Below, piece by piece: positions 1 through 64,000 of a DNA stretch of 64,000 nucleotides. Positions within the stretch are counted from its first letter, which is position 1. Every line of letters begins with the position of its first letter. The translations under genes were made by a program, and so were the position numbers. Source of the DNA: an uncultured virus (IMG/VR IMGVR_UViG_3300034116_001553) (Duplodnaviria > Heunggongvirae > Uroviricota > Caudoviricetes); IMG/VR virus record IMGVR_UViG_3300034116_001553. One strand, given 5' to 3'. Under the pieces are notes generated by a model. That model saw only the letters and a list, made by a program, of their open reading frames with translations, was not told the origin of the DNA and did not search any database.

Positions 1-1111
1 CACCGGGCAGGGTATCTACACTTGAACCACGACCGTCTGCTGTTTGTGGGAAGAAGTAATCTTCGTTGATACTCAGTGGGTTATAGCTTGAATCCATGAC
101 ATTTTGGCCGCCGCCAGTATGACTGGGAATTCTACGTTGGTGAATTTCGTTTTTAACTCGTTCAACAAAGGCCATGGCCATGTGACTTGGCATGTTACCC
201 ACGTCAATTTTAAACACTCTACGTTCAGGAGCACGGGCCACACGATAGATAAGAACCGCATCTTCCAACAGTTCTTTTTGTTTAAAAACACGGAAAATTG
301 TTTCCAGTACGCTCATGCCAAACGGCCAATAAAAATCCAGGCCTTCGCTTAAACTCAGGTGTACCACGTGTTTTGCATCAATAACTGTTTCATTCATTGC
401 GGCACTAAATCTATTGCCGCCAGAGCCGCCGGCACCAGCGTTAGGTGCTGAGTAATTGTAGGGTGCTGTATAACCAGTTGACGGTGGATTACTCTGAAAG
501 TCTGTGGTGGTTTTAACTGCTATTGAAAGATTCTGAAAGTTTGGATTAATGTCACGAATTACATACTGCTCGGGTCTTTTGCCTTCACTTTCGTTGACAA
601 TAACTCTAGCTACTTTGGTCATGTCTACCCAGTACATTTCAAATGTTTCTGGATCTCGTACAAACACTTGATCTCCGTATTTTAATGTGTTACGGAAAAT
701 ACGGAACATGCGCTGATCTAACTTGTTAAGCTTGACCCATTGCTGAAGCTGTTGCTTGATAATACTAATTTCATTGTCTGTGGGAGTTTCGTTGTACTGT
801 ACTTCAAAAGGAGTTGAGTTGTTTTCGTTCTTTTGAGTAGAAAATTCTGCCAGAATATCAAGACACGCATTGATCTCACTGTCACTGTCCATATTTTCGT
901 ATTGGTTATAACGCTCAACACGATTTGGATGGCCAGTGTAGACTTCGGGCAATCTGCTGGCATAGTTTCTGTAAACAATGTCAGCATGTCCTTTCATAGG
1001 ATCTCTACCATCGTTACGACCGTAACCGGGTAGACCGTCAGAACCTTTTCCTGATAAAGGACTCAGTTCACCATTTGAGTTGGCAACTTTAAAATATTTT
1101 TTCCACGACAT
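1..1111 (-). CDS. Portal vertex protein, T4 gp20-like (C-terminal part runs off the window start)
   Basis: Not in the ORF track because it is open-ended. Manual translation from the ATG at 1111 gives MSWKKYFKVANSNGELSPLSG...YASRLPEVYTGHPNRVERYNQYENMDSDSEINACLDILAEF, matching the N-terminus of T4-like portals (YxxMxxDSExxxxxDxI). Confidence 0.85.
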   Translation of the reverse strand, partial: MSWKKYFKVANSNGELSPLSGKGSDGLPGYGRNDGRDPMKGHADIVYRNYASRLPEVYTGHPNRVERYNQYENMDSDSEINACLDILAEFSTQKNENNSTPFEVQYNETPTDNEISIIKQQLQQWVKLNKLDQRMFRIFRNTLKYGDQVFVRDPETFEMYWVDMTKVARVIVNESEGKRPEQYVIRDINPNFQNLSIAVKTTTDFQSNPPSTGYTAPYNYSAPNAGAGGSGGNRFSAAMNETVIDAKHVVHLSLSEGLDFYWPFGMSVLETIFRVFKQKELLEDAVLIYRVARAPERRVFKIDVGNMPSHMAMAFVERVKNEIHQRRIPSHTGGGQNVMDSSYNPLSINEDYFFPQTADGRGSSVDTLPG

Positions 1112-1118
1112 AGTGCTA

Positions 1119-1124
1119 TATTTA
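1119..1124 (-). promoter_or_regulatory. Late-promoter-like TAAATA motif
   Basis: TAAATA on the minus strand, 7 nt upstream of the portal ATG. The same motif precedes several structural genes, and a gp55-like sigma is encoded in the window. Confidence 0.6.
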
Positions 1125-1127
1125 CCG

Positions 1128-4100
1128 TTAGTTTTGACTTACTTGAAGTATTTTACTGCTGATACTAACATTGTCTCTCTGGGCTTGTACCATTTCTTGA
1201 ATGGCACCAATCAACTCAGGTGTTACTGCGTTGCCTTGTGTGGACTGTTGAGTAAACATTTCTTTAAAAGAATTTGTAAACTTTTCTAGTATGCCAGTGA
1301 CTTTATCTTCAGTAGCGGTCTGAGTATTTTCCTGCAGGCCTTTGACCAGTTCTGTGATGACTTTTGAGTTTTCGTCAAACAAGTTTTGTTTGCCGACTTC
1401 GCCTGTTTGCCAATCTCCAGTTCCCCAACCTGTTCTAATTTGTTGTCGCTTGACATAATCTTCGGCCAACACTTCCATTCTAGACAATGGATCTTCGATA
1501 CTGCCGCCGGCCATTTTTCCAGCCTTGATTGCGGCACTATCTTGTTGTCGAATCATTTCTCTAATTAGATCGTACTGGCCTCTCAGTGCTTTTGATTCTT
1601 CGGTTTGTGGACCGTTTAGTCCTTGCACACCAATATCGTTTTGTGCTGAAAATACTTTTCCTTCCGGTGTTGCCAACATGGCCCGCATGAAATCCCCAGG
1701 TTCCATTTTGCCATAGTTAAACTGTTTTTTCATCTCTGGCATGGCAGCAAACATTTCGTCTACTGCCATACTGAGCTTATCAGCAACACTTCCTAATTCA
1801 ATAGCAAGGCCGTCTCCTTGCTTGTTCACAGTCATTCCGGGGATTAATGTTCTAAATGCATCTCCGTATGTTTCAATTAATTGTTGTATGCTCGGAGGTT
1901 CAAATTTAACCGGTGCCATGGACTTGGACATTTCATCAACTATGTCAGATATGTTAATACTGTCTGTTTTTGATGGGTTTAGCGTTTTAAACATATCCTT
2001 GTATGCATCAACTAACTGCTGTCTATCCGGCTTGTCAAATTTAACTGGTATGCTTTTACCATCTGACATTGGAATAACTGCTTCTGTGCCGTGCAATGTT
2101 GCAGGATATCCTTTTGTTGGTCCTGAAAATACACCACCATCTGCCGCAGATACAATTTTTCCTGTTTTAAATCCTTCAACTCTGCTGATGGCTGCTAGCA
2201 TCTGTTGGCGCTGTCCAGAATCAAGTTTGTTTAATATAGTACTAGGATCAACACCTACTGCACTAGCTACAGACTTAATATAGGCCGCGGTGTTGTTTTC
2301 ATTGGGAGGTGCATATCTGTTAAGAGCATCGGTGATGCTTAAATTAGCATATTTTGACTTTGATCCAAACAACAACTCTTCTTTGGCTTTGGTTCCATCA
2401 GCTAGTGTTGGAAATACTGCAAATCGCCCGTCCGACCCAACTGCACCAAACGACCGTGCAAATGCACCCATTTCAAGATTGCCTGGATTGTTGTTGCGCC
2501 AGTTACGTACACCTTCTCTACGTTGTTTTTCATCGTCTGTGGTCTGTACTTCTGTGAATCCTGGACCGGCACCTGTCACTGCTTTAATAGGTTTGTCTGT
2601 GGTGGCTTTGCCGCCTGTTGATCTAGTATCAGCGCCACCACCTCCGGGTTTGCCTTGTGCTCCTGGTCCTACTGGTTCTGAACCAACGGCACCGCCAGCT
2701 TGTCCAGCACCTCCAGCACCACCCGACGGTCCGGCTACTGCTGCCTGCCCACCACCTGTGTATTTCTTTGTGCCAGCATCACCACGCCCAGTTTTTTCTA
2801 AGTAAGCAGTATCAGATGCAACACGTTCTTCTTTGGCTTTAGCAGCCGTGTCTTGTATTGCTTTGCCAGTTTCTTTGGCACCCATCCACTCAAAGGCCTT
2901 GCCCAATGCGGTGCCAACTGTTTCAACAGTTTTAGCAGTAGCAATCGAAGCTTTTTCACCAAGTGTGGCTTTTTTCCAATTTTCTTCGTCTTGTTTGGTT
3001 TGTTCAGCGGCAGTTTTTTGCCCTGGTCCTGTACCACCTTTACCACCAGCAATTCCTGGAATTTCTATTCCTGTGGTTTTAGAAACAAATTTTAAGAATT
3101 CATTTAATGAGGTAGTAAATTCAGAAATAGCAGTGGCCGCTGCTGGCATTAATGTGAAGCCTAGATTTTGAATCTGTCGACTCAGTTGCTCCATGTTTTT
3201 CTGGGCTTCAACTGTTTTGTTAGTTAACTCATCTTGTCCAGCAACCTGTGCATCCTGAGCCTTTTTAGCTTTTAATACACCGTCCTGCATTGTGGCATTG
3301 TTCAGGTCACTGAGTTCTGAATACTTTAAGAAAGTACCTGTGCCGTCACCAACTGCTTTTGCAAAATCTCGCTGAGTCTGAATGTTATCTTTTGTAGAAT
3401 TCTGTAGCTCTTGTATGGCCTGATCTCTGGTGATCTCACTAGCTTTTAAGCGTTCAATGATGTCGGGTAATGCACCAGCTGTGCTGTTAAATCCTTTAAT
3501 AGCGGCTTCGCTACTGGTAAAACCCGACGCTTGATCTCGAATTGCCTGTCCCAGTTCAGGAGCAACTTTGCTGATCTGAGTTTGGAAGTCTAAAAGTTCT
3601 TTGGCAGCGCCTTCTTGACCATTGGCCACCATTTCGTCATACTGAGCACGGAATCTACCTTCGCTGAGTGCCGCATCCTGTTGAGCCTGAATTTCTTTTC
3701 TACTCATGCCAGTTAACTTGGTCAACTGATCTAGTTCTTTGGCGTATTCTACAGCACCTTGTGATAGTTGCTTTTGTGTTTTGTTCTGTGCTAGGCCAAG
3801 TCGTGTTTGCTGTGCAACATAAGCACCTGATGCTTCACCTATTGCATCTGCACTAAAACCAATTCTACGTAGTTCATCGCCGGCTTTGCTGTCAACAATA
3901 CCACCAACAATCTTGCTAAATTCTTCAGCACCATCGGCTGTTAGTCCACGGAATCTGGCCAACGAAGCTGAATTTTCTTTGATCGATTTTTGGAAGCCGT
4001 TTAGGCTCATGCCAGAACGTAGGAACTGCTCCTGAACGCCAGACATGCCTTTGGCAGTTACTGCACCTACATCACTTAAATCTTGGAATGTTTGAGTAGT

Positions 4101-4454
4101 TTTCTGTAACTGCTCAATGACAAATTTTGTACCTTCAGCGGTGGCTTTTACAGCCGCGCTCATTGCTTCGCCAGCAAACGGTATGGCTTTGGCCATACCT
4201 CCCAGTGCATTACTAACTGAATCAATTAAGGGATTTAACTGTGTAAATCCTTTTGATCCATCTCCTATATCAAGAGCAAAGCGGCCCAGTGATTTAGTTA
4301 CTTCTTTTGAACCATCCTTAATAGCCGATTTAAATTGATCTAGATTCTTGGTTGATCCGTTTAACGCTGTGTTCAGTTTTTTCAGCTCATCGTCAGTGAG
4401 CTGGGCACCAGATCTAAGTTTGTCAAAGAGGGCTTGTAATTCTTGTTCGTCCAT
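1128..4454 (-). CDS. Tape-measure-like tail protein with internal lysozyme-like (peptidoglycan hydrolase) domain
   Basis: 1108 aa. Ala/Gly/Gln/Lys-rich helical N-terminal half and Gly-rich linkers, then RNWRNNNPGNL...DGRFAVFPT...LNRYAPPNENNTAAYI (approx. 2165-2525), typical of virion-associated lysozyme-like domains. Adjacent to baseplate hub genes. Confidence 0.7.
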   Translation of the reverse strand: MDEQELQALFDKLRSGAQLTDDELKKLNTALNGSTKNLDQFKSAIKDGSKEVTKSLGRFALDIGDGSKGFTQLNPLIDSVSNALGGMAKAIPFAGEAMSAAVKATAEGTKFVIEQLQKTTQTFQDLSDVGAVTAKGMSGVQEQFLRSGMSLNGFQKSIKENSASLARFRGLTADGAEEFSKIVGGIVDSKAGDELRRIGFSADAIGEASGAYVAQQTRLGLAQNKTQKQLSQGAVEYAKELDQLTKLTGMSRKEIQAQQDAALSEGRFRAQYDEMVANGQEGAAKELLDFQTQISKVAPELGQAIRDQASGFTSSEAAIKGFNSTAGALPDIIERLKASEITRDQAIQELQNSTKDNIQTQRDFAKAVGDGTGTFLKYSELSDLNNATMQDGVLKAKKAQDAQVAGQDELTNKTVEAQKNMEQLSRQIQNLGFTLMPAAATAISEFTTSLNEFLKFVSKTTGIEIPGIAGGKGGTGPGQKTAAEQTKQDEENWKKATLGEKASIATAKTVETVGTALGKAFEWMGAKETGKAIQDTAAKAKEERVASDTAYLEKTGRGDAGTKKYTGGGQAAVAGPSGGAGGAGQAGGAVGSEPVGPGAQGKPGGGGADTRSTGGKATTDKPIKAVTGAGPGFTEVQTTDDEKQRREGVRNWRNNNPGNLEMGAFARSFGAVGSDGRFAVFPTLADGTKAKEELLFGSKSKYANLSITDALNRYAPPNENNTAAYIKSVASAVGVDPSTILNKLDSGQRQQMLAAISRVEGFKTGKIVSAADGGVFSGPTKGYPATLHGTEAVIPMSDGKSIPVKFDKPDRQQLVDAYKDMFKTLNPSKTDSINISDIVDEMSKSMAPVKFEPPSIQQLIETYGDAFRTLIPGMTVNKQGDGLAIELGSVADKLSMAVDEMFAAMPEMKKQFNYGKMEPGDFMRAMLATPEGKVFSAQNDIGVQGLNGPQTEESKALRGQYDLIREMIRQQDSAAIKAGKMAGGSIEDPLSRMEVLAEDYVKRQQIRTGWGTGDWQTGEVGKQNLFDENSKVITELVKGLQENTQTATEDKVTGILEKFTNSFKEMFTQQSTQGNAVTPELIGAIQEMVQAQRDNVSISSKILQVSQN

Positions 4455-4466
4455 AATGTAGGTGTA

Positions 4467-4485
4467 TAAGTACTGATATATTTAT
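4467..4485. promoter_or_regulatory. Late-promoter-like motifs between divergent genes (TAAGTA on +, ATAAATA on -)
   Basis: The 42-bp gap between the tape-measure-like and gp26-like genes carries ATAAATA on the minus strand (4479-4485) and a TAAGTA variant on the plus strand (4467-4472). Confidence 0.45.
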
Positions 4486-4496
4486 GGTACCCAAAC

Positions 4497-5339
4497 ATGA
4501 CACAAACAGCTAACCCACTAAAGCAGTACTTTAGACAACCGTCAATCTATATTAGATTGCCATCAAAAGGTAAATTCTGGAATAGTGAAGCAATTACTAT
4601 TCCGCCCAATCAGGAAATTCCCATTTACCCAATGACCGCAGTTGATGAAATTACTACCAGAACACCCGATGCTTTGTTCAACGGGTCTGCCATGGTTAAG
4701 ATTTTTGAAAGTTGTTGTCCAAACATTAAAGATGCATGGCAGGTCCCTAGTCTAGACGTTGATACGCTACTGGTGGCAATACGTATTGCCACTTACGGTC
4801 ACGGCATGGACATAGGTACCAAATGCCCCAGTTGTGGAAATGAAGATGAATATCAAATTGATCTTCGAGTAGTACTTGAAAATATTAATTCTCCTGACTA
4901 TGATGTGCCTGTCAAAGTTGGAGACTTAGAAGTGTATTTTAAACCAATGACCTATCAGGAATTAAATTCAAATAGTCAGATTCAATTTGAAGATCAAAAA
5001 CTAGTAGCAATGTTTCAGAATGCAGAAATACCCGAAGAAGAAAAACTGAAGCAGTTGGGCGAAGCATTTTTAAAAATTACCAGTCTTACAATTAGAAGCA
5101 TTGCTCAGAGCATTGGCGTAATTAAAACACCAGGTGCTCAGGTCAACGAACAAGAATTTATTGTTGAGTTTTTGAACAACTGTGAAAAATCTGCGTTTGG
5201 TGCAATACGTGACCGTGCAATTCAACTCAAACAAGAAGCTGAACTAAAACCAATTAAAATTAAATGTACCAATTGTGGTAATGAGTATGATCAAAACTTT
5301 ACATTGGATATGTCAAATTTTTTCGATTCCAACTCTTGA
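4497..5339 (+). CDS. Baseplate hub assembly protein, T4 gp26-like
   Basis: NPLKQYFRQPSIYIRLPSKG N-terminus, DVDTLLVAIRIATYG followed by CPSC, a second CTNC, and a C-terminal NFF. This is the gp26-family pattern. Confidence 0.75.
   Translation: MTQTANPLKQYFRQPSIYIRLPSKGKFWNSEAITIPPNQEIPIYPMTAVDEITTRTPDALFNGSAMVKIFESCCPNIKDAWQVPSLDVDTLLVAIRIATYGHGMDIGTKCPSCGNEDEYQIDLRVVLENINSPDYDVPVKVGDLEVYFKPMTYQELNSNSQIQFEDQKLVAMFQNAEIPEEEKLKQLGEAFLKITSLTIRSIAQSIGVIKTPGAQVNEQEFIVEFLNNCEKSAFGAIRDRAIQLKQEAELKPIKIKCTNCGNEYDQNFTLDMSNFFDSNS
5315..5324 (+). other. Candidate -1 ribosomal frameshift slippery site (A AAT TTT TTC)
   Basis: In-frame X XXY YYZ heptamers five codons before the gp26-like stop. The -1 frame is open from here into ORF 5336..5554. 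Confidence 0.4.
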
Positions 5340-5554
5340 GCCTGGACTCTGACCGCGTCATCAAGCTTGTTGACCGGATGGAAAAAGAGTGTGATCAAAT
5401 ACGTGAAGAGTCCATAAAGTTTGCCTGGTACATGCGCGGCGGCCTGTCCTACGAGGATGCCATGTCGTTGGCCCCAAACGAAAGAAAAATTATCAATAAT
5501 TTGATTAAAGATAATTTAGACACTACTAAAAAATCTGGATTACCTTTCTTCTAA
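5336..5554 (+). CDS. Small baseplate hub assembly protein, gp51-like (TTG start, or expressed by frameshift)
   Basis: 72 aa directly after the gp26-like gene. WYMRGGLSYEDAMSLAPNERKII resembles the small helical protein that follows gp26 in T4-like phages. Confidence 0.55.
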   Translation: MSLDSDRVIKLVDRMEKECDQIREESIKFAWYMRGGLSYEDAMSLAPNERKIINNLIKDNLDTTKKSGLPFF

Positions 5555-6060
5555 TGGAACTAGAACAAGTCAAACAAGATATAGAACTGTGGATTACAAA
5601 CTTCTTAGAAGTTCCACATCCTGCATTAGGGGGATTTTCTCCTTGTCCTTATGCACGGTCAGCACGAGTAAAGAACAGCTATGCAGTTTATCTTGGAGCC
5701 GATCCCTACTACGATCTTAAAAATTGTGGGCGTCAAGGCATGGGCAACCGAGAAGTTATTATCTATGTGTACGATCCAACAGAATGGTCACACGATATGC
5801 TTGCTGGTAGTATTGAATTGGTTAACAAGGAAGTACTGTTACCTAGAGACATGTTGGCACTAGAAGATCACCCAGATGATGTTGAAATGATCAATGGTGT
5901 GTGCATGAATCAAGGCACGTATGCATTAGCATTGGTACAAAGTCTAAGTGATTTAAACACCAAAGCCAAGCAAATGGCTGACAAAGGATTTTATCACTCT
6001 TGGCCTGAAGAATATCTACAAGCCCTGTTTCACCACAGACAGGATCCAAGGAAAACATAA
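5554..6060 (+). CDS. Hypothetical protein with PHPxLGGxxPCPYA motif (DUF1415/DUF6875-like)
   Basis: 168 aa, overlapping stop/start with both neighbours. WITNFLEVPHPALGGFSPCPYA and EDHP motifs; the family call is tentative. Confidence 0.5.
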   Translation: MELEQVKQDIELWITNFLEVPHPALGGFSPCPYARSARVKNSYAVYLGADPYYDLKNCGRQGMGNREVIIYVYDPTEWSHDMLAGSIELVNKEVLLPRDMLALEDHPDDVEMINGVCMNQGTYALALVQSLSDLNTKAKQMADKGFYHSWPEEYLQALFHHRQDPRKT

Positions 6061-7289
6061 TGTATAGTGTACATCAACCGTGGGATCCATTGCAAGTTTG
6101 TGTTGTGGGTAAAAGTTATCCTCCTGAGTTTTATAGCTTTATAAAAAATCCACGATTACGCAGTTTGTTTGAACGTATTGCTACTGAAACTGAAGAAGAC
6201 TTTGTGAATCTTGTGACATTACTTGAAAAGTTCAATGTAAAGACTGTAAGACCAAATGTACCCACAGTACAACTAGATCGGTTACTGACACAAAATCGTC
6301 GCATACCTGGCCCTGTTAGCATGATTCCAAGAGATCAGATGATTATGATTGGATCAGACTTTTTTGTGTTTCCTTACGACAACATCAGCATAAAATCATC
6401 AGGACGAAGTATCATGCCTCCTGGTAATTGGACTAAAAAAAATTACAACAACTTTAAAGGTCCTGATTGGCCACAAGAATTTACTCCATTTGATCAGCTG
6501 CCAGTTTGGATCCAAGAAGAATGTAAAAACTTGTTTCAGTTTGAGTTTAAACCTGGTGACAATTCTGATGAAATTATATCCAAGGCTAGTGAGTTCGACT
6601 GGTGGGAACCGGTTACTGGTCTTGTGAAGTCAGCTGGTAATCCTATCATTGAAAATCAATATCATGACATGTTAAATCAAATTCCAACTAATGGAATCAC
6701 CCGTATCGGAAAAGATTTATTTTTTGGGATATCTGAATCTGCCGATATCGACAAAATCAAAAAACTAACTGAACATTTTTTTCCAGACTTTAGAAATCAT
6801 ATTGTGACCACTGGTGGACATATCGACGGTTGTTTTACTCCTGTTAAGCCTGGTCTTATTGTGAGCATAGAAGATATGCCTACCTATGCAGATACATTTC
6901 CTGGATGGGAAGTTGTATACCTGAGCGGAGAAGGCTGGAACAAAGTGAAATCATTTTTGGACCTTAAAGAAAAAAATCAAGGGCGTTGGTGGATCAAGGG
7001 TAGTGAATACGATGACGAACTGATTGAATATGTAGAAACATGGTTGCAAGATTGGGTAGGGTATGTTGAGGAAAGTGTGTTTGATGTAAATATCCTTGTG
7101 ATCAATCAACAAAATGTCATTGTCAACAGCTACAATGAAAAAGCATTTGATGCTTTTAAACGTCACAACATAACTCCTCACATTTGCCCTTTGCGACACA
7201 GATACTTCTGGGACGGTGGTGTACATTGTGTTACCTTGGACCTGGACCGAAAAGGTATCCAGCAAGATTTTTTTCCGGATAGAACATGA
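6060..7289 (+). CDS. Amidinotransferase family protein (pentein fold), copy 1
   Basis: WDPLQVCVVG N-terminus, PRD, GHIDG and RHRYFWDGGVHCVT: the His/Asp/Cys catalytic motifs of glycine/inosamine-phosphate amidinotransferases. Confidence 0.85.
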   Translation: MYSVHQPWDPLQVCVVGKSYPPEFYSFIKNPRLRSLFERIATETEEDFVNLVTLLEKFNVKTVRPNVPTVQLDRLLTQNRRIPGPVSMIPRDQMIMIGSDFFVFPYDNISIKSSGRSIMPPGNWTKKNYNNFKGPDWPQEFTPFDQLPVWIQEECKNLFQFEFKPGDNSDEIISKASEFDWWEPVTGLVKSAGNPIIENQYHDMLNQIPTNGITRIGKDLFFGISESADIDKIKKLTEHFFPDFRNHIVTTGGHIDGCFTPVKPGLIVSIEDMPTYADTFPGWEVVYLSGEGWNKVKSFLDLKEKNQGRWWIKGSEYDDELIEYVETWLQDWVGYVEESVFDVNILVINQQNVIVNSYNEKAFDAFKRHNITPHICPLRHRYFWDGGVHCVTLDLDRKGIQQDFFPDRT

Positions 7290-7729
7290 CTTATCAATTT
7301 GCCAGAATTGACCTAGATAAAACCAATTACCTACCCACTGTTGGTTGGAATTACATCACTGATCGTGATGAAACCACACTCAACAAGCTAGATGAAATAT
7401 ACAAGTACTACTGTACCTACAAACATTTTTCATCAGTAATGCCTATATTTCACAGTCGCTATCAAGATCCAATGGCTGACATCATTGGCTACTACGACAA
7501 CGCTGAACTGGTTGCATTTAGCCTGATACGTAGATTTGACCAGTATAACGCACAATGCGACCAATTTGCTTGGACCTATCATCGACCCAAAATGCGACTA
7601 GGCATTGAAACAATGAAAACAGAATGTGCTATCTATAAACAGCGTGGTTTTAAATTTTTATACTTAGAGCAAGCACATTTATACAAACAAGATATTGATG
7701 GCTTTGAGATATTAGGTCCGTTGGTGTAA
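7286..7729 (+). CDS. GNAT-fold protein resembling the C-terminal domain of arginyl-tRNA--protein transferase (ATE/Bpt)
   Basis: GYYDNAELVAFSL...FAWTY..PKMRLG.ETMKTE..IYKQRGFKFLYL...HLYK aligns by eye with the ATE_C pattern (Y.dg.LVAv...yDP....SLG...l.eI..ar..g..y.YLG....YK). Confidence 0.55.
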   Translation: MTYQFARIDLDKTNYLPTVGWNYITDRDETTLNKLDEIYKYYCTYKHFSSVMPIFHSRYQDPMADIIGYYDNAELVAFSLIRRFDQYNAQCDQFAWTYHRPKMRLGIETMKTECAIYKQRGFKFLYLEQAHLYKQDIDGFEILGPLV

Positions 7730-8700
7730 TGTATCAGATTAACAGCGAATGGCATAGACTAAAAACCTGTGTGGTTGGCCGCAGTTGGAGTCCTGAGTTT
7801 TATAGTTGGATCAACAACGTTGAGATTCGAAATCATTTTGAAACAATTGCCAGTGAAACCGAAGAAGACCTACATACACTAGCAGTTAATCTGAATGCTC
7901 TTGGAGTACACACGCTTAGGCCAACAGCAGGTGTTGTTGATGTTGATGTTGACAATCTACCAAAGGCGCCGTTGGCAGCCAGGGATCATTTGTTAATGCT
8001 AGGAAATAAACTTGTTAAATCATTTTACAATAACATAGATCCGGATTTTTATAAAAACATTTCTGATCATGTGATTGCTCAGGGTAATCAAGAAATAGAA
8101 ATTAATCTACCATCAGTGTGTGGTGCCACTGTTTATCAATTTCTCGACTGTGTATTTTATTCTAATAATAAATCAGCTCATGAATTTTTACAAAATAGAG
8201 CCAGCAATAAAAAATTAACAGCTTTTCATCAGACTGGGCATATTGATGGATGGTTTTGTCCTGTTACACCAGGATTGATTATAGCCATAGACGATCCTGC
8301 AAATCACCAACTACTAAAACTATTTTTTAAAATGTATTTCTATGATTGGGAAATAGTTTATATCAAACCCAGTCTAGAAAAATTACCATCATTTAAGAAT
8401 TGGCAAGCAACACACACAGGATCTTGGTGGTTGCCAGGGCAAGAAAGTAATAATAAACTCACAGAGTTTATTGATTGTTACTTTAAGAATTTGTTGGGTT
8501 ATGTAGCAGAAACTGTTTTTGAATTAAACATGTTGATCATCGACAATAAAAATGTAGTGATCAGTGGCTACAATCAACAAATATTTGATGCACTCAAACG
8601 GCATCAAGTTACTCCGCATGTTTCACAGTTTAGACACAAGTGTTTTTGGGACAATGGTCTGCATTGTGTAACCAGCGATCTTCACAGAGAGGAAATATAA
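7729..8700 (+). CDS. Amidinotransferase family protein, copy 2
   Basis: Paralogue of 6060..7289: EWHRLKTCVVGRSWSPEFY, ARD, GHIDGWFCPV, RHKCFWDNGLHCVTSDL. Confidence 0.8.
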   Translation: MYQINSEWHRLKTCVVGRSWSPEFYSWINNVEIRNHFETIASETEEDLHTLAVNLNALGVHTLRPTAGVVDVDVDNLPKAPLAARDHLLMLGNKLVKSFYNNIDPDFYKNISDHVIAQGNQEIEINLPSVCGATVYQFLDCVFYSNNKSAHEFLQNRASNKKLTAFHQTGHIDGWFCPVTPGLIIAIDDPANHQLLKLFFKMYFYDWEIVYIKPSLEKLPSFKNWQATHTGSWWLPGQESNNKLTEFIDCYFKNLLGYVAETVFELNMLIIDNKNVVISGYNQQIFDALKRHQVTPHVSQFRHKCFWDNGLHCVTSDLHREEI

Positions 8701-8701
8701 A

Positions 8702-9037
8702 ATGGACTTATACACAATTTGGGCAAACAAAGAAGGCGATATCTCAGACTTAGACTGGGTCAACGGAATGAAAAGTTTCTTTGATCATTTGATCTCCGAA
8801 GACAAGATGGTATCGTACAGAATCACAAGATGTAAAATGGGATTCCGTAGTATTGCCGACATGCCAGAGTGGATGATACTCATGGAGTTTAGAGACATGG
8901 GTCAGATGGACAATGCGTTCAAACGAGTAGCACCACTCAAAGGAGAACTCGAAGAGAAACACAAGTCATTCAATCAGTTTGTTGCTGGTGATATTCAACA
9001 TGCATTGTTTAGAGATTGGCCAGATACTAACTTATAA
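8702..9037 (+). CDS. Small hypothetical protein (dimeric alpha-beta barrel / DUF6614-like)
   Basis: 111 aa. YTIWAN...SYRITRCKMGF...EWMILMEF; last gene of the plus-strand run. Confidence 0.5.
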   Translation: MDLYTIWANKEGDISDLDWVNGMKSFFDHLISEDKMVSYRITRCKMGFRSIADMPEWMILMEFRDMGQMDNAFKRVAPLKGELEEKHKSFNQFVAGDIQHALFRDWPDTNL

Positions 9038-9047
9038 CGGCTTTATG

Positions 9048-9120
9048 AGAACTTCGTTGAAGTTCTATTGATTTCGCTATCGCTCATCAATATTATTATA
9101 AACATCGAGCGAAGTGAGAT
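9048..9120. repeat. Cluster of three short inverted repeats, two with GAGCGnnnGnGA-type loops
   Basis: AGAACTTC-gtt-GAAGTTCT (9048-9066); TATTGAT-ttcgctatcgctc-ATCAATA (9066-9092); ATC-gagcgaagtga-GAT (9104-9120). They lie where two transcription units converge. Confidence 0.6.
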
Positions 9121-9124
9121 TACA

Positions 9125-9485
9125 GTTATTATCCAGATTCTTTGGTCACACTTTGCCCGCACAGGGCAAAGATTAAAAGCATTATCCGAGTTCGAATAGC
9201 CACATAGCGTTACAACATTACAGAGGCGGTTGTCCGGTACCTCGAGTTGCGTCTTTATACAACGGCAATCAATATAATATACGCTAACATACTATATTAA
9301 CCTGCAGAATCACTTCTGCGTCTTTTTAGCCTTTAAATTCTTTTCAAACAATCAAACCGCGGCAATTAGCGATCGTCATCCTTTCGGGTAGTGATTGAGT
9401 GCTTGCTAGAGCGGCAAGACTTCCGTCCCTGTGATCCGAGATCCAGGTCTAGGGCACACGAAATTGACCTGTGCGAGTCGTAACT
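9125..9485 (-). ncRNA. Candidate large structured non-coding RNA, family unknown
   Basis: Lies in the 456-bp gap lacking any ORF-track entry, in an otherwise gene-dense genome. At least 8 stems, a 13-bp stem whose three imperfections are G-U pairs on the minus strand, a CC-GAAA-GG tetraloop and possible loop-loop pairing. Ends are approximate. Confidence 0.6.
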
Positions 9486-9493
9486 GCTTAAAA

Positions 9494-10300
9494 TTAAATG
9501 TTTTTAGACCAAGTTGGGTCAAATTTATTAACTAGCTGCCGGTAAAATTTTAAATCTTCTGCTAAAAAAACGTACAACAATTCAAAAGTTTTTTGTTTTT
9601 TACGGATGTGTACATTTTTTAATGCCTGGTAAAGCTTTAGTTTTTTTGGGTTGGATTGATGTAATCGGGGGTCGTCAAGTGGTAGCTGTATATTGTAATT
9701 GTGTTTTTTAAACAAATGCATCATTGATTGTTTTACTTCGTTGTCAGACAAGTTGTCAGACGGAATCCAATGTATCTTATTGATAATACCTTGATATTCG
9801 ACGGTGTATGGCATTGTGTGTATATCAGTAATCAGTATGTCAGATGCTATGTTAAAAAATAGTTCTTGCTGTTCTAAATTGTCAAAATTATCAAATCTAA
9901 TTCTTTTCCAGAACCACTCAGTTAAGCCTTTGAGATATCGATCCGTTGGATTCATGATAGCAGTAAAAACAATGTGCTGATCAAAATTTACTTTGTCCAG
10001 GGTAATTTGTTCCCACCCTATACGAGTAAACAAATCATGATAGTAAATAAATCCGCATTTTGGCACAGGTATAAACACCAAAGAATGATGTCGGTACACC
10101 ACTACCCTGGACCGATGACTGGCAAGCCAGTAATCGGAATCTTCAATTTGATTCAGTGTTGATTCTAGTCCATGCTGTTGATAACATTCGTTTTTGATAC
10201 TATCGGGCAATTTTACAAAGTCACTGTAGGTTTCAATAAGTTGAGGCCAAGACAAATCTTTGACATTGTCATAAAACTTTTGTAAAAAAATTTCACTCAT
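9494..10300 (-). CDS. Sulfotransferase-fold-like protein with N-terminal YxxxKxxxWP...LPxxIxxEC module
   Basis: VFIPVPKCG and VFTAIMNPTDRYLKG resemble the degenerate 5'-PSB and 3'-PB motifs of Sulfotransfer_2 proteins. Confidence 0.45.
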   Translation of the reverse strand: MSEIFLQKFYDNVKDLSWPQLIETYSDFVKLPDSIKNECYQQHGLESTLNQIEDSDYWLASHRSRVVVYRHHSLVFIPVPKCGFIYYHDLFTRIGWEQITLDKVNFDQHIVFTAIMNPTDRYLKGLTEWFWKRIRFDNFDNLEQQELFFNIASDILITDIHTMPYTVEYQGIINKIHWIPSDNLSDNEVKQSMMHLFKKHNYNIQLPLDDPRLHQSNPKKLKLYQALKNVHIRKKQKTFELLYVFLAEDLKFYRQLVNKFDPTWSKNI

Positions 10301-10725
10301 AGTTTTCCTCTAATATGACTACCGTGTACTCTAACTTGTATATGGCCGTTGTAATAATCTTGCGATTCTAATACTCGTCTTGAAAATTGTTCTCTTGCTT
10401 CAATGTAACTGCATTCTGATTTGGAGTTGCAATAATAAAGTATTTCTCTGGTGAAGTTTTCGGTGCCTAGTTTGATTACGTCTGCGGTTAATTCTGGGCT
10501 TGACCCGTAGTACTCTCTCCAATCTGAATCAATCTTCGAGCGTATCTTCTTCCGCTTTTTTATGCCGTTTTTTTGTGTTACTGTTTTGTATGTGGTTTTT
10601 GAAAATTTTGCGAGTTTTTTGCCTATGTACTTGCGACCAGTGAGATTATTTGTAATCAAGTAAACAAATCCAACACACTCTTCGGGCAATGTCTCAACTG
10701 GGGTGTCTTGAAATAGCCATGTCAT
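10297..10725 (-). CDS. GIY-YIG nuclease-family protein (T4-like phage type)
   Basis: GFVYLITNNLTGRKYIGKK, YYGSS, FTREIL, YIEAREQ, YYN. Confidence 0.85.
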   Translation of the reverse strand: MTWLFQDTPVETLPEECVGFVYLITNNLTGRKYIGKKLAKFSKTTYKTVTQKNGIKKRKKIRSKIDSDWREYYGSSPELTADVIKLGTENFTREILYYCNSKSECSYIEAREQFSRRVLESQDYYNGHIQVRVHGSHIRGKL

Positions 10726-10787
10726 ATGTTGTGTGTGATTTATCCTTGCTGTATAGTTATCATCTCCGTTGATCTAAGTGTAAAAAT

Positions 10788-12365
10788 TTAATGAAAATCT
10801 AATAAGGTTTCTAAGTTTTCAAAATCCTGAGTGTTGATGACATTCTTGTCAAGGTTTTGTAAAATGTTATATAAAATTTGTAACTCTTCTCTGTTACGAG
10901 TCTGTGGCCATCCTAGTTTTACACTTACTTCGTGTAACTCTAGTCGACGACGGATGCGTTCTTTTAGTGTGAGTGTTGGGTTTAATTCATTTACCCATCC
11001 AAAGCCCAGTGCAATGTCACGAAGCCCTTGTGGTAGGTTATGAAAACGTTTGGCAAAGTCTGGATCAGTAATTAGTTTTACTTTTGAATCACCAGCTAGC
11101 TTGCCTTCTTCACGGAACATACCAGTGTACCCCCAACGTACCATGTGAATCACTCCTGCTCGAGCATATTTTTGATACCGGTGTAAAAATTCAATATTAT
11201 AATTATGGTCTTCCAATGTTTCAACAGGGTATCCAACAAACATTAAACAAACATTCTTAATTCCGTAATATGCTGACTGTGCAAAATGGAAATCAATATC
11301 TGCATTGGTGTGATTTTTACCCATGTGTTTTCTAACATGAGGACTGTAAGATTCAAATCCAGTGACCAGCATATTACAACCAGCCTTGGCCATTAACTCC
11401 CAGTCTTTTTCAGTTTGATCAAATCTTGTTCTACAAATAAACTGACCAAGATATTTTATTGGTTCTAAACTGACGTCTTGTTTTTTAGCTTGTACTAATT
11501 GCTGATTTACTTCTCTCCACATTTTCATATTACCGTTGATTAAACTGTCGGTAAAGTGAAATAGGTTGACATTGTATTTTTTCTTTCCGTTGATAATTTC
11601 TTTTACAATATCATCGGCACTACGAGAAGTATACTTTGGCCACATGTCTGAAATACTACAAAATTTGCAATTCCTAACACAGCCTCTTGATGCAGTGATA
11701 TAAATTCCCGGCTCAGATGTGTAATAGTAATTTGATGGGTCAATGCCTTCGTATTCAGGATGCGGCAGCTTGTCTAATTTACGAATTTGAACTGCTGGGT
11801 TTCCGTTAACTCCGTTGGAGTTATCATTGCCATTTAATAATTCAATGATGGCCTGTTCACCTTCTCCTTGGATGTAGTAATCAACTAATCCGGTCTTTAG
11901 TGCATAGTCAGCAAACGTTGTGGCATCTAATGCCAGCGGGTTCTTGGTTAAATTTGGCAAACTTCCTGGCCAAGCATAGCTACCTGCTCCGCCTATGACA
12001 ATTTTACAGTTTAATTGATCTCGTACCTTCTGCAACATCACACTGGCAGGGATAACACTGAATCTAGTAAACACAGAAATCCCAACCATGTCAGGCTCAA
12101 ACTCAGCTACAGTTGTTAAAAATTGATCAATGGTGTCATTTAATATTTGTTGAGTTTCGGGTTCTAGTGTATATTTTTTGCAACGCCAGTATTGTTCAAG
12201 TTCAACCCACACATCTGTAGTTACATTGCTGTGTAAAAACAAATTAAAATCATACACGTTACATTCCCAACCAGCACTACGTACACAAGCACTTATGGCC
12301 GCGGCGGCGGCTGGTGGTCTTTCTAACTCTTGACTTGGTACGTTGATAAATGCAAATCGTTTCAT
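10788..12365 (-). CDS. Cobalamin-binding (class B-type) radical SAM enzyme
   Basis: N-terminal Rossmann-like region (PDMVGISVF, IVIGGAG, GEGE), then TASRGCVRNCKFC, FTDSLING, GFESYS and MFVGYPVET. Confidence 0.85.
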   Translation of the reverse strand: MKRFAFINVPSQELERPPAAAAAISACVRSAGWECNVYDFNLFLHSNVTTDVWVELEQYWRCKKYTLEPETQQILNDTIDQFLTTVAEFEPDMVGISVFTRFSVIPASVMLQKVRDQLNCKIVIGGAGSYAWPGSLPNLTKNPLALDATTFADYALKTGLVDYYIQGEGEQAIIELLNGNDNSNGVNGNPAVQIRKLDKLPHPEYEGIDPSNYYYTSEPGIYITASRGCVRNCKFCSISDMWPKYTSRSADDIVKEIINGKKKYNVNLFHFTDSLINGNMKMWREVNQQLVQAKKQDVSLEPIKYLGQFICRTRFDQTEKDWELMAKAGCNMLVTGFESYSPHVRKHMGKNHTNADIDFHFAQSAYYGIKNVCLMFVGYPVETLEDHNYNIEFLHRYQKYARAGVIHMVRWGYTGMFREEGKLAGDSKVKLITDPDFAKRFHNLPQGLRDIALGFGWVNELNPTLTLKERIRRRLELHEVSVKLGWPQTRNREELQILYNILQNLDKNVINTQDFENLETLLDFH

Positions 12366-12901
12366 AGCTGTATTAGTTCTTTTATTTTTTCTACTAGATC
12401 CTCACAGGGATCTAAACTGCCACGAAACTTCCAAACACGATCAGGATCTTTTTCTAAGAAACCAATGACTTCTCGTTTATTTTTTTCTTCAAAATACCAA
12501 TCCCAAAAATTAGAAACCCAATTAAATTCTATTGTTCCGGGAAAATTATATTGATATGGGCTAGTAATAGTTATCGGAGAGTCTGGAAACTGTTGTAGAT
12601 ACCCGCTAAAGTAATCAGGGTAATAAACAAAATCAGTTAGTATCCAGGGTTCTAGTTTGATTTGATTGCATCTAATATTAAGGATTCTAAATTCTGTATC
12701 AGCAACAATATTACCATTACTGTCTATTACCGTATCGTTTTCTGTCTTGCCGCCAAACACAAGTTTTAATTGTCCTAGGTCTTGAATAATAAATTTAGCA
12801 TGTATCAATGGATCTGACAGGTGTGTCTTTTGGTCATCTACCCGTAGGTATCCTGGTGTGCGACCTTGTGATGATGCTATTTCTAACTCAAACTCAAGCA
12901 T
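12362..12901 (-). CDS. Hypothetical protein coupled to the B12 radical SAM gene
   Basis: 179 aa, overlapping both neighbours by 1-4 nt; GKTENDTVIDSNGNIVAD motif. Confidence 0.6.
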   Translation of the reverse strand: MLEFELEIASSQGRTPGYLRVDDQKTHLSDPLIHAKFIIQDLGQLKLVFGGKTENDTVIDSNGNIVADTEFRILNIRCNQIKLEPWILTDFVYYPDYFSGYLQQFPDSPITITSPYQYNFPGTIEFNWVSNFWDWYFEEKNKREVIGFLEKDPDRVWKFRGSLDPCEDLVEKIKELIQL

Positions 12902-14664
12902 CAGGCCATCTCTACATCATTGTTATAGGATGTAAATCCATTTTCTTTTACAACACGTAAAATATTTTCTACACGACCAGCAAGTTCATCTCGGTGACTT
13001 ACTAACCAAATACTTTTATGACGTTCTCTACTCATCTTTTTAAGTAGTGCAAGACTGTTTTCAACACCCTGGGTATCCATACCTGAATCAACAAGTTCGT
13101 CAATGAACAACACATTGATTGGATGATATAAGCTTTCCCAAACATCACGGAATGCCCAGGACATTGACAGTATAAGTCTATTGCGTTCACCACGCGATAA
13201 GTTATCAAAGTCTAAGTCACGGCCCAGTTCGGTAATTTCAACACTGAGATCATTTTGAAATACAACCTGATGCGGCAACCCAATTTTATCTAGATAGTGC
13301 GTTAGTCGAGCATTTAAATAACTTAAATTTTGCTCAATAATCTTTTTGCGAATAAAACTATCTTTTGAAGTCAATAACTTCAACAAGAAGTCTTGATGTT
13401 CTTGCATTCTGGTTAGATCATTTAATCCAACATAGTCAACCACCTGCAATGCTTGTTCTTGCATGTCGCTAATTTGTTCAGCATACGGATCTTGTTCTTG
13501 TTGCTTGCTATCAATCTGTGTTTGTAGGTTGGCCAATGTAGCACGATGATGAATAGCATCTTCTTCGTTGTCATAGAACATCACTGGAGGTTTGCCGACT
13601 GCGCCGATATCATCTAACTCGTTTTGAATTTCACTGACTTCGGTAGTTTGCTCGGTGCATCGTGTTCTTGCATCAGCTAAGTCAGTGCGTTTATTAGTCA
13701 ACACTTGCTCGTGTTTCTCATCATGAAATGCCTGTCCGCAAGTGTGACAGGTATGTGCTTCTAATGAAACAATCTCATCAGACAATTTTTTAATTGTTTT
13801 TTCTTCACGTTGAACTTCTAGCTTTGCTCGACTTAGTTTAGTTTGCAAGTCGTTGAATGCTTTTCTTCTATTATCCCAAGCAGTATGTTCACGGTGTGCA
13901 GTAATTTCTGCATCAATATCAATCTCTTGTAATGCTTCTAACGCTGTCTGTAGTTTGGTAATTTCTTCAGCTCGCTTGGTAATCCATAATGTTTGTCTAC
14001 GCTTTAAACTGTCAATTTGTTCTTCAATCCGTTTGTTTGCTTCTTGAACTGCACGTATTCTAAACTCTTCCTGGCTGATAGAGTCCTTGGTTTCTCTGTT
14101 TAATTCTTTAATACGTTCAGCCTTTTCACTCAGCAACGTTATTCCCAACAACTGTTCGATCAAAGTTCGCTGATCGTTGGCTTTGAGACTTAAAAAAGGT
14201 TCAGTATAAGTGTTAAGTGCTAGAATATGTCTAAACATATCGTGACTCATACCAAGTATGTGTTCAATAGCATCCTGTGTTTCTCTGCTGTCTCCTTGGC
14301 TATCGTCGGTGATTTCTTGTTCTTGACTGTTGACATAAAACTTCAACACGTTGGGTTTTCGACCACGCTCAATTCGATAATTTTTCCCACTCACTTCAAA
14401 ATCTAAACTGACCAACATGTTTTTGCCATTGGTCTTGTTAACAAGATTGTCTTTGCGAATATTGGTCAATGCCTGCCCGTATAATGAATAGCTAAGAGCA
14501 TTGATAATAGTAGTTTTACCGGTACCGTTCCGACTGCCATCTCCACCAAGGTCAAGATTCTCACCTAGCACAAGTGTAAGATCTTTACGATCAAAATCAA
14601 CGGCTTGAGTAGAATTACCCACGCTCATAAAGTTTTTAACAGTCAGAGTTTTAATATTAATCAC
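12901..14664 (-). CDS. Recombination endonuclease ATPase subunit, T4 gp46 / Rad50-SbcC-like
   Basis: KNFMSVGN, Walker A NGTGKTT, zinc-hook CHTC, signature LSRGE, Walker B LFIDE, VSH. Start moved to the GTG at 14664 (MINIKTLTVKNF). Confidence 0.92.
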   Translation of the reverse strand: MINIKTLTVKNFMSVGNSTQAVDFDRKDLTLVLGENLDLGGDGSRNGTGKTTIINALSYSLYGQALTNIRKDNLVNKTNGKNMLVSLDFEVSGKNYRIERGRKPNVLKFYVNSQEQEITDDSQGDSRETQDAIEHILGMSHDMFRHILALNTYTEPFLSLKANDQRTLIEQLLGITLLSEKAERIKELNRETKDSISQEEFRIRAVQEANKRIEEQIDSLKRRQTLWITKRAEEITKLQTALEALQEIDIDAEITAHREHTAWDNRRKAFNDLQTKLSRAKLEVQREEKTIKKLSDEIVSLEAHTCHTCGQAFHDEKHEQVLTNKRTDLADARTRCTEQTTEVSEIQNELDDIGAVGKPPVMFYDNEEDAIHHRATLANLQTQIDSKQQEQDPYAEQISDMQEQALQVVDYVGLNDLTRMQEHQDFLLKLLTSKDSFIRKKIIEQNLSYLNARLTHYLDKIGLPHQVVFQNDLSVEITELGRDLDFDNLSRGERNRLILSMSWAFRDVWESLYHPINVLFIDELVDSGMDTQGVENSLALLKKMSRERHKSIWLVSHRDELAGRVENILRVVKENGFTSYNNDVEMA

Positions 14665-14670
14665 AGTTGT

Positions 14671-14700
14671 ATTGTACAGTATTTTAAGAGAAAAGGCCAA
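14671..14700 (-). promoter_or_regulatory. Possible sigma70-type promoter for the gp46-like gene
   Basis: TTGGCC-18 nt-TACAAT on the minus strand, 6 nt before the GTG start. Confidence 0.4.
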
Positions 14701-14718
14701 CCATAACGGTTGACTGCA

Positions 14719-16170
14719 TTATTCTTTTATTGTGTTAAAAAAGTTTCTTAACAAATTCATGTTGACCTTGAACCCGCTATAGTTGTCTCGATCTAGTCTG
14801 GAATACTTGTCAAATTGTAACAATTTAAATTTTTCTTTCATTGCTAAATTTAATTTTTCAAATTCAACTGCGCCACTCCAGACAGCAAGATATAATTTTT
14901 GATTTGATGCATCCACACAAATATCAAAATCTCCATCACAATACGGAACAACAGTTTCGTGTATTTCGGGAATTGTAAAATATATTTCGTTAATCCTAAA
15001 TAAATTTTCTCGACCCTTGTGTATGTATCCTGCGATGTTATCTCCGATCAGTGTATCCTCAACAACTATATCTTTAATACCAATTGAATCCGCAGTAACA
15101 GAAATTTTATTTTCTACACCGGTGATTGTAAAAAAATCTCCATCTGTTGGTGGATACCAATCGGGACGATATGTGGAAAGATCCTGGCTCTGTTTAATAT
15201 GCTTGACAAACAACGGACCAAATGTTTCATTGGTTCCAAATAAACTAAGAATCTCCTGAATGTTTACTTGTTTTACTAGTTTAATAAATTCGTTGCTGAC
15301 ATGAAACCCGCCGACGATAATTGAAATATTATGCTTAAACTGATCTCCAGACTTGGTCATAATAGAAAATACATTGTCGATTAGTCCTTTATAAGTTATT
15401 GCTACTTTGGAAATTTCTAATTGTTTAATCAGCTCAATGAATTCTTTAATATTTTCCCAACGACCTAACGGAAAACTATAATGCTCTTCAGATGCGTGTA
15501 TTGACGGCAAGAAGTGGGTCATTAATATAAATGAATGATGCAGATTTCTTGTGTGACACACAGAATTATTTTTATAACCAAGAACATCAATATTTCTCAC
15601 AGCAATTCTGTGCAGTTGTTTGTGTGTGTATTTCAATGGTTTGGGAATCCCAGTGCTACCACTGGTAGTTGCATGTACCAGAATAGAATCTTCTGTACAA
15701 AGAACGTTATCTACTAGATATTTGTATAATTGATCATCTTTGATCTTATAAGAAAAGAAAGCCTGGTCAGAGATAATAGATTTACAATATCGTTGTGCCA
15801 TGGCCGATACATTAGAACTTTTTTGGTTAATCTCATCAATGATGGCAGCATCAAACAGACCCTGTTCTTGAGTCATGATTTCCAAATGTTCTACATATCC
15901 AGACTCGTCTGTGGCTTTTTCGGGAGGAGTAATGATTTCAAGACCAAGCTCGGCTGCCGCAAAAAACAAACTGGTATATAAAAATCCAATGGTGGAATCA
16001 TAAATGCAAATTCTGTTACCTGGCCTTAGATTGTACCCTTCGTACAAAATAATTTTCCAATAGTTAATTGTGTCGTTGAACTCTTTAATATTGTAGACTT
16101 TATCTTTGTTTAGACATTCAACAAAACGAATACGTTGATTGATAAAATCTCTTGTGATTACTTCTTTCAT
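14719..16170 (-). CDS. Adenylate-forming (AMP-binding/ANL superfamily) enzyme, divergent
   Basis: P-loop HATTSGSTGIPK, FGTNETFGP and a ED...KGR hinge motif. Sits between the gp47- and gp46-like genes. Confidence 0.7.
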   Translation of the reverse strand: MKEVITRDFINQRIRFVECLNKDKVYNIKEFNDTINYWKIILYEGYNLRPGNRICIYDSTIGFLYTSLFFAAAELGLEIITPPEKATDESGYVEHLEIMTQEQGLFDAAIIDEINQKSSNVSAMAQRYCKSIISDQAFFSYKIKDDQLYKYLVDNVLCTEDSILVHATTSGSTGIPKPLKYTHKQLHRIAVRNIDVLGYKNNSVCHTRNLHHSFILMTHFLPSIHASEEHYSFPLGRWENIKEFIELIKQLEISKVAITYKGLIDNVFSIMTKSGDQFKHNISIIVGGFHVSNEFIKLVKQVNIQEILSLFGTNETFGPLFVKHIKQSQDLSTYRPDWYPPTDGDFFTITGVENKISVTADSIGIKDIVVEDTLIGDNIAGYIHKGRENLFRINEIYFTIPEIHETVVPYCDGDFDICVDASNQKLYLAVWSGAVEFEKLNLAMKEKFKLLQFDKYSRLDRDNYSGFKVNMNLLRNFFNTIKE

Positions 16171-17186
16171 TATAGACTCTGGTAAATGTTCAACAGTAAT
16201 TTTGAATCGTAAAATTCTGATTCAATGTCTGTGATCTGTTGTGTGACAATTTGATCAACACTTTCAAATTTAATTTCACCTGGTGCTAAATCCAAAGTTA
16301 AATCTTGATTTTTAACTGTAATTAGGCCAATTTCTCTAATGGCATGTTTTTGCATGAACGTTTCTTTGATGAAGTTGGCTTCTTCGTAGCTGATATCAAT
16401 ATCAAGTTGAATTCGAACATGCATGTTGTCGCCGAGCAATTTGTTATTTTCATCTAGCAGTTCGCTGAGTTTGTGAACACGGTATCTTGGTTGGTCCTGC
16501 CATGCGTGATATTCTACAGGTTTCCCCCATTCTAAAATAGCACATCCACGTTTGTCGTCTCCAGCATCGGCAAAATTATGTGGGAAACAATTGCCAATGT
16601 AATTGATGTTTTGTCTTTTTTGTCTTAGGTGAAAGTGACCGCTATACACTTCTTCAACACCTGTAAAGTGCTCTGCTTGTAGTTCGCCATGATCCGGCAT
16701 CTCTACCATGGCATTCATTTTAAAATGTGGTAATTCAAAATGTCCGAAAACATATTTAGCTGACAGTTTTGAAATGCGCTTGTGATCGTCTCCCACCAAC
16801 CAGGGAGCAATAACTACATCGCCTTGCTTGAACCAATCGTTGACAATCTGTATGTTGGGTAGATGTTTGGCCCATTCGGCACCGTGAATATCACGCTTGT
16901 CTCTGTAGTACAGGTCGTGATTGCCAGGAATAAAATAAAACTGATCAAATGCTTTAGACAGTTTTTCCAACGCTCGCAGACTAAAGTTCAAGGTCTGTAG
17001 ATTAATGCTGGCTCTATGATGATGCCAGTCGCCAAGGAACATGCCAGTTTCACAGCCCTGCTCTTTGGCCTTGGCAATAAACCAGTCAATAAAATTTTCA
17101 CAGTCTTGGTTGTGTGCCAGGCTATTTGACTTTAGTCCAAAATGAATGTCAGTACAAATAGCCGTTTTACGAAATAGATTAGTCAT
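16170..17186 (-). CDS. Recombination endonuclease nuclease subunit, T4 gp47 / Mre11-SbcD-like
   Basis: Metallophosphoesterase motifs TDIHFG, LGDWHH, PGNHD, FGHFE, SGHFH. Confidence 0.92.
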   Translation of the reverse strand: MTNLFRKTAICTDIHFGLKSNSLAHNQDCENFIDWFIAKAKEQGCETGMFLGDWHHHRASINLQTLNFSLRALEKLSKAFDQFYFIPGNHDLYYRDKRDIHGAEWAKHLPNIQIVNDWFKQGDVVIAPWLVGDDHKRISKLSAKYVFGHFELPHFKMNAMVEMPDHGELQAEHFTGVEEVYSGHFHLRQKRQNINYIGNCFPHNFADAGDDKRGCAILEWGKPVEYHAWQDQPRYRVHKLSELLDENNKLLGDNMHVRIQLDIDISYEEANFIKETFMQKHAIREIGLITVKNQDLTLDLAPGEIKFESVDQIVTQQITDIESEFYDSKLLLNIYQSL

Positions 17187-17192
17187 CTATTG

Positions 17193-17221
17193 ATTATACT
17201 ACTCATCCAAGCTAGATACAA
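17193..17221 (-). promoter_or_regulatory. Sigma70-type promoter for the gp47-like gene
   Basis: TTGTAT-17 nt-TATAAT on the minus strand, with the ATG 6 nt downstream of the -10 box. Confidence 0.6.
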
Positions 17222-18104
17222 CCGGTCCGGATAATGCAGCCATGCCAGCCTTGCCAGAATTTTGTCGAGTCCAGGATGGATTGAGTCCGTTAATTTCTAA
17301 AATATCATCACGGATGTTCTGCATCTTTTTCTCAATATTCAAGACACGAGTAAAGCTATTAGTGATAGCGGCAGTATAATACGCAAAAGGGTTCTGCGAT
17401 TTTGATTCGTCGAATTGCAATCCGATTTGACTGAGTTGTAGCAAGGCTTGTCCCCGCATTTCTTCGTTGTAGGTGTATCCACGCCAGTTGCTCCTTGTAG
17501 CATATCTTTCACATAACTTCATAAACATTGTGGCCAGCTTACGAGTCATAGTACCGTGATCTCGACTGTATTCTCCAGTTTCGAAATCTCCCTTCCAGTG
17601 ACTTCGACCCACAACGTAAGGTACTTTTTGGTCTGTGAGTCGATAATGCCAGAATGGTGGAAAATTAACACGAACGTGTGTTGGGTCACCAACAGGCTCA
17701 ATAACTTCTGCAATTTCATCAAGCACAGAGTCAACCACGTCTTCTTCTAAATCTAAAATATCTTCAAGCTTGCGCTTTTTTTGCTGGCTTTTTGGAATCT
17801 TTTTAGGAGCCATTGGTATGTGTTCCCAACAGGTGATTCTGAATACAAGATCGGTATTGGGGATTTTCTTTTGATCAATGACCACGCCAGTTTCACGTTT
17901 AATACGGTCAGCACGATTGCGTCTTGCGTCGACAATGGTTTTTTGATTAATTTTGCTAACGCTGGGCAAGATAATATCATATTGATGATCGTTTACAGGA
18001 TCTAAAAACGAACAATATGTATTCTTACTCAAATGAATTTCTTTCAAAATATCTCTGTTGTTGAGATAATTGACTTTTTTTGGTGGTGTTGGTAATAATG
18101 ACAT
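17199..18104 (-). CDS. Late-transcription sigma factor, T4 gp55-like
   Basis: NYLNNRDILKEI N-terminus and NWRGYTYNEEMRGQAL...FDESKSQNPFAYYTAAITNSF; T4-like 55-47-46 gene order. Confidence 0.88.
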   Translation of the reverse strand: MSLLPTPPKKVNYLNNRDILKEIHLSKNTYCSFLDPVNDHQYDIILPSVSKINQKTIVDARRNRADRIKRETGVVIDQKKIPNTDLVFRITCWEHIPMAPKKIPKSQQKKRKLEDILDLEEDVVDSVLDEIAEVIEPVGDPTHVRVNFPPFWHYRLTDQKVPYVVGRSHWKGDFETGEYSRDHGTMTRKLATMFMKLCERYATRSNWRGYTYNEEMRGQALLQLSQIGLQFDESKSQNPFAYYTAAITNSFTRVLNIEKKMQNIRDDILEINGLNPSWTRQNSGKAGMAALSGPVVSSLDE

Positions 18105-18130
18105 TCGCTAATGTGCCTCCTAAGTCACGT

Positions 18131-18158
18131 ATTGTAGCATATTTACAACGCTTGTCAA
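18131..18158 (-). promoter_or_regulatory. Sigma70-type promoter upstream of the gp55-like gene
   Basis: TTGACA-16 nt-TACAAT with an extended -10 TG on the minus strand; AGGAGG ribosome-binding site at approx. 18116-18121. Confidence 0.65.
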
Positions 18159-18182
18159 CCTTTATCTTTAACTATGCCGTTT

Positions 18183-18199
18183 TTATTTACGGTAAATAA
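18183..18199. promoter_or_regulatory. Palindromic back-to-back late-promoter motifs TTATTTAC-G-GTAAATAA
   Basis: Perfect 8-bp inverted repeat placing TAAATA on both strands between the gp55-like gene and the baseplate operon. Confidence 0.55.
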
Positions 18200-18216
18200 G
18201 GTACAAGGATAAAGAT

Positions 18217-19599
18217 ATGCCTTACATATTAATTGACGGTCGATTACAATTTGTCACCAATGCTGAATATACATCGCTTACTGCACAAGGCAGTGGGACT
18301 ACAGTTCCTATTGGCGGTATAAATTTACAAATTAACAACGAAGAACCGATTGTTATTCCAAATACCAGCGACAATTCGCCTGACCAATCATTTTTTGAAA
18401 TTGCTGAATTTGAAGCGGATCCTCAGCCAGTGGATGAATTTGCCGGTATTGATGAACAAATTGCAGCCAATGAAAATGACTTGCAAGAACCACCATTGTT
18501 GTCTCCAGAAGAAGTCGACGAAGAAATTTTCAATGCCGGCATTGATGTAGATGCCGAAATAGAAAGAGCCAGGGACGAAGGTGTTGACAACTTTGAACCA
18601 GAAGATGTGGATGAATTTGCCGGTATTGATGAACAAATTGCAGCCAATGAAAATGACTTGCAAGAACCACCATTGTTGTCTCCAGAAGAAGTTGATGCTG
18701 AAATTTTCAATGCCGGCATTGATGTGGATGCTGAAATAGAAAGAGCCAGAGACGAAGGTGCCGACCAGGCTGATGGCGAGCGTGAGTATGCCACACGAGC
18801 TCTTGCGCAAAAACAAGCAACACTACAGGCCCAAAGAAAACAGGCCAACGATGGTGACTGGCGTGTAAAACTTCGCCTGGCACCGTCTGCAAATTATTTG
18901 TACAAAGCAGAAGAACCAGGAATATTACAGCCATTGGCAATCACAGACGGAGTAGTATTTCCTTACACTCCACAGATCAACACCAACTACCAGGCCAACT
19001 ATTCAACTTACGATTTGACACACAGCAACTATCGCGGATACTTTTATCAAAACAGCTACGTTGGCGAGATCGCTATACAAGCAACATTCACAGCACAAGA
19101 CACCTACGAAGCAAATTACCTGCTGGCAGTGATACATTTTTTCCGTAGTGTTACCAAAATGTTCTATGGTCAAGATGCTGAACGAGGTGCACCTCCCCCA
19201 CTGGTATATCTACAAGGTCTGGGCCAATACCAATTTAACCTAGCACCTTGCGTGGTCAGTCAGTTTACATATAATTTACCCACAGATGTTGACTACATTC
19301 GTGCAGGAAGTACAAACATCAACGGCACTGATTTACAGTTTCGCAGAGACAGACAAAACCTGCCAACAAACCCATTTTCATCAGCCTGGCAGAGATTGAC
19401 CACTGCTGGATTGAGCAAGGGCGGATTGTTTAGTCCTCCGGCACCAGCAACATTGGGCACAGATAGACCAACGTATGTTCCTACTAAAATTGACCTAAGC
19501 CTCACGCTATTGCCAATGCAGAGTAGAGAACAAGTTAGTAAACAGTTTAGTCTCAAACAATTTGCCAATGGCGATCTACTAAAAGGAGGATTCTGGTAA
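18217..19599 (+). CDS. Baseplate/tail-tube junction protein (gp48/gp54-like) with acidic repeated N-terminal extension
   Basis: C-terminal DWRVKL...GVVFPYTPQI...HSNY...FFRSVTKMFYG...GAPPP...VPT pattern of tail-tube-initiator proteins. First gene of the baseplate operon. Confidence 0.6.
   Translation: MPYILIDGRLQFVTNAEYTSLTAQGSGTTVPIGGINLQINNEEPIVIPNTSDNSPDQSFFEIAEFEADPQPVDEFAGIDEQIAANENDLQEPPLLSPEEVDEEIFNAGIDVDAEIERARDEGVDNFEPEDVDEFAGIDEQIAANENDLQEPPLLSPEEVDAEIFNAGIDVDAEIERARDEGADQADGEREYATRALAQKQATLQAQRKQANDGDWRVKLRLAPSANYLYKAEEPGILQPLAITDGVVFPYTPQINTNYQANYSTYDLTHSNYRGYFYQNSYVGEIAIQATFTAQDTYEANYLLAVIHFFRSVTKMFYGQDAERGAPPPLVYLQGLGQYQFNLAPCVVSQFTYNLPTDVDYIRAGSTNINGTDLQFRRDRQNLPTNPFSSAWQRLTTAGLSKGGLFSPPAPATLGTDRPTYVPTKIDLSLTLLPMQSREQVSKQFSLKQFANGDLLKGGFW
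18430..18760 (+). repeat. In-frame tandem duplication, 177-bp period
   Basis: GTGGATGAATTTGCCGGTATTGATGAACAAATTGCAGCC... starts at 18430 and again at 18607; about 154 bp are nearly identical (VDEFAGIDEQIAANENDLQEPPLLSPEEVD.EIFNAGIDVDAEIERARDEG). Confidence 0.95.
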
Positions 19600-19898
19600 T
19601 GGCTGTTTACGACTCAACCAGTCCGTACTTTAACACAAAGTATACGCAATTCTATTTGGACATGATGGTCAATAGATCATTGCCAAAAGAAAATGACGAC
19701 AAACTATTTCGCATAAATCAAACGTACCAGTACAGACCAGATTTGCTGGCCTTTGACTTGTATGAAAACGCCGGCCTTTGGTGGGTATTCTATCAACGTA
19801 ACCCAAACACACTACAAGCACCACCCTGGGACTTTGAAGCAGGAAAAAAGATTTACGTTCCTAAAATTACTACCTTACGTGCCGCACTAGGATTTTAA
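19599..19898 (+). CDS. Baseplate wedge protein, gp53/LysM-like
   Basis: YRPDLLAFDLYENAGLWWVF..RN motif. Confidence 0.75.
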   Translation: MAVYDSTSPYFNTKYTQFYLDMMVNRSLPKENDDKLFRINQTYQYRPDLLAFDLYENAGLWWVFYQRNPNTLQAPPWDFEAGKKIYVPKITTLRAALGF

Positions 19899-22832
19899 AT
19901 GGCAACTATACCACCAGATGACGGTCCGGACAGCGCCGGGCAAATTATTATTAATGCACAGATTGCACAAGACGATGGTGCCAATTTCATACAGCCCGAC
20001 ACAACTGTCAGTTACTTAAATGACGAAGGGGAAATTGTTCCGGGACCGGAAGATCTAACAGATACCAATGCTGACAGTTACAATGAAGACGCAGACTTTG
20101 GTACCGACGCTGAAACCAGAGAAATAAGCGACACTCAAACTATACCTCCTCCCACTGCTGAACCGTCCATGCCTGAAGAAGGGCTACAAGGTGAAAACAA
20201 CGAGGAAGCAGCCAATGGCACACTTGCTGAGGACATGGCAGGTCGACCAATACCGTCAAGATCATTGGGACCATTTGCTGCCGGTGACGACCAAACAAAC
20301 CCCACACGAGCAACACTAAACAATTTGTTTGGTGCCAATAAAATTACACCCAAGCCCAACGAACTCAGTAAGTTTGTTTCTTACACTTACAGTATCAGCA
20401 TGTATATTCTAGGTCCTGAAGAGTTTAAAAATATGGTGCGCACAAAGCGCAAAACAGTTCCCGGCAATCAACTACTGATGCAAAGTGGAGGAGCACCTGT
20501 GTCATCGGGACTTACCACTACATCAAGTGTTCCGCTGTCGTTTGACGTTGAAGAAATGACCAGTGCATTGTTAAATCCTCAACAGGCATCACTGGGCAGA
20601 AATCAATTTTTTCCTTTGGATTTTTATATTGAAGATGTAAAACTTGAAGGTGTATTAAATGGCAAAGGCACCAATTCTGCACACAACACTACCAAGATGA
20701 CATTTAAAATTGTTGAACCCAATGGCATCAGTTTACTAGACAATTTATATGCGGCAACTCAACAGTATGTTGGAAAAAAGACTGGCGGCAAACAAAACTA
20801 TTCAGCACAAAACTTTTTAATGGTAATTCGTTTTTATGGATATGACAGTAACGGAACACTAGTCAAAGGGTCGGGTACCAAGAGTCCAGATGGATACAGT
20901 GATTCTAATGCTATCATTGAAAAGTTTATACCTTTTCAATTTACCGGGATCAAATTTCGTATTGCCAACAAGTTAACTGAATATGAGTGCGAAGCAGTTT
21001 GCCCACAAAATTTAATTGCTTCAGGTCAAGCCCGTGGAGTAATCCCTTATAATGTTGAATTAACGTCAACCTCTTTAAAAGAACTGTTGGTTGGCAATGC
21101 CAACTTCTCGACTATAAATCAAACAGGCGGCACCAATGGTAGGGAACCAAGGTCAGACACTGGCCCTCAATATTCTGCCGGTGCTGGCCGTGGAAGCACA
21201 GCCGGGTTACCTCAAGCACAGCCCGAAGAAGGTGTAATGGTAGTAGGAGAAAACGGAGTCGAAGGAACTAGCACAGTGGATGCTGGTACAAGCCCAACTC
21301 AAAATTCAGCTCCGCCAAAAGCCAGTGCCGCGCCTAACCCGACTATTGTGTCTGGTCTAGTCAATGCATTAAACAAATACGAACAAGAAAAAGTTAAAAA
21401 AGGAATTTTTAATGTTCCTGACCAGTACGAAATTATAATCACTAATTCAATTTTAGAAAGTGCTAAAGTTGTTCCTCCTGGCCAGACCAATAAAAAGAAC
21501 ACTCCTATGATACAGGCAACCAGTGCTGATCAACAGGGGCTAGGAGAAAAACAAAGCATGAATACCACTGGAAAAACAACTAGTATTCTAGCAGGTAAAA
21601 GTATTGTGCAGTTCATAGATGAAGTAACAAGAACCAGCAGTTACATCACAGACCAACAGATTAAAATTATCGACCCAGTTACAGACAAAGAAAAACCACA
21701 AGGTGTTCCGGGCAAGATCATGGGCTGGTACCGAATTGGTTTAGAAGCAACTCCTATCAAGTATGACGAAAAGCGCAGAGACTATGCATATAAGATTACC
21801 TATCAGTTGAGCCCTTATGCTGTCAGCGATGTTAAAAGTGATTACTTTCCGAATAGTGCATTTAAAGGAACACACAAAAAATATAGCTATTGGTTTACCG
21901 GCGAGAACAACGAAATACTAGATTTTAATCAAGACTACAACTATCTCTATTACATTGTTTCTAACACTAAACAAAAACCACCCACTAGATTAGTTGATTA
22001 TCGTGAATACGAAAAACGTGCATTCCAGCCTCGAAGCAATCAGACTGATCAGGGCATTGAAGGTCGTGTGAATGAACCAGGCGCCAACGCTGCCGATTAC
22101 TTGTATAGTCCAGCCGACCTAAGCAGAGCACGATTGACCATTGTTGGAGATCCAGCATGGATTCAACAAGGAGAATTATGGTCGGGTGTTGCTGGCTTAA
22201 GATTCAACTACGGACCTTTCTTACCTGATGGAACTATCAATACAGAGAGTCAAGAAGCATTGTTTGAAGTTTCGTTTAACAAGCCAGTTGACTATAATAT
22301 GAACACAGGTATAATGGACCCTGGCACACAGAACTACAATGCAAATCGCAGTATTGGACGAGCTGGAGATGCAAGACACAGTTATGTTTACAAAGCAGTT
22401 AAAATTGTCAGTAACTTTAGCCGAGGCCGTTTCACACAAGACTTAGAAGGTGTACTAGTTACATTTCCTGTGCCAGACAATTTGGCACAACAGATTGCTG
22501 ACCAAAACGCTGAGTCAAACCAGCAGGCAAGATCTACATCAGCAGGCACATCTCGTACAAGAAGTATGTCTGGCGCAAACTCTGAAGAGGTTGACAACTC
22601 AGCTGAGGAGTATGATGACACTTACAATGAATCGATAAGTGATGACACCGCCGGAGATGAATTGGACACCGGCAGTGAATATTACGATGACCAAGAACCC
22701 GATTATGCTGAAGCAGATGAGCCACCGGACTCGGGAGGCGAAGATGTGGGCGTACCTCAGGATTTTCAAGCTGAGGAAGAAGACGGAAATGTCACAGAAG
22801 AACCGTCACAAATTATGGATAGAGAGTACTAA
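19899..22832 (+). CDS. Baseplate hub protein (gp27-like) with acidic terminal extensions
   Basis: Located between the gp53-like and gp5-like genes; LTIVGDPAWI and FSRGRFTQDL motifs; Asp/Glu-rich ends. Confidence 0.5.
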   Translation: MATIPPDDGPDSAGQIIINAQIAQDDGANFIQPDTTVSYLNDEGEIVPGPEDLTDTNADSYNEDADFGTDAETREISDTQTIPPPTAEPSMPEEGLQGENNEEAANGTLAEDMAGRPIPSRSLGPFAAGDDQTNPTRATLNNLFGANKITPKPNELSKFVSYTYSISMYILGPEEFKNMVRTKRKTVPGNQLLMQSGGAPVSSGLTTTSSVPLSFDVEEMTSALLNPQQASLGRNQFFPLDFYIEDVKLEGVLNGKGTNSAHNTTKMTFKIVEPNGISLLDNLYAATQQYVGKKTGGKQNYSAQNFLMVIRFYGYDSNGTLVKGSGTKSPDGYSDSNAIIEKFIPFQFTGIKFRIANKLTEYECEAVCPQNLIASGQARGVIPYNVELTSTSLKELLVGNANFSTINQTGGTNGREPRSDTGPQYSAGAGRGSTAGLPQAQPEEGVMVVGENGVEGTSTVDAGTSPTQNSAPPKASAAPNPTIVSGLVNALNKYEQEKVKKGIFNVPDQYEIIITNSILESAKVVPPGQTNKKNTPMIQATSADQQGLGEKQSMNTTGKTTSILAGKSIVQFIDEVTRTSSYITDQQIKIIDPVTDKEKPQGVPGKIMGWYRIGLEATPIKYDEKRRDYAYKITYQLSPYAVSDVKSDYFPNSAFKGTHKKYSYWFTGENNEILDFNQDYNYLYYIVSNTKQKPPTRLVDYREYEKRAFQPRSNQTDQGIEGRVNEPGANAADYLYSPADLSRARLTIVGDPAWIQQGELWSGVAGLRFNYGPFLPDGTINTESQEALFEVSFNKPVDYNMNTGIMDPGTQNYNANRSIGRAGDARHSYVYKAVKIVSNFSRGRFTQDLEGVLVTFPVPDNLAQQIADQNAESNQQARSTSAGTSRTRSMSGANSEEVDNSAEEYDDTYNESISDDTAGDELDTGSEYYDDQEPDYAEADEPPDSGGEDVGVPQDFQAEEEDGNVTEEPSQIMDREY

Positions 22833-25108
22833 TGGCTGATAATATTCAACGTACCAAAGGCCGCGGTGCCGGCTATAAGTTTGATCGCGGAGGCACCCCT
22901 ACTGAGTTTGGGCCGTACATTGGCAGGATTATGAACAACGTTGACCCCACCAGGTCAGGACGACTGCAAGTTTATATTGAACAGTTTGGCGGAAGTAACC
23001 CTAAAGATAAAAGTCTTTGGCGTACTGTAAGTTATGTTCCGCCATTTTACGGAGTTACTCCTCACACAGGAACTAATGTTGGAACTGGAACATTTACTGG
23101 CAATCAACAAAGTTATGGCATGTGGTTTACTCCTCCTGACGTTGGTACCAGAGTTATTTGTATATTTGTCGCTGGCGATCCAAACCAAGGATATTATATT
23201 GGGTGTGTTCCTGAAGAAGGAATTACTCACATGCTACCAGCAATTGGCTCTAGTAAAAAATTTCAATTGTCAGACAGTCAGAAAGCTTTGCTTGGATCAG
23301 CTACACAGTTACCAGTAACAGAAATCAACAATACCAATTTAAAAATTTCTGAAAATCCACGATTCTTTGATCAAGCCAAGCCAGTACACTCGGTTGTTGC
23401 CGCAGAAATGCTACAACAGGGATTAATTAATGATACCGTACGTGGACCAATCAATAGCAATAGCCAGAGAGAAAGCCCGTCAAGCGCCTACGGTATAACA
23501 ACTCCCGGTCGACCAATTTATCAAGGTGGACTTGCTGAATCTGATATTAAACAAAAATTACAAAGTGGCGCAGTAAGACCACAAGACTTAAAAGTAATTG
23601 CTCGTCGTGGTGGTCACAGCATTGTCATGGATGACGGAGACCTCGAAGGTAAAGATAATTTAGTTCGTATTCGGACCAGCAAAGGCCACCAAATCACAAT
23701 GAGTGATGATGGCAATTGTTTTTACATTGTGCATGCCAACGGTCAAGCCTGGATCGAGCTAGGGGCCGAGGGCACAGTTGATGTGTACGCTACAAATTCT
23801 GTAAACGTCAGAACACAGGGAACTATTAATCTTCATGCAGACAAGGATGTTAACATCTATGCCAAGGAAAATTTCAACGTAAAAAGTGGAACAATCAAAA
23901 TTGAAGGTGACAAATCCTTTGACTTGCTGTCAACCAGTGCTATCAAAATGTACAGCAAAGCTGATATTGGAATCACTGCCGACGGGTCACTGGTGCTTAA
24001 AAATGGCAGTTCAGGTGGATGGGATGCCGGTGATAGTTTGGTATTGGTAGCAGGCACAATTGATTTAAATGGTGGTACTGCACCCTCTCCCCCGGAAAAT
24101 CCAAAACCGTTTACAGATTACGAGCTACCAGATACTTCGTTTGGCCCTTCAGGATGGACGTCAACTCCGGGTAAACTTAAAACAATTGTCACTAGAGCAC
24201 CCACACATGAACCTTGGTCTGCACACAATACAGGGGTATCTGCTGATGTGAGTTTTGATGGCGAAGGTGGAGATGCTGGCGGCGGTGATGGAACAGCAAC
24301 AGACGTTGCTGGTGGTGATGTTGGCGCTGTAACAACAACGGACATTGCAGGCGGAGGCAATATTGAAACTCCTGCAGAAATGACAGTAACAGAAACTAAC
24401 AATCAATTAATTTCAAACCCAATTAATTCAGCAGACTTCCTAAGTCAATCACCTGCTGAAATCAGCCTAGGTAGCTTGGATAAAAGCCAGGTTACTGGAT
24501 TGTTAGCATCAGCATCAGGAGCGTCAGGACTTAAATTAGACTCAGTTGACCCTACAAAAGGTATTGGCAAGTATGGACTGAGTCCTAAGCAATTGGAGTC
24601 GTCGGGCTTCTTAAAGCCAGGAACGGTACAGCAATATCTGTCAGACCCTGCTAAACTACAATCAGTGTTGGCAAGCCCAACAGTTTGGACTGGTAAAGGT
24701 GGTGTAGGTAACTTGAGCAAGTTGTTGTCCAGCGATAAAATTCAAAATATGGCACAGCAAGAACTCATGACAGGGGCACTAGCAGGGCTTAAATCTTCAG
24801 GATTGGCCACAGGTAAAGAAAGTCCAGCACAGCTAGCGGCTCTTGTACAAAGTACAACAAAGTTTGGACTTGATGCTACCAAAGCCTGGAGTAAAGGTAA
24901 TGCACCAGCAGCCATTGCTTCAGAATTTAATAATCTAGCCAAGAGTGCTAGTCAAGCCGCATCGTTTGTTACTGCCAAAGCTGGCGAGCTTGGTGCAGTT
25001 GGACAACAGGTAACAAATGCAGTTGGCACAGTAAAACGTGCAGGCCTTGACAAAGCATTAACAAGCATACTTGGTGATCCAAAAATTCCAACACCAAAAT
25101 TTGGCTGA
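22832..25108 (+). CDS. Baseplate central spike protein, gp5/VgrG-like
   Basis: OB-fold DPTRSGRLQVYI...GMWFTPPDVGTRV, then GHSIVMDD / GHQITMSD and beta-helix-like repeats. Confidence 0.8.
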   Translation: MADNIQRTKGRGAGYKFDRGGTPTEFGPYIGRIMNNVDPTRSGRLQVYIEQFGGSNPKDKSLWRTVSYVPPFYGVTPHTGTNVGTGTFTGNQQSYGMWFTPPDVGTRVICIFVAGDPNQGYYIGCVPEEGITHMLPAIGSSKKFQLSDSQKALLGSATQLPVTEINNTNLKISENPRFFDQAKPVHSVVAAEMLQQGLINDTVRGPINSNSQRESPSSAYGITTPGRPIYQGGLAESDIKQKLQSGAVRPQDLKVIARRGGHSIVMDDGDLEGKDNLVRIRTSKGHQITMSDDGNCFYIVHANGQAWIELGAEGTVDVYATNSVNVRTQGTINLHADKDVNIYAKENFNVKSGTIKIEGDKSFDLLSTSAIKMYSKADIGITADGSLVLKNGSSGGWDAGDSLVLVAGTIDLNGGTAPSPPENPKPFTDYELPDTSFGPSGWTSTPGKLKTIVTRAPTHEPWSAHNTGVSADVSFDGEGGDAGGGDGTATDVAGGDVGAVTTTDIAGGGNIETPAEMTVTETNNQLISNPINSADFLSQSPAEISLGSLDKSQVTGLLASASGASGLKLDSVDPTKGIGKYGLSPKQLESSGFLKPGTVQQYLSDPAKLQSVLASPTVWTGKGGVGNLSKLLSSDKIQNMAQQELMTGALAGLKSSGLATGKESPAQLAALVQSTTKFGLDATKAWSKGNAPAAIASEFNNLAKSASQAASFVTAKAGELGAVGQQVTNAVGTVKRAGLDKALTSILGDPKIPTPKFG

Positions 25109-25147
25109 TGATTTCTAAAATCCACCAACCTCACGAAAAATAACCAA

Positions 25148-25153
25148 TAAATA
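25148..25153 (+). promoter_or_regulatory. Late-promoter-like TAAATA
   Basis: 5 nt upstream of the gp25-like ATG. Confidence 0.6.
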
Positions 25154-25158
25154 ATAGC

Positions 25159-25533
25159 ATGCCTACATTTATTGGTTTCAGTACTATCAATCAGTACAAA
25201 AAGTTTACCCTGGTTGACTTTGAGTTAATCAAGCAAGACCTGTCAAATGCTCTCAACATTCAGCAAGGTGAGCTGCCTGGCCGCCCAGGATATGGTACTA
25301 TAATTTGGAGTTTTATATTTGAAAATCAGACTCCTGAAACGGAACGTGGTATTCTTGCTGAACTACAACGTGTAGCAGGTGGTGACCCAAGAATTTATCT
25401 GTCAGATGCATCAGTTTATCCACAGCTTAATGGGATACTAATTGAAGTTGCAGTACAAGTGGTAGGAAGTTCAACGGCAGAACGATTGGCCATATTCTTT
25501 GACCAAGAAACTCGTAGAGCAAGTTTTATCTAA
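25159..25533 (+). CDS. Baseplate wedge subunit, gp25-like
   Basis: LIKQDLSNALNIQQGELPGRPGYGTIIW..IFE...DPRI. Confidence 0.85.
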   Translation: MPTFIGFSTINQYKKFTLVDFELIKQDLSNALNIQQGELPGRPGYGTIIWSFIFENQTPETERGILAELQRVAGGDPRIYLSDASVYPQLNGILIEVAVQVVGSSTAERLAIFFDQETRRASFI

Positions 25534-25556
25534 AACTACTCAGTTTATACAAACCA

Positions 25557-25562
25557 TAAATA
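25557..25562 (+). promoter_or_regulatory. Late-promoter-like TAAATA
   Basis: Intergenic, 18 nt upstream of the gp6-like ATG. Confidence 0.55.
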
Positions 25563-25580
25563 TGAAAACAGTGAGAGAAT

Positions 25581-28500
25581 ATGGCAAAGACAGCAAGACA
25601 AACCGCAATATTTGGAGTTGAGGACTGGAAAAGATTATACCAGACCTACCGCGAGGCCGACTTTCAAAGTTACGACTTTGAAACACTACGCAAGAGCTTC
25701 GTTGACTACCTGAGACTTTATTATCCAGAAACATTCAATGACTACATTGAAAGTTCGGAATTTATTGCATTACTTGACGTTATGGCCTTTATGGGTCAGA
25801 GTCTTGCATTCCGTAATGATCTAAACACTCGCGAAAACTTTATGGACACCGCTGAACGTCGTGACAGCGTTGTTCGTCTTGCCAATCTTATAAGTTATAC
25901 TCCAAAGCGTAACGAAGCCGCTCAAGGATTGTTAAAAGTATTCTCTGTGTCGACCACAGAAAATGTTGTTGACTACAACGGAATTAATCTTTCAAATGTT
26001 ACCATTGATTGGAACGACCCAACAAACCCAAATTGGTTTGAACAACTAACACTGATTATTAATGCCAGTCTAGTAGACAGTCAAAAATATGGGCGCCCAG
26101 GCAATAAACAAACGCTTTTAGGCATTGATACTTCTGAATATGCAATCAATTTAGTACCTGGGTTTTTGCCTGTCATTCCTTATACCACCGCAGTTGACGG
26201 CGTCAACATGCCGTTCGAAGCAGTCAGCGGCACTAGCCAGGGCAAAGACTACATCTATGAACCAGCACCTCGTCCTAATGGCGTATTCAATGTTATGTAC
26301 CGCAACGATTCGCTGGGGTTTGGCAGTGAAAACAATGGATTCTTTTTCTTATTTAAACAGGGTGTATTGCAAAACCAAGACTTTAACCTAGCTGAAGCAC
26401 TTCCTAACCGCACAGTCAACATCAATATTGAAGGTATTAACAACCAAGACTATTGGTTATATCAACTGGATAATATTGGTTCTATTGCCACTGAGTGGAA
26501 ATATGTTGAAAGTGTCTATGCTGCCGCACTTGAACAGCTTTCTCCTGATCAACGCAAAATTTATTCTATTACAAGTCGAACCAATGATCAAATCACCATG
26601 ACATTTGGTGACGGAGTATTCAGCGAAGTCCCAGTGGGCTTTTATCGTACCTATGTTCGTGCCAGCAATGGATTAAGATATATCATTAATCCTGAGGAAA
26701 TGCAAAGTATTTCCTTGCCTATCAGCTACATCAGCCGCACAGGGCGCCTGGAAACAATTACATTCACATGCGGTATTACAACTCCAGTAAGCAATGCCGC
26801 TCCTCGTGAAACCATTGATGAAATTAAACAACGTGCGCCTGCTCGTTACTACACACAGAACCGTATGGTCAACGGCGAAGATTACAACAACTTTCCGTTT
26901 ACTTTGTATAATAGCATTATCAAAAGCAAGGCAGTGGCACGGTCTAGTACAGGCACCAGTCGATATGTAGATTTTACTGATATCACCGGCAAGTACAGTT
27001 CCACTAACATTTTTGCATCTGATGGCGTACTATATCGTCAGAACGTATTGCCAAGCTTTGACTTTGCTTGGATCAATCGCAACGACATTGTTGATACTAT
27101 TGCTAACAACATAGAACCAATTCTTCCTGGCCGCAGTATGCAACAGTTTTACTATGCGAATTATCCTCGCCCAAGTTTATCTGTATTAAATTTTGCCTGG
27201 AACCAAAGCACAACTGTGGTTAGAGAAACCACTGGATATTTTTATGTTGGCACCCCAACCTCTCCACAGTCTATTGGTAGCTATGCCAGTAACAATGCCA
27301 AATACTTAACACAAGGATCATTGATTAAATTTGCCGCTCCGTCAGGATACTTCTTCGACGCAAACAACAAGCTAGTTGCTGGAGTTCCATTACGTGCTGA
27401 CGAAAAATTAATTATCTGGGCAACAATCATGGCAGTGGTGTTAGACGGAACTAACCAAGGTCTAGGCAACTTTCCTGATGGAACTGGGCCGGTTATTTTA
27501 AACAATTTTGTACCCACCGGCGCTCTTGCAGTAGAAGTAATTCCTAAATTTATTGACGATTTACCAAGCACAATTCGTCAACAAATGTTACAACAGATTG
27601 AATTGTTTAGAAACTTTGGGTTGGGTTATAATAACTTAACATCGACCTGGTATCTGATTACCAGCTCAAACCTACACCAAGATGCTCCGTTTAGCCTTTC
27701 TTATGCACAAAATACCGAAGGATTAAATCTTGATGCTTCCTGGCTAATCCAATTTATTACCAACGGGGTTTCTTACACAGTGGTTTCTCGTGGGTTGGAT
27801 TATGTTTTTGCCAGTGTACTACAAACACGTTTTACCTTTGACGGCAACGAAAGCATCTATGACAGTCGCACTGGATTAGTAATTGATGATTTCATAAAAG
27901 TATTAAAAACAAACTCAAAACCTGACAGCAACCAACCGTTGACCAGCGATGTTAAAATGGATATTATTGCACAGCCAGTACAAAGCGACGGCTATGTCAA
28001 CGACTACGAAGTTATTGTTAGCTATGTTGATTCGGATGCTGATGGCGTTGCGGATAACCCAGACTTCTTTGATGAAATTGTTGCACCAAACATTGATCCA
28101 AATTCAAAATTAATATTTTTAAAACAAACAGTTGATTTTGATAATCTAGAAAGATATCTACCAGTTGAACCTGGCATTGTAAATGCTCAATACGCAACCA
28201 AGAATGACATTGAGGTAGTTAAAACTCAATTTGTTGGTGGACAAGTATTTTACGCATATGACGAAAAGGTATTTTATGAGTTGGTCTTTACAGTAGTAAA
28301 TGGAATTGTACAACGTACACTAGTGCAAACAAATATCTACAAGGCTAGAATTGGCAGACAAACACTTGGATTTCAATATAGACATAATAGTCCATTGACT
28401 AACATTATTGATCCAGGATCAACCAACATCATTGACTTATATTTGGTAGTTGCGGAGTATTATACTGCTTATCAGAATTACATCAAAGACACCACAGGTA

Positions 28501-29060
28501 CTGTTCCTGAACCAAGCCCACCAACAATTTCAGAGCTGTCAACAGCCTACGCCAAACTAGATGACTATAAAATGATTTCTGATAATCTAGTACCTAACAC
28601 AGTGGTCTTTAAGCCATTATTTGGCCCCAAAGCCGCAGCCAGTCTGAGAGCAACAATTAAAGTTGTCAAGGCACCAAAAGTAACAGCCACAGTTAGCGAA
28701 ATCAAGAGCCAGGTTATTGCAAATGTAAACAATTATTTTACCATTGATAAATGGGATTTTGGCGACAGCTTCTTTTTCTCAGAATTAGCCGCATATCTAC
28801 ATACACAAATGGGTTCTATTATCAGTTCAGTGGTTCTTGTTCCATTGAACCCATTGAAAAGTTTTGGTGATTTATATGAAATTAGATCAGCGCCAAATGA
28901 AATTTTTGTTAATGGAGCAACAGTGGCTGACGTTCAAGTGATTGACGCACTGACACAAAGTAACATTCAAAGTCAAACTCCGGTGTCAGGATTATATCCT
29001 GTTAGTGTTAGCAGTACCGGAAGATTAAACAGCACACTAAGCCAGACAGGTGAATATTAA
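25581..29060 (+). CDS. Baseplate wedge subunit, gp6-like (extended)
   Basis: YDFETLRKSFVDYL...ENFMDTAERRDSVVRLA...FGDG...ETIDEIKQRAP..YYTQNRMVNGEDY. Confidence 0.85.
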   Translation: MAKTARQTAIFGVEDWKRLYQTYREADFQSYDFETLRKSFVDYLRLYYPETFNDYIESSEFIALLDVMAFMGQSLAFRNDLNTRENFMDTAERRDSVVRLANLISYTPKRNEAAQGLLKVFSVSTTENVVDYNGINLSNVTIDWNDPTNPNWFEQLTLIINASLVDSQKYGRPGNKQTLLGIDTSEYAINLVPGFLPVIPYTTAVDGVNMPFEAVSGTSQGKDYIYEPAPRPNGVFNVMYRNDSLGFGSENNGFFFLFKQGVLQNQDFNLAEALPNRTVNINIEGINNQDYWLYQLDNIGSIATEWKYVESVYAAALEQLSPDQRKIYSITSRTNDQITMTFGDGVFSEVPVGFYRTYVRASNGLRYIINPEEMQSISLPISYISRTGRLETITFTCGITTPVSNAAPRETIDEIKQRAPARYYTQNRMVNGEDYNNFPFTLYNSIIKSKAVARSSTGTSRYVDFTDITGKYSSTNIFASDGVLYRQNVLPSFDFAWINRNDIVDTIANNIEPILPGRSMQQFYYANYPRPSLSVLNFAWNQSTTVVRETTGYFYVGTPTSPQSIGSYASNNAKYLTQGSLIKFAAPSGYFFDANNKLVAGVPLRADEKLIIWATIMAVVLDGTNQGLGNFPDGTGPVILNNFVPTGALAVEVIPKFIDDLPSTIRQQMLQQIELFRNFGLGYNNLTSTWYLITSSNLHQDAPFSLSYAQNTEGLNLDASWLIQFITNGVSYTVVSRGLDYVFASVLQTRFTFDGNESIYDSRTGLVIDDFIKVLKTNSKPDSNQPLTSDVKMDIIAQPVQSDGYVNDYEVIVSYVDSDADGVADNPDFFDEIVAPNIDPNSKLIFLKQTVDFDNLERYLPVEPGIVNAQYATKNDIEVVKTQFVGGQVFYAYDEKVFYELVFTVVNGIVQRTLVQTNIYKARIGRQTLGFQYRHNSPLTNIIDPGSTNIIDLYLVVAEYYTAYQNYIKDTTGTVPEPSPPTISELSTAYAKLDDYKMISDNLVPNTVVFKPLFGPKAAASLRATIKVVKAPKVTATVSEIKSQVIANVNNYFTIDKWDFGDSFFFSELAAYLHTQMGSIISSVVLVPLNPLKSFGDLYEIRSAPNEIFVNGATVADVQVIDALTQSNIQSQTPVSGLYPVSVSSTGRLNSTLSQTGEY

Positions 29061-32000
29061 TGGCAACACGCAGACGTACAATTGACCTTCTTCCAGAGAT
29101 TTTTCGTACAGACACAAACCGAAAGTTTTTGTCTGCTACATTAGATCAACTGACACAAGAACCTATCACAAAGAAAACACAAGGATATGTAGGACGTCGT
29201 GTTGGTCCAGGAGTTAATCCGGCAGATTATTATGTCACTGAACCAACAGCCACACGAACAAACTATCAATTTGAACCAGGTGTTATTTTCTTAAAGCCAG
29301 ATACTAGCACAGCTATTGATGCAATCACATACCCTGGTATGGTTGATGCGTTAGAGTTGCAAAATGCCAATGTTACCAAACAAGATAGACTCTTTGAAAG
29401 TCAATATTATTCTTGGGATCCATTCTGCGACTTTGATAAGTTTTCAAACTATAGTCAGTACTATTGGCTACCGCAAGGCGTAGACAGCGTTGACATTAGC
29501 ACAACTGAAGTTCCACTGACTGACACTTGGGAAGTAACTCGTGAAACCAACGATTACACATTTAGCGATGTGCGAGGCAAAGATCCGATCATCACTGTTG
29601 CACGTGGCGGCAGTTATCAATTCACTGTGAACCAACCTGGTAGCAAGTTCTGGATTCAAGCCGAGCCAGGTATCAATGGCCGGTTATCAGCAACGCCAAA
29701 TATTAGCAGCCGAGATGTGTTGGGGGTAGTCAACAACGGTGAAGACCAGGGCACGGTCACTTTTAATGTTCCGTTGAAAACTGCTCAGGACTTTTACTAC
29801 AACTTAAATGATATTGGTAGCGTTGACCTTGTAACAACTTTAAACTTTAATCAGATTAATAATATCTCTGTTGCACAATTCTTGCAAGAATTTCCAAATG
29901 GAATTGACGGAACCACCAACCTCAATAACAAAACTGTTATTTTCCTAAACAGGAACCCAGATGCTGAATCCGGCGGCTGGCAATTAACCACACCATTTGA
30001 CCCGTTGGTTCGTACTGTACCCAATCAAGTTGGAGCGTCTATCAGCTATGATGTGAACGGCCAACCTTATGATAGCGTTCCTTATGAAACACTTACAGAT
30101 ATAATTGTCAGCGGTGAACCCGATCCCTTGGATGGTCAACCGGGCAGTTATGACAGCATTTTATTTGATCAGACAACAGACATCACATCACAGGCACAGC
30201 GTTATAGTATTTGGCAAATTCAATACATTTCAGAAACCGGACTAGACCCGTATATTCGCTTATCTAGCATATTGCCTGTGAATAATCTCAGTAAGTTTAA
30301 AATCTTGTTTGGAGTAACTTACAGCGGTACTTCATGGTATAAGAATGCATCAGGTTACTTTGAGCAAATTCCTTTGCTGACAGCGGTACTCAACACGCTG
30401 TGGTATCAAGACAGCACAAACCCTGAAATTTTTGGACAAATACGACTGATTGATGCTGAACAGGTAGAACCGATCAATATCAATGACATTATTGGTGCTA
30501 AAAATTACATTAGTCAAAATGGCGTAGAGTTTACCAATGGATTAAAAGTTCAATTTCGTGGACCCACAGTCCCTGCTGGCTACCAGGATTTAGAATACTA
30601 TGTTGAAGGTGTTGGCACCGGCCCGGGTATTTCTGCTCGAGTTGGATTTGTTGACGGTGAAGCGTATTTTGGCGCCTGGCATCTTAAAGATGGTCAAAAA
30701 ATCACAGGAACAATACGCCAGACTGACGTGTACCAACAATATATCTATGATACTGTAGAAGAGAGTCTGCTCAACATCGGCGCCGGCGGCCCAGCCGGTA
30801 CTCCATTGGCAACCAGCGGAGTAGCAGGAGCACCAAAAGGCAACGGTATTGTTTTAATTCCAGTCAGCGACCTAGTCACACCAGAAACATATACCAAAAG
30901 TGAAACCATTCCTTATGATTTTACATCCTATGATTCTACTCCCTGGGATGCTAGTTTAAATGCGCCAACGGTGCCTGACTATATTACAATAAATCGTGCA
31001 AGCCAAGATAGAAATGCCTGGAGCCGTAGTAATCGTTGGTTCCACAAAGATGTTATCAATGCCACTGCTGAATACAACAATCAGGTAGCGGTCATAGATA
31101 ATAATTTCAGAGCAAAACGTCCAATTATTGAATTTCGTGCAAACATCGATTTATACAACAACGGAACACAGGCCAAGCCACCAGTTAACATTGTTGACTT
31201 TGCCAGCACAGATGCATTCAGCAACATCAATGGTCAGCGAGGCTACAGTACTGATGGATACACATTTATCGATGGTAGCCTCGTGATTTTTGCCAATGAT
31301 TCAGATGCAACTGTGCGCAATCGAATCTATGAAGTTAAGTTTATTGATACAACAGGCTCAGGCGTTAAAATTATTGATTTGGTCCCAGTTATCAACAGTC
31401 AAGCATTGGTAAATCAAACTGTTGTTTGTTTAAGTGGCAATACACAGCAAGGAAAGAGCTATTGGTTTGACGGGGTGTCTTGGTTTGAAGCACAAGAAAA
31501 AACCGGAGTTAATCAACCACCATTGTTTGATGTGTTTGATTCCAACGGAGTAAGCTTTGGCAATCGCGCAGTTTACCCAAGTTCAACATTTACAGGGTCA
31601 AGATTGTTTGGCTACGGAGTAGGAACCACATCGTCAGTGGACGTTGTGCTTGGCTTTTCTCTAAAGTATTTGAATATCAATAACCTTGGTGACATTGTAT
31701 TTGAAAACTACCTGTACAATGATACTTTTATCTATGTCAAAGATAATATAAGTTCAGAATTAAAAGTAAGCACTGGGTTTGTTAGAGAATACATTGACCG
31801 TGTGTCGTTTACCGAAGTAATTGGTTGGCAAAAAGCGGCAGCAGAAAATCAAAGCCGCCAAATATTTAGATTTACGTACAACGGTGAAAACTTAAAACTC
31901 GATGTGCCCGTGACAACTACGTCGGTTTTTCCAGCAGTACAGATGTTTATTGAGGGCGTGTTTGTTGACCCAGGCAACTATTCAGTGACTATTAGCGGAC

Positions 32001-35000
32001 AAAATACCATAATTGAATTGGCAGCGCCGCCGCCGGTTGGCACAATAATTGAACTACAAGCACTGAGTAACTACCCAAGTAAAGTTGGATTCTATCAAGT
32101 TCCGTTAAATCTTGAAAACAATCCTCTTAACGAAAATAGCGGATCGTACACTCTTGGCACAATTAGAACTCACTATGAAACTATTGGACAAAATCTTAAA
32201 GATCTTGTTGGACCAATCAATGGCGCAAATAACACTCGAGATCTCGGAGATTTAATTCCCTACGGTGCCAATATTGTGCAACACTCCTCTCCGTTGGCAC
32301 TAACGGGTGTATTTCTCAGAGAACAACAATATGAGTTGTTTAATTCTCTAAGATTTAATAGTCAGGAATACACAAAATATAAATCATTGTTGCTGGACTT
32401 GGCCGCCAAAGGAAATTATATTAATTTAACACCGACTCAGGTGCTGGATTCTGTATTACAAGAAATTTCAATAGGACGATCAAACCTGTCACCATTCTAC
32501 TGGAGTGACATGATCCCCAGCGGAGAAACGTATACTGAGACAACGTACACATATTCGTTCACTAGCGACAGTACATTTGATCTAACAAAAATTTATAGTT
32601 TTACATCTTCAAACTACCACAGCCTGCTAGTTTATTTGAATGGTAACATTCTAACTCGCGGTTATGATTATACAGTATCTGCTGATTCTCCTACAATGAC
32701 AATCACAGCAACTCTGGCAATTGGAGATGTTATCAAGATTCGAGAATATGATACAACTTATGGTAGCTACGTTCCAAACACACCAACAAAGATTGGATTG
32801 TATCCGTCATTTAAACCATCTATGTTTGTGTCGGACACTTATGTCAATCCAACAGAAGTAATACAGGGGCATGACGGCAGTATCACTGTGGCATTTGGGG
32901 ATTTTCGAGATCAGGTTTTGTTAGAATTTGAAACACGAATTTTTAATAATCTAAAAATTATTAGTGAAATCCCAATGGTTCTAGATGAAGTCATGCCTGG
33001 ACAGTTTAGAACCACACAATATTCTCTTACTGAGATCAATGAGATTCTCAGCGAAGATTTTTTAAGCTGGGTAGGATGGAATAAACTTGACTACAATACT
33101 CAGTTTTATGTACCATTGGATCCGTTTACATACAATTACAGCCAAAGTGCAAACAAGTTAGATAACAAACCATTGCTGGGTGGCTGGCGCGGCAACTACT
33201 TATATTTCTACGACACAATTACTCCTAATACCACTCCTTGGGAAATGCTTGGGTTTAGTGAGCAACCATATTGGTGGGAAGCAGAATACGGTCCTGCACC
33301 ATACACATCAGGAAACTTGGTTCTGTGGGAAGATCTTGAAAAAGGATTAATTAAAGACCCAGTTGGTCACTATGTTAATCCACTGTATGTACGTAATGGA
33401 CTAACTCAGGTTATCCCGTCGGGGTCTGAAGGAGAGTTAACCAGCCCGTTTAATTCAATAGTTGGAAATTTTGATCAAACCAGTTTCAGACGTAGTTGGG
33501 TGTTTGGTGATGATGGCCCAGTGGAATCATCTTGGCGTACCAGCAGTTCATGGCCGTTTGCTGTGATGAGATTATTGGCACTAACTAAACCTGCTAAGTT
33601 TTTTGCATTATTTGCCGACAGAGATCGTTATGTATATGATTCTGCGCAAGAGCAATATCTATGGGACAATCGTTACCGACTTGACGCTAAACATCTAGAG
33701 CCTTTGTATGGTAACGGAGTCAGCAAAGCCAGTTATATTGACTGGATCATTGACTACAATCGTCAGAGAGGTATCAACAGCACAACAGGATTAACTGATG
33801 CATTATATAACATTGATGTAAGACTCTGCTGGAGAATGGCTGCATTCAGCGACAAAAATTATTTAAAAATTTACACTGAACGCTCTACACCAAACAGTTT
33901 AAATGCAAGTTTAATGTTACCCGACGAAAGCTATCAACTACTGCTGTACAAAAATCAACCGTTCTCCAAGATTATCTACAGCTCTGTTGTTGTTCAAAGC
34001 ACCGAGGATGGGTGGGCCGTGTATGGATACAGTACCAACTCCCCTTATTTTGATATATTGGTATCAAAGCCAAGCGGAAAGACACTAACTATTTCTGCCA
34101 ATGGTGTCAATATCAGTGTTCCAGTCGAGTACTCTGACACAGTGGCCCAAGTTCCATACGGATATGTGTTTACTAACAAGGCCGCAGTTTGCGATTTTAT
34201 TTTAAGCTACGGTAAACTTCTTGAAACTCAAGGCTTGATTTTTGAAAATCGAGAAAATGGTTCTGCACTTAACTGGCAGCAAATGGCCCAGGAATTTGTA
34301 TACTGGAGCAATCAGGGCTGGGCACCAGGTGCAATTATCAATCTTAACCCGGCAGCAACATCAATTTCTGTCACACGTCCAGGTGCAGTAGTAGAAAGCC
34401 TAGTGCCGGTAACCATTGATAACATTATCTTAAATCAAAATCGCACACCTGTTCCTGGAACAGATTTACAAATTGATCGTTTTGGTAATACATTTAAAGT
34501 TTCTAGTTTAACTTCAAACACCATTAACTTTTTAAATTTAAAATTTACCGCTTACGAACACCTTGCAGTTCTTGACAACACTAGTATTTTTGCTGACCTG
34601 ATTTATCAACCAGTAACTGGAGCACGTCAAAGCCGTATTCGTGTATTTGGTACACTAAGTGGTGATTGGAACGGTACAGTTGACGCTCCGGGATTTGTTT
34701 TAAACCAGGACAACATTGTGGCCTGGATACCAAACAAAAAATACGCCAAAGGCGAGATTGTACTGTTTAAAAATGAATACTGGAGTGCAGGTACAATTGT
34801 TCAGCCGTCACAGGAATTTAACTATTCCGCCTGGATTAAGAGCGACTATGGCTCAATACAAAAAGGTCTGTTACCAAATGCCGCAAATGACAGCAATCAG
34901 CTTGCACAAGCATACAGCGTTTATAATGCAAACTTAGAACGTGATGTTGATTTATTCAGCTACGGGTTGATTGGTTTCCGTCCTCGCGAATACATGCAGG

Positions 35001-38000
35001 CCCTTAATCTCACCGACGTAAGTCAGGTTAACTTGTACCAGTCATTCTTGGGAACAAAAGGTACTCCACGTGCCGCAGAAATTTTTACCTTTGCTAACCT
35101 AGGCAAAGAAATTGCACAGTATGACATCTATGAATTCTGGGCCTTACAACGCAGTACCTACGGTGCCAACGCTAATCGTAGCTATTTTGAATTATTGTTA
35201 AACCAGGCATTGTTGCCCAGCGATCCTTCGTTGATTGAAATTATTTTACCAACACAAGAATCGCCAGCAGATCAAAAAGTGCTGTTAGAAGATGTCTGGA
35301 AAGAAAGTTATAAACTAACATCACCTGATATTTTGCCAACAACAACAGACAATTTTGAGGTTACTCGTTTGCCATTTGCTGGTTATGTAAATTTTGATGA
35401 TGCAGATATTATCTGTTTCAGCTTAGAAAACCCGCAAGAGATTGCTGACAGCTTGCCTTCCATTGGAGTTGGTACAACCATTTGGGTTGCCAAAACTAAC
35501 TCTTATGACTGGAACATATATCGTGTTAACAAAGTTCCAGGAACAGTTACCACAGTAACAGATAACCTAAACGATCGTGCCGCAGTCACATTTACTAAAG
35601 AACATAATTTGTCTGTGGGTGATTTTATAATTATCAAAGAGTTTGATACAGCAATTGACGGAGTTTACAACGTTTTAGCAGTTCCTACTCTAACCACAAT
35701 ACTGATTTCGTATACCTTTGTTGGAGGACAAACCACACTAACTGGCACAGGAATACCATTTACATTAGTGAGCTCACGATTTAAACAAGCATCTGACTTG
35801 GCCAACAATCCAATATCAGCTCAACTGGTACCGGGTGCCATGGCCTGGATTGACGACAACGGAATTGAAAATAACTGGATAGTAATTGAAAAAACAAGTC
35901 CATTTGCACTCAAGACAATTTTAACACCAGCAGTTAGCGTTGAAAATTCACGATTCGGTGCTAGCGTAAGCCAAGGTTTTGAAAATATTGGTGCTCTAGT
36001 TGGTGCTCCAGGATACAATCCCAACAACAATGTTGATGCCCCGGGCGGAGTGTACAGCTATGTCAAAGCTGAAAATGATCAATATATTCAGAACACACTA
36101 CTTCAACTAGGAGCCACCGGAACTGTTGGCTATGGAAATGCCATTGACATCGGCGGAGAAAATTGGGCCGCAGCCGGCGCCAGTCAAAGCAATAACAATC
36201 AAGGTTATGTTGGTGTAATTTATCAATATCCTTCTAGCAATGTATTTGAACAGAGACAACTATTGGTTTCACCTGACCAGGATTTTGGCCAAGGCGAGTT
36301 TGGTCACAGCGTTGTAGTCAGCGCCAACGACCAATGGATGTACATTGGTGCCCCGGGCAACAATAAAGTATATGCGTTTACTCAAGTTGATATACCAGAA
36401 CAAAGAGTCAGATATGTCACTGACGGCGTGAGCTATGTTTACAACTACAGTAACAGTATTATTATTGACAGCGACGAACAAATAACAGTAACCCTTGGCG
36501 ATGAAATTTTAGTGTACGGTGATGATTATACAGTAACGCTAGAAAATGTGGTACTTGGTACTGTTCCAACTGCTGGTCTTCCACTAGTTGTTACACGTAA
36601 TAGTTCGGTTAATCTTGATCAACAGGTTTATTATAATGTCACACAAGATGTAACTTCAGGATCAGGATCAGGAGCTGAATTTACCATCTGGAGAAATCGC
36701 GGTGTATACTATGTAACATTGACTTCACCGGGTACAGCCTATGCAGTTGCAAACACAATTGTCATTGATGCCGCAACCATTGGTGGTGGTACAAGCCCTG
36801 CCAATGACCTGACAATCACCGTAACTGAAGTGGTAACAGGAGGCATAGTCTCATTCACACAGTCAGGCAGTGGAGTTTCAAATACTTCAGTATTTCCACT
36901 TGATCCTTATTTGTACACCGCTACAGATATCTTTTCATTCACTGTCACAGTTAACGGACAACTGTACAGACCGTTCATTGACTATGATTTCAATAGTGAC
37001 AGCGCACTGAGCTCACTGGATTTGGTGTTCAACACCATTCCACCTGCAGACTCGTCGATTACAGTAACAAGTAAAACTTACTATACATTTGTAACTGCGC
37101 TTACTGTTCCTGGATTAGTCAACACAGCAAGATTTGGCCAGAGTGTGGTCACACCAAAGACAGGTGGTACTGTGATTATCGGAGCACCAAATGCAACCAA
37201 TGCTGGCCAGGCCTATGTGTTTGATCGAGCAGTGGAAAGATTTATTGTTACTGATTCAGCAGTTACTTCGTATACAACTGCAGAAACCCTTGTTGGTCCA
37301 ACCGCAGTTACTTTAAATGGTGCGTTCTTATTAAACACCGACGAAAACATCAACGGAACATTCTCAGTGGCTGGAAATACTGTAACAATCACAGCCGCGT
37401 TAAATGTTGGTGACATCATAGAAATTGATACAAATCAATTTAATCTAATCCAAACTGTTGAAGATGAAGATCAACCAGCATTTGCTAATTTTGGATACAC
37501 AGTTGAACAATGTTTAAGTGGTTGTAATTTGTTTGTGGGAGCGCCATTAAATGGCGATCGTAGTCCACAGGGTGGCGCAGTTGAATATTACATTAATCAG
37601 AGCGGAATGTACGGAACCACCACCACTACTGTGGCCAATCCAACATTGACTCCGGGAGATTCTATACGTATTAACAATACTGTGGTCGAGTGCTCAGGAA
37701 CAACTGTTGCAGAGTTAGCAGACGATATTATTGCCGCTGACATTCCAAATGTGACAGTTTTGACTATTCCTGATGTTGAATTATTTGGAGATGGAACAAC
37801 AAAAATATTTGATGTTGGAAACATATACTCAGACGCATATTCGTACACCCCGGTGGTGTATGTAAGAAATGTATTGCAAACGTTGAATGTTAACTACACT
37901 TATAGCAGTGATAACAAACAGATTACATTCATGCTTGCTCCTGGGTTATACGATCCCATCAGAGTTGTAGCAGGAAGATTAACCATTGGAGTTAAAAACT

Positions 38001-41000
38001 TTGAAGCATCAACTCCTTCTTATAGACTAACAGTATTACCATGTCATGGTACTTTATTTGATAGTCTTGGAATTAATACGTATGTCTGGTTGCAAGATAT
38101 CTCACCGCCAGTGATACAAGATTATGCTAATTTTGGCAAGGCAATTTCTATCAACACCGAAAGTACAATGTTAATCATTGGCGCACCAAATGGATCAATT
38201 GTTGCACCAACAACATTTGATAATGGCACCACGTACTTTGATGATTACAGCAGTAATTTCTTTGATCCTGTTAAACAAAGCGGAGTTGTCTACGAGTATG
38301 ATTTCTTGCCGTCGGCCAACCCAAGTGCCACAAATCCTGGAAAATGGGTATTTGGTCAGCAGATATTTGAAGATACAATTCAGCCACTAGATGCACTAGG
38401 AGCGGCAGTCGATTATACTTCAGGGCATATTTTTATTGGAGCACCCGGTGCAGATCTAGGCGATAGCCAGGTTAACTATGGTAAAGTATTGCAGATCGAA
38501 AACCCAACAAGATCACAGGCCTGGGCAGTTAAACATATTCAACAACCAATGGTTGATATAGCATCAATGAACACAGTATTCATGTATGATCGTGTGACTG
38601 GTGCTGCCAAGAATTATTTTGACTACTTTAATCCATTGCAGGGACGAATGTTGGGAGTAATTGAACAGAACATTGATTACACAGGAGCAGTTGATCCTGC
38701 CGCATATAATGTTGGCACAGTGAATAATTATGGAAGTAGTTGGGCTCAGGAACGTGTTGGAAAAATCTGGTGGAACACAACCAATGTTCGATTCATTGAC
38801 CCCAACCAGGACGATATTGTATATGCAAGTCGACGATGGGGACAGATTTTCCCAGGTAGCTCTGTTGATGTTTACCAGTGGACTGCCACTGATGTAGCAC
38901 CAGTTAACTATACAGGACCAGGAACTGTGTATGCCACTGACCAATATGTAGTCACTTCTTCGTTGAATGAGCAAGGTGTGTTTGTTACAACTTATTACTT
39001 CTGGGTAAAAGGAATTACCACAGTTAGTAAGACTGCAAGAAAAACACTAAGTCCTGAAGCAATCACACGATACATTGAAAATCCACGTGCCAGTGGAATT
39101 CCATACATTGCTCCAATTAATGCAAGCACTATTGCAATTTACAACGGCCTGGATTTTATTTCAGCACAAGATACTGTGCTACACGTTGAATTTGACAGAG
39201 AACGAACAGAAAACGAAATTCACATTGAGTATCAGTTGATCCCTCAAGATCGTCCTGATGGTTTCTTGATTGATTCACTGTATCGTAAACTACAAGACAG
39301 TTTCTGTGGAGAAGACACCGCAGGTAGTCCTGTACCTGACCCGTTCTTGAGCCCAAGCGACCAATATGGCGTTCAGTTTCGCCCACGCCAGAGTATGTTT
39401 GTCAACAGATTTTTGGCTTTACAAAACTATCTGCAACGTAGTAATATAATTTTAGCTCAGTATCCAATTTCTGAAAACAGAAATTTATCTTTGTTAAACA
39501 GCGAAGAACCACAGCCGTCGGTGGCTTCTGGCACATGGGATAAACGTGTTGCCAATATTGAAGAATTAAGCTATCAGAATCTGGCCGAAGTACCGTATGG
39601 ATACACGTATCTAGTAGACAGCGATAGTACCAACAATGGTTTATGGACAATCTACGAAACAACTCCGGGATTTATCCCAGGAGAGAAAGTATTGTCGTTG
39701 GTTCGTGTACAAAGTTATAATACTAAAAAATATTGGAATTATATCGACTGGTACCTTCCGGGTTATAACCCGTTGACTAGAATTTTAATAGAAGTCCCAA
39801 CATATTCTGCGTTAACAACAATTTCAGTTCCTAATGGAAGTAGTATTAAAGTTACTGCAAATGCTCAGGGCAAATGGGAAATTTATTTGCTTGAAAATGG
39901 AGTGTGGAATAGAGTTGGATTGCAAGACGGAACAATTGAATTTTCAGCCACGCTATGGAATTACTCAATTGGACGTTTTGGATTTGACGTTGAGGTTTTT
40001 GATGCTCAATATTACGACCAAGAACCAGTTACCGAAACACGCAAAATTATACAGAGTATAAATCAAGAATTATTTGTTGGTGATTTATTAATTGAACGTA
40101 ATCGTCTATTGATATTAATGTTTAATTATATATTATCTGAACAAGAAGCACCACTTTGGCTAACCAAGACCAGTTTAATTGACGTTGATCATACTGTGCG
40201 TAATCTTGAACCATACCAGGTTTACCGTGCGGACAATCAAGACTTTGTGTTAAACTATATTCAAGAAGTAAAACCCTACCACACACAGATCAGAGAGTTT
40301 AACCTGCGTTACCAAGGAGACGATATTTTCCAAGGCAACTTGACTGACTTTGACGTTCCAGCATACTATAACACAGCTCTGAATAAATTTATCAGTCCAA
40401 TACTCGAGTACAACGGCCTAATTTATTCTGACTCAGAATCACTGGCTCCTATTACTGACCCAGTGTGGTCAACCTGGCCGTTTACTCAGTGGGTTAATAA
40501 TTATCTATTAAGCATAGAAGATGTTACCATTGTCAATGGCGGTTCGGGTTATACCATTGCACCTGATGTAATTGTCACAGGTGATTGCCAGACGCCAGCA
40601 GTGATGACAGCATTAATCAATAGTGCCGGTCAAGTGGTTGCAATTGAAATTATCAATCCAGGCGTTGGATATCAAACCACTGCAATTATTACCTTGTCTG
40701 GCGGCAACGGATCTGGTGCCATTGTTGTTGCTGTGATGGGCAACGCAATGGTGCGTGAGTTAACCACCACAATTAAATACGATCGTTGTCAATACAGCAG
40801 TATAGTGGTTGCTTGGGAACCCAACGTTAATTACAGCAACGGCACATTAGTGCGTTATGATAATCGTGTTTGGATAGCTGATTCAAGCGACAGCACAGGA
40901 GTGCAAAGCAGTACATTTGACCCATCAGAGTGGGAGATAAGACCAGCTGGTGAGTTGCAAGGTGCTGACCGTACCATGGGATATTATGTTCCAACTGCCA

Positions 41001-43342
41001 ATGAACCAGGACTTGATCTTGGACTATTAATCTCAGGAGTAACGTATCCTGGAGTACAAGTTGCCGCGCCCAGCTTTGCATCAAATACAGGGTACGATGT
41101 TGGTAATTATGATATTAACCCGTTTGATAACATCTCAGTTGGACCTGACGGACAGCCAAGTTATGACCCTTCTATACTTGATGCAATCTATGAAAGCGAA
41201 TTTATAGACAGTTATCTGGGCATTCGTCCAACTGATGTCAATGTAGTTGGCGGAGAATTTATTGACACTTATTCAAGTTATGCCCCAGAAGAATTAGTAC
41301 CAGGTGCAATTTTTGACACTCTGGACATTCGTGTGGTAACTACGCCTGGATCAGACTGGGACCTTAACGGGCATGGATTCCCAAAAGTTGATGTTGCCTA
41401 CGCATATGACGGCATTGACAATAACTTCAGTTTTGCTGGCCTGGTTGATTATCCAGATCAAGTACGTGTGTGGAATGCAACAACTGGGCAACAGTTGATT
41501 CTTGGAGACCACTATATTGTTAATTGGGTAGCAAGAACAATAACAGTTACATCAAATATTTCCACTGGTGATAATGTTTCTATCAGCGTATACGGCATTG
41601 GTGGCGGCAATCAATTGTACAAATATGCATTTAATGGTGCAGTGGTCAATAACGGAATTGTAATTCCAATTGGTTATAGTTTAATAGCAACATTTGCAAT
41701 TTTTGTCAATGGAGAATTAGACACAGACTTTACATTTACACCCACAGCAGATGTTCGCGGTCTGCCATCAACATTGTTGACATTGAACAATACCTATCAA
41801 GTGTCCGACCTTGTGGTAGTAACTGCAATGGGGTACACAGCTGGTACCACAAACTACACATATCAATGGAGCACTCCACTGACACAATATTTTGTGTCTA
41901 ATGGAACAGCACTATCGTTTACACTATCTGAGAGTTTGTCAGGAACTAATCCAGCAAACATCATTGTTGAGAAAAATGGTATTCGAGTAAGACCAGCCGA
42001 AGGGGCCGAATATATTTCAGATGGATCAAGTCTACAGTATTATTTGCCAAGTCGAGGAGCATATAGTCAATCACTAGTGGCTGACAACGATGTAGCAGTT
42101 TACATTGACACAGTACCGTTAATTCTTGGAGTTGGTTATGTAGTTGATCCGTATGTTGCTGGAAACGATAGAACTATTACTCTGAGTTCATTGCCTGCCA
42201 TAGGATCAACGGTGTTAATCTCAGTCAGAACTGCATCTCCGTATTACCTCAACGGCAACCAACTGATCTTCAAACCCAATGGTGGAGTTATCCCAGTGCT
42301 TGGCGATGTAATCAGTGTTACAACATTTAACGATACAGCACAACAAGAATTGTTAACTCAGGTGTTTGTTGGTCCTGAAACACAAGGCGCAGTGATAACA
42401 GAAAGTTATGACGAAACAGTCTATGATTTAGGAACAATTAATAATGATCCAGGGTCGTATGATTATAGCCAAGGTATTTTAATTCAAACTAATAAATTTG
42501 ATACTGGTAGACCTATTGCCAACGGCGCCCGCGTGAGCGTAACACTTGACGGAAGATACTTGTTTGAAAACAATGACTATTATGTTGACGGACAATACAT
42601 TATCATTGCAGGCCCACCAATTGGCGCTGCCTCAGTTGTGACTATTGCTAGTTATACAGACAGCGTTATCCCAGGCGGCACTGAATTCCGTATATTCCAA
42701 GACATGAGAGGCCTACAAACTACCTATCGAGTCACTACCAACACGTCAACTGTTCTAGTACAGTCGGTACAGGAAAATGCTGACATAATTTATGTTGATG
42801 ATGCGTCACATTTAAGTGATCCAGATTTACCAAATGGTATTTTTGGTATTGTAATAATCGAAGGTGAACGAATTACCTACAGATCTAAAGACACAGGATT
42901 AAACACCATCAGCGGTCTGCGTCGAGGCACAGCCGGTACTGCTGTTGCCAGTCACTCCGTTGGAGATGATGTAATTAATTCAGGTTTTTCAAATGCCCTG
43001 CCATTGGAATATCAAGATAAAATAGTTTATCAAAATTACCTATCTGCTGGTACCCAAACTGTGTTTGTTGCAGAAAACATCAGCTTGACTGGAGATATAG
43101 ACTTACTTGAAAATGCTGTACAGGTGTATGTTGCAGGAACACTACAAGCTGGTGGATACACAGTAACTTCTATTGCGCCGGTTACTGTTGAGTTCAATAC
43201 CGCACCTGTGCAAAATTATCAAGTTTCTATACGAGTACGTCAAGGAAAGAGTTGGTACGAACCAGGAACAACTACTGCAAGCAACGGGCAAGCACTACAA
43301 GTTACCAATACGCAGGCAGCAAGGTTTATCATGGGTGAATAA
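29060..43342 (+). CDS. Giant (4760 aa) baseplate/virion structural protein, gp7-like position, with FG-GAP-like propeller repeats
   Basis: Follows the gp6-like gene and begins RRTIDLLPEIFRT. Repeated FGxSV...IGAP motifs, W.PN..Y..G..V modules and VKPYHT; uninterrupted 14.3-kb ORF. Confidence 0.75.
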   Translation: MATRRRTIDLLPEIFRTDTNRKFLSATLDQLTQEPITKKTQGYVGRRVGPGVNPADYYVTEPTATRTNYQFEPGVIFLKPDTSTAIDAITYPGMVDALELQNANVTKQDRLFESQYYSWDPFCDFDKFSNYSQYYWLPQGVDSVDISTTEVPLTDTWEVTRETNDYTFSDVRGKDPIITVARGGSYQFTVNQPGSKFWIQAEPGINGRLSATPNISSRDVLGVVNNGEDQGTVTFNVPLKTAQDFYYNLNDIGSVDLVTTLNFNQINNISVAQFLQEFPNGIDGTTNLNNKTVIFLNRNPDAESGGWQLTTPFDPLVRTVPNQVGASISYDVNGQPYDSVPYETLTDIIVSGEPDPLDGQPGSYDSILFDQTTDITSQAQRYSIWQIQYISETGLDPYIRLSSILPVNNLSKFKILFGVTYSGTSWYKNASGYFEQIPLLTAVLNTLWYQDSTNPEIFGQIRLIDAEQVEPININDIIGAKNYISQNGVEFTNGLKVQFRGPTVPAGYQDLEYYVEGVGTGPGISARVGFVDGEAYFGAWHLKDGQKITGTIRQTDVYQQYIYDTVEESLLNIGAGGPAGTPLATSGVAGAPKGNGIVLIPVSDLVTPETYTKSETIPYDFTSYDSTPWDASLNAPTVPDYITINRASQDRNAWSRSNRWFHKDVINATAEYNNQVAVIDNNFRAKRPIIEFRANIDLYNNGTQAKPPVNIVDFASTDAFSNINGQRGYSTDGYTFIDGSLVIFANDSDATVRNRIYEVKFIDTTGSGVKIIDLVPVINSQALVNQTVVCLSGNTQQGKSYWFDGVSWFEAQEKTGVNQPPLFDVFDSNGVSFGNRAVYPSSTFTGSRLFGYGVGTTSSVDVVLGFSLKYLNINNLGDIVFENYLYNDTFIYVKDNISSELKVSTGFVREYIDRVSFTEVIGWQKAAAENQSRQIFRFTYNGENLKLDVPVTTTSVFPAVQMFIEGVFVDPGNYSVTISGQNTIIELAAPPPVGTIIELQALSNYPSKVGFYQVPLNLENNPLNENSGSYTLGTIRTHYETIGQNLKDLVGPINGANNTRDLGDLIPYGANIVQHSSPLALTGVFLREQQYELFNSLRFNSQEYTKYKSLLLDLAAKGNYINLTPTQVLDSVLQEISIGRSNLSPFYWSDMIPSGETYTETTYTYSFTSDSTFDLTKIYSFTSSNYHSLLVYLNGNILTRGYDYTVSADSPTMTITATLAIGDVIKIREYDTTYGSYVPNTPTKIGLYPSFKPSMFVSDTYVNPTEVIQGHDGSITVAFGDFRDQVLLEFETRIFNNLKIISEIPMVLDEVMPGQFRTTQYSLTEINEILSEDFLSWVGWNKLDYNTQFYVPLDPFTYNYSQSANKLDNKPLLGGWRGNYLYFYDTITPNTTPWEMLGFSEQPYWWEAEYGPAPYTSGNLVLWEDLEKGLIKDPVGHYVNPLYVRNGLTQVIPSGSEGELTSPFNSIVGNFDQTSFRRSWVFGDDGPVESSWRTSSSWPFAVMRLLALTKPAKFFALFADRDRYVYDSAQEQYLWDNRYRLDAKHLEPLYGNGVSKASYIDWIIDYNRQRGINSTTGLTDALYNIDVRLCWRMAAFSDKNYLKIYTERSTPNSLNASLMLPDESYQLLLYKNQPFSKIIYSSVVVQSTEDGWAVYGYSTNSPYFDILVSKPSGKTLTISANGVNISVPVEYSDTVAQVPYGYVFTNKAAVCDFILSYGKLLETQGLIFENRENGSALNWQQMAQEFVYWSNQGWAPGAIINLNPAATSISVTRPGAVVESLVPVTIDNIILNQNRTPVPGTDLQIDRFGNTFKVSSLTSNTINFLNLKFTAYEHLAVLDNTSIFADLIYQPVTGARQSRIRVFGTLSGDWNGTVDAPGFVLNQDNIVAWIPNKKYAKGEIVLFKNEYWSAGTIVQPSQEFNYSAWIKSDYGSIQKGLLPNAANDSNQLAQAYSVYNANLERDVDLFSYGLIGFRPREYMQALNLTDVSQVNLYQSFLGTKGTPRAAEIFTFANLGKEIAQYDIYEFWALQRSTYGANANRSYFELLLNQALLPSDPSLIEIILPTQESPADQKVLLEDVWKESYKLTSPDILPTTTDNFEVTRLPFAGYVNFDDADIICFSLENPQEIADSLPSIGVGTTIWVAKTNSYDWNIYRVNKVPGTVTTVTDNLNDRAAVTFTKEHNLSVGDFIIIKEFDTAIDGVYNVLAVPTLTTILISYTFVGGQTTLTGTGIPFTLVSSRFKQASDLANNPISAQLVPGAMAWIDDNGIENNWIVIEKTSPFALKTILTPAVSVENSRFGASVSQGFENIGALVGAPGYNPNNNVDAPGGVYSYVKAENDQYIQNTLLQLGATGTVGYGNAIDIGGENWAAAGASQSNNNQGYVGVIYQYPSSNVFEQRQLLVSPDQDFGQGEFGHSVVVSANDQWMYIGAPGNNKVYAFTQVDIPEQRVRYVTDGVSYVYNYSNSIIIDSDEQITVTLGDEILVYGDDYTVTLENVVLGTVPTAGLPLVVTRNSSVNLDQQVYYNVTQDVTSGSGSGAEFTIWRNRGVYYVTLTSPGTAYAVANTIVIDAATIGGGTSPANDLTITVTEVVTGGIVSFTQSGSGVSNTSVFPLDPYLYTATDIFSFTVTVNGQLYRPFIDYDFNSDSALSSLDLVFNTIPPADSSITVTSKTYYTFVTALTVPGLVNTARFGQSVVTPKTGGTVIIGAPNATNAGQAYVFDRAVERFIVTDSAVTSYTTAETLVGPTAVTLNGAFLLNTDENINGTFSVAGNTVTITAALNVGDIIEIDTNQFNLIQTVEDEDQPAFANFGYTVEQCLSGCNLFVGAPLNGDRSPQGGAVEYYINQSGMYGTTTTTVANPTLTPGDSIRINNTVVECSGTTVAELADDIIAADIPNVTVLTIPDVELFGDGTTKIFDVGNIYSDAYSYTPVVYVRNVLQTLNVNYTYSSDNKQITFMLAPGLYDPIRVVAGRLTIGVKNFEASTPSYRLTVLPCHGTLFDSLGINTYVWLQDISPPVIQDYANFGKAISINTESTMLIIGAPNGSIVAPTTFDNGTTYFDDYSSNFFDPVKQSGVVYEYDFLPSANPSATNPGKWVFGQQIFEDTIQPLDALGAAVDYTSGHIFIGAPGADLGDSQVNYGKVLQIENPTRSQAWAVKHIQQPMVDIASMNTVFMYDRVTGAAKNYFDYFNPLQGRMLGVIEQNIDYTGAVDPAAYNVGTVNNYGSSWAQERVGKIWWNTTNVRFIDPNQDDIVYASRRWGQIFPGSSVDVYQWTATDVAPVNYTGPGTVYATDQYVVTSSLNEQGVFVTTYYFWVKGITTVSKTARKTLSPEAITRYIENPRASGIPYIAPINASTIAIYNGLDFISAQDTVLHVEFDRERTENEIHIEYQLIPQDRPDGFLIDSLYRKLQDSFCGEDTAGSPVPDPFLSPSDQYGVQFRPRQSMFVNRFLALQNYLQRSNIILAQYPISENRNLSLLNSEEPQPSVASGTWDKRVANIEELSYQNLAEVPYGYTYLVDSDSTNNGLWTIYETTPGFIPGEKVLSLVRVQSYNTKKYWNYIDWYLPGYNPLTRILIEVPTYSALTTISVPNGSSIKVTANAQGKWEIYLLENGVWNRVGLQDGTIEFSATLWNYSIGRFGFDVEVFDAQYYDQEPVTETRKIIQSINQELFVGDLLIERNRLLILMFNYILSEQEAPLWLTKTSLIDVDHTVRNLEPYQVYRADNQDFVLNYIQEVKPYHTQIREFNLRYQGDDIFQGNLTDFDVPAYYNTALNKFISPILEYNGLIYSDSESLAPITDPVWSTWPFTQWVNNYLLSIEDVTIVNGGSGYTIAPDVIVTGDCQTPAVMTALINSAGQVVAIEIINPGVGYQTTAIITLSGGNGSGAIVVAVMGNAMVRELTTTIKYDRCQYSSIVVAWEPNVNYSNGTLVRYDNRVWIADSSDSTGVQSSTFDPSEWEIRPAGELQGADRTMGYYVPTANEPGLDLGLLISGVTYPGVQVAAPSFASNTGYDVGNYDINPFDNISVGPDGQPSYDPSILDAIYESEFIDSYLGIRPTDVNVVGGEFIDTYSSYAPEELVPGAIFDTLDIRVVTTPGSDWDLNGHGFPKVDVAYAYDGIDNNFSFAGLVDYPDQVRVWNATTGQQLILGDHYIVNWVARTITVTSNISTGDNVSISVYGIGGGNQLYKYAFNGAVVNNGIVIPIGYSLIATFAIFVNGELDTDFTFTPTADVRGLPSTLLTLNNTYQVSDLVVVTAMGYTAGTTNYTYQWSTPLTQYFVSNGTALSFTLSESLSGTNPANIIVEKNGIRVRPAEGAEYISDGSSLQYYLPSRGAYSQSLVADNDVAVYIDTVPLILGVGYVVDPYVAGNDRTITLSSLPAIGSTVLISVRTASPYYLNGNQLIFKPNGGVIPVLGDVISVTTFNDTAQQELLTQVFVGPETQGAVITESYDETVYDLGTINNDPGSYDYSQGILIQTNKFDTGRPIANGARVSVTLDGRYLFENNDYYVDGQYIIIAGPPIGAASVVTIASYTDSVIPGGTEFRIFQDMRGLQTTYRVTTNTSTVLVQSVQENADIIYVDDASHLSDPDLPNGIFGIVIIEGERITYRSKDTGLNTISGLRRGTAGTAVASHSVGDDVINSGFSNALPLEYQDKIVYQNYLSAGTQTVFVAENISLTGDIDLLENAVQVYVAGTLQAGGYTVTSIAPVTVEFNTAPVQNYQVSIRVRQGKSWYEPGTTTASNGQALQVTNTQAARFIMGE

Positions 43343-43348
43343 ACGTGG

Positions 43349-43354
43349 TAAATA
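43349..43354 (+). promoter_or_regulatory. Late-promoter-like TAAATA
   Basis: 4 nt upstream of the ATG at 43359. Confidence 0.55.
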
Positions 43355-43358
43355 AAGT

Positions 43359-43511
43359 ATGATTCAACAAACGCAACCAAATAAACCCGCTGGACAGCAG
43401 GCGCAAAATCCTGCTCCAAAACCCAACGAAACCGGGGCGTTCAGCATAGAAGGTCATATCAAAATATTTGACCCAAACACTAAAGAAACTTTTGTGGAGA
43501 AACGAGCATGA
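43359..43511 (+). CDS. 50-aa hypothetical protein (absent from ORF track)
   Basis: MIQQTQPNKPAGQQAQNPAPKPNETGAFSIEGHIKIFDPNTKETFVEKRA; fills the gap exactly and overlaps the next start (ATGA). Confidence 0.7.
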   Translation: MIQQTQPNKPAGQQAQNPAPKPNETGAFSIEGHIKIFDPNTKETFVEKRA

Positions 43512-44113
43512 TGTCTTTGGGTCCTGTTTTGGTCGAAGGATTCTTAAAGATCCACGATCCTAATTCTAAAGAAATATTTGTAGACAAGCATAATGCTATT
43601 CATTATGAAAATATGAGTATTGCGCTGGCACAGAGCATTGCCAATAAAAATCTTGGTTTCATCTATGCCATGGCATTTGGTAATGGTGGAGCATCCGTAG
43701 ACCCCACAGGTGTAATTACATATTTGCCGCCAAATACCACCGGACAAAATGCTGACTTATATAATCAAACATACCTAAAAGTAGTAGATAATAATTCTCC
43801 TGCTAACACGGATCCAACAAGAAACAATTTAACAGTTTTACATACATCTGGCAAAGTTTATACCGACGTTTTAGTAACTTGTTTACTAGACTACGGTGAG
43901 CCAGCTGGACAACAGGCCTTTGATAATTCAACTAATTTCAATGGCGAATTTGTGTTTGACGAACTAGGATTAAAAGCCTGGGAAGGTGCAAATGATAACT
44001 TGATGTTAATTACTCATGTTATTTTTCACCCAGTACAAAAGAGTTTGAATAGGCAGATTCAAATCGACTATACTGTACGAATCCAGACTCTAACTAACTT
44101 GAGTTCAGCATAA
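43508..44113 (+). CDS. Putative virion structural protein (baseplate/fibre attachment)
   Basis: 201 aa in the late operon; FDELGL and HPVQKSLNRQIQIDYTVRI C-terminus. Confidence 0.55.
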   Translation: MMSLGPVLVEGFLKIHDPNSKEIFVDKHNAIHYENMSIALAQSIANKNLGFIYAMAFGNGGASVDPTGVITYLPPNTTGQNADLYNQTYLKVVDNNSPANTDPTRNNLTVLHTSGKVYTDVLVTCLLDYGEPAGQQAFDNSTNFNGEFVFDELGLKAWEGANDNLMLITHVIFHPVQKSLNRQIQIDYTVRIQTLTNLSSA

Positions 44114-44133
44114 ATATGAGTAGAGAATTCTGC

Positions 44134-44141
44134 TATAAATA
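44134..44141 (+). promoter_or_regulatory. T4-consensus late promoter TATAAATA
   Basis: Exact T4 late consensus upstream of the fibre gene; a second TAAATA lies at 44111-44116. Confidence 0.7.
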
Positions 44142-44168
44142 CTATTATCAGGATGGAGTGAATTAAAA

Positions 44169-45599
44169 ATGGCATATACAATCAATTTAACTGATGGATC
44201 AATCTTTGCAACAATTGCAGATGGTACCATCAATACTAGTTCTAGCATGACCCTAGTGGGTAAAAACTATGCTGGTTACGGTGAGTTTTTAGACGAAAAC
44301 TTTATACACTTGTTAGAAAGTGGAGCAAATACTGTTGCACCAGGTGCACCTTTAACTGGACAACTTTGGTGGGATAAAACTACCGCCACAATGAAAGTGT
44401 ACAATGGTACAACATTTAAAGTTATCTCAGCTTCAACTGCAAGTTCTACAGCACCAACTAGTAACGTAGCTGGAGATTTATGGTTTGACACAGTAAATCA
44501 ACAACTTAAAGCCTACAACGGTAGCGCCTTTATTTTAATTGGTCCAGCATCAACTGCTGGCCAAGGAACGTCGGGTGCTGTGGTCGAAACAGTAACAGAT
44601 AACGTTTCAATAGATCACGTGGTTGTTAAACTATACGTTGAAGATACTGTTGTTGGTATTGTTTCAAAAGATGCAACATTCACTCCCCAAGTTGCAATCA
44701 CTGGATTCAGCACAGTTGGTCCAGGTATACAACTAAGCACCACTGTTACAAGCGCATTGTTCCGTGGAAGTGCTACTAATGCACAAACTCTAGATGGACT
44801 TGACAGCACAGACTTTTTAAGTGCCGTCAGCAATGATACAACTTCAGGAACACTGGGTATCTTAAATGACACAGGGTTAACTGTCGGCGCTGACCAGGAT
44901 GCAAAGATTTCTGTTACAACAGCCACTTCAGAAGTTGTTCTTCAGAATCAAACACAAGATGCCAACCTAACACTCAAAGTCAATGATGGAGGCGTAGTAA
45001 CCACAGTACTGGCAGTAAATGGTGCAACTTCTGCTGTGTCTATTCCAACCACTCTTGCAGTAACAGGTAATGTCACTGGTGGAAACCTAAGTGTAACCAC
45101 TGGTTCTGTGACGCTTGGTAGCATTGTCAATGCTGCCGGCAACGGTGTTGGCAATATTGGTTCAAGCAGTGGTTACTTTAATACTGTATTTGCCAAGGCT
45201 ACTTCAGCTCAATATGCTGACGTTGCTGAACGTTTTGCTTCAGACACTACCTACCCAGCTGGAACAGTTGTTGAGCTCGGCGGCATTGCCGAAATCACTG
45301 TTTCTCTTACTGAATTGTCAGAAAATGTGTTTGGTGTTATAAGTACACAAGCAGCCTATCTAATGAATTCAGCTGCCGGCACAGACGAAACACATCCACC
45401 AATTGCAATGACAGGTCGAGTTCCGGTTCGTGTGGTTGGTATGGTTCGTAAAGGCGACAGATTAGTTTCAGCAGGTTTTGGGTTAGCTCGTTCAGCCAAA
45501 CCTGGAGAAGCGTCAGCATTTAATGTTATCGGTCGTTCCTTGGAAGACAAATTAGACATCAACGAAGGCACAGTGGAAGCCATTGTTGCAACCAAATAA
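44169..45599 (+). CDS. Tail fibre-like protein with C-terminal intramolecular chaperone/autocleavage-type domain
   Basis: LVGKNYAGYGE...GQLWWD and GDLWFD repeats; C-terminal AQYADVAERF...GTVV...GVIST...GRVPVRV.G...KGDRLVS. Confidence 0.7.
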   Translation: MAYTINLTDGSIFATIADGTINTSSSMTLVGKNYAGYGEFLDENFIHLLESGANTVAPGAPLTGQLWWDKTTATMKVYNGTTFKVISASTASSTAPTSNVAGDLWFDTVNQQLKAYNGSAFILIGPASTAGQGTSGAVVETVTDNVSIDHVVVKLYVEDTVVGIVSKDATFTPQVAITGFSTVGPGIQLSTTVTSALFRGSATNAQTLDGLDSTDFLSAVSNDTTSGTLGILNDTGLTVGADQDAKISVTTATSEVVLQNQTQDANLTLKVNDGGVVTTVLAVNGATSAVSIPTTLAVTGNVTGGNLSVTTGSVTLGSIVNAAGNGVGNIGSSSGYFNTVFAKATSAQYADVAERFASDTTYPAGTVVELGGIAEITVSLTELSENVFGVISTQAAYLMNSAAGTDETHPPIAMTGRVPVRVVGMVRKGDRLVSAGFGLARSAKPGEASAFNVIGRSLEDKLDINEGTVEAIVATK

Positions 45600-45620
45600 A
45601 AATAACTAGGACAACAGAAA

Positions 45621-46607
45621 ATGACGTACTCATCAGGTGGATTAATTCAGGCAACCGACTACAACGGTTTTGTTAGCACTACAGCAGGTGCCAACGTTAA
45701 CGATATTTGGGCGGCAGGGTCAACTGACAAGGGATACGGTCAGAGTGCTGTGTCAACAGTGAGTGCCTTGGGAATAGTATCAGCCACTCAGTGGGCAACA
45801 CTGGTTAATAACATATCAAGCATGGCCAGCCACCAAGGCACAGGAATTACATCGAGATCAGCGCCTACTGCTGGTGATACAATTAACATCTTATCAAATT
45901 TAAACACAGACTTGACCAATTTAACCACCAACAGAGGTAATGCAGTCGGCAGTGGAACTCAGTATACTGCCTGGACAGGCACAAGTGCAAAAACTTCAGG
46001 AACTGGTTCAGGTGCGTCTGCTTGGACAATTACATTTACTAATACTGTTACATTTGCATCAGCAGATGCCGCACGTTACTTTTGGAATGCTGGCGGCATA
46101 GTTAAATGGCAAGTTGGCAAGTCGTCAACTGGCACAGTTGCTGATACTGAATGGAATGACTTGGCTTCAACCCTGTGCGGTAGTATTTTTATCACAGGAC
46201 GAGTTAATAGTGCCGCCCAGACTATCAATGGCACAAGTTATACTGGCACTACAAAATCTGGTGGATCAGGATCGCCTACTACACTAGCAACTACCACTGG
46301 ATGGTATCAATTAACAACCAGTAATACTGTACTATATAAACAGTTTGCTGATACTGCACCATATACCAATCAATATATTGAACTTAATGCTAGAACAGCT
46401 GGATCAGGAACACAGTTGGTATTAACAACAACCTGGGTTGATCCGGGCAGTAGCTTTGGTCCTGATAACATCAGTGGCGGGACTGACAGCTCTGGTGTAT
46501 CTTTTGGCTCTGCTCCGGCTACACTGGTATCGTATATTCCACCATCAACAACTTATCTTACTACGGCCGCCTGGGGAACCCCAACTGTGGCTGCAACAGT
46601 ATCTTAA
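45621..46607 (+). CDS. Ser/Thr/Gly-rich virion fibre/appendage protein
   Basis: MTYSSGGLIQATDYN start, ARYFWNAGG motif, very high Thr/Ser/Gly content; last gene before a terminator. Confidence 0.55.
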   Translation: MTYSSGGLIQATDYNGFVSTTAGANVNDIWAAGSTDKGYGQSAVSTVSALGIVSATQWATLVNNISSMASHQGTGITSRSAPTAGDTINILSNLNTDLTNLTTNRGNAVGSGTQYTAWTGTSAKTSGTGSGASAWTITFTNTVTFASADAARYFWNAGGIVKWQVGKSSTGTVADTEWNDLASTLCGSIFITGRVNSAAQTINGTSYTGTTKSGGSGSPTTLATTTGWYQLTTSNTVLYKQFADTAPYTNQYIELNARTAGSGTQLVLTTTWVDPGSSFGPDNISGGTDSSGVSFGSAPATLVSYIPPSTTYLTTAAWGTPTVAATVS

Positions 46608-46626
46608 TATTGTAACGATCTTACCA

Positions 46627-46654
46627 AAAGGGCCTCTGGGCCCTTTACTTTTTT
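46627..46654 (+). terminator. Intrinsic terminator ending the structural operon
   Basis: AAAGGGCC-tctg-GGCCCTTT hairpin followed by ACTTTTTT. Confidence 0.75.
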
Positions 46655-46672
46655 CAATATACCCTGTATAAT
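46644..46672 (+). promoter_or_regulatory. Sigma70-type promoter for the modification-enzyme operon
   Basis: TTTACT-17 nt-TATAAT, with the ATG 7 nt downstream of the -10 box. Confidence 0.6.
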
Positions 46673-46679
46673 TGACTAT

Positions 46680-46988
46680 ATGAATAATGACAACTTGATT
46701 GCACACTCACGTGCCCGTTTTGAACATGCGGCCACAAAACGCATCCTTAAAGAAAAGTACCAGGGCAAAATGATATTTGCTTATAACGGAGGAATGTGGC
46801 AGGCAGGTCCTGAGTTATTGACATTGTTACATGCCTGCTCAGTGGACGATGATATTGTAATTTTAGATTTGTATGGTAATCCTGTAAAAATCAATCCAAC
46901 AGAATTACAATACTTGGCCCTTGGTCGCTGGCAGGAACAAATGAATGCATGGTTACTCGAGTATGAAGAATTAGGCAAAAAAAGATGA
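46680..46988 (+). CDS. Hypothetical protein
   Basis: 102 aa; first gene after the promoter, overlapping the next gene (ATGA). Confidence 0.65.
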   Translation: MNNDNLIAHSRARFEHAATKRILKEKYQGKMIFAYNGGMWQAGPELLTLLHACSVDDDIVILDLYGNPVKINPTELQYLALGRWQEQMNAWLLEYEELGKKR

Positions 46989-47791
46989 CAACTGGTGCGT
47001 TGATCTTTGCATTCAACAACAGCAACATTGATTATCTTGCCCTAGCGGCCTGGTCAGCTGATAATATAAAACGTCACCTGGGTATTCCGGTAGCAGTGGT
47101 CACCAACGTGTCCGATTCGGGTTATCTTAATAAGTTTGATCAAGTGATCACTGCATCAACTGATGCCGGCGGCTATCGTTTCTTTGATGACATTGGTAAG
47201 TCTGTACCGTGGTTTAATTCTAACAGAACCGATGCATATAGTCTAAGTCCCTGGGATAACACATTAGTGCTTGACGCCGATTATGTAGTAGCTAGTAATC
47301 AATTAAAATGTGCATTGAATACAACTCAAAATTTTTTATGTCATCGGTGGGCCTACGACCTCACAGGCACACAAGACTTTGAAGATTTAAATTATTTCGG
47401 TCGACATAAAATGCCCATGTGGTGGGCCACAGTGATGTATTTTAAACGCAGCCAAGAATCACAATTGCTATTTGAGTCAATGACAATGATTAAACAAAAT
47501 TGGCAACATTATAAAAATATCTACGGAACAGGTAGGTCTGTTTATCGTAACGACCATGCACTAAGTATTTCTCTTTGCATGTTAAATGGACACACAACGG
47601 ATCATCCAGCAATTCCCTGGAGTTTGGCCAGTGTAACACCTTCACATAAACTGTCACAAGTTAGTCAAGACTATTATAGAATTGATTTTAATAACAGTGA
47701 AGGAAAACCTCGTTGGGTGGATATTAAAAACTGTGACTTTCACGCCATGGGCAAACAACAACTAGGAGCCATCGTTGCCAATCCTTGCTGA
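46985..47791 (+). CDS. GT-A fold glycosyltransferase-like protein
   Basis: SPWDNTLVLDADY (DxD), WATVMYF, RNDHALS. Confidence 0.6.
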   Translation: MTTGALIFAFNNSNIDYLALAAWSADNIKRHLGIPVAVVTNVSDSGYLNKFDQVITASTDAGGYRFFDDIGKSVPWFNSNRTDAYSLSPWDNTLVLDADYVVASNQLKCALNTTQNFLCHRWAYDLTGTQDFEDLNYFGRHKMPMWWATVMYFKRSQESQLLFESMTMIKQNWQHYKNIYGTGRSVYRNDHALSISLCMLNGHTTDHPAIPWSLASVTPSHKLSQVSQDYYRIDFNNSEGKPRWVDIKNCDFHAMGKQQLGAIVANPC

Positions 47792-48554
47792 ACGTGGTTA
47801 TCTTATTCCGGCAATTGACACTGACTCTGTTGACTACTTGGGTTGTGCTGTACAACTTGCTAGATCTATTCGCCAGTGGCATCCAGATGCCAATATCTCT
47901 GTACTGTCAGTAAAACAATGCAGTGACCCTGTGTTCGATCATGTGATTCCGTTGCCACACGGTGACCTAGGAGGATATGCCAACGACTGGCAAGTATTTG
48001 CCGCTAGTCCTTATAGACAAACTATTAAACTAGAAGCAGACATGATTGCCACAAGTGCTGTGGACCACTGGTGGACATTGTTTGAACACCAAGATGTGGC
48101 AATCAGTCAAGGCTGTAGAGATTTTTACGGACAGATAAGTAAGTCAAGATATTACAGAAAAGTTTTTGATTCTAACAACTTGCCTGATGTTTACAATGCT
48201 ATAACTTACTGGCGTGTGAGTAAAACAGCCAAGGAATTTTTTGATTTAGTAAGGGCAATATTTTCTGACTGGGAGTCCTTTAAAAAATTATTAAAATTCC
48301 CCGACGATATCCCTACAACTGATTTAGTATATGCCATGGCTGCCAAAATAGTCGGCATTGAGAATTGTGTATTACCAACAAATTTTGGTCCTACAATTGT
48401 TCATATGAAGCGTTATATTATACCCACACATACCGGCAATTGGAGCAAAGAACTAGTCTGGGAAAATGCAGACCCTGGATTAAGGATACACACAATTACA
48501 CAAAGTGGATTCTTTCATTATCATATAAAAGATTGGGCCACAGCCAATGAATGA
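47775..48554 (+). CDS. GT-A fold glycosyltransferase-like protein (paralogue of previous)
   Basis: SPYRQTIKLEADM (ExD variant), YNAITYW, TDLVYA, HYH. Confidence 0.55.
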   Translation: MPILAERGYLIPAIDTDSVDYLGCAVQLARSIRQWHPDANISVLSVKQCSDPVFDHVIPLPHGDLGGYANDWQVFAASPYRQTIKLEADMIATSAVDHWWTLFEHQDVAISQGCRDFYGQISKSRYYRKVFDSNNLPDVYNAITYWRVSKTAKEFFDLVRAIFSDWESFKKLLKFPDDIPTTDLVYAMAAKIVGIENCVLPTNFGPTIVHMKRYIIPTHTGNWSKELVWENADPGLRIHTITQSGFFHYHIKDWATANE

Positions 48555-48894
48555 AACTACAGAAAATTTTTGGAAAGCATTCAACGAATGGGATCTACCG
48601 ACACCAAAACCAATATTTTATCGTTTATATCATGATGATGCAGGCTTTCCTTTATTTTATAGCATGGAGGATGTGCCAGGTAATTATATTGAAATCGACA
48701 GAGAAACATTTTCCTTGTTGCCAAGTAATGTTCGAGTAGTCGACAATAAATTAATCTATATAAAACACACTATCACTAATAAATTGGTGCCAGGAGACAC
48801 AGGAATACCCTGTGATCCTAGGGATATCTGTGTTGTTGTAGATAATTCTATACCTAATATAAAATGGAGTTTAAGAACTAATGAAACAAGTTGA
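48547..48894 (+). CDS. Hypothetical protein
   Basis: 115 aa, overlapping both neighbours in the operon. Confidence 0.6.
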   Translation: MNETTENFWKAFNEWDLPTPKPIFYRLYHDDAGFPLFYSMEDVPGNYIEIDRETFSLLPSNVRVVDNKLIYIKHTITNKLVPGDTGIPCDPRDICVVVDNSIPNIKWSLRTNETS

Positions 48895-49807
48895 TATTGC
48901 TGATCTTGATGTGATTTACCTCAGCTATGATGAACCACAGAAAGAAGAATTCTGGGTCAAGATTAAAAACATGGTTCCCTGGGCCAAACGTGTGGATGGT
49001 GTTAAAGGCTCAGATGCCGCACACAAAGCCGCTGGTGATGTCAGCGAAACAGAACGATTTATTTTAATCGACGGCGACAATTTGCCAGATTCGAAATTTT
49101 TTAATCTAACATTAGATTTTAAAGATGATGATAAACACAATTCAGTGTTTCGTTGGAGAGCACGTAATCATATCAACGGATTAATGTATGGTAATGGAGG
49201 ATTAAGTTCTTGGACTCGAGAGTTTGTGTGGAATATGAAAACTCATGAAAACACAGATGGACGAGATGAAAGTCTTGTTGAGTTTTGTTTTGAGCCTAAT
49301 TACTTTGCCATGTATGATTGTTACAGTACTACCTATCCAAACGGAACACCGTTCCAGGCCTGGCGAGCAGGATTTAGAGAAGGTGTCAAGATGTGCCTAG
49401 ACAAAGGTCATAAACCATCAGTGGCTGAATTTAGAGATCGTGTGCATAAACGTAATTTTGATCATCTTACAATTTGGCATAATGTAGGAACTGATGCTGA
49501 AAACGGTGCCTGGGCCATTGCCGGCAGCAGAATGGGCACTTACATGACCATGCTAACCGACTGGGATTATCGGCTAGTTCAAAATTTTGATGCGTTAGCA
49601 ACTTTGTGGGATACTGTCAAAGATCACACTCCAGAAATCGTGTTTGATAGAATTGCTGCCGATCTAAATCAACAACTGGATTTACCTGTCATTGTGTTGG
49701 GTCGAGAAGAAAGTGAATTTTTTAAACATCATTATCTGAGCAACTGGCACAACCGAGGTATAATGACACGCGAACTAGATGTAATAAGGGAACAAGAAGG
49801 ATGGTAA
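48881..49807 (+). CDS. Glycosyltransferase family 2-like protein
   Basis: DVIYLSYDEP, AHKAA, FILIDGDN (DxD), YGNGG, AWRAGFREGVK. Confidence 0.6.
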   Translation: MKQVDIADLDVIYLSYDEPQKEEFWVKIKNMVPWAKRVDGVKGSDAAHKAAGDVSETERFILIDGDNLPDSKFFNLTLDFKDDDKHNSVFRWRARNHINGLMYGNGGLSSWTREFVWNMKTHENTDGRDESLVEFCFEPNYFAMYDCYSTTYPNGTPFQAWRAGFREGVKMCLDKGHKPSVAEFRDRVHKRNFDHLTIWHNVGTDAENGAWAIAGSRMGTYMTMLTDWDYRLVQNFDALATLWDTVKDHTPEIVFDRIAADLNQQLDLPVIVLGREESEFFKHHYLSNWHNRGIMTRELDVIREQEGW

Positions 49808-50373
49808 CACGATTATACCTTGACGGATGTAGTTTGACCTACGGGCAAGGTCTTAAAAGACAAGATTCTTTAGGAAGCCTATTTAATACTCGCGGCGGGT
49901 ATCAAGTAATTGACAACTCAAGGCAAGGTAAAAGTAATATGTCTATTGCATTTGATGCTTATCAAAATTTTCAAAATGCCGATATATTTGTATTAGGTTT
50001 TACATATTCGTCTAGATTTGGATTAAAATATAACGATCAGAATTTAGATTTTTTTACAGGGTTTCACGGTAAAGGACTGGCTCTTGAGCCAGCAACACTT
50101 GATATTGCACACACTGAGATGTACAAATATTTTTATTCTGTTTTTGGTCCTCCGTATAGTGAAAATTTAAGTGACATGTTAATCGACACATCAATTAGTT
50201 TTTTAAATTCTTGTAACAAAAAAGTTCTTGGATTTTCCTGGGAAAACAGAAAAACGGTTCGCCAGTTAGAATATCCCATGATTGGTCCAAATGGTCGACT
50301 TGATGACGGACATCTAAATGTTAAAGGTACCGAGCAACTTTTTGATTTTTTACAAAATATTTTAAATGAATAA
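49801..50373 (+). CDS. SGNH/GDSL hydrolase-like protein
   Basis: Block I DGCSLTYG, block II GKSN, block V DDGHLN. Confidence 0.65.
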   Translation: MVTRLYLDGCSLTYGQGLKRQDSLGSLFNTRGGYQVIDNSRQGKSNMSIAFDAYQNFQNADIFVLGFTYSSRFGLKYNDQNLDFFTGFHGKGLALEPATLDIAHTEMYKYFYSVFGPPYSENLSDMLIDTSISFLNSCNKKVLGFSWENRKTVRQLEYPMIGPNGRLDDGHLNVKGTEQLFDFLQNILNE

Positions 50374-51781
50374 TAAAGTTGACACAAAATTAACAGACTT
50401 TAAATCTGAATTTTTAAGTTCTGCAGAAGATATGAAAACTGTGCTAGGACCTAGCTTGTGTTTGGCCAAGTGGAAACAAGTTAGCCTTCATCTGCCCACC
50501 GGAATGAACAACAGTTGTTATCATCCACCATTGCATAGAATACCCATAGAAGAAATTGGACATAATCCTGGAGCATTACACAATACTCCATATAAAAAAG
50601 AACAGCGTAAAATGATGCTCAACGGCGAGCGACCTTCGGAGTGTAGTTATTGCTGGACCATGGAGGATCTAGGAAAACTAAGTGATAGACACTATCGTAG
50701 CGGTGAACCTTGGGCCGCAATGGATTTTGAACAAATAAAAAACTCAACAGGCAATGAAGATGTTGTGCCTAGTTATGTCGAAGTTAATTTTAATCACGCT
50801 TGTAATCTATCTTGTAGCTATTGCAGTCCACAATTTAGTAGCACCTGGCAAGCAGAAGTACAACGCTCAGGCGGATATCCTACTAGTATTATCCATAATG
50901 ATCCTAGCCACTTCACTGGCCGCAATCGACCTATACCAGCTAGTCACGAGAACCCTTATGTGGAAGCGTTCTGGAAGTGGTGGCCTACATTATATCCTAA
51001 ACTAAAACATTTTCGCATGACTGGTGGCGAGCCTCTAATGGATAAAAATACCTACAAGGTATTTGACTATGTGCTAGCACTACCCAACCCTGAGTTGCAT
51101 TTAAATGTTACCAGTAACTTTAGCGTAGAACCGCAGTTATGGAACAAGTATTTTGATTATGTTAAACAGTTATGTAACACCAACATTGAACATTTTATGC
51201 AGTATGTTAGTTTGGATTCAGGCATACCAGAGCATGCTGAATACATTCGCCATGGCATGGATTTTTATCGTGTGCAAAGCCGTGTAAATCATTTCTTGTT
51301 GGACATTCCTAATCGTAATAGTTTGACATTTATTATTACCATGAACAATCTAAGTGTGTTAGGGTTAAAAACACAATTGGAATGGATATTAGAATTACGA
51401 AAACAACATAGCCATACCTATCAGCGTGTTTGGTTTGATACGCCTCTTCTTAGACAACCAACCTGGCAAAGTCTACAAATACTTCCACCAGCCTATGCAA
51501 GCATACTTGAACGAATTGCTGATTGGATGGAAATTAATTTAGAAACCCCTAGCAACCCATTTCACGGATTTAAAGACTACGAAGTACAACGCCTGCGCAG
51601 AGATATTGCCTGGATGAAAGATGGACAGAAGTTGCAACAAGGTTACGTTAATAAAAATCGTGCTGATTTTTATAGATTTTTTAACGAACACGACTCTCGA
51701 CGAGGAACAGATTTTTTAAAAACATTTCCTGAAATGTCAGATTGGTGGAAAGAATGTGAGTACCATGCTAGACAAACGTAA
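50366..51781 (+). CDS. Radical SAM enzyme with N-terminal Cys-rich auxiliary (SPASM/twitch-like) domain, copy 1
   Basis: CLAKW...SCYH...ECSYCW, then CNLSCSYC and TGGEP. Confidence 0.88.
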   Translation: MNNKVDTKLTDFKSEFLSSAEDMKTVLGPSLCLAKWKQVSLHLPTGMNNSCYHPPLHRIPIEEIGHNPGALHNTPYKKEQRKMMLNGERPSECSYCWTMEDLGKLSDRHYRSGEPWAAMDFEQIKNSTGNEDVVPSYVEVNFNHACNLSCSYCSPQFSSTWQAEVQRSGGYPTSIIHNDPSHFTGRNRPIPASHENPYVEAFWKWWPTLYPKLKHFRMTGGEPLMDKNTYKVFDYVLALPNPELHLNVTSNFSVEPQLWNKYFDYVKQLCNTNIEHFMQYVSLDSGIPEHAEYIRHGMDFYRVQSRVNHFLLDIPNRNSLTFIITMNNLSVLGLKTQLEWILELRKQHSHTYQRVWFDTPLLRQPTWQSLQILPPAYASILERIADWMEINLETPSNPFHGFKDYEVQRLRRDIAWMKDGQKLQQGYVNKNRADFYRFFNEHDSRRGTDFLKTFPEMSDWWKECEYHARQT

Positions 51782-52907
51782 ACTTATTCTAGATACATTT
51801 TGCGAAGTCTACGATCAACTACTACCCTGGGAAGATGAGTCTTTTTATGATTTTAGTAATCACACTATTGTTCCGGGTGCAATTTATATTATAGGTCGAA
51901 CACAATTTAATTTGAATAAAGAGAGAATTCGTGAGTTAGTTGAATCTGACACTATACGTGTTGTATTAAGCAATCCAGCTGAAGGTAGCGAAACGTTAAA
52001 AGCACATTGTGAGAGTGTGCATAACATTGCCGATCTTGTTGTGCAAGGGCGTATTTTATTAATCGGTGGCGGAGACATGGAGCCAGACTGGCCGTGTTTA
52101 GTCTATGATAGTTTCTTGCCCAAGATACATGACTATAAACAAAATCTAATAGAGATTAATCGGTCAGAGGCCTTGTACTCCACGCCCAACAAGCCTTTTA
52201 AATTTTTGTTTTTAAATGGCCGCTTGAGAGGACATAGAAAATTCCTAATAGAAAAACTTGATTTAATGGGACTGTTAGATCAAAGTCTGTGGACTAGTCT
52301 TGAATCAAGAAAAAGTATGTACTCAAATTTATCTGTGCCATTTAATGGGCAGGATCAGATGTTTACTTTGAGAGAACCACACCTGTTGCCATCCAAATAC
52401 GAAGTTGATCGTTATTGTAACAACATTGATCTAGTGCCCAAATTAGGCTTTATTAAACACAATCTGTTTGATCAAGAATGGGGAGAAATCTATCTCAAAG
52501 CAGAACCTTATATTGATACATATTTTAGTCTAGTTTCCGAAACAGTATGTGACTATCCGTATAGTTTTAGAACTGAAAAAATTTGGAAACCTGTGGCTAT
52601 TGGACACCCGTGGATAGCGGCAGCCAATCGAGGATACTATCGAGACATGCGCAATCTAGGATTTCAAACATTTTCACATGTGATTGATGAAAGTTTTGAT
52701 GAAATTGACAATACGCAGGATAGACTCACACGTATTACACAAATAGTTGAAGATTTGTGTAAGCAAGATCTTGATGAATTCCTCAAATCGTGTTATAATG
52801 TATGTAAATACAATCAACAACATCTGCTTGAAATGCGCCAAACTGTGCGTAAAGAATTTCCTAGACGATTCCTGCAATTTATTAAACAAAGTCACTTCGA
52901 TGAATGA
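51765..52907 (+). CDS. Hypothetical protein, possibly GT-B/fucosyltransferase-like C-terminus
   Basis: FLFLNGR.R.HR and FSLVSET...RTEKIWKP...GFQTF..VIDESFD. The TEK motif recalls GT10 enzymes. Start set at the ATG at 51765. Confidence 0.45.
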   Translation: MLDKRKLILDTFCEVYDQLLPWEDESFYDFSNHTIVPGAIYIIGRTQFNLNKERIRELVESDTIRVVLSNPAEGSETLKAHCESVHNIADLVVQGRILLIGGGDMEPDWPCLVYDSFLPKIHDYKQNLIEINRSEALYSTPNKPFKFLFLNGRLRGHRKFLIEKLDLMGLLDQSLWTSLESRKSMYSNLSVPFNGQDQMFTLREPHLLPSKYEVDRYCNNIDLVPKLGFIKHNLFDQEWGEIYLKAEPYIDTYFSLVSETVCDYPYSFRTEKIWKPVAIGHPWIAAANRGYYRDMRNLGFQTFSHVIDESFDEIDNTQDRLTRITQIVEDLCKQDLDEFLKSCYNVCKYNQQHLLEMRQTVRKEFPRRFLQFIKQSHFDE

Positions 52908-54231
52908 TTTAGAATTCCGACAACAAATATTAGATACCAAAAGTTCTAGTTTCTGTGCGGCCAAATGGTACAATGCTACTATATGGCTAGGATCAGGCCA
53001 AACAACTAGCTGTCATCATCCACCGGCACACGCTATTGATGTAGATGATATTAAACGCAACCCATCAGCGTTACATAACACACAGAGAAAAAAAGCCGAT
53101 AGAGAAATGATGCAGAAAGGTGAGCGTCCTAGCGGTTGTGAATACTGCTGGAAAATTGAAGACATTGGCCGAGATGCAATCAGTGACCGTGTATACAAAA
53201 GTAAAATTTACCCTATAGAGGACTTAAATCATGCTTTCCGCACTCCGGCCAGCAATGACATCAATCTTCGAACACTAGAGATTGCGTTTGATCGCACTTG
53301 CCAGTTTGCTTGTAGCTACTGTAATCCTGCTTTTAGTAGTACATGGGTTAAAGATATACGAAACAACGGCGCTTACCAGGGCTTGGTTAGCGATGGCAGG
53401 AATCATTTTACTCATGATCACGCTGCCTCCCAACTTTACAAGTTTGGAGAACAAAATCCTTATGTGGACGCATTCTTTGCTTGGTGGGAAAGCGACCTCC
53501 ACCAAACTCTTCAGGAGCTCAGAATAACCGGTGGTGAGCCATTGATGTCAGGTGAGACCTGGAAACTGATTGACTGGTTTAAAAACAATCCCGGGCGTAG
53601 CCACACACAATTGGCAATTAATTCAAATTTAGGTGCTGAAGTAGACATAGATCGTTTACTAGACAGTATTAAAGGCTTGCAAGTAGAAATATACACAAGC
53701 ATGGAAGCAGTGGGTACACAAGCAGAATACATTCGAGACGGTCTAGACTATCAAGCGTGGTGTGCTAATGTGCTGAAACTATTGGATGCTGGTATAGTGG
53801 TACATTGTATGTGTACTATTAATGCTTTGTGCCTGGATAGCCTTCCTAAACATTTAGACCAACTGATTGAATGGAAAAAAATCTACGGTCGTGACTATAT
53901 TAATTTTACACTGAATATCCTGCGATTCCCCAGTTTCCAAAGTGCATTGGTACTCGGTGAATCTTTAAGAAATCAATACAAACAAGATTTAATTGACTGG
54001 ATGGGTAAACACAAAGGTCACAGCTATTTGCACGAACACGAAATTAATCACACTCAGCGATTAATTGATTATCTAGACGTGGTAAAAACTCCGCACTCGG
54101 ATGCGTTTGACATGCCTAAATTGCTGAATGATTTTTACAAGTTTCATGCACAATATGATCAGCGCCGCGGTAAAGATTTTGCTCAGGCATTTCCTAATCT
54201 TAAAGAATGGTATGACTCAATACAAGTATAA
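52900..54231 (+). CDS. Radical SAM enzyme with N-terminal auxiliary domain, copy 2
   Basis: FCAAKW...SCHH...GCEYCW, CQFACSYC, TGGEP; likely start ATG 52900 (MNDLEF). Confidence 0.88.
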   Translation: MNDLEFRQQILDTKSSSFCAAKWYNATIWLGSGQTTSCHHPPAHAIDVDDIKRNPSALHNTQRKKADREMMQKGERPSGCEYCWKIEDIGRDAISDRVYKSKIYPIEDLNHAFRTPASNDINLRTLEIAFDRTCQFACSYCNPAFSSTWVKDIRNNGAYQGLVSDGRNHFTHDHAASQLYKFGEQNPYVDAFFAWWESDLHQTLQELRITGGEPLMSGETWKLIDWFKNNPGRSHTQLAINSNLGAEVDIDRLLDSIKGLQVEIYTSMEAVGTQAEYIRDGLDYQAWCANVLKLLDAGIVVHCMCTINALCLDSLPKHLDQLIEWKKIYGRDYINFTLNILRFPSFQSALVLGESLRNQYKQDLIDWMGKHKGHSYLHEHEINHTQRLIDYLDVVKTPHSDAFDMPKLLNDFYKFHAQYDQRRGKDFAQAFPNLKEWYDSIQV

Positions 54232-55477
54232 CAGTACAGACCTAGTGCGTTCTACAGAACTCACCGAGCGTGAGCGTTTTCTATTAGAAGATTCTAAAAC
54301 GTTCTGCATCTATCCCTGGATACATTTACACGCTTATCCCACCGGAGAAGCATATCCTTGCTGTCATGCTGAAATGAAGCCCGGTGTTGTGGGTAATTGT
54401 CGCACAAACACACTAGAAGAAATATGGCGCGACAAACCCATGCAGAAACTACGTGCAGACATGTTGAGCGAAACTCCACACGCCGCCTGCACACGCTGTT
54501 ATGAACAAGAAGAATCTGGATTCTTTAGTGGCCGCAAAAGCGCCAACAAGCATCACGGACATCAGATAAAGAAACTGGAAGAAAATCCCTTTGAAATGAC
54601 TTACTGGGACATTCGCTTTAGTAATTTGTGCAACTTAAAGTGCAGATCATGTGGACACATCTTTAGTTCACAGTGGTATCAAGACCAGGCCAAACTGGCC
54701 GGCGGTGATTGGAAAGATCGTAATAAAGTACTCAACTATGCCGGCCGCACCGAAACAGACATGTGGCAACAACTAGAGCCACACCTGGACTATGTGGAGC
54801 AGATTTACTTTGCTGGCGGCGAACCCTTGCTGATGGAAGAGCACTATAACATTCTTGACGAACTGGTCAAACGTGGCCGCTTTGATGTTAGACTGATATA
54901 CAACACCAACTTCACGCACACAGACCTTAAAGGTAATAGCGTATTTGAGTACTGGAAACAATTTAATTCGGTTGCAGTTGGCGCAAGTTTAGATGCAATG
55001 GGACCACGTGCGGAATACATACGCAAAGGCACTGATTGGGCAGTGGTAGAACAAAATCGCAGAGACATGATTGAAATCTGTCCAGGCGTGGATTTTTATA
55101 TCAGTCCTACATTAAGTATTATGAATGCCATGCATTTAACACAATTCCATCGTGCATGGGTACAACAAGGCCTACTAAAACCACAGGATCTTAATGTAAA
55201 CATTTTACAAGATCCTGTGCATTATAGAATTGATATTGCTCCTGCTAACTACAAAGAGAGACTCACAGCACAGTATTATGATCATATCGAATGGTTGACA
55301 CAAGTAGGAGATCCGTTGGGTCGTGCCACACAAGGTTTTAAAAGTGCAATCACCTTTATGAATGCCACGGATAACACACAGTTAATAGATCAATTTTGGC
55401 GTAAGACGCATGATCTGGACGGTATTAGAAACGAAAACATCTTGGATATCATCCCAGAATTAACGGCATTAAAATGA
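54212..55477 (+). CDS. Radical SAM enzyme with N-terminal twitch/SPASM-like domain, copy 3
   Basis: FCIYPW...GEAYPCC...ACTRCY, CNLKCRSC, AGGEP; likely start ATG 54212. Confidence 0.88.
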   Translation: MTQYKYNSTDLVRSTELTERERFLLEDSKTFCIYPWIHLHAYPTGEAYPCCHAEMKPGVVGNCRTNTLEEIWRDKPMQKLRADMLSETPHAACTRCYEQEESGFFSGRKSANKHHGHQIKKLEENPFEMTYWDIRFSNLCNLKCRSCGHIFSSQWYQDQAKLAGGDWKDRNKVLNYAGRTETDMWQQLEPHLDYVEQIYFAGGEPLLMEEHYNILDELVKRGRFDVRLIYNTNFTHTDLKGNSVFEYWKQFNSVAVGASLDAMGPRAEYIRKGTDWAVVEQNRRDMIEICPGVDFYISPTLSIMNAMHLTQFHRAWVQQGLLKPQDLNVNILQDPVHYRIDIAPANYKERLTAQYYDHIEWLTQVGDPLGRATQGFKSAITFMNATDNTQLIDQFWRKTHDLDGIRNENILDIIPELTALK

Positions 55478-56679
55478 AATTACCACAGGATAAATTTTGT
55501 GTACTGCCTTGGATCAGTTTAGAAGCTAGTCCCATCGGGACTGTACGTCCTTGCTGTCTTGCCGAAGATGAAATAATTGACAATGATGGCAATAAATTTG
55601 AATTGACCAAAGCCGACTTCGTTGAAATAAGAAATTCAGATTACATGAAAAATCTTAGACAGCAATTCCTGACAGGACAAAAACCTAATACCTGTAAGAA
55701 GTGTTGGAACGAAGAAGATTCAGGTAGAACAAGTAAACGAATGCACACTATTGATCGATTAAAACATATTGTTGGCAATCAGTCCTGGAGTGAAGATGAA
55801 AAACCAATGATGTTCTTGGATTTAAAACTAGGAAATATCTGTAATCTTAAATGCCGTATATGTGGTTCGTGGTCATCAAGTTCGTATGCAACAGAAGAAA
55901 TGATGGCTGTACCACACCAAGATCGTAAAAAAACATTTGCCTATCAGATGCTACGTGCTGGTAGTTGGCCAAGAGAAAATAAACAATTTTGGCAACAAAT
56001 TGATCAATGCCTATCTGACATACACTATATAGAATTCACCGGTGGCGAACCTTTTATGATCAGCGAACATTTTGATATGTTACAAGGAATTATAGACAGA
56101 GGAATTGCTGGACAAGTAGAGATACATTACAATACAAACGGAACCATAGTTCCTGAACGTGCGCCTGACATTTGGCGACACTTTAAAACAGTTGAAGTTG
56201 CATTTAGCATAGATGACGTAGGACCAAGATTTGAATACCAACGCATGAATGCTAGTTGGAAAGAAGTAAACGAAAACATTAACAAGTTTAAATTGTTACA
56301 ATCTACAATGCCTAACCTACAGTTACAATGTTGTAGTACTGTTAATGTTTTTAATGTGCTGTATCTTGAAGAGCTTGCGGCCTGGCACAAGTTGGCTAGT
56401 TTTGATTTTATCTATTGGAATATGTTGCACGAAGCATATTATTTTAGCATAGGATCATTGCCTGAACTGTCAAAACAATATGTCAAACAAAAATTGGAAA
56501 GTACAGCAACTCTAGGTAATACAAAACAGGAGTTTGAAAAAATTATTCAATTTATGATGCAAGGAACAAGTCTTGATGGTTCTTTACTACGTGAAAAAAT
56601 TAAAGAAATAGATCTACGAAGAAGCCAAGATTTAAATCAACATCATTCAGAGTTGGCTAAAACAATTGCTTATGAATAA
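55474..56679 (+). CDS. Radical SAM enzyme with N-terminal twitch/SPASM-like domain, copy 4
   Basis: FCVLPW...GTVRPCC...TCKKCW, CNLKCRIC, TGGEP. Confidence 0.88.
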   Translation: MKLPQDKFCVLPWISLEASPIGTVRPCCLAEDEIIDNDGNKFELTKADFVEIRNSDYMKNLRQQFLTGQKPNTCKKCWNEEDSGRTSKRMHTIDRLKHIVGNQSWSEDEKPMMFLDLKLGNICNLKCRICGSWSSSSYATEEMMAVPHQDRKKTFAYQMLRAGSWPRENKQFWQQIDQCLSDIHYIEFTGGEPFMISEHFDMLQGIIDRGIAGQVEIHYNTNGTIVPERAPDIWRHFKTVEVAFSIDDVGPRFEYQRMNASWKEVNENINKFKLLQSTMPNLQLQCCSTVNVFNVLYLEELAAWHKLASFDFIYWNMLHEAYYFSIGSLPELSKQYVKQKLESTATLGNTKQEFEKIIQFMMQGTSLDGSLLREKIKEIDLRRSQDLNQHHSELAKTIAYE

Positions 56680-57970
56680 ACCTGAATCTTTGTGTATGGC
56701 ACCCTGGGTGCATACCTATCTAAGTCCTCAAACCGAACGCAGAATGTGTTGTGCTAGCCGCGAACCTGCACAAAATTTTCAACAGTACATTGACACATCA
56801 GCAGGCACAGGAAAATATATTCCACTCACACTAGATCAACACTGGAATAGCGATCATATGAAAAGTGTTAGACAACGTATGATGGCAGGAGAAATTTTGC
56901 CCGAATGTGATGTTTGTAACAGTAAACTGTTAAATACTGATGTCTATCGAACATATTTCTGGCACCTATTCAAACATCGTTATGAAGAGGCCATGGAAAA
57001 AACACAGCCTAACGGATCTACAACTATGAAACCAATAAGTTGGGATTATAGATTTAGCAATCTTTGCAATTTCAAATGTCGCATGTGTGGGGATATGTTG
57101 TCTAGTAGTTGGGAAAGCGAAGAACGTCAACACAATCTTATTGACTATTCGGATCCAAGAAATAACTGGATGAAACCAGCAGTAAGAACAGAAATTAGTA
57201 AATTCCAGGACACGCAAATTGAAAAAGAATTTGCAGAAGCAGTAGAAGAACACAGAGTTGAAGAAGTCTATTGGGTAGGCGGTGAACCTCTAATGTATGA
57301 ACAACATTGGCGGTATATGAAACGTATTATTGAATTAAATGATGGAGGACAATTATATGCCAGGTATAACACCAATCTTAGTCGCGTTGATTTTCGGGGT
57401 ATTAATCTATATCGTGATATTTTATCTAATGTTCGCGATTGGCAAATCTGTGCCAGCCTCGACGGAACAGGAGCCACAGGAGAATACATCCGCACAGGGC
57501 TTGAATATTCCACCTTTCTAAAAAACTTTAAACAGGGAATTGAGATACAAAAACATCGCAGGCAAATGCGAATTGATTTTACTCTCACATTACCTGGACT
57601 ATTTGAAGTTGGTAATATACAGCAGTTATCAAATGAGCTTGGGGTTGATATATTAGCCAAGGTGATTTTTAGTTTTAGCCCGGACATCATTATGAGTCCA
57701 TTGGCATTGCCTCGTGAGTTATTAGACAGCACAGTAGATCGTCTAGTAACTAACTTACCTCCAGGTGCGTTGAAGGATGTGTTACTACAACTAAAATCAC
57801 GCCCAACTTTTGCAGAACAATGGCCCGACACCTGGGAAAAAGGTCTTGCAAGAGGAAAGTTCAGAATGTTACAATTGGAATCTATTAGAAATGATACATT
57901 TGGGCTAGACCAAATACTACAACAGGATAACAAAATATATGGCTGGTGGAAAAATATTAGAACAGATTAA
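56672..57970 (+). CDS. Radical SAM enzyme with N-terminal twitch/SPASM-like domain, copy 5
   Basis: LCMAPW...RMCC...ECDVCN, CNFKCRMC, VGGEP; likely start ATG 56672. Confidence 0.88.
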   Translation: MNKPESLCMAPWVHTYLSPQTERRMCCASREPAQNFQQYIDTSAGTGKYIPLTLDQHWNSDHMKSVRQRMMAGEILPECDVCNSKLLNTDVYRTYFWHLFKHRYEEAMEKTQPNGSTTMKPISWDYRFSNLCNFKCRMCGDMLSSSWESEERQHNLIDYSDPRNNWMKPAVRTEISKFQDTQIEKEFAEAVEEHRVEEVYWVGGEPLMYEQHWRYMKRIIELNDGGQLYARYNTNLSRVDFRGINLYRDILSNVRDWQICASLDGTGATGEYIRTGLEYSTFLKNFKQGIEIQKHRRQMRIDFTLTLPGLFEVGNIQQLSNELGVDILAKVIFSFSPDIIMSPLALPRELLDSTVDRLVTNLPPGALKDVLLQLKSRPTFAEQWPDTWEKGLARGKFRMLQLESIRNDTFGLDQILQQDNKIYGWWKNIRTD

Positions 57971-59027
57971 AATTGAACTTAAAAATAGAAATACAGATAA
58001 TCTTCACTCAGTTTATATTGACGTCTATGATAGTTCATTATCTCGTAAATGGTTAAATGCATTAAACGGTTTGTTAACAAATGACTCTCATTTAGAAAAA
58101 AATTTTTGTTTTTTAGGATTTACTCAAAGTCAGCGCAATGGGTGGTACATTCTTGAACAGGTAAACAAATCAATAAATGCAATTAATCAAGCAAATATTG
58201 GATATACCATTGATGATTATTTTACAATGGAAAACACTATCACTGATGATCCTGTAGGATCAAGAACAGTTGGTAGGAATATGATTCATGAACGCTTGAA
58301 TTGGTTGCATCGTTATTTTGAAGACCTTCAGGGCGTAAGCGGTAGCATGTCGGTTTATTTTAATCACGCCAGTGCTGACATACGCTGGCATATAAGACAA
58401 TTAAATTTACTCTGTCATGAGTTTGAAACATGGGCATTGAGTTATCGTAAAGAAATAGAAGCACCTGAGTGGCAACGACCCAGCCAACTAATGTGTTGGT
58501 TAAATGCGCCAAGATTTACTCTTGACGAAAATGACTATGATTTATTTGGTATTGAAACAATAAACCGCAGTCTTGGAGGAGTGTTTGTTGGAGTTAACAA
58601 GGCAATTGGAAAACATCATTGGGAAGTATTCATGGACGAAGGCCGTGACAGTCGAGTTAGTGAATTAGTCACTACCTCTATGCGCAGTCAGACTGAAGCC
58701 GCTGGAGATTTTGATATTGAGTGGGCAAATAATCCAGGTAATCACAGCTGGCAACAAATTAAACTAGCTGAATTTAAAGAATGGTTAATAGTCAATGGGT
58801 TTGACCCTAATGATAAACTATTAACCATTGGGCATCCTCAAGTGGGACAAGTAGATTTAAAACGTAGTTTTAACACAGAAGATTACCTGACCGTTTGGAA
58901 TCAATTAAATAATAGTCTAGATGTATACAGCGTGAGTACCAGCAGTAGTTGTGCTATATACGACTATCATTGGTCAGACTCAGACTTTATAGACCGTCAG
59001 ATAAACATAATCAATCGAAAGAACTAA
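57939..59027 (+). CDS. Hypothetical protein
   Basis: 362 aa; LNWLHRYFE, LNLLCHEFE and GKHHWEVFMDE His/Glu motifs could bind metal; family not recognised. Confidence 0.65.
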   Translation: MAGGKILEQIKIELKNRNTDNLHSVYIDVYDSSLSRKWLNALNGLLTNDSHLEKNFCFLGFTQSQRNGWYILEQVNKSINAINQANIGYTIDDYFTMENTITDDPVGSRTVGRNMIHERLNWLHRYFEDLQGVSGSMSVYFNHASADIRWHIRQLNLLCHEFETWALSYRKEIEAPEWQRPSQLMCWLNAPRFTLDENDYDLFGIETINRSLGGVFVGVNKAIGKHHWEVFMDEGRDSRVSELVTTSMRSQTEAAGDFDIEWANNPGNHSWQQIKLAEFKEWLIVNGFDPNDKLLTIGHPQVGQVDLKRSFNTEDYLTVWNQLNNSLDVYSVSTSSSCAIYDYHWSDSDFIDRQINIINRKN

Positions 59028-59028
59028 T

Positions 59029-59130
59029 ATGAACTGGTTAAAAAACTTAATCAATAGAATTAAACTTGAAATAAGATATAGAAAAAAACTCAAAGAGTTA
59101 CGTAAACGAGATCCATTTATCTACAAATGA
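59029..59130 (+). CDS. 33-aa basic peptide upstream of carbamoyltransferase (absent from ORF track)
   Basis: MNWLKNLINRIKLEIRYRKKLKELRKRDPFIYK; begins 1 nt after the previous stop and overlaps the next ATG (ATGA). Confidence 0.7.
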   Translation: MNWLKNLINRIKLEIRYRKKLKELRKRDPFIYK

Positions 59131-60623
59131 AAAAATACCTAGGTATAAGTGCTGGTTTTCATGACGCTGCCGTATCGGTAATTGCTAATCAAGGCGATAT
59201 TTTATTTGCCGGCCACGCCGAACGCTACAGTAAAAGCAAGCATGATCCTCATATCAATCAAGACTTGGTAGCAGAGGCATTATCGTATGGCGAGCCAGAC
59301 GTTGTTGCTTTTTACGAAAAACCTTGGCTTAAAAAGCTAAGAAACTTTTACGCAGGACAATATAATGAAGCGTTGGATTTTACCGATATTACTGTTCGTA
59401 AGTATTTGCATAAACATGTACCTGTATCTTTTCATAAAGAGCCATTATTTTTACATGCTGGACATCATTTGTCCCATGCTGCCGCAGGATTCCAAACCAG
59501 TCCCTTTACCAAGGCCACCGTTGTCGTTATAGACGCAATAGGTGAATGGGATACTATTAGTATCTGGGGAGCAATGTACGATTCTACACATCGAGCAACT
59601 TATAAAAAGTTGTGGAGCCAACGGTATCCTCATAGTATAGGGTTGTTTTATAGTGCAATAACTAAACGTATTGGACTACACCCAATGGACGAAGAATACA
59701 TTACCATGGGCATGTCGGGATGGGGGAAATCCTCGTGGTATGAAAAAATGAATCAGGGTCTTATTGAAGATCTTGATACTATCAAGTTTAAAGATAATCT
59801 TCACACTGGATTAGATGCAACTTACTTAGAAGCTGCCACCAATGAAGACATTGCCGCATCAGCACAACAGCTAGTAGAAGAATTAATTGTCAATGTAATG
59901 AAACGTGCCAAGTCTTTAAATTGGAGCGATAATCTTGTATACATGGGAGGCGTGGCATTAAATTGCCTTGCAAATAGACATCTTGGAAACTATTTTAATA
60001 ATATTTGGATTATGCCTAATCCTGGCGACGCAGGCAGCAGTCTTGGCGCTGCCGCTTTGGCATACGGTCACAGAGTTAATTGGACTAGTGCTTTTCTTGG
60101 GCATGACATTCCTGGACCGTATCCAGTTAACAGTATACTTGATGAGCTACTTAAAAATCAAATTGTTGGAGTGGCTAGCGGTAGAGCAGAGTTTGGTCCT
60201 AGAGCACTGGGCAACCGCAGTTTATTGGCCGACCCAAGAGGATCAGAAATAAAGGATCGTGTAAATGAAATCAAACGCAGACAAAAATTCAGACCATTTG
60301 CGCCAGTCATTCTGGAGGAGCATGTTGATATGTATTTTGATATGCCTCGTGGCTTCAGTGACAGTAGGTATATGCAAGTCATCGCTCGTTGCAGGCATCC
60401 TCACATATTTCCTGCTATCGTTCACGTTGATGGCACTAGTCGTGTTCAGACAGTTCCGAATGATGGATCGGGAATTAGACAATTGTTGGCAAAGTGGTAC
60501 GTGATGACTGGTTGCCCAATGCTGTTAAACACCAGCTTAAACATACGTGGAGAGCCCATGGTTAATGATAGAGTCGATGCTGATAGATTTGAAAAATTAT
60601 ATGGAGTAACTGTATGCAGTTAA
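59127..60623 (+). CDS. O-carbamoyltransferase, NodU/CmcH/TobZ family
   Basis: LGISAGFHDAA, ERYS..KHD, HHLSHAA, DAIGE, GGVALNC, GDAG, EFGPRALGNRS, FRPFAP, HVDGTSRVQ, LNTSLN..GEP. Confidence 0.93.
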   Translation: MKKYLGISAGFHDAAVSVIANQGDILFAGHAERYSKSKHDPHINQDLVAEALSYGEPDVVAFYEKPWLKKLRNFYAGQYNEALDFTDITVRKYLHKHVPVSFHKEPLFLHAGHHLSHAAAGFQTSPFTKATVVVIDAIGEWDTISIWGAMYDSTHRATYKKLWSQRYPHSIGLFYSAITKRIGLHPMDEEYITMGMSGWGKSSWYEKMNQGLIEDLDTIKFKDNLHTGLDATYLEAATNEDIAASAQQLVEELIVNVMKRAKSLNWSDNLVYMGGVALNCLANRHLGNYFNNIWIMPNPGDAGSSLGAAALAYGHRVNWTSAFLGHDIPGPYPVNSILDELLKNQIVGVASGRAEFGPRALGNRSLLADPRGSEIKDRVNEIKRRQKFRPFAPVILEEHVDMYFDMPRGFSDSRYMQVIARCRHPHIFPAIVHVDGTSRVQTVPNDGSGIRQLLAKWYVMTGCPMLLNTSLNIRGEPMVNDRVDADRFEKLYGVTVCS

Positions 60624-62104
60624 CAGATATACCTGTTAAATTTAATTTTGCCAAACACATTTTTGGAAAAAAATTAGGAAATAAGATTGCATTAATTGAT
60701 GATACCAGCTCGATTAGTTATGAAATGCTTGAGCATAGATCTCGGGGATTTGCTAAAAGTCTCACAGACATGGGGTTAACAAGAGAAGATCGTGTGTTAA
60801 TATTAATGCCGGACACTATCGAATGCGGCATTGCAATACTAGGCTGTATATTAGGAGGATTTGTTCCGGTTATCGGAAATCCGTGGTCGCCTAAAAAAAC
60901 TATTTGTCACTTTATTGAATCCAGCGCCGCAAAAGTTATTATTTTTGCAAATAATAGAACAACACAAAATCAATCCATTGACAGTTACCTTGCTGAAACT
61001 ACACACAAGCCCAAGCATGTGTTATCTATTGAACAACTAAATATATTGAGTACTCCATCAAGTTTTGATCCCCCAACAACTCTAAGAGACGGCGAAGCAT
61101 TTTGGTTGTTTACCTCGGGCAGTACAGGAGAATCTAAATCAGTTGTACATTCTCATAGATCAATGATTGGTGTAGGGTTAGGCTACGGGATCGATGTAGG
61201 TTATAAGTCCGACGATATTGTTTTTGCCACATCAAAATTGTTTTTTAGTTGGGGAATAAGTAGTGCATTTATATCTCCATTGACTGTGGGAGCCACAACA
61301 ATATTGCATGGTAAATTACATACTCCTAGTACTGCGGCAAGGATATTTAAAAAACACAAACCCACGTTATTTGGATCAGTTCCGTCTTTTTATGTTGGAT
61401 TGTTAAATGAAAATTTACCAATTAACTATGGGTCTTTAAGATTGTGCGTAAGTGCTGGTGAGGCAATAACATCTACCATGCAACAACGATGGCAGGAGTT
61501 AACAAAATTACCTATCGTTGACGGGTACGGTAGTACCGAATTACTAGCACCGGTTATTGTGTCAGGAAAATTATTACCAGGATTTTCAGGAATGGTAAAA
61601 GATGCCAATGATTGTGTTGTACAAAATCAAGTGGGAGAATTGTATATTGATGGTCCGTCGATGGCTCTTAGATATCAAAATGAAACCAAAAAGTCCCAGG
61701 AAACTTTTATAGGTAAATGGTGTAAAACAGGAGACAAATTTATACAACAAGGTGATACATATCAGTTTGTTGGGCGTTCTAAAGATATGCTAAAAGTGAA
61801 TGCCAACTGGGTCAGCCCAGTAGAAATAGAAAATTTATTAATATCGCACGAATTGGTATTTGAAGCTGGTGTGTCGGGTATTGAGAACAGTGATGGGTTA
61901 ACAGAAATCGTTGCATACATTGTACTAGCACCCGATGTAGAAATCCCAGAAAATTTTGATCACCAATTAAAATCGTTGATAAAACACAAATTGGATTATT
62001 TTAAGTGCCCTAGGTACATTCGTGTAACCAAGGAATTACCCAAAAATACCAATGGAAAAATACAAAGGTACTTGCTAAATGAAACATATGAACAATCAAA
62101 ATAA
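60614..62104 (+). CDS. Acyl/aryl-CoA ligase (benzoate-CoA ligase-like ANL enzyme)
   Basis: WLFTSGSTG, SKLFFSWG, SAGEA, DGYGSTE, TGD, GRSKDMLKV..NWVSPVEIE, LPKNTNGKIQR. Confidence 0.88.
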   Translation: MQLTDIPVKFNFAKHIFGKKLGNKIALIDDTSSISYEMLEHRSRGFAKSLTDMGLTREDRVLILMPDTIECGIAILGCILGGFVPVIGNPWSPKKTICHFIESSAAKVIIFANNRTTQNQSIDSYLAETTHKPKHVLSIEQLNILSTPSSFDPPTTLRDGEAFWLFTSGSTGESKSVVHSHRSMIGVGLGYGIDVGYKSDDIVFATSKLFFSWGISSAFISPLTVGATTILHGKLHTPSTAARIFKKHKPTLFGSVPSFYVGLLNENLPINYGSLRLCVSAGEAITSTMQQRWQELTKLPIVDGYGSTELLAPVIVSGKLLPGFSGMVKDANDCVVQNQVGELYIDGPSMALRYQNETKKSQETFIGKWCKTGDKFIQQGDTYQFVGRSKDMLKVNANWVSPVEIENLLISHELVFEAGVSGIENSDGLTEIVAYIVLAPDVEIPENFDHQLKSLIKHKLDYFKCPRYIRVTKELPKNTNGKIQRYLLNETYEQSK

Positions 62105-63338
62105 ATCAATTTTAGTAGTTGGGGGCGGCACAGCTGGCTGGATGGCCGCTGGATATTATAGTAAAAAAGGATACCCAGTTACGCTGATAGAAAGTCCCGA
62201 CGTTAATGTAGTAGGGGTAGGAGAAAGCACGTTACCTGCTATGAACTGGTTTGCAAATTTTTTAGGCATGGAAGAAGAAGAATGGATGCCACTTAGTGAT
62301 TCAGTTTTTAAAATGGCAATCAAGCACGAAGGCTGGAACAATCGAGACTCAAACTGGTGGCATTGGTTTATCTATGATCGTACAACACATGAAGAACAAT
62401 TTGAGCACTTAAAAAATAACACATTACCCCCTCGTGAAAAATTAGAATACGGATATCATGTTGATGCATTTAAATTTGGCGACACTATTGCTAAAACAAC
62501 TGCACTCAAGCACGGATGTAAACACATTGTTGGTCACGTGACTGATGTTATTGGAAACCCTGAATCAGGGATAGAAAAATTAATAACCAGCACTGGCCTT
62601 GAATTGTCTGCTGATTTATACATTGATTGTACTGGTTGGCGCAAATTATTAGCAAGCAAAGTTGGCATGGAATATCATCGTTACGAACATTTGCTCAACG
62701 ATCGTGCAGTTACAACAGCACAGCCAAGTCTACCTACTATTAATAGATATACAACAACAATTGCTAAATCAGCTGGATGGATTTGGGAAATACCGTTGAC
62801 CACAAGACGAGGCTGTGGTTATGTTTATTCAAGTAAACACATATCTGATGAGCAGGCCGTTGAAGAATATTGTGAACATTATCCAGGAACCGATAAGAGC
62901 AAAATTAATTTTTTAAAATTTGTACCTGAAGTTTGTTTAAATCCTATAAATCAAAATGTTATCTGTGTTGGACTTGCTGGCGGATTTATTGAACCATTAG
63001 AAGCTACTAGTATATTTTTAACTCAGTATATGATTGTACAATCAGAAATGTTTGCATCAGGGGAACGTCCTGCTGGGGCTATTAACAGATCCCAGAAAAA
63101 AGTATTTGATCACACAGCAAAATTTGTTCTTTGTCATTATACATTGTCGGGCAGAACCGACACTGAGTACTGGAGATATTACAATGATCTTGAGAAAAAG
63201 ATCAACACGCTGAACTATGTCAAACAAAAAGCGGCAGAAAAAGATGTCGAACAATGGAATTCAACCAATTTATTTTTCCCATGCAGTTGGTGGGCAATGT
63301 TAAATGGTTATGAACTGATTCCTGCAGAACAAACATGA
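62088..63338 (+). CDS. Flavin-dependent halogenase, tryptophan halogenase (PrnA-like) family, copy 1
   Basis: VGGGTAGW, VGVGEST, FK (catalytic Lys position), WIWEIP (WxWxIP), GFIEPLEATSI. Confidence 0.88.
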   Translation: MNNQNKSILVVGGGTAGWMAAGYYSKKGYPVTLIESPDVNVVGVGESTLPAMNWFANFLGMEEEEWMPLSDSVFKMAIKHEGWNNRDSNWWHWFIYDRTTHEEQFEHLKNNTLPPREKLEYGYHVDAFKFGDTIAKTTALKHGCKHIVGHVTDVIGNPESGIEKLITSTGLELSADLYIDCTGWRKLLASKVGMEYHRYEHLLNDRAVTTAQPSLPTINRYTTTIAKSAGWIWEIPLTTRRGCGYVYSSKHISDEQAVEEYCEHYPGTDKSKINFLKFVPEVCLNPINQNVICVGLAGGFIEPLEATSIFLTQYMIVQSEMFASGERPAGAINRSQKKVFDHTAKFVLCHYTLSGRTDTEYWRYYNDLEKKINTLNYVKQKAAEKDVEQWNSTNLFFPCSWWAMLNGYELIPAEQT

Positions 63339-64000
63339 ACAATCAAATCAAATCCATTGTGGTTGTAGGCGGTGGTACAGCTGGCTGGATGAGTGCATGC
63401 TATATGGTTAAGCAAGGATTTGATGTAACATTAGTTGAAAGTCCTGATGTTCCTACCATTGGTGTAGGTGAAAGTTGTTTGCCTGCAATCGGTATTTTCT
63501 GTGATTCTCTTGGATTAAAAGAAGAGGAATGGATGCCTGAAGCAAATGCCAGACATAAAATAGGGATCTTCCATTACAATTGGCTTAGAGAAAAAGATAC
63601 TGTATGGAAACACTTCTTCTGCTATGATCGTAATAATTGTAATGGACAATATTATTTAGAGTCGGGAATATTGCCGCCAGTCAAAGAAGGCAAGTATGCT
63701 TATCATATTGATGCAATAGCGTTTGGACAAATGCTAAAGCGCAGAGTCGCTGACCCAGCCGGAGTAAAATATCTACAAGCGCACATTGTTGATATCAAAC
63801 AACACGAAAATGGGTATGTCAGCGGTTTGCTATTAGACAACGGGCAAACATTAAGCGCAGACTTTTATATTGACTGTTCAGGTCCTGCTAGACTTTTTGC
63901 AGATAAAGTTGGAATTAAATTCAGCAAGTATGGAGACATACTCAATGATCGTGCTGTGGTTTGTCCACAACAACTTGATCCAGGCCCACAACCGCAGTAT
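63335..64000 (+). CDS. Flavin-dependent halogenase family, copy 2 (runs off the window end)
   Basis: Manual translation MNNQIKSIVVVGGGTAGWMSAC...IGVGESC...HKIGIFHYNW...AYHIDA...ADFYIDCSG; tandem paralogue of copy 1. Confidence 0.85.
   Translation, partial: MNNQIKSIVVVGGGTAGWMSACYMVKQGFDVTLVESPDVPTIGVGESCLPAIGIFCDSLGLKEEEWMPEANARHKIGIFHYNWLREKDTVWKHFFCYDRNNCNGQYYLESGILPPVKEGKYAYHIDAIAFGQMLKRRVADPAGVKYLQAHIVDIKQHENGYVSGLLLDNGQTLSADFYIDCSGPARLFADKVGIKFSKYGDILNDRAVVCPQQLDPGPQPQY

Follow-up and report, generated by a model that had tools for sequence, protein, structure and literature searches.

A CPY-motif protein (CPY), a stand-alone ATE_C domain and a DUF6614 protein form a conserved unit in viral genomes, and the module to which they belong looks like undescribed viral chemistry. 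Among 87 de-replicated viral loci, CPY adjoined ATE_C in 85 and DUF6614 was present in 73, so the genes do co-occur in relatives, and their linkage survived unrelated gene contexts and altered gene orders. The emphasis moves away from the two amidinotransferase-like genes (penteins A and B) that the initial annotation had highlighted. The interpretation that we favor, while giving it slightly less than an even chance, is tRNA-dependent arginylation coupled with haem oxidation, akin to that of argolaphos AglC/AglA, which would decorate a phage-made product, with the penteins as optional parts.

The window (the whole stretch of 64,000 nucleotides that was analyzed) comes from a large uncultured lake phage, in which a packed operon lies directly behind the tail-baseplate genes:

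4497..5339, + strand: baseplate hub protein (PF12322, 62.4 bits; T4_baseplate, E 6e-17; phrog_150)
5336..5554, + strand: conserved 72-aa ORF with a TTG start, kept in relatives
5554..6060, + strand: CPY, 168 aa, core; probable member of the DUF6875 (P422)/DUF1415/YqcI-YcgG fold group
6060..7289, + strand: pentein A, 409 aa, accessory; AGAT-like, non-canonical
7286..7729, + strand: stand-alone ATE_C domain, 147 aa, core; aminoacyl-tRNA transferase-like
7729..8700, + strand: pentein B, 323 aa, accessory; of the non-canonical family of pentein A, separate lineage
8702..9037, + strand: DUF6614 protein, 111 aa, core (PF20319, 74.8 bits against a cut-off of 25)

The five genes from CPY to DUF6614 had been described as tightly coupled and as continuing from the baseplate hub. 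All five ORFs were found in place and translationally coupled, with junctions that overlap by 1–4 bases or leave a 1-base gap, and only the 72-aa ORF separates them from the hub gene. The hub gene, a context gene that shares the locus with the ATE_C gene in 65/87 loci, heads the operon within this clade of phages. The 72-aa ORF had no match in Pfam, PHROG or NCBIfam and is probably a baseplate-linked context gene. Contigs from 3/3 DNA runs spanned the operon sequence with few or no differences, excluding an assembly artefact. One metatranscriptome run shared a small proportion of words and its contigs missed the genes at 5554–8700; it has no bearing on expression.

Judged by its sequence relationships, the 147-aa product is a genuine ATE_C domain, a cut-down relative of ATE1, in agreement with its first description as ATE_C-like rather than an ordinary GNAT. 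The protein alone had no Pfam match, and 25 of 35 relatives matched PF04377 at E ≤ 0.01, some above the family cut-off; Atlas clusters annotate ATE_C at 0.98–0.99. The family profile matched KlAte1/ScAte1 at E 9e-9 to 3e-8 (KlAte1, 9e-9), in an alignment covering Lys304, Glu277 and Ser273, which are essential in KlAte1 (PMC9351520). Lys134 aligned with catalytic Lys304 and Glu113 with arginine-pocket Glu277, each being kept in 63/68 rows, and only 1–2 of 4 pocket residues were identical to those of Ate1 (Cys for Ser255, Thr for Ser273 and Leu for Tyr289). The phage protein thus shares with ATE1/Bpt (PF04376 plus PF04377) the ATE_C GNAT domain and the catalytic Lys, and its donor-pocket Glu is of the Ate1 type, whereas Bpt carries Gln. 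Unlike ATE1/Bpt, it is a single domain without the ATE_N acceptor domain, the zinc finger and the Arg80 pocket that reads acidic N-termini. Relatives of 225–270 aa carry an N-extension only, which is Cys-less, and no second match was found in the phage's own record. The basic helix with which ATE1 grips the tRNA acceptor stem (PMC10115844) appears reduced to a three-residue turn at 10–12 in the phage model, and phage ATE_C is slightly acidic (median net charge −2).

The predicted fold of ATE_C matched L-PGS (Z 14.5), FemX (Z 14.1) and MprF (Z 13.9); the acyl-CoA GNAT VipF (Z 14.4) tied with L-PGS and topped the Foldseek matches, and ATE1 reached Z 10.9. The only BFVD matches were generic GNATs and phage relatives that are themselves uncharacterised. 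In these models, fold alone cannot separate tRNA-dependent from acyl-CoA-dependent GNATs, and the protein might be an ordinary acyl-CoA GNAT placed in a loose group of cargo or anti-defence genes that share no pathway. The equal scores of acyl-CoA tandem GNATs and tRNA transferases would fit such a grouping, as would the free insertion of penteins and other cargo at the operon and a phage anti-Druantia ORF that is predicted to be DUF6614-like in a preprint (bioRxiv 2024.04.14.589459). We consider this unlikely, since the sequence links lead to ATE_C/ATE1 and not to acetyltransferase families, and the three-gene linkage persists across unrelated contexts. Acyl-CoA GNATs have a Gly-rich pyrophosphate loop in motif A; it was not seen after strand 88–96 of the phage protein, where loop 98–106 has one Gly and the length of the ATE1 loop.

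CPY had been noted as part of the module and left without a function, though it is the key partner. Profile and model comparisons indicate that CPY is probably a Cys-ligated (thiolate) haem oxygenase. It matched DUF6875 (hhalign Prob 94.9, E 4e-8) and DUF1415 (Prob 91.5) in a profile match that spans 133 columns and aligns the Cys-Pro, and scored 16.5 bits with the DUF6875 Pfam model, below the 24.5 cut-off. The YqcI/YcgG profile matches were weak (Prob 33 and 8), and Trp-oxidising P422 and the uncharacterised DUF1415 family are nearer to CPY than YqcI/YcgG is. P422 proteins are thiolate haem enzymes (bioRxiv 2025.12.11.692455); Cys31 of CPY aligns with the axial Cys of their CP motif and is kept in 42/42 close rows. 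The CPY model (pLDDT 87.6), with four strands sandwiched by helices, fits the strand/helix order of the sandwich topology described for P422. Its best structural match (VIA) was AglA (9ub3; Z 6.5, rmsd 3.8, 142 aligned), the only match with Z above 5, a score that falls within the range of chance best matches. Foldseek of the CPY model against the PDB returned nothing at E ≤ 0.001, and at the sequence level CPY, DUF6614 and close ATE profiles had chance matches only in that database. Unlike P422, CPY has the Trp-binding motifs replaced: the clamp MxGxF reads LxLED, at which Asp105-His106 (invariant in 29/29 rows) sit, and the SBR1 Arg/Asp read Gln129/Asn135. The HBR Arg (RxGxVCP) is likewise replaced, and the propionate-binding Arg is missing. 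The operon carries no reductase gene. CPY relatives without ATE_C occur in cyanophages. A complex prediction for CPY plus ATE_C scored 0.00 with controls that were not folded, and weighs neither way.

DUF6614, which the initial annotation took for a small alpha-beta barrel and which is placed here by its Pfam family match only, is the most conserved gene of the operon, with a median identity of 89% over 67 related copies, compared to 71% for gp46 and 52% for the hub. R43, K45, G47, F48, H87, H100 and D105 are invariant, and Pfam gives no clan hint. The HMM searches proposed at the outset placed this protein well over its family cut-off and matched CPY to the DUF6875 and DUF1415 profiles. DUF6614 stands alone in bacteria: at 7 clear bacterial loci (401 genomes sampled) no CPY, ATE_C or pentein was seen by eye within 1.5 kb. 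DUF6614-seeded scans of genome contigs yielded 5 loci; each came from a metagenome bin and was either phage-like or short.

ATE1/Bpt are the closest characterised relatives of the phage transferase by sequence, and the module could serve viral N-degron tagging. ATE_C would then place Arg, or some other residue, on the N-termini of proteins, perhaps once CPY has oxidised the N-terminal residue, and phage ClpS-ClpA-ClpP would degrade the tagged host or phage proteins. In a fuller copy of the phage (G021) there are genes for ClpS, for ClpX, for two ClpP and for an ATPase of the ClpA type. ClpS was present in 4/4 near-complete records and 9/25 overall, counted among module-bearing records only, with the near-complete ones probably kin. 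In some clades a peptide deformylase gene is found close to the module. This route also seems unlikely to us: the ATE_N pocket for acidic N-termini is gone, the ClpS gene is not linked to the operon, and the penteins and DUF6614 are left unexplained. ClpS, moreover, reads large hydrophobic residues rather than Arg, a specificity that misfits Arg tagging.

Both penteins, as first described, keep GHIDG and the C-terminal HC. Pentein A matched AGAT/HsvA/StrB1 at E 3e-10 and pentein B at E 4e-4, and the family profile matched AGAT-type amidinotransferases at E 4e-17; the nearest solved relatives are all amidinotransferases, with no deiminase. Pentein A keeps Cys390, His254, Asp92 and Asp256. Equivalents of Cys407, His303 and Asp170/Asp305 of AGAT, the last two of which we take to be the guanidinium-binding residues, are kept in 38/38 family rows (row L132, a false member of the alignment and tree, was left out of the counts). 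The AGAT-type catalytic triad includes Asp254, His303 and Cys407 (PMC3684758), and the aligned Asp254 column holds Asp in 0/38 rows (Asn 15, Trp 7, Ser 5, Cys 5, Pro 4, Val 1 and Gln 1), with Pro in pentein A and Cys in pentein B. As this residue is missing, the penteins are putative rather than established transamidinating enzymes. Unlike AGAT, StrB1, HsvA and SxtG, the family has its own RHRxFWD and EETxFD motifs and several paralogues per phage, and a canonical pentein with the triad Asp is encoded elsewhere in the same phage. A pentein of the module's family was detected in a virion preparation of cyanophage S-SCSM2R (PMC12801897).

Penteins adjoined the core in 32/87 loci and were not adjoining in 55/87. 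Outside the hub-linked clade, where the contexts of the operon are not all structural genes, a pentein adjoined in 19/22 loci, and 19/27 records had one somewhere. These frequencies, together with the kept Cys, His and Asp residues and the solved relatives, would suit true amidinotransferases acting in an obligatory path with ATE_C to install aminoacyl and guanidino groups. Such a path is hardly probable, as 52/65 hub-linked loci had no adjoining pentein and the triad Asp is absent from 38/38 family rows. Two flanking copies, present here, were found in only 2/87 loci, from different lineages, so that flanking by design was rejected. The pathway first proposed was of this kind: the ATE_C identity on which it drew stands, as do the co-occurrence of the genes and the AGAT-type sequence family of the penteins, but the penteins are its variable part and lack a triad residue.

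Very unlikely is an action of ATE_C on tRNA itself, deacylating or sequestering Arg-tRNA to retune translation with its neighbors acting separately. ATE_C has lost its acceptor domain but retains the catalytic Lys and the donor pocket, and G021 carries 28 tRNAs (three Arg) and a tmRNA; against this, the CPY adjacency maintained through rearrangements would be unexplained and the basic surface of ATE_C appears weak.

In the favored arginylation and haem-oxidation reading, the operon would be a phage tailoring module, in which (i) ATE_C, with the Lys and Glu residues seen, would take an aminoacyl group, most likely Arg, from charged tRNA and form an amide on an acceptor; (ii) the acceptor, a small amine, an amino-sugar or a protein site, would be presented by other means, because ATE_C cannot select it alone once the N-domain is gone; (iii) CPY, a putative thiolate-haem oxygenase whose pocket is acidic and whose reductases would come from the host, would oxidise the guanidinium or a neighboring amine; (iv) DUF6614 would be a fixed helper; and (v) the penteins, extras that can stand in for one another and belong to an expanded phage family, may bind the guanidinium and attach, transfer or trim an amidino group. 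The most likely site of the resulting decoration would be a part of the virion or a surface polymer that the phage makes; the phage has many genes of the sugar-nucleotide, glycosyltransferase, aminotransferase and carbamoyltransferase kinds.

The parallel for step (iii) is AglA acting on the AglC product. In the argolaphos pathway of Streptomyces monomycini, AglC is an Arg-tRNA-dependent ligase that requires ArgRS and tRNA to form AMPn-Arg, which AglA, a Cys-ligated haem guanidine N-hydroxylase, then hydroxylates (PMC12866846). AglA is the best structural match of CPY. Unlike that system as described, the phage has no phosphonate genes, and DUF6614 and the penteins have no counterpart in it. 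The phage transferase is ATE_C-derived and is likened to AglC by the reaction described rather than by sequence; CPY is nearer DUF6875/DUF1415, while AglA belongs to YqcI/YcgG.

None of the papers listed by literature searches for the module described it, in line with the earlier statement that no characterised phage pathway of this composition was known. Clusters with a relationship to ATE_C numbered 2976 and those with one to CPY 2763, and ATE_C had no match among 50,697 GenBank phage records.

A broader formulation, possible though doubtful, is a virus-encoded, ribosome-independent path in which a minimal ATE1-derived domain would draw Arg from charged tRNA and a new thiolate-haem class would oxidise what it makes. 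N-hydroxy-arginyl or related guanidino groups would thereby be placed on virion proteins, on a phage glycan or on proteins of the host, which might then enter the phage's ClpS-ClpAP route, and an expanded family of penteins with an altered triad would vary the decoration. Such a path would be carried by thousands of uncultured aquatic phages, with no cultured model among those searched. If active, the module would show a virus putting aminoacyl-tRNA to a use other than translation, and its ATE_C would be a pared-down ATE1 catalytic unit with which the role of the N-domain could be addressed. CPY would then bring a fourth class of substrate to the recently described thiolate-haem fold, and the penteins would be a family that functions in the absence of the canonical triad. 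The four proteins are small and amenable to in vitro work, and the module is common by its cluster counts, yet its ATE_C has no match in the GenBank phage collection.

The window belongs to a 175-kb virus record from lake metagenomes, which a 342-kb record (G021, a fuller copy of the same phage) contains at 100%. Genes in the window include those for a probable tape measure protein, the baseplate hub and gp46/gp47-like proteins, together with numerous genes of the radical SAM, carbamoyltransferase, AMP-binding and halogenase-like types. The five coupled ORFs of the initial annotation are present immediately after the hub gene and a 72-aa ORF, joined by 1–4-base overlaps or a one-base gap, and the region was recovered in independent DNA runs. 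The gene module is real:

5554–6060, plus strand, 168-aa CPY-motif protein (CPY)
6060–7289, plus strand, pentein A
7286–7729, plus strand, 147-aa stand-alone ATE_C protein
7729–8700, plus strand, pentein B
8702–9037, plus strand, DUF6614 protein

Two viral-contig scans yielded 160 loci (the best 80 of 295 and the best 80 of at least 594), which clustered at 95% nucleotide identity into 120 groups; 33 with <2 kb of flank were removed and 87 were counted. CPY lay ≤2.6 kb from ATE_C in 85/87 of these de-replicated viral loci, and DUF6614 in 73/87. At least one pentein was near ATE_C in 32/87 loci (13/65 hub-linked, 19/22 in other contexts), two were near it in 3/87, and both flanks were occupied in 2/87, the window phage and locus L025. 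Outside the hub-linked clade the module follows a major capsid gene or has genes for gp46, peptide deformylase or MazG as neighbours, with altered gene order and orientation. These counts and varied contexts establish that the conserved unit is CPY plus ATE_C (with DUF6614), a pentein being a frequent partner; the flanking by two amidinotransferases, central to the initial annotation, is local. DUF6614 has a median identity of 89% across relatives, higher than gp46; in the sampled bacteria it occurs on its own. Where the module or DUF6614 turns up in bacterial metagenome bins (L081, L082, L083, L084 and L165), the contigs look like mis-binned phage sequence. That the genes are unrelated cargo is unlikely. 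A long cargo run occupies 46985–63338 (five radical SAM-type genes, a carbamoyltransferase, an AMP-binding enzyme, a tryptophan halogenase-like gene and several ORFs without assignment).

No description of the module, or of a characterised phage pathway of such composition, was found in the literature searched, as initially proposed, and supplementary annotations of such genes could exist. Phage amidinotransferases on their own are already noted in print; no ATE_C match was found among GenBank phages.

Two conserved elements lie downstream of the module:

9346–9479 (within 9090–9490), minus strand, Polynucleobacter-1 RNA (Rfam, 120 bits)
10297–10725, minus strand, SegE-like GIY-YIG gene (median identity 82% across 56 relatives)

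The RNA sits downstream of the GIY-YIG gene, to which it is linked. Conservation extends ∼270 nt 3′ of the Rfam match in some 29–37 of 165 loci, and RNAalifold on 21 sequences gave 51 pairs outside the region matched by Rfam, of which 24 show double changes (a raw count, without shuffle control). The RNA may be ∼400 nt, exceeding the Rfam model. The GIY-YIG gene is more conserved than gp46, which is unusual for a homing endonuclease.

Searched singly, the 147-aa protein had no Pfam match. Its model (pLDDT 94.5) is a GNAT resembling the second domain of tandem enzymes; because L-PGS (Z 14.5), VipF (14.4), FemX (14.1), MprF (13.9) and ATE1 (10.9) all matched, the fold is insufficient to decide its identity. 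Sequence, unlike fold, marks it as an ATE_C/Ate1 relative, bearing out the first assignment: the sole PDB match of the family profile is Ate1 (E 9e-9), and 25/35 relatives match ATE_C, with Atlas in agreement. Aligned to Ate1 (equivalences after subtracting a four-residue tag), Lys134 corresponds to Lys304, Glu113 to Glu277, Thr109 to Ser273, Cys91 to Ser255 and Leu125 to Tyr289; Glu113 and Lys134 are each kept in 63/68 family rows. Ate1 K304A is reported as inactive and Glu277 as required for Arg, Bpt having Gln there (excerpts of PMC9351520). Unlike ATE1, the phage protein has no ATE_N, and the basic helix with which ATE1 is described as binding tRNA (excerpts of PMC10115844) is reduced; this speaks against its being simply a copy of ATE1. 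In a family of 225–270-aa ATE-like proteins (P0284, P0307, P0321–P0383) the N-domain lacks Cys, and both this Glu and this Lys are retained in 28/28 rows. N-degron tagging by the module would fit the ClpS, ClpA-type, ClpP and ClpX proteins encoded in G021; we consider it improbable. The G021 quality-control set (L204–L221) comprises ClpS, a ClpA-type ATPase, ClpX, two ClpP, GroES/GroEL and DnaJ, and G021 also has tmRNA and 28 tRNAs, three for Arg, one of these with anticodon TCG.

The closest solved relatives of both penteins are AGAT, HsvA, StrB1 and SxtG, and the Cys, His and two Asps are kept in 38/38 family rows. The amidinotransferase kinship proposed initially thus stands; the activity is in doubt, as 0/38 rows have an acid where AGAT has Asp254, the last member of its triad according to excerpts of PMC3684758. 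G021 also encodes, at another site and next to a UDP-glucose dehydrogenase-like gene, a canonical pentein that has this Asp; the window pair thus represent a distinct family of uncertain chemistry. Obligatory transamidination by the penteins is quite unlikely. In the tree the two fall into separate lineages, neither grouping with the L025 penteins (deep branches are unresolved). The family is expanded, with matches in 19/27 records and six members in G021; four additional penteins of the same phage lie at G000:C1:1688–2749 (its own record, just past the window end) and G021 41552, 335640 and 339613. A family member was detected in the virion proteome of cyanophage S-SCSM2R, with carry-over possible per its authors (excerpts of PMC12801897). 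The pentein A insert segment (6400–6560), a short D-x-S/D-W-P type segment, is common to the N-terminus of a 268-aa ORF (9494–10300, minus strand) and recurs in other cargo genes, giving false pentein matches.

The CPY model (pLDDT 87.6) has four strands between helices, and AglA is its single VIA match above Z 5 (Z 6.5, 142 aligned), a middling score. Profile comparison is firmer: DUF6875 gave Prob 94.9 (133 columns) and DUF1415 91.5, against a weak 7.8 (33 in another comparison) for YqcI/YcgG and <1 for three unrelated controls. The alignments used were small, with 7, 9 and 21 rows; five DUF6875 and two weak DUF1415-like rows made up the first. DUF6875 proteins are described as thiolate-haem Trp oxygenases named P422 (excerpts of bioRxiv 10.64898/2025.12.11.692455; PMC13307353). 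Cys31 of CPY aligns with the P422 ligand Cys; two rows apparently without it are mis-started gene calls. Unlike in P422, the Trp clamp is replaced and Asp105-His106 is invariant, which suggests a cationic substrate. CPY relatives without ATE_C occur in cultured phages S-PM2 (L235, two genes upstream of baseplate gp25) and CRP-810 (L237, adjoining a 2OG oxygenase).

The best known analogue is AglC/AglA, the argolaphos pair, in which Arg is moved from tRNA onto an amine, followed by haem N-hydroxylation (excerpts of PMC12866846; see also excerpts of PMC8976061 and PMC2922099). Deacylation of tRNA by ATE_C is very unlikely. The genes, their linkage, family links and residues are observed; all activities, the step order and the substrate are inferred. 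On the AglC/AglA model, ATE_C would transfer Arg from charged tRNA to an acceptor, and CPY would then carry out haem oxidation. We tentatively propose, at somewhat short of an even chance, that the module serves tRNA-dependent arginylation and haem oxidation of a phage product.

Follow-up and report, generated by a model that had tools for sequence, protein, structure and literature searches.

A probable clade-wide glycosylation locus behind a fibre-like gene of an uncultured jumbo myovirus, and a separate mobile ligase/halogenase cassette next to it

What does a tailed phage make with a long run of glycosyltransferases, radical SAM enzymes, a carbamoyltransferase and halogenases placed directly behind a fibre gene? 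The question is raised by the last part of a 64,000-nt stretch of DNA from an uncultured virus of the Caudoviricetes (IMGVR_UViG_3300034116_001553), referred to here as the window. The initial annotation described a run of more than 17 kb with at least 18 abutting genes, preceded by a terminator and a sigma70-like promoter. This description stands: 18 open reading frames (ORFs) follow one another on the plus strand between 46680 and the equivalent of 64573, each of the 17 junctions being an overlap or a 1-nt spacing, and both the terminator (46627-46646) and the promoter (46644-46672) are present. Gene overlap suggests that the 18 ORFs are co-transcribed. The run was also expected to continue past the window, and it does so for 573 bp; beyond that point, related genes form a convergent block on the opposite strand rather than a same-strand continuation. 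As for gene content, all five radical SAM proteins score above the NF033640 cut-off (284.8-394.9 bits against 170), and the carbamoyltransferase (both domains), the ligase (AMP-binding) and the two halogenases (Trp_halogenase in each) pass their Pfam cut-offs. The three to four glycosyltransferase-like proteins and the SGNH protein, which Pfam and NCBIfam scans left without a match, are supported by profiles or folds: glycosyltransferase folds or profiles were obtained for four operon proteins (genes starting at 46985, 47775, 48881 and 51765), and an SGNH profile for the gene at 49801. Nevertheless, the stretch is two things and not one, namely a clade-wide glycosylation locus, ancient in myoviruses of ~340 kb, and a separate mobile ligase/halogenase cassette.

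The locus runs from a fibre gene into a core (a pair of small proteins, a GT-A protein and two paralogues of GT8-like type) and then into tailoring genes, which include N-twitch radical SAM enzymes (five here), a GT-B enzyme, an SGNH protein, and a carbamoyltransferase whose partner is 33 aa long. The fibre-like structural protein, fib328 (45621..46607; plus strand, as are all features below), is 31% Ser and Thr, the highest fraction among 267 proteins longer than 150 aa, and is a candidate glycan acceptor. A composition rich in Ser and Thr is common in fibres and is no proof of glycosylation. Family searches with fib328 returned no match, and position and composition suggest its fibre role. 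It is found in 79 of the 80 best-matching loci, and its homologue in the cultured Ralstonia phage RsoM2USA is gp355 (E 1e-11).

Behind fib328, a hairpin resembling an intrinsic terminator (46627..46646) closes the structural operon, with comparable hairpins in most relatives within the window's clade. It is followed by a sigma70-type promoter, TTTACT-17-TATAAT (46644..46679), with the start codon 7 nt after the -10 box, from which a leaderless mRNA is predicted. The same leaderless layout, lacking a Shine-Dalgarno motif, was seen in 37 of 56 distinct relatives, while 15 of the 56 have the late motif TAAATA at this position instead; TAAATA also lies upstream of many structural genes in the window's genome. 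Promoter-like sites as a class are not enriched across the region (62 against 59.1 +/- 7.9 by chance). A terminator and a leaderless sigma70-type promoter between the structural operon and the locus in 37/56 relatives suggest early or middle expression, which counts against a virion target.

The core begins with A102 (46680..46988), a small protein of no known family. It is present in 76/80 best-matching loci and has 480 representatives at E<=0.001, a match to RsoM2USA gp354 (E 3e-15) and no consistent match in a Pfam comparison. B268 (46985..47791) and C259 (47775..48554), each in 80/80 best-matching loci, are paralogues (hhalign 99.5%, E 3.5e-23) and putative glycosyltransferases of the GT8/glycogenin type. 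Invariant in B268 are D97-x-D99, H253 and K257 (alignment A2) and in C259 E87-x-D89 and H210-M-K212 (alignment A3); these acidic DxD/ExD and C-terminal His-Lys motifs we take to be those of GT8. Neither protein has a Pfam match. The C259 profile matches glycogenin weakly (best E 0.0034, about 100 positions), and B268's own profile found no glycosyltransferase in the PDB. D115 (48547..48894; 77/80 best-matching loci) has unnamed viral clusters as Atlas neighbours, the nearest named one, Caudo_TAP at 0.77, being a lead only. The most conserved gene of the locus encodes E308 (48881..49807), a GT-A-type protein with D64-G-D66, whose model (pLDDT 85) has an SpsA-like nucleotide-sugar-binding GT-A fold with the DxD motif. 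Its top Foldseek match was the capsid glycosyltransferase of PBCV-1 (PDB 2P6W; E 2.7e-4, TM 0.29/0.39). In VIA, the alignment covered residues 3-153, half of the protein (Z 9.0, rmsd 3.2, 139 aligned), and the top four rows were glycosyltransferase-type entries, with nucleotidyltransferases scoring nearly as well.

How constant this core is became evident from relatives, where the comparison of core and variable genes called for by the initial annotation gave a fixed glycosyltransferase core and variable tailoring slots. In 74 of the 80 best-matching related loci the core genes keep one order after the fibre gene, with the giant structural protein upstream down to 24% identity; since the two locus sets used here comprise the best 80 out of 196 matches and the best 80 out of 274, the figures overstate conservation among distant relatives. 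Two minimal loci (L164 and L179) lack any N-twitch enzyme between the core and the carbamoyltransferase, which are joined there; this indicates that tailoring is optional and the glycosyltransferase core is not. RsoM2USA, the only cultured phage matched by E308 or C259 among 50,697 records, has the same fibre-A-B-C-X-E-R1 order in gp355-gp347 at 26-38% identity, followed by an E paralogue, among sheath and tube genes and with two TAAATA motifs upstream (MG752970; PMC8504454). It differs in having one radical SAM gene and late motifs, and its genes are all hypothetical in the record.

The tailoring genes open with F190 (49801..50373), a putative SGNH/GDSL-like O-acyl transferase or esterase (profile A10 against GDSL esterases, E 3e-6) in which the block-I Ser S11 and the C-terminal His H171 are nearly invariant; it is a variable insert, present in 7/80 best-matching loci. 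The radical SAM proteins R1 (50366..51781; 317.1 bits to NF033640), R2 (52897..54231; 300.1 bits, Cys motifs), R3 (54212..55477; 394.9 bits), R4 (55474..56679; 339.9 bits) and R5 (56672..57970; 284.8 bits) are by sequence members of the N-twitch family. All five carry twitch cysteines N-terminal to CxxxCxxC and they share 22-31% pairwise identity. R1 occurs in 75/80 best-matching loci and is 36% identical to RsoM2USA gp349; genome G001 has eight NF033640 copies above the cut-off. Between R1 and R2 lies G383 (51765..52907), one of seven paralogues in the genome, modelled (pLDDT 94) as a GT-B fold in which two Rossmann-like domains span the whole chain and compatible with more than one glycosyltransferase family. 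All 50 VIA rows listed for it were glycosyltransferases or GT-B-type chains (best Z 12.8, rmsd 4.5, 275 aligned), with ties that include T4 beta-glucosyltransferase (12.4), and Foldseek gave an alpha1,3-fucosyltransferase (TM 0.41/0.44, E 5.5e-3). H362 (57939..59027) travels with R5 and was found in 64/80 best-matching carbamoyltransferase loci. Its family is large, with 6056 clusters out of 8000 scored candidates; the 120 clusters listed carry no Pfam domain, and PDB and Atlas searches gave no assignment.

The ORF that brings the run to 18 encodes a basic peptide of 33 aa with PFIY as its C-terminal motif (59029..59130) and is coupled to a putative NodU/TobZ-type O-carbamoyltransferase (59127..60623; PF02543 125.4 bits, PF16861 162.9 bits; phrog_1601 E 1e-94) that lies below the NodU equivalog cut-off (139 against 1000). 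The peptide motif was found in 72/80 best-matching carbamoyltransferase loci, and directly upstream in 55/79 by a stricter test.

From here on the run has a different history. The first gene of the cassette encodes an aryl-CoA ligase of the benzoate-CoA ligase group (60614..62104), which scores 372.6 bits to TIGR02262, just under the cut-off of 375.25, with the next family at 233. Its best structural relatives are BadA entries (PDB 4EAT, 6M2O; E 1e-85). Engineered BadA H333A/I334A has a pocket enlarged by ~97 cubic angstroms and takes halogenated heteroaryl acids (PMC7277991). At the BadA positions His333-Ile334, 12/12 close homologues of the phage ligase have Ala-Pro, compared with His in 103/108 others, and the pocket of the phage enzyme appears widened where BadA was enlarged. 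In contrast to the engineered enzyme, its Ala-Pro is natural, Ser-Trp takes the Ala-Tyr pocket positions, and the gene is coupled to a halogenase gene. HAL1 (62088..63338; 416 aa, PF04820 310 bits), an extra copy in the window's population, and HAL2 (63335..64000, ending 573 bp past the window; 412 aa, 308 bits for the full protein) are putative flavin-dependent halogenases, 44% identical and, at ~410 aa, short of the 500-550 aa of full tryptophan halogenases. Both have GxGxxG and a Lys aligned to that of RebH, which we take to be the catalytic residue; the WxWxIP motif is intact in HAL1, and the HAL2 version ends in Thr-Gly. The cassette probably yields a halogenated aryl-CoA. Ligase and halogenases occur together in just 4/80 best-matching carbamoyltransferase loci, which represent two near-identical populations. 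Genome G002 has the ligase and HAL2 without HAL1, HAL2 also lies within the island in locus L200, and in L189 and L190 copies of HAL2 (84-86% identical) follow the ligase in an unrelated setting that has no sugar genes. The pair is a rare, separately mobile cassette inserted behind the glycosylation locus. Because it is rare in carbamoyltransferase loci and paired elsewhere without sugar genes, the one uncharacterised tailoring pathway initially proposed is not supported, while a co-occurring tailoring locus with the virion as lead target is retained. That the cassette feeds the glycan of the locus is possible but doubtful.

The rest-of-genome annotation, also called for at the outset, turned up nucleotide-sugar genes and neither a carrier protein nor a hydroxymethylase. 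Adjacent in G001 are two DegT aminotransferases, an NAD epimerase, an amidinotransferase, three more glycosyltransferase paralogues and a DesII-like radical SAM protein (L089), for which this is the best family by far (339.7 bits over 418 residues, E 3e-101) at a score under the TIGR04426 cut-off of 450. Elsewhere in the genome are GDP-mannose dehydratase, mannose-P isomerase, GT17, GT8 and UDP-glucose dehydrogenase genes. Pfam scans of 141 and 150 proteins, drawn from the ORFs of at least 90-110 aa, found no flippase, bactoprenol glycosyltransferase, Gtr or membrane acyltransferase family. Operon proteins lack a clear membrane segment (hydropathy peaks <=2.18, against 2.47-2.77 in two membrane proteins).

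Taken together, the best explanation is in our view that virion proteins carry a heavily tailored glycan, at a probability of roughly 0.55. Nucleotide-sugar enzymes encoded in the island and elsewhere in the genome would make unusual NDP-sugars. B268, C259 and E308, on the folds described above and aided by A102 and D115, would prime and extend an oligosaccharide during assembly on what we infer to be its acceptors, Ser/Thr-rich fibre or baseplate proteins, and G383-type GT-B enzymes might extend or cap the glycan. Editing of sugar carbons by oxidation, epimerisation or deoxygenation could fall to the members of the N-twitch family, and substituents could come from the carbamoyltransferase and its peptide, from the SGNH protein and from amidinotransferases and methyltransferases. 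Gene swaps in the variable slots would then diversify the coat among lineages. The virion is favoured as target by the core order behind the fibre gene, the tail-gene setting in RsoM2USA, the late motif in those 15/56 relatives, the glycosyltransferase folds, the sugar genes and the lack of clear membrane segments. A precedent is offered by the glycans that mycobacteriophages carry on capsid and tail tube (Freeman 2023, as cited in PMC12619734). Counted against it are the 10 bands of the RsoM2USA paper, for which glycosylation was neither reported nor looked for (PMC8504454). The tie of G383 with the T4 DNA beta-glucosyltransferase, the half-length match of E308, the weak C259 match and the absent B268 match to glycosyltransferases are further points on that side.

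If the glycan is not on the virion, the host surface comes to mind, with O-antigen or capsule remodelled from the cytoplasm to exclude superinfecting phages or grazers. Soluble glycosyltransferases can act on lipid-linked intermediates, gene content varies among relatives, and the window's clade has its sigma70-type promoter, all of which fit; section 22 of PMC7824862 proposes such a role for P-SSM2-type clusters. However, the scans of 141 and 150 proteins gave none of the flippase, Gtr or membrane acyltransferase families, and the core is invariant in phages of very different hosts, standing in lytic RsoM2USA among tail genes behind late motifs. We regard this target as unlikely. Somewhat harder to defend is a single diffusible or tethered small molecule made by the whole stretch, for instance a carbamoylated, amidinated, haloaroyl aminosugar. 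The overlap of carbamoyltransferase, ligase and halogenases in one run, the adjoining DesII-like, DegT and amidinotransferase genes and HAL2 in the L200 island would suit it, as would the product proposed for S-SSM6a in PMC7824862. Against this, no aroyl-group acyltransferase was identified, the cassette has a low count and stands alone in L189 and L190, and a carrier protein (PF00550) was found in 0/3 near-complete genomes by a search positive in 11/14 controls, which disfavours a classic NRPS/PKS-type cluster.

Modification of the phage DNA itself, as carbamoyl-5hmC or glycosylated bases, is improbable. Phage carbamoyltransferases are known to carbamoylate 5hmC (PMC8670742), 16/80 best-matching loci have a ThyA gene close to the carbamoyltransferase, G383 resembles the T4 enzyme, and FolE and QueD are encoded. 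Yet G001 and G002 (95% and 99% complete) have ThyX and neither PF00303 (the ThyA family) nor a dCMP hydroxymethylase, and 18/18 ThyA motifs linked to the locus have Asn177, tied to unmodified DNA, and not the Asp177 of dCMP hydroxymethylase; carbamoyltransferases flanked by glycosyltransferases also occur on unmodified contigs (PMC8670742). In 338 kb of sequence, AGCGCT has 0 occurrences against 19.9 expected and GTGCAC 7 against 58.2, and 7/64 palindromes fall below half of expectation compared with 16/4032 other hexamers. The missing hydroxymethylase, Asn177 and this avoidance of restriction-type sites disfavour hypermodification, and partial or site-specific modification may occur. Finally, the radical SAM array might mature the 33-aa peptide as a RiPP, a short conserved peptide within the run, weak peptide-maturase matches far under cut-offs and the fact that SkfB is a twitch enzyme being in its favour. 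We give this very little credence, as the peptide tracks the carbamoyltransferase even in L164 and L179, the translated genes of RsoM2USA include R1 and no carbamoyltransferase, and the N-termini of R1-R5 are occupied by twitch cysteines.

Known systems resemble parts of the locus. The clusters of cyanophages P-SSM2 and S-SSM6a, likewise jumbo myoviruses, have glycosyltransferases, epimerases, a carbamoyltransferase and a halogenase; according to PMC7824862 they are sporadic, contain 2OG-Fe oxygenases and have an unproven target. The phage here differs in its invariant core tied to a fibre gene, its radical SAM array and its genes for a DesII-like protein and an aryl-CoA ligase. In mycobacteriophages (as cited in PMC12619734) and PBCV-1 (PDB 2P6W), virion glycosylation likewise uses soluble virus-encoded glycosyltransferases near structural genes, whereas in the present case the glycan is predicted, the tailoring set is far richer and the phage is a myovirus of a probably Gram-negative host. 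The 5hmC carbamoyltransferase shares both Pfam domains with ours, which has glycosyltransferase neighbours, no dCMP hydroxymethylase partner and a genome with restriction-type site avoidance (PMC8670742). Gtr-type serotype conversion relies on a membrane flippase, a bactoprenol glycosyltransferase and an integral-membrane transferase not found here in the Pfam scans. The 12 radical SAM genes noted in one T4-like genome were interpreted in terms of Fe-S metabolism (PMC5332604), and the NF033640 model (N_Twi_rSAM) assigns no reaction; here the family sits among glycosyltransferases beside fibre genes.

A fuller version of the virion reading, unlikely in all its parts at once, has a widespread jumbo-phage clade building on its own fibres a natural-product-grade glycan of deoxy-amino sugars, edited by the N-twitch array and carbamoylated, amidinated and acylated. 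Here it would be capped with a halogenated aroyl group from a carrier-free cassette, and the locus would have moved once between late and sigma70 leaderless control. The cassette is in itself a two-enzyme, directly assayable lead, with an aryl-CoA ligase seemingly widened by nature and short putative halogenases of an unnamed subfamily, and may be a viral source of organohalogens in lakes. If virion glycosylation proves true, a large clade of jumbo phages from water and soil would have it as a core trait, with a chemistry much richer than in the phage cases known so far. Host recognition, grazing and stability would probably be affected, and NF033640, a family without a function, would gain a substrate class to test.

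Eighteen open reading frames on the plus strand run from position 46680 to 573 bp past the end of the window, with every junction overlapping or spaced by 1 nt, so that the 18 or more overlapping or abutting genes described in the initial annotation are real, as is the resemblance of this presumably co-transcribed operon to a tailoring cluster. All five of its radical SAM enzymes (R1-R5) pass the N-twitch model NF033640, and the carbamoyltransferase, the aryl-CoA ligase and the two halogenases (HAL1 and HAL2) score above their Pfam cut-offs. As the five N-twitch enzymes are only 22-31% identical to one another, the radical SAM array is old; the cultured Vibrio phages K566 and K567 (OZ196521.1, OZ196593.1) encode distant relatives of R3 (21%). 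The proposed glycosyltransferases (GTs) had zero library matches and were assessed by profile and fold. The C259 profile matches glycogenin weakly (E 0.0034), and B268 is a C259 paralogue (hhalign 99.5%). Because profile searches of the PDB retrieved no GT for B268, E308 or G383, fold comparison was needed, and structure models assign a GT-A-type fold to the N-terminal half of E308 and a GT-B fold to the whole length of G383. Together with the SGNH-like profile of F190, this supports the GT-like and SGNH calls for these five proteins. H362 (window 57939-59027) received no assignment in PDB, Pfam and Atlas searches; its family comprises more than 6000 clusters, with no annotation among those listed, and is closely linked to R5. 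For the small core protein A102, a suspected resemblance to DUF4376 and tail-assembly chaperones gained no support when 35 and 76 homologues were scanned against Pfam or when four genomes were searched with PF14301; for the other small core protein, D115, likeness to Caudo_TAP is no more than a lead.

The source contig (G000; 175,184 bp, without terminal repeats) bears gp23, portal, sheath, terminase and late sigma factor genes. For the half that it lacks, the related genome G001 (341,990 bp, 95% complete) was used, since it is 100% identical to a 4.2-kb test piece from the far end of G000 and the island proteins of the two are 99-100% identical. G001 encodes a family B polymerase and, separately, a minimal piece of Pol III alpha, an arrangement described for group 2.2 jumbo phages (PMC7824862). 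The continuation of the operon past the window extends only to the end of HAL2, where the plus-strand run stops; in G001 there follows a convergent block of an amidinotransferase, two paralogues of G383, an E308 fusion, two aminotransferases of the DegT type, a radical SAM enzyme resembling DesII (339.7 bits, below its cut-off of 450), an NAD epimerase, a TauE protein and ThyX. The search for nucleotide-sugar genes in the remaining genome was thus successful (DegT, DesII-like and epimerase genes). DesII deaminates a TDP-sugar (PMC11434129). This convergent block with its DesII-like gene is the clearest sign that the chemistry of the island is nucleotide-sugar chemistry. Aminocyclitols are substrates of some twitch enzymes, BtrN among them. 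BtrN has been classed as a twitch enzyme and carries an auxiliary cluster (PMC10337720).

Several further features of these genomes were recorded. IscA-like and IscU-like Fe-S assembly genes (L006:17420-17833 and L006:16508-16930) lie in a genome with eight N-twitch enzymes over the cut-off and several other radical SAMs. A second glycan cluster (G000:C1:121990-133414) holds GT17, GT8, GDP-mannose dehydratase, several methyltransferases and a cytidylyltransferase-mannose-P isomerase fusion. A B12-binding radical SAM and a divergent AMP-binding protein (window 10788-12365 and 14719-16170) are inserted amid SbcCD genes. Two further amidinotransferase-like genes (phrog_25854) with small conserved neighbours, including DUF6614, occupy window 5554-9037; in the related genome G002, a homologue of the 168-aa gene of this group and a second copy of the 33-aa peptide are inserted before the carbamoyltransferase. 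The half absent from G000 has 28 tRNA genes and a tmRNA (L099:4874-18737 and L100:2944-3365).

Conservation was followed around two anchors, keeping the best 80 of 196 E308-related viral loci and the best 80 of 274 carbamoyltransferase loci. In the former, B268 and C259 are present in 80/80 and the order fib328 (a Ser/Thr-rich fibre-like protein)-A102-B268-C259-D115-E308 is complete in 74; all 50 loci having at least 9 kb downstream include an N-twitch enzyme, and 28 of these 50 carry additional genes between E308 and R1. The co-occurrence looked for across relatives therefore exists. The carbamoyltransferase loci contain H362 (64/80), R5 (64/80), an E308-type paralogue (60/80), an amidinotransferase (35/80), the peptide motif (72/80), a ligase (4/80) and a halogenase (4/80). 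In L164 and L179, the core is joined to the carbamoyltransferase without an intervening N-twitch enzyme. In gene content, the GT core is thus fixed and the tailoring row semi-fixed, alongside slots that vary.

The ligase-halogenase cassette is found in few places. Four viral contigs, representing two near-identical populations, encode the ligase, and a metagenome scan returned seven loci: two further contigs at 69-72%, the contig of G002 and four distant enzymes. The short contigs L189 and L190 (6.3 and 2.6 kb) have ligase and HAL2 and no GT or radical SAM; on both, a putative TilS-like gene precedes the pair. G002 has ligase-HAL2 without HAL1, and L200 has HAL2 alone in a different slot of the island. 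A single continuous pathway running through the halogenases, as first envisaged, is therefore rejected as the leading interpretation, the ligase and halogenase being limited to 4/80 loci and the pair standing without sugar genes in L189 and L190. Twelve close homologues of the ligase (65-96%) separate from the others (46% or less), among which most named members belong to Comamonadaceae, only a hint as to the host. All 12 have Ala-Pro at BadA His333-Ile334, with His retained in 103 of the 108 others; the engineered H333A/I334A form of BadA has a larger pocket and accepts halogenated heteroaryl acids (PMC7277991). Among the matches listed, about 68 clusters with proteins of about 410 aa group with the halogenases; beyond these, values drop to about 33% for full-length enzymes. 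The suggested search for an ACP found no carrier protein in three near-complete genomes. We infer that the cassette yields a halogenated aryl-CoA by a carrier-free route, and tentatively allow that this product might feed the glycan. A hotdog thioesterase similar to DHNA-CoA hydrolase (L007:17536-17988) could act on aryl-CoA; the neighbouring ORF (G000:C1:173092-173304) is putatively ribosomal protein S21-like. In five loci (L029, L030, L044, L062, L079), the variable slot behind E308 holds an AMP-binding gene that is shorter than the ligase, looks unrelated to it and shares 19-24% identity with it.

The promoters bear on when the locus would act. In the window, the terminator and a sigma70-type promoter overlap; 7 nt separate the end of the -10 box from the start of A102, which lacks a Shine-Dalgarno motif. 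Of 80 loci, 75 were scorable, 56 of them distinct: 37 have the leaderless sigma70-type layout, 15 the late TAAATA motif (12 with Shine-Dalgarno), three both and one neither. One change splits the two types on a quick version of the E308 tree (support 53), in which the two long rows are L041, a wrong paralogue, and the cultured Ralstonia phage RsoM2USA. The latter has two TAAATA motifs at the corresponding place, and in G000 the motif lies upstream of many structural genes. A role at the assembly stage is consistent with late control, whereas the window's own sigma70-type promoter counts against such a role. In further sigma70-type promoters of G000 (window-relative -71821 and -28878), the -10 box likewise lies 6-8 nt ahead of a start codon, so that leaderless genes may be usual for this phage.

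If the locus instead modified phage DNA, which we consider decidedly improbable, a thymidylate-synthase homologue with Asp177 would be expected from work on DNA carbamoylation (PMC8670742), in which GT-flanked carbamoyltransferases also occur on unmodified contigs. PF00303 is absent from G001 and G002, leaving the search for thymidylate-synthase-like genes there negative, and although ThyA lies near the carbamoyltransferase in 16 of the best 80 of 274 loci, Asn was found in 18/18 ThyA motifs, including those of G003 and L200. The tie of G383 with T4 BGT in structure comparison and the presence of FolE/QueD genes still speak for DNA modification. Over 338,440 bases AGCGCT occurs 0 times vs 19.9 expected and GTGCAC 7 times vs 58.2, and 7/64 palindromes vs 16/4032 other hexamers fall below half of expectation, the only standard of comparison. 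Partial modification may occur. A TET/JBP search gave no match, its controls being equally silent. None of the four R-CGCG-Y hexamers occurs in G000 plus L093-L101 either; such avoidance may be a fingerprint of host restriction systems. FolE, QueD (Pfam) and, by eye, a QueE-like gene lie among GT, epimerase and methyltransferase genes (L098:12330-17926), where a general Pfam scan gave no match to QueC or DpdA. Action on the host surface seems unlikely, production of a small molecule rather more so, and production of a RiPP very remote.

No account of the locus was found in literature, mostly non-subscription papers, on phage radical SAMs, virion glycosylation, jumbo phages and RsoM2USA; supplements of PMC7824862 and PMC8504454 may list its genes. 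The targets of cyanophage GT clusters and of a carbamoyltransferase-halogenase cluster are unproven (PMC7824862), and other gene sets on record include 12 radical SAM genes in a T4-like genome (PMC5332604) and GTs, amidinotransferase and radical SAM in a cyanophage (PMC12801897). RsoM2USA is the only match to E308 or C259 among 50,697 phage records. Its gp355-gp348, all annotated hypothetical, correspond to the fibre, A102, B268, C259, an unmatched 184-aa gene, E308, R1 and an E308 paralogue, and adjoin sheath, tube and epimerase genes; the accessible part of its description identifies 10 bands from virions and is silent on glycans (PMC8504454). Virion glycans are reported for mycobacteriophages (cited in PMC12619734), and moraphages have four core GTs (PMC12619734). 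We read the locus, with a probability of roughly 0.55, as directed at a glycan of a virion protein, which would be the acceptor for the predicted sugars and reactions.
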